The position numbers and the translations under genes are program-made. From Candidatus Undinarchaeota archaeon (GTDB taxonomy: Archaea; SpSt-1190; JASMDC01): a stretch of DNA of 30,754 nucleotides. Of this stretch, positions 1 through 30,754 are shown piece by piece (within the stretch, counting starts at the first letter, position 1; every line of letters begins with the position of its first letter). The stretch spans positions 1 through 30,754 of the forward strand of contig CAZFHY010000027.1 of the NCBI GenBank assembly GCA_964519305.1, written 5' to 3'. The notes beneath the pieces are model-generated. The model was not told the origin of the DNA. It saw only the letters and a list, made by a program, of their open reading frames with translations, and did not search any database.

Positions 1-32
1 TCCCGACCGGCGCACCAAATTCTAAATGCTGC

Positions 33-1394
33 TTACTCATCGATCAGCCGTTCGAGTGGCCTTATCATTTCTTTTTTCGTGCGCCTCTTGAACTCTTTCT
101 TGAACGCCGGTATCCACGTAAAGCCGGTCATGACGGTGTTGAGGAGGCGGGTACTGTACTCATGCTGGGGGAAATCGTAGAAACCGTGCTTCTTGTAGAA
201 AGCATGATCGGCCTGGAACACGAACCTGCTGTTGTATATGAAGTCGCGGAATAGCTTGTCACCACCCACTCCAAGGAACGTGCGTGTCCCGCTGTAACCG
301 GAGTCAGAATACCTGATGAGGCGCTCAGCGAGGGACAGGATCAGAGCGTCAACAGTCTTTGCGTCACCGGACTCATCGGTCACGATGTCCACTAGGTTAA
401 CCCTCCCCAGTTCGGCCTCGCCTTCCAACGTAGCTCTAAGAGTGGGGAGCTGACCCAGCGGACCCGCAACGATCCAACCGAACTGCTTGCCCATAAGGGC
501 CGGGATGTGCGTGTGGAAGAACGAGCGGTCGAAGACCTTCTTCCATTGGGAGGAGAGGTGGCGGTCGGTCACCTTCCCCGCGAATACTACGACATCCGCT
601 GTCCGGACCTTCTCGTTGTAGAAATCCGGGAAGCCGTCCTTCTGGGCACACTCGTTGTCCAGACCGCAGTTGCAGCATCCGAGGCAGCCGTTCTTCAGTG
701 GGATATCGTTGATGTCGTGGACCTCTACCGTTCTAGCAAGGCTCTTCGTGAAACGCTCCACCATCCGGCCCAGGTTCCCCTCTACACCGTCGGTGAGCAC
801 GACTATGCGCTTGCCCTTAGTATCGATGGTCTGGGTGACGGCGCCGGGTAGATAGTCCCAGGGGACGGTGTTCACGGGTGGGTTCGCCCGTGATGTGATC
901 CTCTTGTGTTCGATGGCGTCGAAGAGGTCCTCTGTGAACAGCACGAGCTGGTCGCGTCCCTTCTCTTCTAGCAGATCGCTCATCTCGGCCGAATGGAAGC
1001 CGACGTACCGCATCCCAAGATCGTCACAGATGGCGTGCATGTAGGCGTGAGCGGTATGGTCGAAGAAGTGTATGGACGTGGTCAGCACAGCAGCGTGGAT
1101 GTCACTGAACGCCTCCACTACATCCCGCTCGAACACCAGCTCGATGAACCGCTTGTATTGGGATGGGACCAGCATATGATATAGGGGAAATGCCCACAGT
1201 ACCACATCGGACGAACTGACGTCGTCGATCACCTCCTTGAACGATGCATCGTCACGCTCCAGCTTCTTGATGCGATGGGATATATCATGCACCACGTACT
1301 CGTGCCCGGGGAAGCGCTTGCGGATATAGCGGACGTACTGCATTGTTACGGAGATATCGCCCTTGGGGCTCCCGTTGAGGACCGTGACCTTCAT
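33..1394 (-). CDS. Two-domain flavodoxin-like protein (NADPH-dependent FMN reductase / iron-sulfur flavoprotein family)
   Basis: N-terminal flavodoxin loop VLNGSPKG and AFPLYH. The second flavodoxin-like domain carries the ISF-type Cys motif CLGCCNCGLDNEC. TATA box 23-30 nt upstream. Confidence 0.85.
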   Translation of the reverse strand: MKVTVLNGSPKGDISVTMQYVRYIRKRFPGHEYVVHDISHRIKKLERDDASFKEVIDDVSSSDVVLWAFPLYHMLVPSQYKRFIELVFERDVVEAFSDIHAAVLTTSIHFFDHTAHAYMHAICDDLGMRYVGFHSAEMSDLLEEKGRDQLVLFTEDLFDAIEHKRITSRANPPVNTVPWDYLPGAVTQTIDTKGKRIVVLTDGVEGNLGRMVERFTKSLARTVEVHDINDIPLKNGCLGCCNCGLDNECAQKDGFPDFYNEKVRTADVVVFAGKVTDRHLSSQWKKVFDRSFFHTHIPALMGKQFGWIVAGPLGQLPTLRATLEGEAELGRVNLVDIVTDESGDAKTVDALILSLAERLIRYSDSGYSGTRTFLGVGGDKLFRDFIYNSRFVFQADHAFYKKHGFYDFPQHEYSTRLLNTVMTGFTWIPAFKKEFKRRTKKEMIRPLERLIDE

Positions 1395-1416
1395 GGTCTC
1401 AGAAAGGCAGGTGGAT

Positions 1417-1424
1417 TATTTAAA
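1417..1424 (-). promoter_or_regulatory. Archaeal TATA box (TTTAAATA) for the flavoprotein gene, probably leaderless
   Basis: Minus strand reads TTTAAATA 23-30 nt upstream of the ATG at 1394, in otherwise GC-rich DNA. Confidence 0.6.
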
Positions 1425-1462
1425 CCTGTCAACCCGCGCACTACCTCTTGTGGGCTTGTGGC

Positions 1463-3451
1463 CTACAGCTCATCGACGTCCTCGTCGGATGGCTCCTTTT
1501 CGCGCTTCTTCCCTTCCCGCCCCTCATCGGACACGACAATTGGTGTGAACTCCATCCGCTGGAGATGGTTGAGCATGACGATCAGCCAGATGAAGACTAC
1601 CAGGACCCCCAGCCCGAGGATTCCTCGCCAGGCCAGTCTGTCCTCCACGTGGACCACATCCTCCTCGACGATGCCGGGGCTCGACCACGAGCTGTCGCGA
1701 CGTTTTCTGAACGCGGACTCGCGCTCCCGCACAGCAAAGCTGAGCGAGCTCGATGTCGTGGCGAGGCTCGCCCCCTGCGGGTCCGTACACCATGCAGTGA
1801 ACGTGCCGCTGAAGCGTAGCGATCCGGGAGCTGCTCCCTGCCATGTGGACTTGATGTCCTCCGGTACCACGACGTTGAACTCCATGACGCGGGAATAGGG
1901 CGTATCAGGACCGAGCTGACGACTAAGGGACAGGTGCCCGTTACCTACCACAGGGATAGGGCCTGACCAGCTTACCGACAGCGTACAATCGTGAGCGGGA
2001 GTTGGAGCTATGTTAGTGAGCGTGATGTCGACACGGAAGGGTTCGCCGTCGATGACGTCACTTGCCGCAATGATATCGAGCTCGAGCTCGGGCGGGACCG
2101 GTCGGGATATGGTGATGTAGAAATCATCCCATCCACCGTCCTTCTTGGCACTGTACTGCCGTCCGAATCCGTCCATGCATTCCACGTCGAAAAAGACGGG
2201 TATCCCTTCAAGGGTGTCCCGAGCGTCAGGGCTGATGGCCAGGACGTACATGACCTCCTCGACCTCTTCAGGTGCGAGCCTCTCGAAAAACACTCTGTCG
2301 CTGACCAGGTCCATCCCGACCTCCTGCCCCTCGAAGGGAGATACGATCTGGAAGATTTCGTGGGCGGCCGTACCGCGGAAGGCTGGGACGGCTATCAGCG
2401 CCTCGCAGCTGTGAGCATAGCCTCTGCCCACGTTCTTGATGAGTACCGGTATCTCGAGCTCTTCACCAGGGATGCCGTTATAATGGGGTTCATTGTCCCT
2501 CTCCATGGCACCGATCAGCCGTACATGGACATCGGATCGCTCACCGGCCCTTATGATAATGGGTGCCAGACCATCGGCCTTGATCTGGGAAGAATAGCTG
2601 CGTCTGAGAAGGAGGTCCGTGTATTCGGTTATGTAGGTGACGTTGATCCGGAAATCGCATGTCCCGCAATAATCGGGATCGTCACAGATGAACCGTTCGT
2701 CCATCCTGATCGTGTAGGGGATGATCGGGTTGTCCTCGGATACGATGCGCGCTCCCTTGCGCTGTGGACGGAACCGCCATTCGGTCGCATCGCATGGCCG
2801 GTCGGTCAGGTCGCAGAAGAGCAGCTGGCCTTCACACTCGGGTGTGAGGAGCTCGAACGTCGCCGAGACCTCCTCGATCCGCTCAATCGCTCTTCCGCGG
2901 TTCACGACCAGTAGGCCGAAGTTCTTTGCATCACCGCCCACTAGGAGCTCGACTTCCGGGAGGACCACGTCGATGCTCTCCTCCACTCTCAGCATGAGGA
3001 CCTTGGAATCGACGATGGCCCAGGATCCGTCCGGATTCAATCCGCGGACACCAATGTTGATGCGGTATGTCCCCGGTTCGCACTGCTCATCGGGCTCGAT
3101 ACCGAAATAGTACTCCGTAGGGTGGTCGTACACAACGTCCACAGCCCATGTTTCCAGGTCCGTGTCCACCTCGCCATGGTGGAAGGGATGGGTGTACATG
3201 GCCCGGTCGAGAAGGAGGCTCTGCCAGTCCATTGGTCCCGACAGATGGAGGTCCTCGCTCTCCACGGTGATGAGCAGGGACGTCCGTACGCTATCGTCCC
3301 GATCCAGGTTCCTGATGGTGACCTTAAAGTAGGAGGTCATGCCGGTATATGCCTTACCGCTACCGATCTTGTCCCAGTTCGCGTCCACCGATACCTGGGC
3401 AGTTGCTAGTAATGACAGCACGATGAGCACGGCAACGGTCGTCCTCGCCAT
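1463..3451 (-). CDS. Membrane-anchored surface protein with tandem Ig-like domains (COG1361 / CARDB-like S-layer-associated)
   Basis: Signal peptide MARTTVAVLIVLSLLATAQVSVDA. Repeated beta-sandwich motifs (LLVVNRG, VLIKNVGRGYA, ITLTNIAPTPA). C-terminal TM helix GILGLGVLVVFIWLIVML followed by a charged tail. Confidence 0.7.
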   Translation of the reverse strand: MARTTVAVLIVLSLLATAQVSVDANWDKIGSGKAYTGMTSYFKVTIRNLDRDDSVRTSLLITVESEDLHLSGPMDWQSLLLDRAMYTHPFHHGEVDTDLETWAVDVVYDHPTEYYFGIEPDEQCEPGTYRINIGVRGLNPDGSWAIVDSKVLMLRVEESIDVVLPEVELLVGGDAKNFGLLVVNRGRAIERIEEVSATFELLTPECEGQLLFCDLTDRPCDATEWRFRPQRKGARIVSEDNPIIPYTIRMDERFICDDPDYCGTCDFRINVTYITEYTDLLLRRSYSSQIKADGLAPIIIRAGERSDVHVRLIGAMERDNEPHYNGIPGEELEIPVLIKNVGRGYAHSCEALIAVPAFRGTAAHEIFQIVSPFEGQEVGMDLVSDRVFFERLAPEEVEEVMYVLAISPDARDTLEGIPVFFDVECMDGFGRQYSAKKDGGWDDFYITISRPVPPELELDIIAASDVIDGEPFRVDITLTNIAPTPAHDCTLSVSWSGPIPVVGNGHLSLSRQLGPDTPYSRVMEFNVVVPEDIKSTWQGAAPGSLRFSGTFTAWCTDPQGASLATTSSSLSFAVRERESAFRKRRDSSWSSPGIVEEDVVHVEDRLAWRGILGLGVLVVFIWLIVMLNHLQRMEFTPIVVSDEGREGKKREKEPSDEDVDEL

Positions 3452-3521
3452 CGTTCCCCTAATGGTTAATCAGTCCTAGGATATAAAATGTCCGCAGCTC
3501 TGACTGGACTGCGAGGTTATC

Positions 3522-3545
3522 GGGGGAGGTCCAAAGACCTCCCCC
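3522..3545 (-). terminator. Perfect 10-bp GC-rich hairpin immediately 3' of the tRNA (possible terminator or processing signal)
   Basis: Minus strand GGGGGAGGTC-TTTG-GACCTCCCCC, starting 1 nt after the tRNA discriminator base. No U-tract follows. Confidence 0.4.
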
Positions 3546-3546
3546 A

Positions 3547-3648
3547 TGGGCCCGAGGGGGCTTGAACCCCTGACCTCCGGCTGTCCTAGGCTGTGTATGA
3601 GCACAGGCCATATAAGACCGGCGCTCTAACCGGCTGAGCTACGAGCCC
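3547..3648 (-). tRNA. tRNA-Ile(UAU) with a 28-nt intron at canonical position 37/38 (intron 3583-3610); CCA not encoded
   Basis: Acceptor stem GGGCTCG/CGGGCCC plus discriminator A. D arm GCTC/GAGC. Anticodon stem CCGGT/GCCGG with loop CT-TAT-A^A. T arm AGGGG-TTCAAGC-CCCCT. The intron forms a bulge-helix-bulge motif. Confidence 0.93.
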
Positions 3649-3714
3649 GAACCACCGCCCTCACGCCTCGGGAAGGCGTCCTATGGGCAGCATCGCTGGC
3701 TGAGTGCTCCCAAG

Positions 3715-3721
3715 ATTTAAA
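3715..3721 (-). promoter_or_regulatory. Candidate TATA box (TTTAAAT) for the tRNA gene
   Basis: The only AT-rich box between the lpdA stop and the tRNA 5' end. It would imply a leader of roughly 40 nt. Confidence 0.45.
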
Positions 3722-3728
3722 GGTATTG

Positions 3729-5132
3729 TCACCGCTTCGCGGCGGCCTTGTGCAGCGCTCTTCCCTGGGCGTCATCCACAGCCTCCTTCACGACCTCGCC
3801 GAGGGTGGGATGAGGGAACACGACATCGGAGACCAGCTCCACGTCCACACCCGTGACGGCGGGGACGAGCAGCGACGGGATGAGCGACGATGCATCCGGG
3901 CCCACGATAGTGGCTCCGAGGATGCATCCGCCCTCACCGACGAGGACCTTGACGAAACCTTCCGACTCTCCTGAACACAGGGCTTTACCGTTGGCAGCGA
4001 ACGAGAACCTTCCGGTCTGGAAGGCGATGTTCTCTGCCTTGAGCTCCTCCTCTGTCCTACCGAACACGGCGATCTCCGGGCTAGTGAACACAACTGATGG
4101 GATGAGCGCGTCGGTAGCGTCCACCATTTCATCAGGATGGAGGATGTTGTGGACGGCCACTTCCCCTTCCCAGCTGGCCTTGTGGGCGAGCATGAGGCCT
4201 CCCACGACATCGCCCACGGCGAATATGTGGTCATTAGCTGTCCTAAGGAACCTGTCCACGACGATGCTGCCTTTATCGAGCTCCACGCCGGCCTCTTCCA
4301 GACCGATGTCCTTGGTGTTGCAGGACCGGCCCACGCACACGAGGGTCCGTTCCGAGCGGACCTCCTCGCCGGACTCGAGAGTCGTCACGGTATCGGCCCC
4401 GTCAACGCTCACGCCGGTCACGCAGACCTTGGTAAGGATGGTGACGCTCTTGGACTTCAGGCTCCGCTTGACCAGGTTCGCGGCCCTCTTGTCCATGCCG
4501 GGGAGCAGGGTGGGCATCAGCTCGACGATGGTCACTTCGCATCCCAGGTCGGCGAGGATCGAGGCCCACTCGCATCCGATGACACCCCCGCCGATGATGG
4601 TGAGGCTCGCTGGCAGCTCGGTGAGCTTCAGAAGGTCGTCCGAGAAAAGGATACGTTCGTGGTCCGGAGTGATGAAGGGCAGGCAGGCGGCGTGTGAGCC
4701 CGTGGCGATTATGAGATCGCTCGCATCGAGCTTCTGCGTTCCGCCGTCGGCGAGCGACACGTCCACCGCGGCACCCCCGTCGACGATCCTTGCTCGGCCT
4801 GAGATTACAGTGATACCGTTCGCCGCAATGAGCTTCTCCAGTGCGGCAAGGTTCGCTTCGACAACCCGGTCCTTCCGTGAGGCCATCGTAGCGTAAGAGA
4901 ACGACGGGTCCTGGACCGATATGCCGTGCTCTTCGAGTTTGTTGAGTGAGGCGAAGCGCGAGCTCGAGGCGATCAGTGCCTTGGTCGGTATACAGCCGCG
5001 GTTCAGGCATGTACCCCCGAGCCCTTCCTCCTCCACGATGGCGATGGAAAGGCCCTGGTGTGCAGCCCTGATGGCAGCCGCGTACCCGCCGGGGCCGCCG
5101 CCGATGACCACGATATCGTACCGCTCGGACAT
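3729..5132 (-). CDS. lpdA: Dihydrolipoamide dehydrogenase
   Basis: FAD motif VIGGGPGGYAAAIRAA, redox disulfide GGTCLNRGCIPTK, NAD motif IIGGGVIGCE, LAHKA, and C-terminal HPTLGE. Confidence 0.95.
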   Translation of the reverse strand: MSERYDIVVIGGGPGGYAAAIRAAHQGLSIAIVEEEGLGGTCLNRGCIPTKALIASSSRFASLNKLEEHGISVQDPSFSYATMASRKDRVVEANLAALEKLIAANGITVISGRARIVDGGAAVDVSLADGGTQKLDASDLIIATGSHAACLPFITPDHERILFSDDLLKLTELPASLTIIGGGVIGCEWASILADLGCEVTIVELMPTLLPGMDKRAANLVKRSLKSKSVTILTKVCVTGVSVDGADTVTTLESGEEVRSERTLVCVGRSCNTKDIGLEEAGVELDKGSIVVDRFLRTANDHIFAVGDVVGGLMLAHKASWEGEVAVHNILHPDEMVDATDALIPSVVFTSPEIAVFGRTEEELKAENIAFQTGRFSFAANGKALCSGESEGFVKVLVGEGGCILGATIVGPDASSLIPSLLVPAVTGVDVELVSDVVFPHPTLGEVVKEAVDDAQGRALHKAAAKR

Positions 5133-5185
5133 GACTGCAGCCTTCCCGGGCCAGGCTTAAGTAATTAATGGGGCGGTCACGCCCT

Positions 5186-5773
5186 TCAGCAGGCAGTCAG
5201 GCAGGACGTGTGCTCACCACAACATTCAGCACACCCGACCTCGATCGAGCCGACCTGTCCCTTTGGTGGTCTGACCTCGAACGTCACGGCCGAATCCGTG
5301 GAGCCCCCTACTTGTTCACAGGTGACGTTGAGAGGGATGTCCATCATACCGTCCCGCTTACCGAGGTCCACTGTATGGTCGAGGCGATAGCCAGTGCCGT
5401 TGTCCAGCGGCACACCGCCCATGTAGACCTTGAGCTTGTCATAATGGCCCCGCTTGATGTCGTGTTCTCCGGTGTTCTTTATCTTGAGCACGAGCCTGAG
5501 GCTCGCGTCATCGGGCGAACAGCCGGCCGCGCAGTAGGGATTGGCACGAGGGCCTGTCACGTCCACGGAACCATAGACTGTGATCACTTCAATACGGGTC
5601 TCCAGGGCCTGTTTTTCTCCGCTGAAGCTCTTCCAGAACGAACGTAGACCCTCCCCGACCGTCTCGATAAGGTCACCGCCCACATACGTCGTGACTATGA
5701 GCCCGATGACGAGGACGAGCACGAGGATGACCGGTTGGTTCTGACCCCTTCTACCGTACGGAACGAAATGCAC
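5186..5773 (-). CDS. Archaeal type IV pilin/archaellin-like protein with class III signal peptide and Cys-rich C-terminal tail
   Basis: GRRG/QNQPVILVLVLVIGLIVTTYVGG fits a prepilin-peptidase site plus hydrophobic helix. LVLKIKNTG beta-sandwich motif. Tail GCAECCGEHTSCLTAC. GTG start with GGAGAG SD and a TATTTAT box at 5808-5814. Confidence 0.65.
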   Translation of the reverse strand: MHFVPYGRRGQNQPVILVLVLVIGLIVTTYVGGDLIETVGEGLRSFWKSFSGEKQALETRIEVITVYGSVDVTGPRANPYCAAGCSPDDASLRLVLKIKNTGEHDIKRGHYDKLKVYMGGVPLDNGTGYRLDHTVDLGKRDGMMDIPLNVTCEQVGGSTDSAVTFEVRPPKGQVGSIEVGCAECCGEHTSCLTAC

Positions 5774-5836
5774 GACGCTCTCCTATCAGGATAGAGCCCG
5801 TGCTCGGATAAATACCTGTCGGCCGGAGCGTTTCAC

Positions 5837-6292
5837 CTAGAACAGGAAGTACTGGGAGTGGAGCTCCATTGGTCCCATGCTGAACGTCATATCAAGACCT
5901 GAGACCTGCGGGAGATCGCGGATGGCCTGCACGATGTTGTTCAGGTGAGCGAAGCTCTTCGCGGCCCCGATGGCCATCACGTCGTGAGGTCCTACCGTCT
6001 GAGTTGCTAGTATGATCGATGGGATCTTGATGATCTTGTCCAGTAGCTGCTCTTGGGAGCCCGGTCGCACGGTGACGCCGAAGAACACGATGACCTCGTA
6101 CCCCAGCTTCTCGGGCCGGATGACCGCAGTCGATCCGCGGACGATCCCAAGGCGCTGTAGCTTGCGGAAGCGGTTGCGGATGGTATCGACCGACGTTCCC
6201 AGCTCTTTGGCGATGACCGAGAACGGCGTTCGTGCATCGTTCTCGAGCCGCATGATGATCCCGTGATCGATCTCGTCCATGTCGCCCGCCAT
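5837..6292 (-). CDS. Lrp/AsnC family transcriptional regulator
   Basis: DEIDHGIIMRLENDARTPFSVIAKELG HTH and RAM domain with TVGPHD. TGATG overlap with the upstream gene and a GGTGAGG SD. Confidence 0.92.
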   Translation of the reverse strand: MAGDMDEIDHGIIMRLENDARTPFSVIAKELGTSVDTIRNRFRKLQRLGIVRGSTAVIRPEKLGYEVIVFFGVTVRPGSQEQLLDKIIKIPSIILATQTVGPHDVMAIGAAKSFAHLNNIVQAIRDLPQVSGLDMTFSMGPMELHSQYFLF

Positions 6293-6783
6293 CAGACCTC
6301 ACCTACCTTCTTTTCCCAGCGGTCACCCTCGATATCGAATTCCAGGTTGTTCTTGCAGAGCCGGTGATCACCCACGAAGATGCTGATGTGCAGGTCCTTG
6401 ATCGAGGGGATCTCCCGGATGCGCTCCTGGACGCTCCCCAGATGGTCGATCGAGTCCATGACGACGATACCGATGATGTCGTGAGAACCGAAGCTACGGC
6501 TGCAGAAGAGCACACCGGGGACGCGCTGTAGCTGCTCCAGAGATGAGTCGGTCGCAGGTCTCCCCACGGATATGCCGAAGATGGCGATGCAGTCCTGACC
6601 GAACCGACGGGGGTCCTTGATGATCGTGGTCTTGCGGACCAGACCGTCGCGGACCATGCGTTTGAAACGTTTGCTCACCGTATCGGTGGTCGTGCCGCAG
6701 GCCTTGGCGATCGCATTGAAAGAGGTCCGTGCGTCATTCTGAAGGTGACGCAGGATAGATACGTCAAGGCTGTCGATCTTCAT
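6292..6783 (-). CDS. Lrp/AsnC family transcriptional regulator (start re-called at ATG 6783)
   Basis: MKIDSLDVSILRHLQNDARTSFNAIAKACG HTH and RAM domain with SFGSHD. The ORF-track extension to 7200 overlaps the divergent gene and is not credible. Confidence 0.9.
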   Translation of the reverse strand: MKIDSLDVSILRHLQNDARTSFNAIAKACGTTTDTVSKRFKRMVRDGLVRKTTIIKDPRRFGQDCIAIFGISVGRPATDSSLEQLQRVPGVLFCSRSFGSHDIIGIVVMDSIDHLGSVQERIREIPSIKDLHISIFVGDHRLCKNNLEFDIEGDRWEKKVGEV

Positions 6784-6816
6784 GGGCGCATCACGAGCTT
6801 TCTTCCGAGGATGGCC

Positions 6817-6898
6817 AATAAAAACCTTATGCTTTCTACTCAGGGATGACAATACATCGTATCTGTCAGGCGGGATGTCGGGGCAAATACTCTTAAAA
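6817..6898. promoter_or_regulatory. Divergent promoter region between the Lrp pair and the AIR-synthase-like gene
   Basis: Minus-strand TTTTTATT at 6817-6824, and plus-strand CTTAAAA at 6892-6898 ending 21 nt before ATG 6920. Confidence 0.5.
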
Positions 6899-6919
6899 CC
6901 GAACGGGACCTCCCTTTGT

Positions 6920-7888
6920 ATGGACGTCCATGCCCTCGCAAGGGCAGTCAGGGAGCACCGGGGTTTCGTTCGGAAATCGCCCTTGGGCGAAGCCTGCAAG
7001 ACCCTTGGCGTCCCTTCCTCGAGCTGGGGCGAGGATGCGGCAGTCATCGATCGCGGCGGCGATGAGCTACTGCTCCTTGCTGCGGACGGTATAATCGCCG
7101 ATCTAGTGGAGGCCGATCCGCGGTTCGCAGGAAGGTGCGCAGTGCTCGTGAACGTCAACGACGTCGTAGCTATGGGGGGGACACCCCTCGCTATCGTCAA
7201 CGTCGTGTCAGCGCACGATCACGACCTTCCCAGCGTGCTCGAAGGGCTCAACGAGGGTGCAGCGCTGCTAGGCGTCCCGGTCGTCGGTGGGCACATCCAT
7301 CCCGACGCACCACGGACAGGAGTGAGCGCGACGGCGCTCGGGACAGTGCCCCGTGACGCCCTTCTCACTTCGAGTGGCGGTTCCCCCGGTGACGCCATCG
7401 TGGTCGCGGTGGACCTCGCGGGAGAGGCGCATCCGCGTTGGCCGCTAGCGTGGCGTCCTCCCGATAATGAGGGACCGGAACGGTACCGTAAGGCACATGA
7501 TGCTGTACGGGCAGTGGCCGCGACCCACTTGGCGACGGCGGGCAAGGACGCAAGCAATCCGGGGATAATCGGTACGATCGGGATGCTTTTAGAGACCAGT
7601 TCCGTGGGCGGTATCGTCCACGCCGACCGCATTCCCTGCCCCGAAGGACTCCCCGTGGACCGTTGGTCGCTTGTATACCCCGCACGGGGGTTCGTGTTCA
7701 CTACGGACAGGCCGGAGGCGCTTATCAGGGAGTTGGACGGGCCGTTCACGTCAGCAGTGGTCGGTGAGACCGACGGGTCCGGCGTGCTGCGAGTCGGGCT
7801 CGGTAACGAAGAGGCGCCGGTGGTCGACCTGAAGCGCGGGGGAGTGGCCGGGATGTGGCCCCGGCCGGTCAGTGGCAAAGACTCTTAA
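6920..7888 (+). CDS. AIR synthase (PurM/SelD)-related protein, methanogenesis marker 2 / sll0787-like (start re-called at ATG 6920)
   Basis: WGEDAAVID, LLLAADGI, GRCAVLVNVNDVVAMGGTP, VVGGHIHPD and GKDASNPGIIGT are motifs typical of this subfamily. Confidence 0.82.
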   Translation: MDVHALARAVREHRGFVRKSPLGEACKTLGVPSSSWGEDAAVIDRGGDELLLLAADGIIADLVEADPRFAGRCAVLVNVNDVVAMGGTPLAIVNVVSAHDHDLPSVLEGLNEGAALLGVPVVGGHIHPDAPRTGVSATALGTVPRDALLTSSGGSPGDAIVVAVDLAGEAHPRWPLAWRPPDNEGPERYRKAHDAVRAVAATHLATAGKDASNPGIIGTIGMLLETSSVGGIVHADRIPCPEGLPVDRWSLVYPARGFVFTTDRPEALIRELDGPFTSAVVGETDGSGVLRVGLGNEEAPVVDLKRGGVAGMWPRPVSGKDS

Positions 7889-7914
7889 TTCTGCTCCTCT
7901 CCAAGAGAGACAGT

Positions 7915-10900
7915 ATGGGGGGGAGACTCGTTCCGGGGAGTCCTGTTACACAGGTCATAGGGCACCTGCTCGTTGTATTTCTCCTCACGCTGCCCGCCAT
8001 CGCGGACGGTGCGAGCTGCAGTGATCAGCGCGAGCAGGCCCTCTCGGGAAGAGAGCTGACAGCGGATACAGCATCCCATCTGCTGAAAGAGGTAGCCCGC
8101 GGCAACGTTCTCGTGCTCCCGGACGGGCTCCTTCCGGAGGGGGATGAAGACGAGAGCATGCTCATCCTGCTGGAGGCCCTCGGGCTCGGGAAGGAGGTGG
8201 TCCCATCGTACACGACCATCGACGATCTCTCCTATGATGACGTGGACCGTGCCTATGTCGTGCTCATGTGCGACGCAGGTGATATCCTCGATCCGGACGG
8301 GAGACGGTTCTGCGCTGAGTGGTCCTTCACGGAGGACACGCCCATCTACACGGTACCCGTCTGCCTCGGCGACATGCTGCGGCCTGAGTACCTCAGGGAC
8401 GAGCTCACTACTGTCACCGAGCTCACACCTGAAGATAACCTATGCGACTTCAAGGTGACCAGCTACGACATATTCACCAAGGGCTTCGACACTGCGTTCG
8501 GGGACCTCGATGTCGCGGAATGGACCGCACGACGTGCCAAGGACCTGGTCTGGGACGACGGCTCGCTCGCCCGAAGGTGCCAGGAGTGCGATGCGTGCGC
8601 CGATAACACCGAGGAGTGCAGCTGTCCCAACTACCCCACCGCTTGTGATACGGCCCACTGCGCCAAGGAGGTCGTATACACGGCCGCACGGTCGGTGGAC
8701 GCCATAGGGATGCTCCGGTTGATGGGTCCACGAGTGTCCATGCACGTGGGAAGGTGTGAAGGTCTTGCGACCGAGCGGCGACGGAAATGCTACGCGGAGA
8801 AGACACGGCTAATGGCCGATCTTATGGGACGGTACGTGCTGGAGCTGGAGACCCTCATCTCCCACTCGCCCCTCATCAGATGCCGCGACCAGATACGTCG
8901 GATCATGGAGGACGACAACGCATGCGCCGCTTGCTTCGACCTTGCCATCGACTGCTACGAGAACAACCTTGGCCACCAGATAGTCCGGAGCAGGACGTCC
9001 CAGGAGGCGCTGGGGATTATGGAGGGCGCACTCCGTGAGGCAATGCCCTGGTTCTATCTGACACGTGATCTGGGGATGGCCGCAGTCACGGCCGGACAAG
9101 GATTGACCGATGCAACGGATGAGGACGAAGTAGCTCGAGCGGAATATTCGACACGGTATAATGCGATCCGCGCCTTCGGTCTTCGACAGAAGGAACGGGC
9201 GGAAGCGGCCTCGCGACTGTTCTTCGGTCTCTACTGCATGCGGTCGTGCGCTCTGGACCGGAACACCGGTACGATCGGGGCCGGTCCCGCTGGATGGATG
9301 CTGGAGCAGTTCTCGTCCCATGATCTACCGATGGCCCACCGCTTCGGGGGCAGATCGGATGCCACCGATGGGGGGGACGGCCTCGCGGAGGGAACGGTGG
9401 ACATCGGGGTGGCACTTGTGCTGGGCCCGGGCTTCCGCAAGGACGATGGCACGCTCGACCGGGAAGCGGTGGCACGCTGCCCCCGCGGACTACTGTCCTC
9501 CATGGCGCTCGGGGATGACGGGACAACGATCGCACAGCGCCAGGCCAAGGGGACACGAGGGCTCCCCTGGAAGGTCCACATGTCATCCCGGACATACCTC
9601 GCATGCCCGCACAACCAGCTCGCCGCTGGTGACGATGGCCCGACGGACCGGGCTATTCTGGACGTGATGCGACAGCTGTGCGAATCCGGGCCCTATGCCC
9701 GGGAGAAGGGCGCCTGCGCGTTCAACGGGAGACTGGCCGTGGGCGGTAGTGAGCGTGATACTACCTTCCAAACGGCCCTCTGGGGTGCTACCGGCGTGCT
9801 GCTGGACTCGACCCACAAGAGCTCGTTCAAATCCCGCATCGTGCACGAGCTGGTCCCTGATCCCGCAAAGATCCAGACCCGGGTCTTCGGAGTGGTCACC
9901 GCGTGCACCGCGCCGGACGAGGAACCGCTCATCGTGACCGTCGCTGGTGGTCCTATCCTCGCCCGTGGGGCTGACGGCTCTGAGACGCTCGACGAGCAGG
10001 GCGCGTGGACGCCGACAGACCGTCAGGGCCAAACGCTCTCCCCGGGCAGTCCGCCTTGGTTCTACACCATTCGGGACCTGGAGGGTCCGGTTGTGTCGGG
10101 ACGGGGCAGGTCGATCATAGAGGGACTCGGGCTCGAGGGAACAAACTACCCCGTCGTGTCCGACCTTGTGGTGCCTGGCGAGGAGCAGGTGAACCCGTAC
10201 TTCCGTGAGTTCGATCCTGCCCTCATGGCCGAGCTCCTCTACCGCCAGTCGGACCAGGCGCTGCAGGGTGTCGACGGTGGGTATTGCATGCACCTCTATA
10301 CGGGTGGGTATTCGAAGTCCGCTACGGGCGAGCTCCTCGGGCACGGGGCCACGCTCCTGTACACAGCTGGAGCGGCAAGCGTGGTCGCCGAGGTCACGGG
10401 ACACGGGAAGCTCGCGACGGAAGCGGGCACCGATGCTGTCCAGTATCTTGCGCGCAGTCCCTATTATTTGCCGATGCGTATCAATACTGGAGTGACCAAT
10501 ATCCCTGGCTACCTTTCCTCGAACCTGGCTCCGAAGCTCGCCGCCAGGTTCGGGACAGAGGTGGCCGAAGGGGCCGCGACGGCCAGCGCGAACGCGCTGC
10601 GACGGACGACTACCGAGCTTGCCGAGAAAGCCGGGGGGGAGACCATGGAGTTCGCGGCGAAGGTCACGACCGGCGAGACCGCGGAATCCGCGCTAGGGAT
10701 AGCACGTCTGGTCATCACTGAACCTGCTGACGACGCGCAGCGGGAAGTGGCCGAGCGATTGGGCAAGGGTCTTGACGACATGATGCGCAGGAGCATGGAG
10801 GTCGACCAGAGGTACGTGTTCAGATCAGCTGAGAACCTTGCCGGAGATACATGGACCAGTGGTGCCTTCACCGTGCCGAAGGAGGCAGGATGGTTCAAGT

Positions 10901-13900
10901 TCACCGATGATGCGCTGAAACACCTGAACACTCTGGATGACGCAGGGAGAGCGACCGTAGCAAACAAGCTCCAGGCCGTCGGTTTAGAGACAGAACAGGC
11001 CACTGGGCTCATGGCCGGCAACAACGCGCGGATGCCGAAGGGATTACTCGTTGGATCAAGAGAGCTCGGTACCGATATCGGTAAGGCAATCGGAGAGGCC
11101 CTCGAAGAACTGAACTCGGAGAAGGTCGCCAAAGAGATGATGGACGGCCTCGGTTCGATCCTCGCACGACCGGTGACCGGAACGGGCGGTAGGACGGAAT
11201 ACCTCCTCCTTCGCGAGGGATTCGATGCAATGGGCCCCGAGGGTCAGCGGTTGCTGAGACAGCAGATCGGTAACGAGGCCTTCGAACAGGTGAGGTCGGC
11301 CTTCGCGAAAGGAATGAAAGAAGCGGGCCCGTTCCCGGGCGATCCGGCCACCTTGACCCGGAAGGTGATCGATGCTCGGATAGATTTCTTTTCCAGGATG
11401 GACCCTCCCGGATCGGTCAGCAGAGCATCAGCCCTGAAGGCTGTCGCGAACACCATGGACCTCCGACACCTCGTTTCGCGGTTCTCCGACGGGGAAACAC
11501 TTCGTGCCGCGACGTACAGCTACATTGACGAGCTGCTTCCATCCATCGACGTGGGTGCGGTCTATGCCAAGCACCTCAATAAGGAGTTCATGGCGCGGGG
11601 CGGAAAGACCTTGACACCCGAGGCGTTGGAGGAGGCCACCTCCGCGGCCCACCTGAATTTCCAGCGTGAGATGGTGGACGGTCTCAACGCTATCCTTCTC
11701 GAAGCACATACAAAGCGGACCGGCCAGCGGATCGCTGCTCGTTTCGGTATCGCCGAGCCGGCAGCGGTGGACATGCTCAGGGACGTGGGTTTTGTCGTTC
11801 CCATCCGTGAGGCGCTCGAGCGTGTCTTTTCCAAGGAAGCGCTGTCGGGCGGCCAGCCCGCAGCACGGACCGTTGTTATGGAAGCGGTCGAGAAGGTGAA
11901 CGCCCAGGCATTGGACGGCGGACTTGACGTGATGGGCAAAGCGACCTCACTCACGGCCACTGAAGTGCTCCAGGACATGGGACTGGCCGTAGGTACTGCC
12001 GCAGGGATGACGAAGTACTCCTTGCGTCAGCGGGCCCTCCATTACAGCACCTGGCGCGGTCTCGCAAGACAGAGCCTCAACGAGGACTATGGTCTCGACT
12101 GGACCCAACCGCTGTTCTCGTACTCGGCGGACCTGTGGCGTCTTGCCCCAGAGGGCGGTGCGGCCGGAGGAAGGTTCCGGGACCGGGAGCGAGCGACCCT
12201 GCCACTAGCCGTGGCCGGTGTGTGCGCAGCGGAGGGTGATGATGCGGTCAAGATCGCCCCGAGATGCGGTGAAGGTGCTGACCGGGCCATCTGTGATGGC
12301 GAGTGGTCACCCGTACCACCGGACGACGAGCTCAACGCGCTACAGGATGCGGCCGTGCGCTCTGCAGGGGATTGCCTTGATACTGATCCCGAGGGGGAGT
12401 GCTTGGACGGTCTTGTCCGGGTCCTTCCCGATGGACGTTGTGTGCCCTTCTACCACGAGAGCGAGGTGGGATGGCTCGAGTACCTCGACGGTTATCTACG
12501 AGCACGAAGTTCGCTCCTTGTGCGCGTGCGCGACGATATCATTGCGCTCCGGAACGCGCTCGACCAACAGTGCGGACGTTGCCTGACCGACGTCCGCGTG
12601 CTCGAAGCGTCCTATTCGAGCTGCACGAGCTCTGACTTGGACACCCCACATCTCATCGGGGACGCCATCGCCGATCATGACGAGGAAACGCTGATCATCC
12701 ACCTCGCCGACGACCTCAGCTACGCTCGCGCTGCTGCCCTATGCACGGCCACGTGCACTCAATGGGAAGGGCTCGATCCGGGATCGTGTCCTCTTGTGAC
12801 CACTGTCGGTACATGCGGGACCGAAGGAGACGCGGTGGCCCCCGGCGCCTCAGGCACCGAGCCCGCACCCAGCGCAGAGGGTATCGCGACCTGTGTCCGC
12901 GATGTCCTCCGTGCCAAGCGCGCATGCACGCTGCGTGGTCTGCGTGCTTTCACCTCGAACGTCACATGGCACGGCGCGCCCACGGCCGAACTGGGCACCA
13001 ACCTCCGTCCCGTCATCATGCAGGAAGGTACTGATAATCCCTGTGGTGCCCTTGAGCGGCTGGACGAAATGGAACAGTTCCTTACCGCCTACCTGAAGAC
13101 CCTTCAGGGGATGACGATCGGGTGGGAGCGTTTGCAGCTCGCGTCCAAATGCACCGCCAACGCACCCTATCCCGACATGGACCCGTGCGCTTGCGTGCCC
13201 TTCCCCGAACCCGGTCAGGGCAACGATGATGCCTATCGCGCCCAAGTGGCCCTCTGGAAACCACGACACGAGGCCTGCATGGCCTTCGAGAGCGGAGAGG
13301 TCGCGGCCACGCTCTTCGAGGCGGCCGCTTACGCGGATTCTACAGAAATAGTCCTCGATGAGTTCACAATCCAACTCGAACAGCTCGTCATAGCCGCGCG
13401 TGGAGATCTCGAGCCGGGAGCGGCCGACCTGCTACGGGACCTTTACATGGACATGCCCGCTGACGCGCTTGGCGAGGATGCTGTCGCTCCCGTGGGGATG
13501 CTATGGGATATCGCGCATGACATGGTCGTGGAGGCTGACCAACAGATACCGTACGTGCTCTCGCCCAAGTACGGCCATGGCACTCTCGTAACGCTCCTAG
13601 ACGGCGAATGTCAGTGCACAGGGGGAGTTGGCACAGGATGCTTCCAAGGCATCCATGGACGCGAATCACCCGTTTGCACAGTCGGAAGTGACCTGGACGA
13701 GCAGTGTCTGGGCGACAGGATCGCTGATGTGCTCCGTGACGTTCCACTGGCAACGGTGAACGGCGCGGTGTTCGGTGATGAGGGGCAGGGAATAGTCCCG
13801 GGGAGCTGCACGTTCGCCTGTGGTAATCCTAGCACCGGACCGAACGAACAGGGTACCTTCCCCGCCTGCGTACGATGTCCTGAAGACATCTGGTCGGTGA

Positions 13901-16026
13901 ACCCGATCGACTGCGATGTAGAACGACCGTATCCCTTCGATGTCCTGGCCGACCGGACGGCCTTCATGATCAACGCAAGCTATTCTGGTCCGATACCCAT
14001 GGTATGTTCGCTCAAGGTCGCGGTCCGTGAACGGGAGATTGCACGTCGGTCCCTTCTCCAAGCGACGATCGCGTCAATAGCCTCGCTGGATGTCCGACGT
14101 ATCTTCCCTGACCCGGAGTGCTTCGACATCGAGGGGGGAGGTATGGATCCTTACGAACGCGTGTCTGAGGCGGTCTCATGTCAGGACGCATGCAGCATGT
14201 TCCGCTCACCAGGCGGTGTCCCGGGGAGCCTCTACGGTTATTGTCGCGCTTCGGTATCCGCTGACGGTACCGTAGCGGGCGAGTGTCACTGTGCCAGGGA
14301 TGACGATCCAGTAGGCGTTCATACGGGCAGAACGTGCCCTCTGCCCCAAGGCGCAGCCGTGTACCGCTCGGTGCAGGACCACTGCCGTGACGAGTATGGT
14401 TGCCGAGGGTTCACGAACGCGTTCAATGCGCAGGAGGGACGGTTCGCATGCCTGTGCAAAGGTATAGGCCCGTTGGACGTGGAGTTGGCGGATGCTGTTC
14501 GCGATGAGCTCTCCGACCTCCGGGTGGTCAGCAACATATTCGAGGTCGAGGGTGATCAAGTGGGACCTGATGGTCCTCACAGGGCTTTCCTCGGCGAGGA
14601 GGTGGTCGGGTGTGCGGAGTTGGAGAACACTGGTATGGGTACGTTCCGCGGAACTGTGACATCCGCCCTTGTGGACCGCAGGGGTCTCGTTGAGGGTGAA
14701 GAATCGGTTGACGAGGTCACGCTGTCGTCAGGTGACACAGTCGTAGTGTGCACGACACCTACAGAGGTGAGCGATAGTCTGCTCGGTTCCGGAGGAGCTG
14801 CGACCCTTGCGTTAAGGATGTCGGCGATGACAGGCGAGCGCTCGGTCCTCGAAGGTCGGACCTTGGGCACACCGCTCAGGGTCGCCTTTGGACAACCGGG
14901 GCTCGACGAAGCGCAGATCGAGGGCGACGTGAGCGATGACGCGACCACTGTTGGTGCGAGAGTGTACCCTGTGGCGGTCCTGAGGAACAACCGTAACAGT
15001 CCCCTGGATGCAATGGTCAAGGTCGCCTTGATAGACGAGCGTGGGCGCGTCCTTACGACCGAATCTATCCCCATCGCAGGTGTCCTGCCCGGAGAGTCGT
15101 TCACCGTGGAAGGTGGGGGTCATGATGTGCGTGTGGAGGATGTCGGGAAACGCATCAGGGCAAAGGTCACGGTACTCAACGATTTCGGTGTCCCGGTGCT
15201 CGATGAGACCGGTGGCCCCGGGATCAGAGTGGTCGCACCTACCATCATAGCGACCGAAGTGTCCTTCGTTGACGAGACCGAATCCCAGCGAGCGTCATCG
15301 ATCGGTCCATGTGATCCAGTATCCGTGAACGTCGTTCTTGAGAATCCAACGACCGCCATATTCTCAGGGACAGTGGACGTGGGACTACTGCACGAGCTGA
15401 GCGACACCTTGCTGGGGCTGACCCGGACACATATCACAATTGGTGCGGGCGACAGTGATGTCCTACTCTCATCACATAAAGTGCGCCCGGAGCGACAGGG
15501 AACGTTCCGCGCACATATTCGGGCCATTGGTGGGAACGACGTCCCGTGGCGACTAGTACCAGGACCGGCTGCACGAACAAGGCTCACCGTTCCCACAACG
15601 CATCCGTGCGAAGGAACTTCGACCGAGGACGTCTGGGAGGACGAGGGCGGTCCCGAGGTTCTGGAAGGTGCGGTCGATGCGAGCACGTTAGCCGGTCTAA
15701 TGGACGCTCCCGCATGGGTGCCGGAAACGGACGTGCCCGGGGATGGTACCGAAGAGGTGTCCTTGGACACGCCTTCTACCGACCAAGATCCTGAGGACGT
15801 AACCTGTCCTGACAATCCGCCCTCCGATCGGTACGACCTCGTCTACTGCACAGGCCGTGCATGCGTGACCCGGGAGGACATGAACGGCGGCAGGTACATG
15901 CGCATCGAGGGATGTTTCTGTCCGAATGGGATAACGCCCCGGATCGAAGAGACAGTCCATGGCAGCAGGCTCTCTGCAGAGACGGCCGCTTGCTGCGTTC
16001 CCTGCCACGCTTCCCGCGCCGGGTGA
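7915..16026 (+). CDS. Giant secreted Cys-rich protein (~2700 aa, paralog A) with a central Cys-free helical cassette, three C-terminal Ig/CARDB-like domains and a Cys-rich tail
   Basis: Uninterrupted 8.1-kb ORF. Signal peptide (HLLVVFLLTLPAIA) after ATG 7915, with a CTTAATT box at 7884-7890. Colinear similarity to the ORF at 23279. Confidence 0.85.
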   Translation: MGGRLVPGSPVTQVIGHLLVVFLLTLPAIADGASCSDQREQALSGRELTADTASHLLKEVARGNVLVLPDGLLPEGDEDESMLILLEALGLGKEVVPSYTTIDDLSYDDVDRAYVVLMCDAGDILDPDGRRFCAEWSFTEDTPIYTVPVCLGDMLRPEYLRDELTTVTELTPEDNLCDFKVTSYDIFTKGFDTAFGDLDVAEWTARRAKDLVWDDGSLARRCQECDACADNTEECSCPNYPTACDTAHCAKEVVYTAARSVDAIGMLRLMGPRVSMHVGRCEGLATERRRKCYAEKTRLMADLMGRYVLELETLISHSPLIRCRDQIRRIMEDDNACAACFDLAIDCYENNLGHQIVRSRTSQEALGIMEGALREAMPWFYLTRDLGMAAVTAGQGLTDATDEDEVARAEYSTRYNAIRAFGLRQKERAEAASRLFFGLYCMRSCALDRNTGTIGAGPAGWMLEQFSSHDLPMAHRFGGRSDATDGGDGLAEGTVDIGVALVLGPGFRKDDGTLDREAVARCPRGLLSSMALGDDGTTIAQRQAKGTRGLPWKVHMSSRTYLACPHNQLAAGDDGPTDRAILDVMRQLCESGPYAREKGACAFNGRLAVGGSERDTTFQTALWGATGVLLDSTHKSSFKSRIVHELVPDPAKIQTRVFGVVTACTAPDEEPLIVTVAGGPILARGADGSETLDEQGAWTPTDRQGQTLSPGSPPWFYTIRDLEGPVVSGRGRSIIEGLGLEGTNYPVVSDLVVPGEEQVNPYFREFDPALMAELLYRQSDQALQGVDGGYCMHLYTGGYSKSATGELLGHGATLLYTAGAASVVAEVTGHGKLATEAGTDAVQYLARSPYYLPMRINTGVTNIPGYLSSNLAPKLAARFGTEVAEGAATASANALRRTTTELAEKAGGETMEFAAKVTTGETAESALGIARLVITEPADDAQREVAERLGKGLDDMMRRSMEVDQRYVFRSAENLAGDTWTSGAFTVPKEAGWFKFTDDALKHLNTLDDAGRATVANKLQAVGLETEQATGLMAGNNARMPKGLLVGSRELGTDIGKAIGEALEELNSEKVAKEMMDGLGSILARPVTGTGGRTEYLLLREGFDAMGPEGQRLLRQQIGNEAFEQVRSAFAKGMKEAGPFPGDPATLTRKVIDARIDFFSRMDPPGSVSRASALKAVANTMDLRHLVSRFSDGETLRAATYSYIDELLPSIDVGAVYAKHLNKEFMARGGKTLTPEALEEATSAAHLNFQREMVDGLNAILLEAHTKRTGQRIAARFGIAEPAAVDMLRDVGFVVPIREALERVFSKEALSGGQPAARTVVMEAVEKVNAQALDGGLDVMGKATSLTATEVLQDMGLAVGTAAGMTKYSLRQRALHYSTWRGLARQSLNEDYGLDWTQPLFSYSADLWRLAPEGGAAGGRFRDRERATLPLAVAGVCAAEGDDAVKIAPRCGEGADRAICDGEWSPVPPDDELNALQDAAVRSAGDCLDTDPEGECLDGLVRVLPDGRCVPFYHESEVGWLEYLDGYLRARSSLLVRVRDDIIALRNALDQQCGRCLTDVRVLEASYSSCTSSDLDTPHLIGDAIADHDEETLIIHLADDLSYARAAALCTATCTQWEGLDPGSCPLVTTVGTCGTEGDAVAPGASGTEPAPSAEGIATCVRDVLRAKRACTLRGLRAFTSNVTWHGAPTAELGTNLRPVIMQEGTDNPCGALERLDEMEQFLTAYLKTLQGMTIGWERLQLASKCTANAPYPDMDPCACVPFPEPGQGNDDAYRAQVALWKPRHEACMAFESGEVAATLFEAAAYADSTEIVLDEFTIQLEQLVIAARGDLEPGAADLLRDLYMDMPADALGEDAVAPVGMLWDIAHDMVVEADQQIPYVLSPKYGHGTLVTLLDGECQCTGGVGTGCFQGIHGRESPVCTVGSDLDEQCLGDRIADVLRDVPLATVNGAVFGDEGQGIVPGSCTFACGNPSTGPNEQGTFPACVRCPEDIWSVNPIDCDVERPYPFDVLADRTAFMINASYSGPIPMVCSLKVAVREREIARRSLLQATIASIASLDVRRIFPDPECFDIEGGGMDPYERVSEAVSCQDACSMFRSPGGVPGSLYGYCRASVSADGTVAGECHCARDDDPVGVHTGRTCPLPQGAAVYRSVQDHCRDEYGCRGFTNAFNAQEGRFACLCKGIGPLDVELADAVRDELSDLRVVSNIFEVEGDQVGPDGPHRAFLGEEVVGCAELENTGMGTFRGTVTSALVDRRGLVEGEESVDEVTLSSGDTVVVCTTPTEVSDSLLGSGGAATLALRMSAMTGERSVLEGRTLGTPLRVAFGQPGLDEAQIEGDVSDDATTVGARVYPVAVLRNNRNSPLDAMVKVALIDERGRVLTTESIPIAGVLPGESFTVEGGGHDVRVEDVGKRIRAKVTVLNDFGVPVLDETGGPGIRVVAPTIIATEVSFVDETESQRASSIGPCDPVSVNVVLENPTTAIFSGTVDVGLLHELSDTLLGLTRTHITIGAGDSDVLLSSHKVRPERQGTFRAHIRAIGGNDVPWRLVPGPAARTRLTVPTTHPCEGTSTEDVWEDEGGPEVLEGAVDASTLAGLMDAPAWVPETDVPGDGTEEVSLDTPSTDQDPEDVTCPDNPPSDRYDLVYCTGRACVTREDMNGGRYMRIEGCFCPNGITPRIEETVHGSRLSAETAACCVPCHASRAG

Positions 16027-16034
16027 CGCTTAAC

Positions 16035-16042
16035 CTTAAATA
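16035..16042 (+). promoter_or_regulatory. Archaeal TATA box (CTTAAATA), probably leaderless transcript for the 16069-21191 gene pair
   Basis: Box ends 26 nt upstream of ATG 16069. Confidence 0.55.
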
Positions 16043-16068
16043 CTGCTAGTGCTCTATTCTTTCTTGGG

Positions 16069-18177
16069 ATGGCGTCGCGGAACCGCGCGCAGATGGCATT
16101 GATTGGGCTGATGGCCCTCGCCTTCGTTGTGATAATGGTTCTCTACTTCTCATTCCAGCGCGATACGGGGGATAGGAGGACAAGAGCTGAAACCGATCTT
16201 CTTAGGCTCACGAAGGAGGAGATTGAGCAGATCCAAGAAGTCGTTGACACCGTGGTCCGCACGAGCGTGTACGAGGCGGCGAACGCCGTGGGGCAGACGG
16301 GCGGTTTCACAGCGGAGAACATCCCCGAGCCCAACTATCACGGTCTACCTGTGTACTTCTACAAAGGGGCGGTCACCAACGTCCCCACCGAGGACGCAAT
16401 GAAGCGCATGCTGCGGTTCGAGACCGCACGTCGCATCGAGAGCAACCTCCACGAGCTCGTAAAGACGAAGAAGTATCGACTCTCTAAGCTCACGATCGAG
16501 GGCGAACACATCGAGATCAAAGAGGATGATCTTACCATCGGTGACCAGTTCGTCCAAGTGAAGGTCAGCATCCCGATCTCGGTGGAGAGCGAAGATAACA
16601 AGAAGGGAGATGCGGGGAAGGTCTACAACATCAACCTCCCCTTGCGCATTTTCCGCCTCCGCAAGCTCGCTTACGCTTTCGTCAACCTCTATGCGCAGAA
16701 GGATGACCGGTACACGATACCCATTTCTGACCAGCGGATCTCACATCCCTGGTACAGGAAGATCGAGTTCTGGATCGACTACATAGTCAACCAGGATTTC
16801 CGTCTACCCCGGCCGTCGACACAGCACATCTGCAAGCCCTTCAACCTTCCTGACACCACCGGCAAACCTCATTTCGGCTTCTGTCTGCCAGGTGATAAGA
16901 AAGAGATCTACATCCCCTTCGAGTCCAAGGGCTCCGATGCGAAGAGCATCAAGGGCTCGTTCGGTGACGATGTGGTTGTGGCCACGACGATATTCTCATC
17001 CAAAGCTCAGACGAAAGAGTACCAGCGCATGATGCTCAAGTACCTTGTCGATGCCAACCTAGTCACAGAGATGGACCCTGCCAATGAGGCCGATGTTCTG
17101 GGGTTCATGAAGGGTTTCAACTGGAACTTCAAGAGCCTCATCGGTGGGATGGACGAGTGCTATCCACTGCTCAACCTCACCCTTAACGGCAATCAGGACA
17201 ACCTCCGTGTCGAGGGTAAGACACAGAAGGACACCGGATGCTTCCAGAGCTGCTCTGCCGGGAACCGCTACAAGTCATACAAAGCGAACTACTCCGCGAG
17301 CTTCCCCGTCGAGGTAGCCATCACCGACCTCCTCCCCACGGGTAAGATCCTGGGCGGATCGACCCTACTCAAGCCTCTACAGTTCCGGTTCGTCATCTAT
17401 CCGTATCTGGAGCTGGGTGACGAAGCGAAGACGGACATCACGCTCCCAACGACCTTCAATAACGAGTTCGACCTCGAGTGCGCAGGCCGGTGCTCGCTCT
17501 CGGCGCGCATCCACGGGCCGAGGGAGGGCGAGGTCATAGTGGAACCCTGCAAGGACAAGCGAGCGAGGTTCACTACGCCCGACGTCACCATCAATGATGT
17601 CCCTTGTGGTATCAGGGATGTGCGTGTGATACCCAGTGGAGAATATATCGAGCAGTACGCTCCCCTTCGGACAAAGCTGGCCCTCCCGTCGAACACGATC
17701 GACCTACATCTGAGCGAGTACTATCGCGTAGAGGGGGCCGTGATGGTGAACACGACCATCTATTGCCAGAAGGACGAGAAGCTACACTGCTACGCTCCGG
17801 CCGACGAGGCGATAATCCATCCGGGTGCGTGCGAGGAGGGCGACCGCGGACGGTTCAAGCGGCTGGGATTCATCGGAGGGATGCCTCCTTCCTACATAAC
17901 CGTCCAGCTAATCCCGCTCAACACGAGCCTTGAGTACCTCTCGACGAACACCGATGTCGAAGGTCGGTACGTGTTCGAGAAGGTACTTGGCGGTAACTAT
18001 CTCCTGCTGGCGAGCCCCAACCGCGACTTCGCGGGCAACATCGGCTACAAGGTCAAGCCCTTTGCTGAAGTCTCGGAGGTAGAGCGTGACATGACCAAGG
18101 ACATAATCATGAACTCCGTGTTCTCCGTGAACATGACCCAAGGGTTCGTGCCGGCGTACAGGATCAAGAGGTGTTGA
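16069..18177 (+). CDS. Large class III signal peptide (pilin-like N-terminus) protein with a C-terminal carboxypeptidase-regulatory-like beta-sandwich
   Basis: MASRNRA/QMALIGLMALAFVVIMVLYFSF. VGQTGGF...VPTEDAMKRML segment. C-terminal TNTDVEGRYVFEKVLGGNYLLLAS motif. Confidence 0.75.
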   Translation: MASRNRAQMALIGLMALAFVVIMVLYFSFQRDTGDRRTRAETDLLRLTKEEIEQIQEVVDTVVRTSVYEAANAVGQTGGFTAENIPEPNYHGLPVYFYKGAVTNVPTEDAMKRMLRFETARRIESNLHELVKTKKYRLSKLTIEGEHIEIKEDDLTIGDQFVQVKVSIPISVESEDNKKGDAGKVYNINLPLRIFRLRKLAYAFVNLYAQKDDRYTIPISDQRISHPWYRKIEFWIDYIVNQDFRLPRPSTQHICKPFNLPDTTGKPHFGFCLPGDKKEIYIPFESKGSDAKSIKGSFGDDVVVATTIFSSKAQTKEYQRMMLKYLVDANLVTEMDPANEADVLGFMKGFNWNFKSLIGGMDECYPLLNLTLNGNQDNLRVEGKTQKDTGCFQSCSAGNRYKSYKANYSASFPVEVAITDLLPTGKILGGSTLLKPLQFRFVIYPYLELGDEAKTDITLPTTFNNEFDLECAGRCSLSARIHGPREGEVIVEPCKDKRARFTTPDVTINDVPCGIRDVRVIPSGEYIEQYAPLRTKLALPSNTIDLHLSEYYRVEGAVMVNTTIYCQKDEKLHCYAPADEAIIHPGACEEGDRGRFKRLGFIGGMPPSYITVQLIPLNTSLEYLSTNTDVEGRYVFEKVLGGNYLLLASPNRDFAGNIGYKVKPFAEVSEVERDMTKDIIMNSVFSVNMTQGFVPAYRIKRC

Positions 18178-18179
18178 AC

Positions 18180-21100
18180 ATGGTATCATCGATGCGGACC
18201 GTATCAGCGCTCGTGCTCATGCTCATGCTTCTTGCCACTGCTGCCGGTCACAAGATCGACCGCATCGAAGAGATAGTGGACGTGAGCAAGACACCCATCA
18301 ACGACGTGACGGTCATCCTGCACGACATCGAGGAGACACTGTTCGAGAACATCAACAAACCCGAGGTCCTAGAGGCCGTGTGCTCCAATATCAAGCCGTC
18401 ATATACCAAGAAGTGCACGCCTGAAGTGGACAGAGACCGGCGGATCATCACGTTCCATCTTCGTACGGTCAAGAACCTCATCGATGTCTCGGCCGGCTAC
18501 TCACCGAACAGCCTGACGCCAAAGCTCAAGCTCTACTACGTGCCCCTCAACTTCCTTATCGTGGACGAGTACGAGGACGTGGGCACGCGCTCTTTACAGT
18601 TCCAGCTCCCCACCTTCGGGTTCACCCTCGAGGACGTCAAGTCAAAGAAGGACATCGCCATCGACTTCCCTGTCCAATGTCCCGACGGCACCATCGATTG
18701 CTGGCGGAGCGTGGACATCTCAACGGACAAGGACACATATGAGGTCGGGGACACGGTGTTCCTGAACGAGAAGGTGGACTTCGCACTCTGGACCATTTTC
18801 AACATGACCTGGGGCGCCACTCCGCTCTCTGAGATTTACAAGTGCTTCAACTGCACGAAGATGACCCTTCCCACCAGCTATGGTCCCTTCGAGTTCGACT
18901 GCCGGAGGTTCTCGAGCAACATCTGTCCCTCGGGCGAGATAATGGTCCATGCCATCTACAAGAAGGAGGGTGATGAGCACCTGTACAACGCCACCAGGAT
19001 GGTGACCTTCAAACCGGCCGAGTTCCTCGTCTACATATACGTGGGCAAGGGTGACGGATCGATCGCTGAATCCCTGTTCCTTGGAGAGACCATGATCGTC
19101 GGAGCACTGGCCCTGGAGCGCAAGGTGACGGGCTGCGTCATCAAGCTCATGCGTGGCAAACAGGTCCTCTTCCAGACCAAGAAACTTCCCGAGTGCTCCA
19201 TGGTACCCATCATGACCGATACATCGTGGCCAGAGGGTGAGTACGTGGTCGTGGCGGAGATCACGAACGACCTCGGGGCCACATCGGCGGCGACACAGAA
19301 GGTGTTCCTTGTGTCCCCCGGAACGGACATCCCCGTGCCTGTCTCCATGGAGAAGGCCGAGTATATCGTCGGCGACACCGTCGCTCTCTACATCAATACC
19401 CCTGGTGAGCGTTGTGTCGTCGAACTGGTCAACTACACGGGAATGGCGGTGGAGACCCTCTACGAGCGGGCTTTCCCCTGCGGGGCCATCAAGTTCGAGA
19501 TCCCGGAGAGCATCATCCCGGGTATCTACCAGCTCCGGGTGAAGGTGTACCGTGGCGAGGAGTACGGTGTGCACGTGGTCACCTTCAAGATCAATGAATG
19601 GATCCCGAAGAGCAAGCGAGGGACCGACCTGGACCGTCTCTGTCACGATGGGATGCTGGGGCTCCGTGACGTCGACATCCCCTGCATCGGTCCAGAGGTC
19701 CTATGTCAGCCGTCCACGGACGATTTCCCTGTGTGCTTATGCTTCCGCAAGGACGGGATGCTCACAGATGTGTGCGAGTTCAACGAGCGGTGTATGGAAT
19801 CGCACTGTAAGCGTGAGAGCACCGGGGTCCCATTTGTCGTGCTGGACGAGGGCGGCGACCGCTATGCCGTCACGGGACTGCAGAAGCTCCCCTTCGTCAC
19901 CCAGTATGAGCTGTGTCCCGCTCACTGCATCTGCTCAGACCTGGACGCATCGTTCTACCATGTATGCGGATCGGGTGAGATGTGCACAAGGGACGATTGT
20001 TACGTACCGCTGCTATCCTCACGCATGATATCGTTCTCCCCCGATAATGTGCGTCAGAACGATATCGCCCTCGGCGAAGGGAAACTGGAAGCGACGATCG
20101 AGGTACGGTACGAAGGCAAGACGCTGACCTCGGGCATTGACGAGCGCTCAGTGAACGTCATCATCAACGGACGTGAGATCGCTCCCGAGGAGATAGAGGT
20201 CAAACGTCGGGACTTCAACTGGCACGTTACCGTGAGCCTGCCCAAGGACATGGCCACACATCTAGATCCCGGTGAGAAATGGGTCTGGATCGGTGTCCGC
20301 TACAAGGGCGAGACCACGGGAGTCCGTAGCGGATTCACCGTATGGTACTCTGTCGAAAAGGCGGAGTACAACGTCAAGGTCCATTCCCTTGAGCCGAGCA
20401 GCATCGCCATTGACGAGGTGAAGCACGGCAGCTTCCTGAAGATGTACCTCGGAGTTACTGACGAGGAAGGAACCCCTGTTACAGAGCTCACTCGTGACGA
20501 CCTTATTATCACGCTCGACGGCCGCAAGGTCCAGGTATTCTCCATGCGCTACGTTCCGGGCCTTCGTCAGTGGGTGCTCACCGTGGTCATCCGGGGGCAG
20601 GTGAACGAGGGGAACCGCGTGCTCCATGTGGAGGTTAACCGACTGGGTAAAATGGGCAAGAGCGCCGACTTCCTCTCGGTCGTGGGCTCCCAGAAGGTGC
20701 GCGTCAACATAGACGATGTGACCCCTGGTTCCCGTTACCAACCGATCTTCCAGGTCATGGAACGCATCGGTTTCGATATGGACGTGATGGTCTCGGTGAA
20801 GGGTCGGGACATAATTCCCCAGAGCGTCATCACGATGGACATAGTCGATCCTGAGACCAATGCCAAGATCAAGGAGAACCTCTCCCCGCTCTACGTATCA
20901 AAGAGCCAGGAGGGGTACCGTCTGCACTTCGGCGGCACTACCGAGGAGTCACGCCTCCAGTTCTGCGGTGAGAGCGTGATTGGATGGAAGGACCTGGTAC
21001 TCACCTTCGCCGAGCAGGTGGATATGGAAACGGGCGCCTCGGCCACGCACACAGCGACAGGCAAGGTCCTGTTCGTACGCAATCCCGGTGAGTGGAAGTT

Positions 21101-21191
21101 CTTTGGCCAGTGCGAGGGGGGTGTCGAGGAGACGACCACCGCGCCAGGTCCCGAAGATAGCACACCTGAAGGTGGCGAAGAGGGCGGCTAG
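18180..21191 (+). CDS. Secreted multi-domain protein (~1000 aa) with MG2-like domains, two Cys-rich repeats and three C-terminal Ig-like repeats
   Basis: GAGGTG SD at 18168-18173 before ATG 18180, then a signal peptide. MG2-like starts ISTDKDTYEVGDTV and VSMEKAEYIVGDTV. VTDEEGTPVTELTRDDL motif. No C-terminal TM. Confidence 0.78.
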   Translation: MVSSMRTVSALVLMLMLLATAAGHKIDRIEEIVDVSKTPINDVTVILHDIEETLFENINKPEVLEAVCSNIKPSYTKKCTPEVDRDRRIITFHLRTVKNLIDVSAGYSPNSLTPKLKLYYVPLNFLIVDEYEDVGTRSLQFQLPTFGFTLEDVKSKKDIAIDFPVQCPDGTIDCWRSVDISTDKDTYEVGDTVFLNEKVDFALWTIFNMTWGATPLSEIYKCFNCTKMTLPTSYGPFEFDCRRFSSNICPSGEIMVHAIYKKEGDEHLYNATRMVTFKPAEFLVYIYVGKGDGSIAESLFLGETMIVGALALERKVTGCVIKLMRGKQVLFQTKKLPECSMVPIMTDTSWPEGEYVVVAEITNDLGATSAATQKVFLVSPGTDIPVPVSMEKAEYIVGDTVALYINTPGERCVVELVNYTGMAVETLYERAFPCGAIKFEIPESIIPGIYQLRVKVYRGEEYGVHVVTFKINEWIPKSKRGTDLDRLCHDGMLGLRDVDIPCIGPEVLCQPSTDDFPVCLCFRKDGMLTDVCEFNERCMESHCKRESTGVPFVVLDEGGDRYAVTGLQKLPFVTQYELCPAHCICSDLDASFYHVCGSGEMCTRDDCYVPLLSSRMISFSPDNVRQNDIALGEGKLEATIEVRYEGKTLTSGIDERSVNVIINGREIAPEEIEVKRRDFNWHVTVSLPKDMATHLDPGEKWVWIGVRYKGETTGVRSGFTVWYSVEKAEYNVKVHSLEPSSIAIDEVKHGSFLKMYLGVTDEEGTPVTELTRDDLIITLDGRKVQVFSMRYVPGLRQWVLTVVIRGQVNEGNRVLHVEVNRLGKMGKSADFLSVVGSQKVRVNIDDVTPGSRYQPIFQVMERIGFDMDVMVSVKGRDIIPQSVITMDIVDPETNAKIKENLSPLYVSKSQEGYRLHFGGTTEESRLQFCGESVIGWKDLVLTFAEQVDMETGASATHTATGKVLFVRNPGEWKFFGQCEGGVEETTTAPGPEDSTPEGGEEGG

Positions 21192-21195
21192 AAGC

Positions 21196-22269
21196 TCACG
21201 CGTTCTTCCCGATCCCTGAGAAGGGGAGCCCGCATTCGTCAAGTCGGTCCCGCGGGACGAGGTTCATCTCATTCCGCGTTGTCTTGCTGTTGATGATCCC
21301 CCAGTGGCCGGTCTCCCTATCGACGAGCACAGTGTAATCATGGAGCGCCGGAACGTCGCCATCGATGAGCCCCGTGGTCTGGGCCCAGAGGTAACGGTCC
21401 CCTTCGAGCTCGAGCGAGAGGAGTATATCGCGCATGAGCAGTCCTGCATGTCGACAGACACCGGTCATGGTGGCGTCAGGATTGTAGGCGTCTATCTCGT
21501 CGAGAGCGTCCAGTTCGCGCTGGAGCGCTTCCGGTGGGATGTCCTTGTCCTTGGCGATCGTGGCCAGGGCATCAGTGAGCACCTTGGTATCGTACTCCAT
21601 GGAGCCGTTCACGATGTAGCCAACGGTCTCGAGCAGTTCATTGACAGGTAGGCTCCCGGACGAATAGAGCCGGTCGAGCTCGCCATCTGAACTCTCGTTG
21701 AGGTGAAGGGAGCGTCCGTTCAGGGATAATCCGGACCATTCCTCCCTGACGTCCTTGAGAGCTTTGTATGATATGGTCTGACTGTCGTCGAATCCGTACT
21801 TGGCCGGATCAAGCACGAGACGGAGGTCCCTGGAGTGCGTGTAGCTCGCGAGCTCGCTGCACTCTTGGCCCCTTATCTCCACTTCGACCTTGTCCGGTCC
21901 GGGATGGTCGAACACGTACACCGTACCGTTCACAGGGCCCCCGTTCGGGTCGCAACCGATACCCTTGACCTCGCTGGACCGCAGGCCCTTGACCGAGACG
22001 ATCTCTTCGTACCCTTCCTTCTGACTGAGCTCTCTGGCGAACTCACCGCTATCGAGAGCATGGTACTCACCGGAGGTATTGAAGATGTACGACTGGGCCG
22101 GTGTGAGCGCCTTTCCAACGACATGGTATACACCGTCCTCGTCCTTGACGGGGGCAGGTTCGTTCCTTTCGGGCACCTCTAGGTTGTCGTAGGACAATCC
22201 CAGTGAGCCGAATCGAGCTTCTGCTTCAGCGAAACTAAAACGTTCGACATCGACGCCTGTCCCGTACAA
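21196..22269 (-). CDS. Hypothetical acidic protein with a C-terminal transglutaminase-like cysteine protease motif; start uncertain (TTG)
   Basis: GVCRHAGLLMRDIL ... HDYTVLVD ... WGIINS gives a plausible Cys-His-Asn triad spacing. Confidence 0.55.
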   Translation of the reverse strand: MYGTGVDVERFSFAEAEARFGSLGLSYDNLEVPERNEPAPVKDEDGVYHVVGKALTPAQSYIFNTSGEYHALDSGEFARELSQKEGYEEIVSVKGLRSSEVKGIGCDPNGGPVNGTVYVFDHPGPDKVEVEIRGQECSELASYTHSRDLRLVLDPAKYGFDDSQTISYKALKDVREEWSGLSLNGRSLHLNESSDGELDRLYSSGSLPVNELLETVGYIVNGSMEYDTKVLTDALATIAKDKDIPPEALQRELDALDEIDAYNPDATMTGVCRHAGLLMRDILLSLELEGDRYLWAQTTGLIDGDVPALHDYTVLVDRETGHWGIINSKTTRNEMNLVPRDRLDECGLPFSGIGKNA

Positions 22270-22296
22270 GACGGTGTTCGCCGAGGCCGGGTGTTC

Positions 22297-22995
22297 TTAT
22301 TCCTTTCCTTTGGACGGAGCAGCCTTGAGCGCTGCATGAAGGTCCTTGGCCTTACCATCGGAAAAGCACGCTGACGAGCACAGGTCAGCGAGCATGCACG
22401 CCTTGCAGGTGGGCCTGCGCGCCATGCATACGGCCCTGCCGTGCTGGATGATAAGGTGCGAGTACATGATCCACTCGTCCTGAGGGATGACCTTCATGAG
22501 GTCTTGCTCGACCTGCGTTGGAGAGCGGCCGGTGGAGAAGCCCAGGCGGCGGGAGAGACGGAACACGTGCGTATCCACGACGACACCCACAGCGATGCCG
22601 TAGCCAGTTCCGAGCACGACATTGGCAGTTTTACGAGCAACACCCGGGAGCTTGAGCAGCGCCTCCATTGTGTCGGGAACACGACCACCATGTTCCTCTG
22701 CAATGATGCTCGCCGATGCCCTCAGGTGGCGTGCTTTAGCGTGATAGAACCCGGTCGAACGGATAATACCTTCCAGCTCTTCCTGTTCCGAAGCTGCAAG
22801 AGCAGCAGGGGTCGGGAACCGCGCGAACAGCTCAGGAGTCACCATGTTCACGCGTTTGTCAGTGCACTGGGCCGAAAGAATGGTGGCGACCAGCAGCTGC
22901 CATGGGTCACGGTGGGTGAGAGCGCACGTGGCGTTCGGGTAGGCGCAGTGGAGGCGGGAAAGGATGCGGGGAGCACGTTTCACTACCGGCTCCAT
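22297..22995 (-). CDS. nth: Endonuclease III
   Basis: LVATILSAQCTDKRVN, HhH motif LPGVARKTANVV, VDTHVFR, and 4Fe-4S motif CMARRPTCKACMLADLC. Confidence 0.96.
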   Translation of the reverse strand: MEPVVKRAPRILSRLHCAYPNATCALTHRDPWQLLVATILSAQCTDKRVNMVTPELFARFPTPAALAASEQEELEGIIRSTGFYHAKARHLRASASIIAEEHGGRVPDTMEALLKLPGVARKTANVVLGTGYGIAVGVVVDTHVFRLSRRLGFSTGRSPTQVEQDLMKVIPQDEWIMYSHLIIQHGRAVCMARRPTCKACMLADLCSSACFSDGKAKDLHAALKAAPSKGKE

Positions 22996-23011
22996 GGCCT
23001 TTCCGACCTCC

Positions 23012-23026
23012 CGAAAACTATAAATA
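23012..23026. promoter_or_regulatory. TATA element readable on both strands (minus TATTTATA for nth; plus CGAAAAC-TATAAATA with a BRE-like flank)
   Basis: Lies 24-31 nt upstream of the nth ATG on the minus strand. A purine-rich BRE-like element precedes it on the plus strand. Confidence 0.55.
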
Positions 23027-23199
23027 CAAGGGCACCCGCCGTTCCTGAACGTGGACGGGCACGGGCGGTGCCACGTCTTGAAATGTAATACGGGCTCAGC
23101 GTCCGTTAAATCGCGTGAAAAGTAGTTTTCAGGCGAAAGTACCGAAATAAACCTCGAAACTTCTCTAACTGGCCTGAGCGGGGCACGCTCCGTGCTTTG

Positions 23200-23214
23200 G
23201 CAAAACTATTTAAA
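23200..23214 (+). promoter_or_regulatory. BRE + TATA box (GCAAAAC-TATTTAAA) for the second giant gene
   Basis: Canonical archaeal layout, followed by a GAGGGGG SD at 23263-23269 and TTG at 23279. Confidence 0.65.
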
Positions 23215-23278
23215 CTCCACAACCCATAGTATCAACTAGACAGAACTATATGTTGTAACTGCGAGGGGGTAAAAAGTC

Positions 23279-26200
23279 TTGTTTAAAAAGGACGGACGGA
23301 TGGAGATAGTGACCATCCTAGCAATCATCCTGTCCCTTTCCCTGGTATTGGCGGACGAAACGACGTCATCGGGAAAGGGCTGTCTTGAGGTGATGCGACC
23401 GCTCATGCAACAGCTTGGAGCGGGGACGATCGAGGTGGAAGCGCTCCAGACCGCAGTGTTCTCCAATCCCGATCTTCATTACGTGTACCTGGACTCCGAG
23501 GGTGATTTCGATCCCACGTTCAAGCAGGACATCTTCTTTGGCCTGAACCCCCAAGGCATCAGTCATCTCGACATATCCCTCGATAACATCGATCGGCTCT
23601 ATGCCCTTAAGATATGCAGTCTCGTGGACGCAGCCCAAGGGGACCCCGCTTGTGGCTGGCTGAACATCGATCCGGAGGATACGAGCGACGATAGTAAGCC
23701 CACGAACATATATGTCCCCTTCTGCTTCATGCAGGACGGGGCGGACGGGGGTCCGGACGAAGTAACCTTCTGGGAGCTCATGGAGGAGAACCGGTTCCCG
23801 TGCAAGAAATGGAAGACTGAGACGGAGAATGGTGAGGAGTACTCCGTATGCGCGGAACGGCTCGAGGCACCCGCAGGGCCGGGAGCCGCCGATCACGTAG
23901 CCGATGCACTTAGCTTCGACTTCTACGGTGGAGAGAAGGAAGGATTCAAGGAGCGCGCAGCCGTCATGGAGGCCGACGAGTTCCGTGAGGTAGTCTCAAC
24001 GCTCGCCACCCTATTTGCCTATGAATGGGCAGATATAAACAGGGAGAGCCTGAAAGGCACTCTCGGGCCCTGCGATAGCCAGACCGGCGATCTGCAGAAG
24101 GACTGCTACTTCAACCAGGCATGGGAGCTCTATAATGCAGTTTACGACACCTACACTACACATGTCATGCTCTTTGCAGGCTGGCCGTTGTCCCGGTGCG
24201 TCGATATCACCGTGGATGTGCTAAAGAACGAGGAGCGGTGCGACGAGTGCTTCGATCTGGCAATAGACTGCTACGAGAAGATCACGCTCAAGGCCGTCAC
24301 CCGGGACAAGATGTCCCAGAACGCGGCAGGGTTCACACAGGGGCTCGCCTCGGAGCTGACCTATGGTGTCACTGATATCGCCCGTATGACCGCGGACCTG
24401 CTCTCGGGCGGGAAGGAGGAGGCCGATATAGCCTCACGTGTGTTCTTCGGCACGGTGTGCATGCATCATTGCAAGATGACCAAGCAGCGCAATCCATTCG
24501 CAAGGGGCTCGTCAAAGTGGATGACGGACAGCGCTGATGACAAGGACGTCTCAGAGCTCATAACCGGTACGGCCATCTCCGAGTGGGGACGAGAGAACCA
24601 GGCCGAGATGGTGACCTTGGGAGTACCACTCATCCTTGGCCCCCGTTTCTTCAAGTGCAAGGAGGACGAGTACCGGTACGATTGCAGTCAATGGGAATTG
24701 GACGTTGACAAGCTCAAGGCATGTCCACGCAACCTCCTGCGGAACACCGCCGTTGAGACCAAGACCTATGACGCGGTCAAGAAACCGCGTATCTCCGACG
24801 GAGAGCTCAAGCTCCCCTGGCTCATCACGCTCAACTCCAAGGTGTTCGCGACCTGCCCTATCAATGAGGCGAAGCCGTCTGATGCCGCGGACGAGAAGGA
24901 ACAGGCCGTGTACGGTATAAAGGAACAGTACTGTGAGATATCCGGGCTCAAAGAGAACGAGTGTGCGTTCGATGGTAAGAAGGCCCTCGGCACTTCCGAA
25001 GGCGGAGGGTTCCTGAGCGGCGTCGTGGGATTCTTCACAGGCACCCTGTTGGACAGCTACGACGAGAGCGCGTTCAAGTCGCGCCGCCTCTGGCCTGCCC
25101 AGCTATCTCAACAAGAGGTCGAGAGCTATGCCTTCGGTGTAGTGTTGGATTGCACCCGGGAGGTCGACGAGCCACACGTCGTTACCTATATGGGTGCCCC
25201 CATCCTCAAGTCGGGCAGGAAGGCGGAGTTCGAGACGACGAAGGTGAACCGTGACGGAAAGGACGTTGAGATAATCCGCGCGCTGACCCTTGAGAACCTT
25301 CTTGGTAGCTTCACGGGAATCAACAACGATCTCAAGAGCCCGTACCGTGCTGAGCTCGAAGCGAAACCTGTGATCACGTTCATCGATACGTCGGCGATAG
25401 ATGGCGTTGAAGGATTCCTGCCCGTCATCGATCCCAACGTCAACCGGGCCAAGAATCCCGCGGACTTCCTCGTGGGCCAGGCCGCCGAGGCGACCATGTC
25501 TGACTCCAAGTACGTCTGGGCCTTCCAGCCCGAGCTTCTAATGAGCATTATCTACAACCCGCCCTCCAACGGTCTGCTCGGTAAGTGCCGGGAGAACGGC
25601 GGGAAGTGCTGTCATATCTATACAGGCGGATTCTCAGAGGAGGCCGGTCTCGGAAAGTTCCTCGGTCACGCGACCGGGTTCATAATCTCCATCGGATATG
25701 GCGGACCCCTCTCCAAGATCCACAAGGCCGCTACCGGTGCCGTTGGCGGTGCCGTGAAGAAGGGTGCGACAAAGGTGGCGGGGAGCGTCATCAACAAGGT
25801 GGCACCCAAGTGGGCCGTGAAGCACGCGGCCAATGTCGCTGCGAAGAAGGCCGCGAAGGAAGCTGCAGAACTGCTGTCCAAGGAACTTGTTGAAGCAGGT
25901 TCTAAACGGGTAGCGAAACAGCTGGTGAAGGAGGCCGCTCAAGAGGCAGCAGAGGCCGCCGCGAAGAAGGCTGCGAAGGCTGCAGGTCAACGTGCCTGGA
26001 AGATGGCCGCAAAAGCAGCGGCCAAGGAGGCCAGCGAGAGCGCCATCAAGGAGGCTGCTGAGCACGCGGCCAAGCGTCTTGGCAAGAAGATGATCTCCGG
26101 TGGTATGAAGTACATGAAGAACCAACGCGTCATCCACCGCGGTATCGTCGTCGCAAGTTCGATGATCGATCCCTCCGTGGGTGTCGACTGGACCCAGTCC

Positions 26201-29200
26201 TTCTTCAAGTACAGCGCTGAGCTTTACCGGTTCGGGAACACGCCCGACCTTTCCAAGCTCGCTGACGAGATCATGAACACACCTACGGACAACACCGCAG
26301 GAGTGTGCACCGATGGGAAGAAGAGCGAGGTCATTATCGAGAAGGAATGCAACTTCGCGTCCGGTGACCCGCGCTCGAAGCTGTGTACCGAGGACGCGAT
26401 CTCAGCCCAGATAGTCATGGACGCCTCGTTCGCGGCAGCATATCGCAAGGCCATCGTCGGTCCTGCGTCCTGTACGTCCGGCGATGACTGCGTCGACGTT
26501 GGCGGTGGGAGGAAGCGGCGTCTCATCTATGAGAACGGTAGCTGTGCGCCATTCGTCCACGCTAACAAGCGGGCCCACCTGGAGTACATCAAGGCCTACA
26601 TGGACGACCGTGTGACCTTCCTCAAGACGATCAAGACAACGATCACCGACCTCAAGGGAGCGCTGAACAAGCAGTGTCAGAGCTGCAACACCATGGTCAA
26701 TAGTATCAAGAATACCTATGGGGGCTGCCAGATCACAACATCCAACTACCGGATGGCCATCGGTAAGAAGACCCTGCACGAGGCCCTCCTCGAGAACCAC
26801 CCCGCAGCAGAGGTGGTGAAGAACAAGAAGCGATACTTCTCCATCGGCGACCTGATCAACAAGGGCGTTAACAGCGACGGTATCCGGGGACTGCTCGCCG
26901 ACGAGGTGGACTACCGGATGGCCGTTCAGCTGTGCACCCTGCCCGTATGCGAGCTCTACAAGCCTTCGCCCATCGGCGAGGCCTGGCTCTCAGACTCGTC
27001 CTTCAAGGGATGCCCGCTCTACAAGCAGGGGAGCGCGTGCTTCGCGACCTCAACAGAGATGGCATCCAGCTCGTCCGGTGTCGCGGTCGACCAGGAGTGG
27101 AAGGCCCTTCCCGACACCACCGTGGATAACATCTTCAACTCCAGGTCCGTGATGCCCCACACCCCCGCAGTAGAGAAGTGCATCCGGGACGTGCTCAAGG
27201 CCAAGAACGCCTGCACAGCGCTCGGTATGCGGATGTTCACCGTGACGGCAGACTCGGTCACCGACGAGGGTGTGCCCCAGTTCACCATCGGCGACCAGAA
27301 CCCTGCCACCGACGATCCCTGCGACGTGGGTGTCAAGCTCACGAAGATGATCGACTACCTCGACGGCTATATCCGCCACCAGATCGACTTCCAGATCAAG
27401 ATGGGCCATTATGTCGAGGGGCTCGAGTGCCTGGACAAGTCCAGCAGGCCAGAGGAGTACTCCTGCGACTGCCAGCCGCTGGACAATCCATCGGCCGCGT
27501 GGGCCCGCAAGGCCCAGTACTGTCTTGAGCTCAAGGACCTCCAGCAGCAGGTCGAGGAGACCATGCAGGAGAACACGTTCGCGGACGTGACATCCCAGGA
27601 CTTCGAGATCATGACCAAGCAGTTGGTCATGGCCATCATCGGCGACCTCGACAAGCGCTACTTCAAGATCGTCCAGGACACCTACCGTACCGAGGCGACC
27701 AAGGTGACCACCGACGAGGGATCGTTCGACACGTTCTACACGCTCAACGACGTTGCCAAGGACAAGACCTACCCGCAGAACATCAGCGCCCTCTGGGACA
27801 CTGCTTTCCGCTACAAGTTCAACCTCAAGAACAAGCTGCCCTACCGCATCACTCCGTGGCGTGAGGGTCGTGGCGGGGAGAAGTGCTTCTGCGAGGACAA
27901 GGACAACAAGGGCTGCTTCTTTGCAGGCCTGAAGGCCGGTGTCACCTGCGACGATATGCACGACAATGACGGTGACGAGGACACACCTTCCTTCTACGAT
28001 AAGAAGGGTAGTGGTGAGATCAGGGACGAGGACGCCGGATGCTATTCGTTCTACCCGTCAGATATCTGGGACGGCAAGGCATGGAAGCCGTTCTTCCAGA
28101 GCGAGATATCAGGGTACGGCATCAAGAAGGCCGATGGCAGCGCCATCACTCTGGACCCGAGCAACTGCATCTACACCTGTGAGTCCCAGAAGGTCGCTGG
28201 TGGCGAGCTCGAGGCTTGCGTGAAGTGTGACGAGCGCGGGTGTACTGGCGAGGACATGCCGTTCCTCACCGTCGAGGACCGTAACAACTTCAACGTCACG
28301 GCCTCCTTCCCCAAGGAGGTTCCGATGCTCTGCAGCTTCGGACTCAAGACAACCTCCAAGCAGGACCTGGCGGGAGCACCAAAGCTCATCGACGCGTATC
28401 GCAACCTTGCCGCCCTGTTCGACGATCTTGGCAGGCTCTTCCCCGAGCCTGTGTGCTTCGATTACCAGAACGAGGGTGGTGCGAGCGGAGGCCAGACGTC
28501 AGCGCAGACCTGCACGGAGGCATGCAACAAGTTCTCGATCCCGGAGAAGAAGCGCCAGCTCTTCTACGGATTCTGTAAGGCGGTCATCACAAAGGACGGT
28601 GTCACGGTCTCCGGTCAGTGCTATTGTGCTTCCGAGTCGGATCCCGAGGGCACAGCGGTCTCAGACGGGACCGGGAAGCCCATCGACTGCCAGCTCCCCA
28701 ACTCTGACGACTACTACAAGAAACTCTATCAATGCTGTGTGGAGCGCTACAACTGCGAGAACCTTCTCAACAAGCCCACGTCCTCGGGCGAAGGTTTCCT
28801 GTGCAAGTGCACGCCCAGCTATTACGAGATAGATCCCGCCGAGTGCGGTGTCGGATCCGGTGTATCCCTCATCGTCCAAGGGGCAGGTTTCGAGGTCGCT
28901 GGCGAGGAAGGCAAGCGTCGAGCGTTCCTTGGCGAGCCCATCCGCGGATACGTCAAGATCAAGAACGAGGGCACGTCGCCGTTCTCCGGTTCGGTGAACC
29001 TCGACCTCGTTGACGAGTACGGTTCATCGGTGAGCAAGGGCGCAGAGATATGTTCCGAGGAGCCTACGTGCGATGCCGGTGGCGAACTCTCACTGACAAA
29101 GTCCAGAATGGGCAAGTACTCCCAGATCAACATCGGTAACGGGCGCATCCTCAACATAACCGTGAAGGACGTATCGAGCTCATGCGAGGCATCGGTCGAG

Positions 29201-30754
29201 TACGAGCTCACATCGCCCGGTGGTAAGTACAAGGGGACCGCCAACTTACCCATCGACCGGTGCGTCTCTACCAAGCTGGCCGAGATCTTCGTGCTCTCAG
29301 CAGAGATGCCCGAGGCATCGACGAGCCAGTGCGATGCTCTCCTCAGGACAGGCTCGACCATCAAGCTAAAGGTCTACAAGGAGACCCATGAGGGTGCCTG
29401 CAAGCGCAAGCTACAGTGCAAGGACCCGCCGACAGAGAGCGAAGTGAAGGAACGGGTGCGGGAGTTCTGCAAGGCCCACATCTACCAGACCCAGGGCGGA
29501 GAGAACGCACTGGGCCCTGGTAAGGCCAAGTTGTTCTACACGCCCGAGATGACCATCACAAATCTCATGCTTGGCTCAGATAACAGAGGGACCCTGCGCA
29601 TCCGTGCTGCTGCGGTCATGGGCAAACAGGCCTACCTCAGCCCACCCTTCGTGTCCGGTATGCAGCTCCTCATCGAGAGAGGCGATCCCGGGTTCGAGGA
29701 TGCCTTGTTCGATGGCGAGGTCGCTACCGTGGGCGGTCAGCAGGTATCGTTCCCCGGTGCCGAGGTGCGTGCGGTCGTCAAGGTCAAGAACACCTTCAAC
29801 GCGGAGTTCGCCGGGGTCGTGATGATCCGTATCGTTGATGGCCAGGGCCTTGAGGTCGACCGCTACACGATGGACTTCGGCTCCAACCCGATAGCTGTGG
29901 GTGCAGTGGGCGAAGCGGCCACCGATTACATAATGTTCACGCCAGAGGACCTGAACAAGGAGTACCGCGTCTCGATCACCATGTGGACCGAGGCCGGCCA
30001 GGTGCTGGTCCAGGACTGGCTCGGGGATCAGACATATCCAAAGGCCCGTCTTTCAGTGGTCCAGCCACAGATGGACTTCACTGATGCCTTCTTCCAGCTA
30101 TCTCAGGACTCAGCGCGCAGCGGGTCCGCCGCAGTGGGCGAGAACGTGATGGCGCTCGTGGTGCCGAAGAACAGGATGCCCCTCAACTTCGAGGGTCTGA
30201 TCAACATCTCCGTGTTCCACGCGAACAAGCTCATGGGCGAGGCCCAGACATCCCTTGTGGTCGACGCCAACTCCGAGTCGAGCACGACCTTCGAGAGCGA
30301 CTCGAGCTTCACGATCCCGACCGTGGGTACCTATTACATCCATGTGGGCGTGGAGGACGCCAACGGATACCCGTGGTACCGTGGCGTGCTACCTATCCAG
30401 GACTTCCCTGATGCACGGCTCGTTGGCCGGCGAGGACAGCCCGGTGACGGCGGTGAGGACGGCGACGACGACGGTATGCCCGACGACTGGGAGGAGGACA
30501 ACGGCCTCGACACGTCGACGGACGACTCGACGCTCGACCCTGACGGCGACGGACTGCTCAACGAGGATGAGTACGAGTACGGTACCGATCCCAACGACGC
30601 GGACACCGACGGTGACGGGTTCAGCGATGGTGCCGAGATAACTGCCGGGACCGATCCCAACAATGAGAACAGTTATCCGACGGACGTGGACGGCGATGGC
30701 ATGCACGATCCGTGGGAGCAGGAGAACGGCCTCGATATCACACGGAACGATGCT
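23279..30754 (+). CDS. Giant secreted Cys-rich protein (>2490 aa, paralog B), 3'-truncated by the window edge and missing from the ORF track
   Basis: Read by hand: TTG 23279 (or ATG 23300) gives MFKKDGRMEIVTILAIILSLSLVLA/DETT, and the frame stays open to 30754 (...ENGLDITRNDA). It shares many motifs in order with paralog A. Confidence 0.9.
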   Translation, partial: MFKKDGRMEIVTILAIILSLSLVLADETTSSGKGCLEVMRPLMQQLGAGTIEVEALQTAVFSNPDLHYVYLDSEGDFDPTFKQDIFFGLNPQGISHLDISLDNIDRLYALKICSLVDAAQGDPACGWLNIDPEDTSDDSKPTNIYVPFCFMQDGADGGPDEVTFWELMEENRFPCKKWKTETENGEEYSVCAERLEAPAGPGAADHVADALSFDFYGGEKEGFKERAAVMEADEFREVVSTLATLFAYEWADINRESLKGTLGPCDSQTGDLQKDCYFNQAWELYNAVYDTYTTHVMLFAGWPLSRCVDITVDVLKNEERCDECFDLAIDCYEKITLKAVTRDKMSQNAAGFTQGLASELTYGVTDIARMTADLLSGGKEEADIASRVFFGTVCMHHCKMTKQRNPFARGSSKWMTDSADDKDVSELITGTAISEWGRENQAEMVTLGVPLILGPRFFKCKEDEYRYDCSQWELDVDKLKACPRNLLRNTAVETKTYDAVKKPRISDGELKLPWLITLNSKVFATCPINEAKPSDAADEKEQAVYGIKEQYCEISGLKENECAFDGKKALGTSEGGGFLSGVVGFFTGTLLDSYDESAFKSRRLWPAQLSQQEVESYAFGVVLDCTREVDEPHVVTYMGAPILKSGRKAEFETTKVNRDGKDVEIIRALTLENLLGSFTGINNDLKSPYRAELEAKPVITFIDTSAIDGVEGFLPVIDPNVNRAKNPADFLVGQAAEATMSDSKYVWAFQPELLMSIIYNPPSNGLLGKCRENGGKCCHIYTGGFSEEAGLGKFLGHATGFIISIGYGGPLSKIHKAATGAVGGAVKKGATKVAGSVINKVAPKWAVKHAANVAAKKAAKEAAELLSKELVEAGSKRVAKQLVKEAAQEAAEAAAKKAAKAAGQRAWKMAAKAAAKEASESAIKEAAEHAAKRLGKKMISGGMKYMKNQRVIHRGIVVASSMIDPSVGVDWTQSFFKYSAELYRFGNTPDLSKLADEIMNTPTDNTAGVCTDGKKSEVIIEKECNFASGDPRSKLCTEDAISAQIVMDASFAAAYRKAIVGPASCTSGDDCVDVGGGRKRRLIYENGSCAPFVHANKRAHLEYIKAYMDDRVTFLKTIKTTITDLKGALNKQCQSCNTMVNSIKNTYGGCQITTSNYRMAIGKKTLHEALLENHPAAEVVKNKKRYFSIGDLINKGVNSDGIRGLLADEVDYRMAVQLCTLPVCELYKPSPIGEAWLSDSSFKGCPLYKQGSACFATSTEMASSSSGVAVDQEWKALPDTTVDNIFNSRSVMPHTPAVEKCIRDVLKAKNACTALGMRMFTVTADSVTDEGVPQFTIGDQNPATDDPCDVGVKLTKMIDYLDGYIRHQIDFQIKMGHYVEGLECLDKSSRPEEYSCDCQPLDNPSAAWARKAQYCLELKDLQQQVEETMQENTFADVTSQDFEIMTKQLVMAIIGDLDKRYFKIVQDTYRTEATKVTTDEGSFDTFYTLNDVAKDKTYPQNISALWDTAFRYKFNLKNKLPYRITPWREGRGGEKCFCEDKDNKGCFFAGLKAGVTCDDMHDNDGDEDTPSFYDKKGSGEIRDEDAGCYSFYPSDIWDGKAWKPFFQSEISGYGIKKADGSAITLDPSNCIYTCESQKVAGGELEACVKCDERGCTGEDMPFLTVEDRNNFNVTASFPKEVPMLCSFGLKTTSKQDLAGAPKLIDAYRNLAALFDDLGRLFPEPVCFDYQNEGGASGGQTSAQTCTEACNKFSIPEKKRQLFYGFCKAVITKDGVTVSGQCYCASESDPEGTAVSDGTGKPIDCQLPNSDDYYKKLYQCCVERYNCENLLNKPTSSGEGFLCKCTPSYYEIDPAECGVGSGVSLIVQGAGFEVAGEEGKRRAFLGEPIRGYVKIKNEGTSPFSGSVNLDLVDEYGSSVSKGAEICSEEPTCDAGGELSLTKSRMGKYSQINIGNGRILNITVKDVSSSCEASVEYELTSPGGKYKGTANLPIDRCVSTKLAEIFVLSAEMPEASTSQCDALLRTGSTIKLKVYKETHEGACKRKLQCKDPPTESEVKERVREFCKAHIYQTQGGENALGPGKAKLFYTPEMTITNLMLGSDNRGTLRIRAAAVMGKQAYLSPPFVSGMQLLIERGDPGFEDALFDGEVATVGGQQVSFPGAEVRAVVKVKNTFNAEFAGVVMIRIVDGQGLEVDRYTMDFGSNPIAVGAVGEAATDYIMFTPEDLNKEYRVSITMWTEAGQVLVQDWLGDQTYPKARLSVVQPQMDFTDAFFQLSQDSARSGSAAVGENVMALVVPKNRMPLNFEGLINISVFHANKLMGEAQTSLVVDANSESSTTFESDSSFTIPTVGTYYIHVGVEDANGYPWYRGVLPIQDFPDARLVGRRGQPGDGGEDGDDDGMPDDWEEDNGLDTSTDDSTLDPDGDGLLNEDEYEYGTDPNDADTDGDGFSDGAEITAGTDPNNENSYPTDVDGDGMHDPWEQENGLDITRNDA
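25811..26101 (+). repeat. Ala/Lys/Glu-rich low-complexity helical repeat region (AAKKAAKEAA-type) within paralog B
   Basis: GCGAAGAAGGCYGCGAAGG at 25841 and 25961; AGCACGCGGCCAA at 25821 and 26061. Confidence 0.7.
30458..30754 (+). repeat. Thrombospondin type-3-like (DxDGDG) Ca2+-binding repeats in paralog B
   Basis: DGDDDGMPDDWEEDNGLD, DPDGDGLLNEDEYEYGTDPNDADTDGDGFSDGAE, and DVDGDGMHDPWEQENGLD. Confidence 0.85.

Follow-up and report, generated by a model that had tools for sequence, protein, structure and literature searches.

The stretch of DNA analyzed here (the window, 30,754 nucleotides of contig CAZFHY010000027.1 from a Candidatus Undinarchaeota archaeon) carries two giant, cysteine-rich genes, A and B, whose products share long conserved regions and differ completely at one internal site. 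The original prediction read them as a pair of paralogous secreted scaffolds with exchangeable Cys-free cassettes, a candidate polymorphic cargo or cell-contact system. The locus thus raises the question of whether the divergent centers are exchanged between otherwise conserved proteins or are inherited with them, and of what such proteins may do at the cell surface.

The reading frame of A is uninterrupted, with a GTG at 7855 and an ATG at 7915, and ends at 16026. That of B has no stop codon between 23279 and the end of the window, and an N-run follows in the contig after base 30754. The likely start of B is the ATG at 23300 (MEIV...), the position at which both the ortholog in a second species (G001) and the sequence from another assembly (P0022), which provides a complete B of 2,786 aa, begin. 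Pairwise BLASTP aligned A and B in three colinear segments, of 1,034 aa (25% identity; E value, 2e-69), 646 aa (28% identity; E value, 7e-50), and 300 aa (26% identity; E value, 2e-14), altogether ~1,980 residues, and the predicted long-range paralogy was thereby confirmed. Signal peptides and a Cys content of about 3 to 4.5% agree with the earlier description of the proteins as secreted and disulfide stabilized. The features identified are listed in Table 1.

Table 1. Positions and supporting evidence for features of the A and B loci in the window
Feature	Positions	Strand	Basis
Paralog A, giant secreted Cys-rich protein, 2,703 aa from ATG 7915	7915..16026	+	ORF
A signal peptide, Sec-type, MGGRLV...LPAIA	7915..8004	+	Read by eye from sequence
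A N-terminal Cys-rich scaffold	8005..10284	+	Aligns with B 262-846 (E value, 7e-50) and with C
A left border motif CMHLYTGGYS...LGHG	10285..10350	+	Conserved in 10/10 aligned sequences
A Cys-free center, Cys811 to Cys1457 (numbered from GTG 7855)	10285..12225	+	Cys spacing
A right border GMTKY...YGLDWTQPLFSYSADLWR...AGVC	12001..12225	+	A/B BLASTP, alignment, switch in P0006 at ~1385
A C-terminal Cys-rich scaffold, to RAFLGE	12226..14598	+	Versus B, E value 2e-69
A beta-rich, Cys-poor tail	14599..15804	+	Beta strands at model end, beta periodicity
A family-specific C-terminal Cys-rich domain, ~73 aa	15805..16023	+	phmmer, alignment
d1A, 702 aa, class-III/prepilin-like signal and C-terminal transthyretin-like domain	16069..18177	+	Sequence, profile matches
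d2A, secreted, Cys-rich, ~1,000 aa	18171..21191	+	ORF, overlaps end of d1A
Paralog B, cut by window end and N-run	23300..30754	+	ORF, ortholog starts
B Cys-free center, Cys778 to Cys1010 (numbered from 23279)	25610..26308	+	Cys spacing
B start of TSP3 calcium-binding repeat array	30458..30754	+	PF18884, E value 2.5e-9

The supposed pair proved to be a trio, as the genome encodes a third paralog, C (3,129 aa), on contig C24. A family HMM run against this genome matched A, C, and B (as two pieces, one on each side of the gap) and nothing else; additional or orphan copies of individual parts are absent from the genome. The C-terminal Cys-rich domain likewise matched only these three when the genome was searched with phmmer. 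All three paralogs are retained in both species. The A orthologs share 81% identity, with a dN/dS of 0.166 for the whole gene, 0.149 for the N-terminal scaffold, and 0.132 for the C-terminal scaffold; the value for B was 0.089. Between the two species, whole-gene dN/dS ranged from 0.05 to 0.20 for the three giants, for the four neighboring genes d1A, d2A, d1B, and d2B, and for the gene upstream of C, and all are real, maintained genes. Among 1.84 billion representative proteins searched, four gave a match, three of them true relatives; the family was found in this lineage only and was present in 2 of 41 related genomes. All four loci recovered in a metagenome scan belonged to G001 (99.8 to 100% identity), and so the scan added no diversity. 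The locus was detected in eight DNA sequencing runs from two studies, in marine or seawater metagenomes; no RNA runs with the locus were listed, which is not evidence either way.

Database comparisons placed very little of these proteins in known families. Pfam and NCBIfam searches of the whole giants gave no match beyond the TSP3 repeats of B (PF18884), and Pfam searches of A, B, and C cut into 33 overlapping 400-aa tiles returned only TSP3 and an overlapping calcium-binding model, again in the B tail. Within the window the PF18884 match scored 37.2 bits against a gathering cutoff of 25, and the array resumes beyond the gap (131 bits; E value, 9.8e-39). There is weak evidence that the beta-rich tail of A is Ig/CARDB-like, the basis cited being a match of repeat protein P0020 to family profile positions 881 to 934 (E value, 2e-5). 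No adhesin or lectin domain was recognizable by Pfam or NCBIfam in the giants or in d2, a PDB profile search with the C-terminal scaffold gave no matches, and an ESM Atlas search with fragment P0008 gave no usable match. A search of a library of open-access papers found no description of the A/B/C family or of a large-genome Undinarchaeia-like lineage.

At a homologous site, A, B, and C each carry a long Cys-free stretch, of 646, 232, and 797 aa, respectively. As originally described, it lies between conserved borders: CxHxYTGG(Y/F)S..LGH on the left and G(V/L)DWTQ..F.Y.A.L.R...VC on the right were found in all 10 aligned sequences. When the Cys positions were shuffled, a gap as long as that in A occurred in 0 of 200,000 permutations (mean largest gap, 164). 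The cores of A and B showed no BLAST similarity, in keeping with the claim that they are unrelated, and those of A and C gave a marginal match (E value, 0.006). Self-BLAST identified no internal repeats in the centers. The B center is rich in Ala and Lys, with a pI of 10 to 11 inside an acidic protein (pI ~4.4); the C center is acidic (pI 4.6). Helix propensity and the 100-degree hydrophobic moment were higher in the center than in the flanks, and the description of an internal helical region was accurate in that the center is Cys-free, helix-prone, entirely different between paralogs, and enclosed by conserved borders. The center is not, as had been supposed, the sole Cys-poor part of an otherwise Cys-rich protein, as Cys gaps of 187 aa in A and 659 aa in the complete B occur in the beta-rich tail. 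Of the 55 Cys-rich giant ORFs of the genome, 5 have internal Cys-free stretches of at least 400 aa, a count that includes C and leaves out A, which falls just below the 3% Cys cutoff. The possibility that the center loops through the cytoplasm, with a membrane pass on either side, was rejected on inspection by eye, the border segments having neither the length nor the apolar character that transmembrane helices need.

A and B each lie in an operon-like block with two further genes, d1 and d2. Only 43 nt separate the stop codon of A from the start of d1, d1 and d2 overlap (the start of d2A is probably the ATG at 18180), and both blocks have the same order in G001. A TATA-like box is present in the interval between A and d1, and d1 and d2 may therefore be transcribed from a promoter separate from that of A. 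The corresponding genes of the two blocks share 35% (d1A and d1B) and 42% (d2A and d2B) identity, and dN/dS was 0.103 for d1A and 0.048 for d2A. BLASTP (E value of 1e-8 or better) identified 21 d1-like and 22 d2-like ORFs in the genome, nearly all of them in adjacent pairs; the d1/d2 pair thus recurs ~20 times, often beside other giant Cys-rich genes. The genome encodes 88 ORFs of at least 1,200 aa, which make up 14% of its length; a d1/d2 pair is found within 10 kb of 23 of these but not of the other 65. Paralog C has no adjacent pair, and the third of the close pairs is found by itself on contig C6, so linkage between giant and d1/d2 genes is not universal. A co-phylogeny of the three giants and the three close pairs carried no signal, the distances being near-star. 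In a complex prediction, the d1A ectodomain and the C-terminal domain of A scored 0.00, with the fold of the partner uncertain, which is evidence neither way.

The N terminus of d1A consists of R-A-Q followed by a hydrophobic stretch, and a class-III motif of R-[GA]-Q with ~20 hydrophobic residues was found in 19 of 20 d1 paralogs (R-G-S in the other). Pfam pilin N-terminal models matched none of the 20 at an E value of 1 or better, such short models often missing divergent pilins; the class-III reading of d1 therefore rests on the short motif, and the region could instead be a plain signal-anchor. Matches to CarboxypepD_reg were present in 14 of the 20 family members. PDB profile searches yielded only weak transthyretin-like matches for d1 and only weak Ig-like matches for d2. 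The genome also encodes prepilin peptidases (PF01478, four matches above the Pfam cutoff) and PF00437 ATPases (six matches above the cutoff and one below), one of which adjoins a d2/d1 pair on contig C2.

Comparison of orthologs bears directly on the question of exchange. Within each orthogroup the centers were all homologous and colinear, with lengths of 604, 604, 604, and 605 aa for A, 193, 193, and 179 aa for B, and 757 aa for each of three C sequences. Between the two species there were 0 gaps in 571 (A), 161 (B), and 721 (C) codons, and dN/dS in the center was 0.227, 0.075, and 0.127, respectively, compared with 0.08 to 0.18 in the flanks. The center is under purifying selection, and that of B is as constrained as the B scaffold. 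From the fixed length, the lack of indels, and this selection, it follows that the central regions of homologs are conserved rather than swapped, the outcome that the original prediction had itself named as speaking against it. No nucleotide-level conversion tracts were found between the paralogs, which share no nucleotide identity at the borders. The center is a paralog-specific, vertically inherited module and the fastest-diverging part of the protein, not a swappable cassette.

The proposal that a conserved chassis delivers an internal module exchanged at the border motifs, in the manner of polymorphic toxins, draws on the conservation of the borders across all paralogs around unalignable cores and on one protein. 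This metagenomic A-type sequence, P0006, shares 63 to 65% identity with other A-type proteins in the N-terminal part, 33 to 34% in the center, and 82 to 88% after the right border, with sharp switches at approximately residues 815 and 1385 (the two borders) and discordant segment trees. As the single exception among the family members, it favors the exchange reading and shows that discontinuities can fall at the borders, which leaves some room for rare exchange. However, its center is homologous to and colinear with that of A over the full length (35% identity; E value, 1e-90) and is not an unrelated cassette, and the mosaic could instead be a chimeric metagenome assembly. No comparable drop was seen between B and its distant ortholog P0018 (38 to 44% identity in the center, 42 to 65% in the flanks). 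Polymorphic toxin systems such as Rhs and CDI combine a conserved large secreted scaffold with a sharply delimited variable region beside conserved junction motifs, the variable toxin module normally being C-terminal. A, B, and C share the large, putatively secreted scaffold and the delimited region at junction motifs, but their variable region is internal and is not exchanged among orthologs, and the genome contains no orphan cassettes. No toxin domain was found in the three proteins by Pfam and NCBIfam searches of whole sequences or by Pfam searches of tiles, and there is no immunity-like neighbor, the genes downstream being the conserved d1 and d2. With the centers colinear, free of indels between species, and under purifying selection, we regard a polymorphic cargo or cassette system as highly improbable.

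Two other readings concern function. In one, the center would be a membrane-active module, similar to alpha-pore-forming or translocation domains, kept inside a shell locked by disulfides until contact brings about its release or its insertion into a target membrane. Its Cys-free, amphipathic, helical character and the strongly basic B center are in line with this, but the acidic center of C means that charge is not common to all centers, and no transmembrane-length hydrophobic hairpin was evident by eye. AlphaFold2 models of A residues 770 to 1470 (mean pLDDT, 46.2; almost all helix by DSSP) and 1383 to 2290 (mean pLDDT, 48.3) were too weak for fold assignment. The model of the C-terminal scaffold contained long helices (51 and 40 residues) and beta strands at its end, with pLDDT of 68 to 90 only at model residues 160 to 270; the block of this scaffold with the highest conservation spans ~260 aa. 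Foldseek searches of the PDB with both models returned no match at an E value of 0.001 or better; the rows obtained, which include alpha-pore-forming toxin folds, had E values of 0.18 or worse and probabilities of at most 0.13 and came from low-pLDDT models. XaxA, SmhB, and AhlB, chains of tripartite alpha-pore-forming toxins, appeared among the weak rows for both models, but with E values of 0.4 to 1.0, probabilities of at most 0.08, and TM scores of at most 0.15; as the models also have a mean pLDDT below 50, these rows carry no weight. A wider comparison of the C-terminal scaffold with VIA-align gave generic helical bundles only (Z of at most 7.4). A membrane-active center is in our view improbable. 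In the other reading, the giants would have no specific partner and would be structural components of the envelope or matrix, such as those of a sheath, of extracellular fibers, or of a lattice associated with an S-layer; the center would be a spacer that sets length, and d1 and d2 simply co-expressed envelope proteins. The great number of giant Cys-rich ORFs noted above fits such a role, as do the long Cys-free stretches in other giants and purifying selection throughout, with no sign of an arms race between the two species. A pure spacer would, however, tolerate indels, none of which were seen, and the center of B is constrained to the same degree as its scaffold. Retention of three diverged paralogs in both species further suggests distinct rather than redundant roles. 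A purely structural function is judged rather unlikely.

The explanation that we prefer is that A, B, and C, three ancient paralogs of a giant (2,700 to 3,100 aa), secreted, disulfide-rich family which was detected in this archaeal genus only, belong to pilin-linked assemblies as paralog-specific proteins of the surface or of cell contact and are not polymorphic cargo; taken as a whole, we give it about an even chance of being correct. Of the two functions first suggested for the locus, cell contact stays plausible and polymorphic cargo is not supported. Each protein runs from a signal peptide through a Cys-rich N-terminal scaffold to the Cys-free, predicted all-helical center, placed at one fixed site between the borders, and on through a Cys-rich, probably largely helical C-terminal scaffold and a beta-rich tail (with TSP3 repeats in B) to a Cys-rich end domain. 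Most probably, a prepilin peptidase would process d1, which would be anchored in the membrane or assembled from it, much as modular pilins or the subunits of a bindosome are. Outside the cell it would be joined by d2 and the giant protein, the latter forming the distal end and making contact with a partner cell or particle, and the helical center may serve as a spacer or binding surface specific to each paralog. Because both fold models are of low confidence, function is inferred, and secretion, d1 processing, complex formation, and the adhesion role are put forward in that sense; the paralogy and layout of the proteins, their conservation and selection, the gene linkage, and the restricted taxonomic range are demonstrated.

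Known systems offer partial parallels. Bacterial type IV pilus tip complexes consist of minor pilins and a large non-pilin adhesin, PilY1/PilC. The logic is the same in that a pilin-like gene lies beside genes for large, apparently Sec-exported non-pilin proteins suited to surface display, but PDB profile searches of d1 and d2 gave no sequence or fold relationship, the giant partner is here two to three times larger and disulfide-rich, and the system is multiplied ~20-fold. Among archaeal pilin-like proteins, bindosome subunits are described in a review as large proteins with pilin-type processing sites, and substrates of the prepilin peptidase EppA as marked by a conserved +1 glutamine (PMC4371748). 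The d1 proteins resemble these in their pilin-type N terminus (R-[GA]-Q and a hydrophobic stretch) on a body of 600 to 700 aa, in a genome that encodes prepilin peptidases and several PilB-type ATPases. In contrast to bindosome subunits, d1 lacks homology to substrate-binding proteins, has CarboxypepD_reg/transthyretin-like as its only named domain, and is paired with d2 and, at this locus, with a giant Cys-rich protein. For Vampirococcus lugosii, an example of the episymbiotic or predatory prokaryotes with small cells, the published account proposes that giant surface proteins, which contain WD40, PKD, and saposin interaction domains, act with type IV pili in host recognition and attachment (PMC8080830). 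A, B, and C differ in having no known interaction domains, and with a genome of 3.6 Mb an episymbiotic lifestyle is not established.

A broader and rather doubtful proposal is that the giant-d1-d2 block exemplifies an archaeal display system not described before, in which pilin-like d1 and its secreted partner would mount interchangeable, disulfide-rich giants at the cell surface. Multiplied ~20-fold, and together with the giant genes, such a system would account for much of the expansion of a lineage with genomes of 3.6 to 3.8 Mb in a class of otherwise 0.6- to 1.2-Mb archaea; the A/B/C center would be its paralog-specific business end, with rare recombination at the borders that would reshuffle halves of the gene, as in P0006.

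As the locus demonstrates, conserved borders around unalignable cores in two paralogs do not prove that the cores are exchanged; the orthologs reveal the centers to be old, fixed, and constrained. With no known domain over ~2,000 residues, the family would, if its structure were solved, probably yield new folds. If the assemblies are as proposed, these genes would be part of the surface toolkit of a large-genome archaeon among tiny-genome relatives, and would illustrate how an archaeal cell can display very large, disulfide-rich proteins by means of pilin-type export signals.

BLASTP comparison of A and B identified three colinear segments of 1034 aa (25% identity; E value, 2e−69), 646 aa (28% identity; E value, 7e−50) and 300 aa (26% identity; E value, 2e−14), bearing out the original prediction that these giant secreted Cys-rich proteins are paralogous along most of their length. 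They had been described as a pair; this is corrected by a third paralog, C (3129 aa, with a Cys-free centre of 797 aa), on contig C24. At full length, known from another assembly (protein P0022), B has 2786 aa. The 1366-aa neighbor of C combines tandem CGDG.C..GEC-type modules, Ig-like domains, an acidic coiled-coil-like stretch and a C-terminal membrane anchor, and is also kept in G001, the genus's one other species (dN/dS, 0.131). The window takes up the first 30,754 of the 40,126 bases in its contig, and the product of its leftmost listed gene looks like another surface protein.

Features of the giant-protein loci and related genes in the genome (G000)
Feature	Location	Strand	Remarks
662-aa protein with signal peptide and C-terminal membrane anchor	window 1463-3451	minus	without Pfam family
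Two adjacent Lrp/AsnC-type regulator genes	window 5837-7200	minus	
AIR-synthase-related (PurM/HypE-like) gene	window 6782-7888	plus	stops at 7888, shortly ahead of A start
Paralog A	window 7855-16026 (open)	plus	ATG 7915 yields Sec-like signal peptide
Paralog B	window 23279 to window end (open)	plus	likely start ATG 23300
N-run	window 30755 onward (contig C27)		splits B within TSP3 repeat array
Remainder of B (further TSP3 repeats and Cys-rich end domain)	L011:102-1061		different frame, past N-run
1366-aa protein with 114 Cys	G000:C24:36274-40422 (L010:12275-16375)	minus	immediately upstream of paralog C
Third d1-then-d2 pair, A/B subtype	G000:C6:123454-128429		32-39% identical to A and B pairs
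Prepilin-peptidase (PF01478) match	G000:C2:158777-159040		in long open frame, 432 aa
Prepilin-peptidase (PF01478) match	G000:C5:1472-1762		in long open frame, 395 aa

A and B have Cys-free stretches at homologous sites (646 and 232 aa, respectively), as had been claimed, and when Cys positions were shuffled 200,000 times the gap in A was never reached. The description of a Cys-free region within an otherwise Cys-rich protein holds for this centre, but it is not the sole Cys-poor part, as the beta-rich tails are Cys-poor too. Of the 55 Cys-rich giant ORFs in the genome, 5 contain internal Cys-free stretches of at least 400 aa, a count that takes in C and leaves out A, which falls just below the 3% Cys cut-off. 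The predicted conservation of the border motifs was confirmed in all 10 aligned family sequences, and the cores of A and B, said to be unrelated, could not be aligned; those of A and C were nearly unalignable (E value, 0.006). By composition and hydrophobic periodicity, the centres look like amphipathic helices and the tails rich in beta structure. The AF2 model of A residues 770 to 1470, built from a 10-sequence alignment, was almost all helix but of low confidence (mean pLDDT, 46), and together these results support a helix-prone internal region, as proposed.

Whether the centres behave as exchangeable cassettes was a separate matter. Measured from YTGG to DWTQ, they spanned 604 aa in three A-type proteins and 605 aa in a fourth, 193 aa in two B-type proteins and 179 aa in a third, and 757 aa in each of three C-type proteins, and were homologous inside each group. 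Between G000 and G001 the centres carried no gaps, and codon comparisons gave a centre dN/dS of 0.227 for A (571 codons; flanks, 0.13 to 0.18), 0.075 for B (161 codons; flanks, 0.08 to 0.09) and 0.127 for C (721 codons; flanks, 0.08 to 0.11). A family HMM found no additional copies or fragments of the family in G000. No shared nucleotide tracts were identified at the borders between paralogs (longest exact common words, 14 to 21 nt), and BLASTN matches between paralogs were confined to the N scaffold, the Cys-rich flank preceding the centre. The group-fixed lengths, the absence of gaps and the lack of further genomic copies speak against exchangeable cassettes; the centres are conserved rather than swapped in homologs, the result that the original prediction had itself named as its refutation. 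On the evidence available, the centres are not exchanged. Each of the three centre types is ancient and belongs to one paralog, with constraint on its sequence and, to a striking degree, on its length. A polymorphic-toxin-like system, as suggested earlier, failed its defining tests.

A rival reading, rare cassette exchange, bears on one metagenomic A-type protein, P0006, which was compared segment-wise with the three other A-type proteins. Its N scaffold shared 63 to 65% identity with them (segment-tree branch, 0.40, basal), its centre 33 to 34% (branch, 1.88) and the sequence past the right border 82 to 88% (branch, 0.07, inside the crown), with the switches in similarity lying ∼40 residues or less from both border motifs. 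P0006 thus looks like either a recombinant with border junctions or a chimeric assembly. No comparable step was seen in the distant B-type ortholog P0018, in which the centre shared 38 to 44% identity versus 42 to 65% for the flanks. In two other rival readings, the centre is membrane-active, or the proteins are purely structural components of the envelope. Alongside the predicted amphipathic helices stands a charge that varies by paralog: the B centre is Ala/Lys-rich with a pI of 10 to 11 (whole B, 4.4), the A centre near neutral to basic, and the C centre acidic. For A residues 1383 to 2290, AF2 (mean pLDDT, 48) predicted terminal beta strands and reached a pLDDT of 68 to 90 only for a long-helix bundle (helices of 51 and 40 residues); fold searches with these low-confidence models (mean pLDDT, 46 and 48) returned no specific match.

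Searches of Pfam and NCBIfam with whole proteins and 33 overlapping tiles gave zero matches for A and C and, for B, matches limited to the TSP3 repeats of the tail. A profile of the C scaffold, the Cys-rich flank following the centre, matched no PDB sequences and, against 1.84 billion representative proteins, four proteins at an E value of 0.001 or better. One A-type protein, one B-type protein and a fragment of the B type were genuine relatives; the remaining hit was an unrelated repeat protein that matched only the Ig-like end of the profile. Word-based searches covering 5.8 billion proteins identified four A-type clusters (100, 84, 81 and 67% identity), one C-type cluster (91%) and two full-length B-type clusters (100 and 51%), the remaining 23 matches of the B-type search being to TSP3 repeats only. 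The family was present in just two of 41 related genomes, G000 and G001, the latter with all three paralogs in identical arrangement, and no matches were found in the 15 other genomes of the class (0.6 to 1.2 Mb). A JGI metagenome scan recovered four loci, each 99.8 to 100% identical to G001 genes. No published description was found among the open-access papers searched, and the family is new to the libraries searched.

NCBI labels on orthologs of the window's large genes point to MAGs of Candidatus Undinarchaeales, and sequencing runs containing the locus DNA were marine or seawater metagenomes. The genome (3.63 Mb; completeness, 99.8%; contamination, 4.3%) contains 88 ORFs of at least 1200 aa, counted stop to stop on contigs C1 to C42, which make up 14% of its length; the longest has 8478 aa, and 56 have at least 3% Cys. 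Genomes of the genus measure 3.6 to 3.8 Mb, against 0.6 to 1.2 Mb for the 15 other sampled genomes of the class.

A and B are each followed by a gene pair, d1 (with a class-III/prepilin-like signal) and d2 (secreted, Cys-rich). The stop of A lies 43 nt from d1A (702 aa), which overlaps d2A (∼1000 aa); d1B and d2B, past the window end, are 35% and 42% identical to these. Both blocks are kept in G001, and the dN/dS values of all four genes (0.05 to 0.20) indicate purifying selection. The 43-nt spacer (window 16027-16068) holds a TATA-box-like CTTAACCTTAAATACTG, which might give d1 and d2 a promoter of their own. Some 90 nt ahead of its ATG, B has a TATTTAAA element. BLASTP identified 21 d1-like and 22 d2-like ORFs in G000, nearly always as adjacent pairs, with similar numbers in G001 and none in 59 other genomes; 23 of the 88 giant ORFs lie within 10 kb of such a pair. 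Paralog C has no adjoining pair, and the third close pair, on contig C6, stands alone, the nearest 6 kb holding no giant gene, and is a possible partner of C.

An R-[GA]-Q start followed by ∼20 hydrophobic residues was present in 19 of 20 d1 paralogs, and a CarboxypepD_reg/transthyretin-like domain at the C terminus in 14 of 20; Pfam pilin models matched none of the 20. Above cut-off, the genome has four prepilin-peptidase (PF01478) matches and six to PilB/FlaI-type ATPases, one of which adjoins a d2/d1 pair on contig C2. In a review, a conserved +1 glutamine marks the substrates of EppA-type prepilin peptidases, which are described as "much larger" and as needing this residue (PMC4371748); the two long PF01478 frames recall these enzymes. 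Complex prediction for d1A with the A C-terminal domain gave no verdict.

We interpret A, B and C as three giant extracellular proteins of one lineage-specific family that diverged from each other long ago. Among the nearest functional analogies to the giant-d1-d2 arrangement are bacterial pilus tip complexes. Others are archaeal class-III-signal surface proteins, including the Sulfolobus bindosome, composed of large proteins having pilin-type processing sites according to the same review (PMC4371748), and, for A, B and C themselves, the giant surface proteins of Vampirococcus, among small-cell episymbionts (PMC8080830). We infer secretion and adhesion, as well as the processing of d1 and the formation of a complex. 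Each giant protein would act with d1, as a pilin-like anchor or assembly protein, and d2, as a secreted partner, in a cell-surface contact structure, with the Cys-free centre as a helical module that would be fixed and specific to its paralog.
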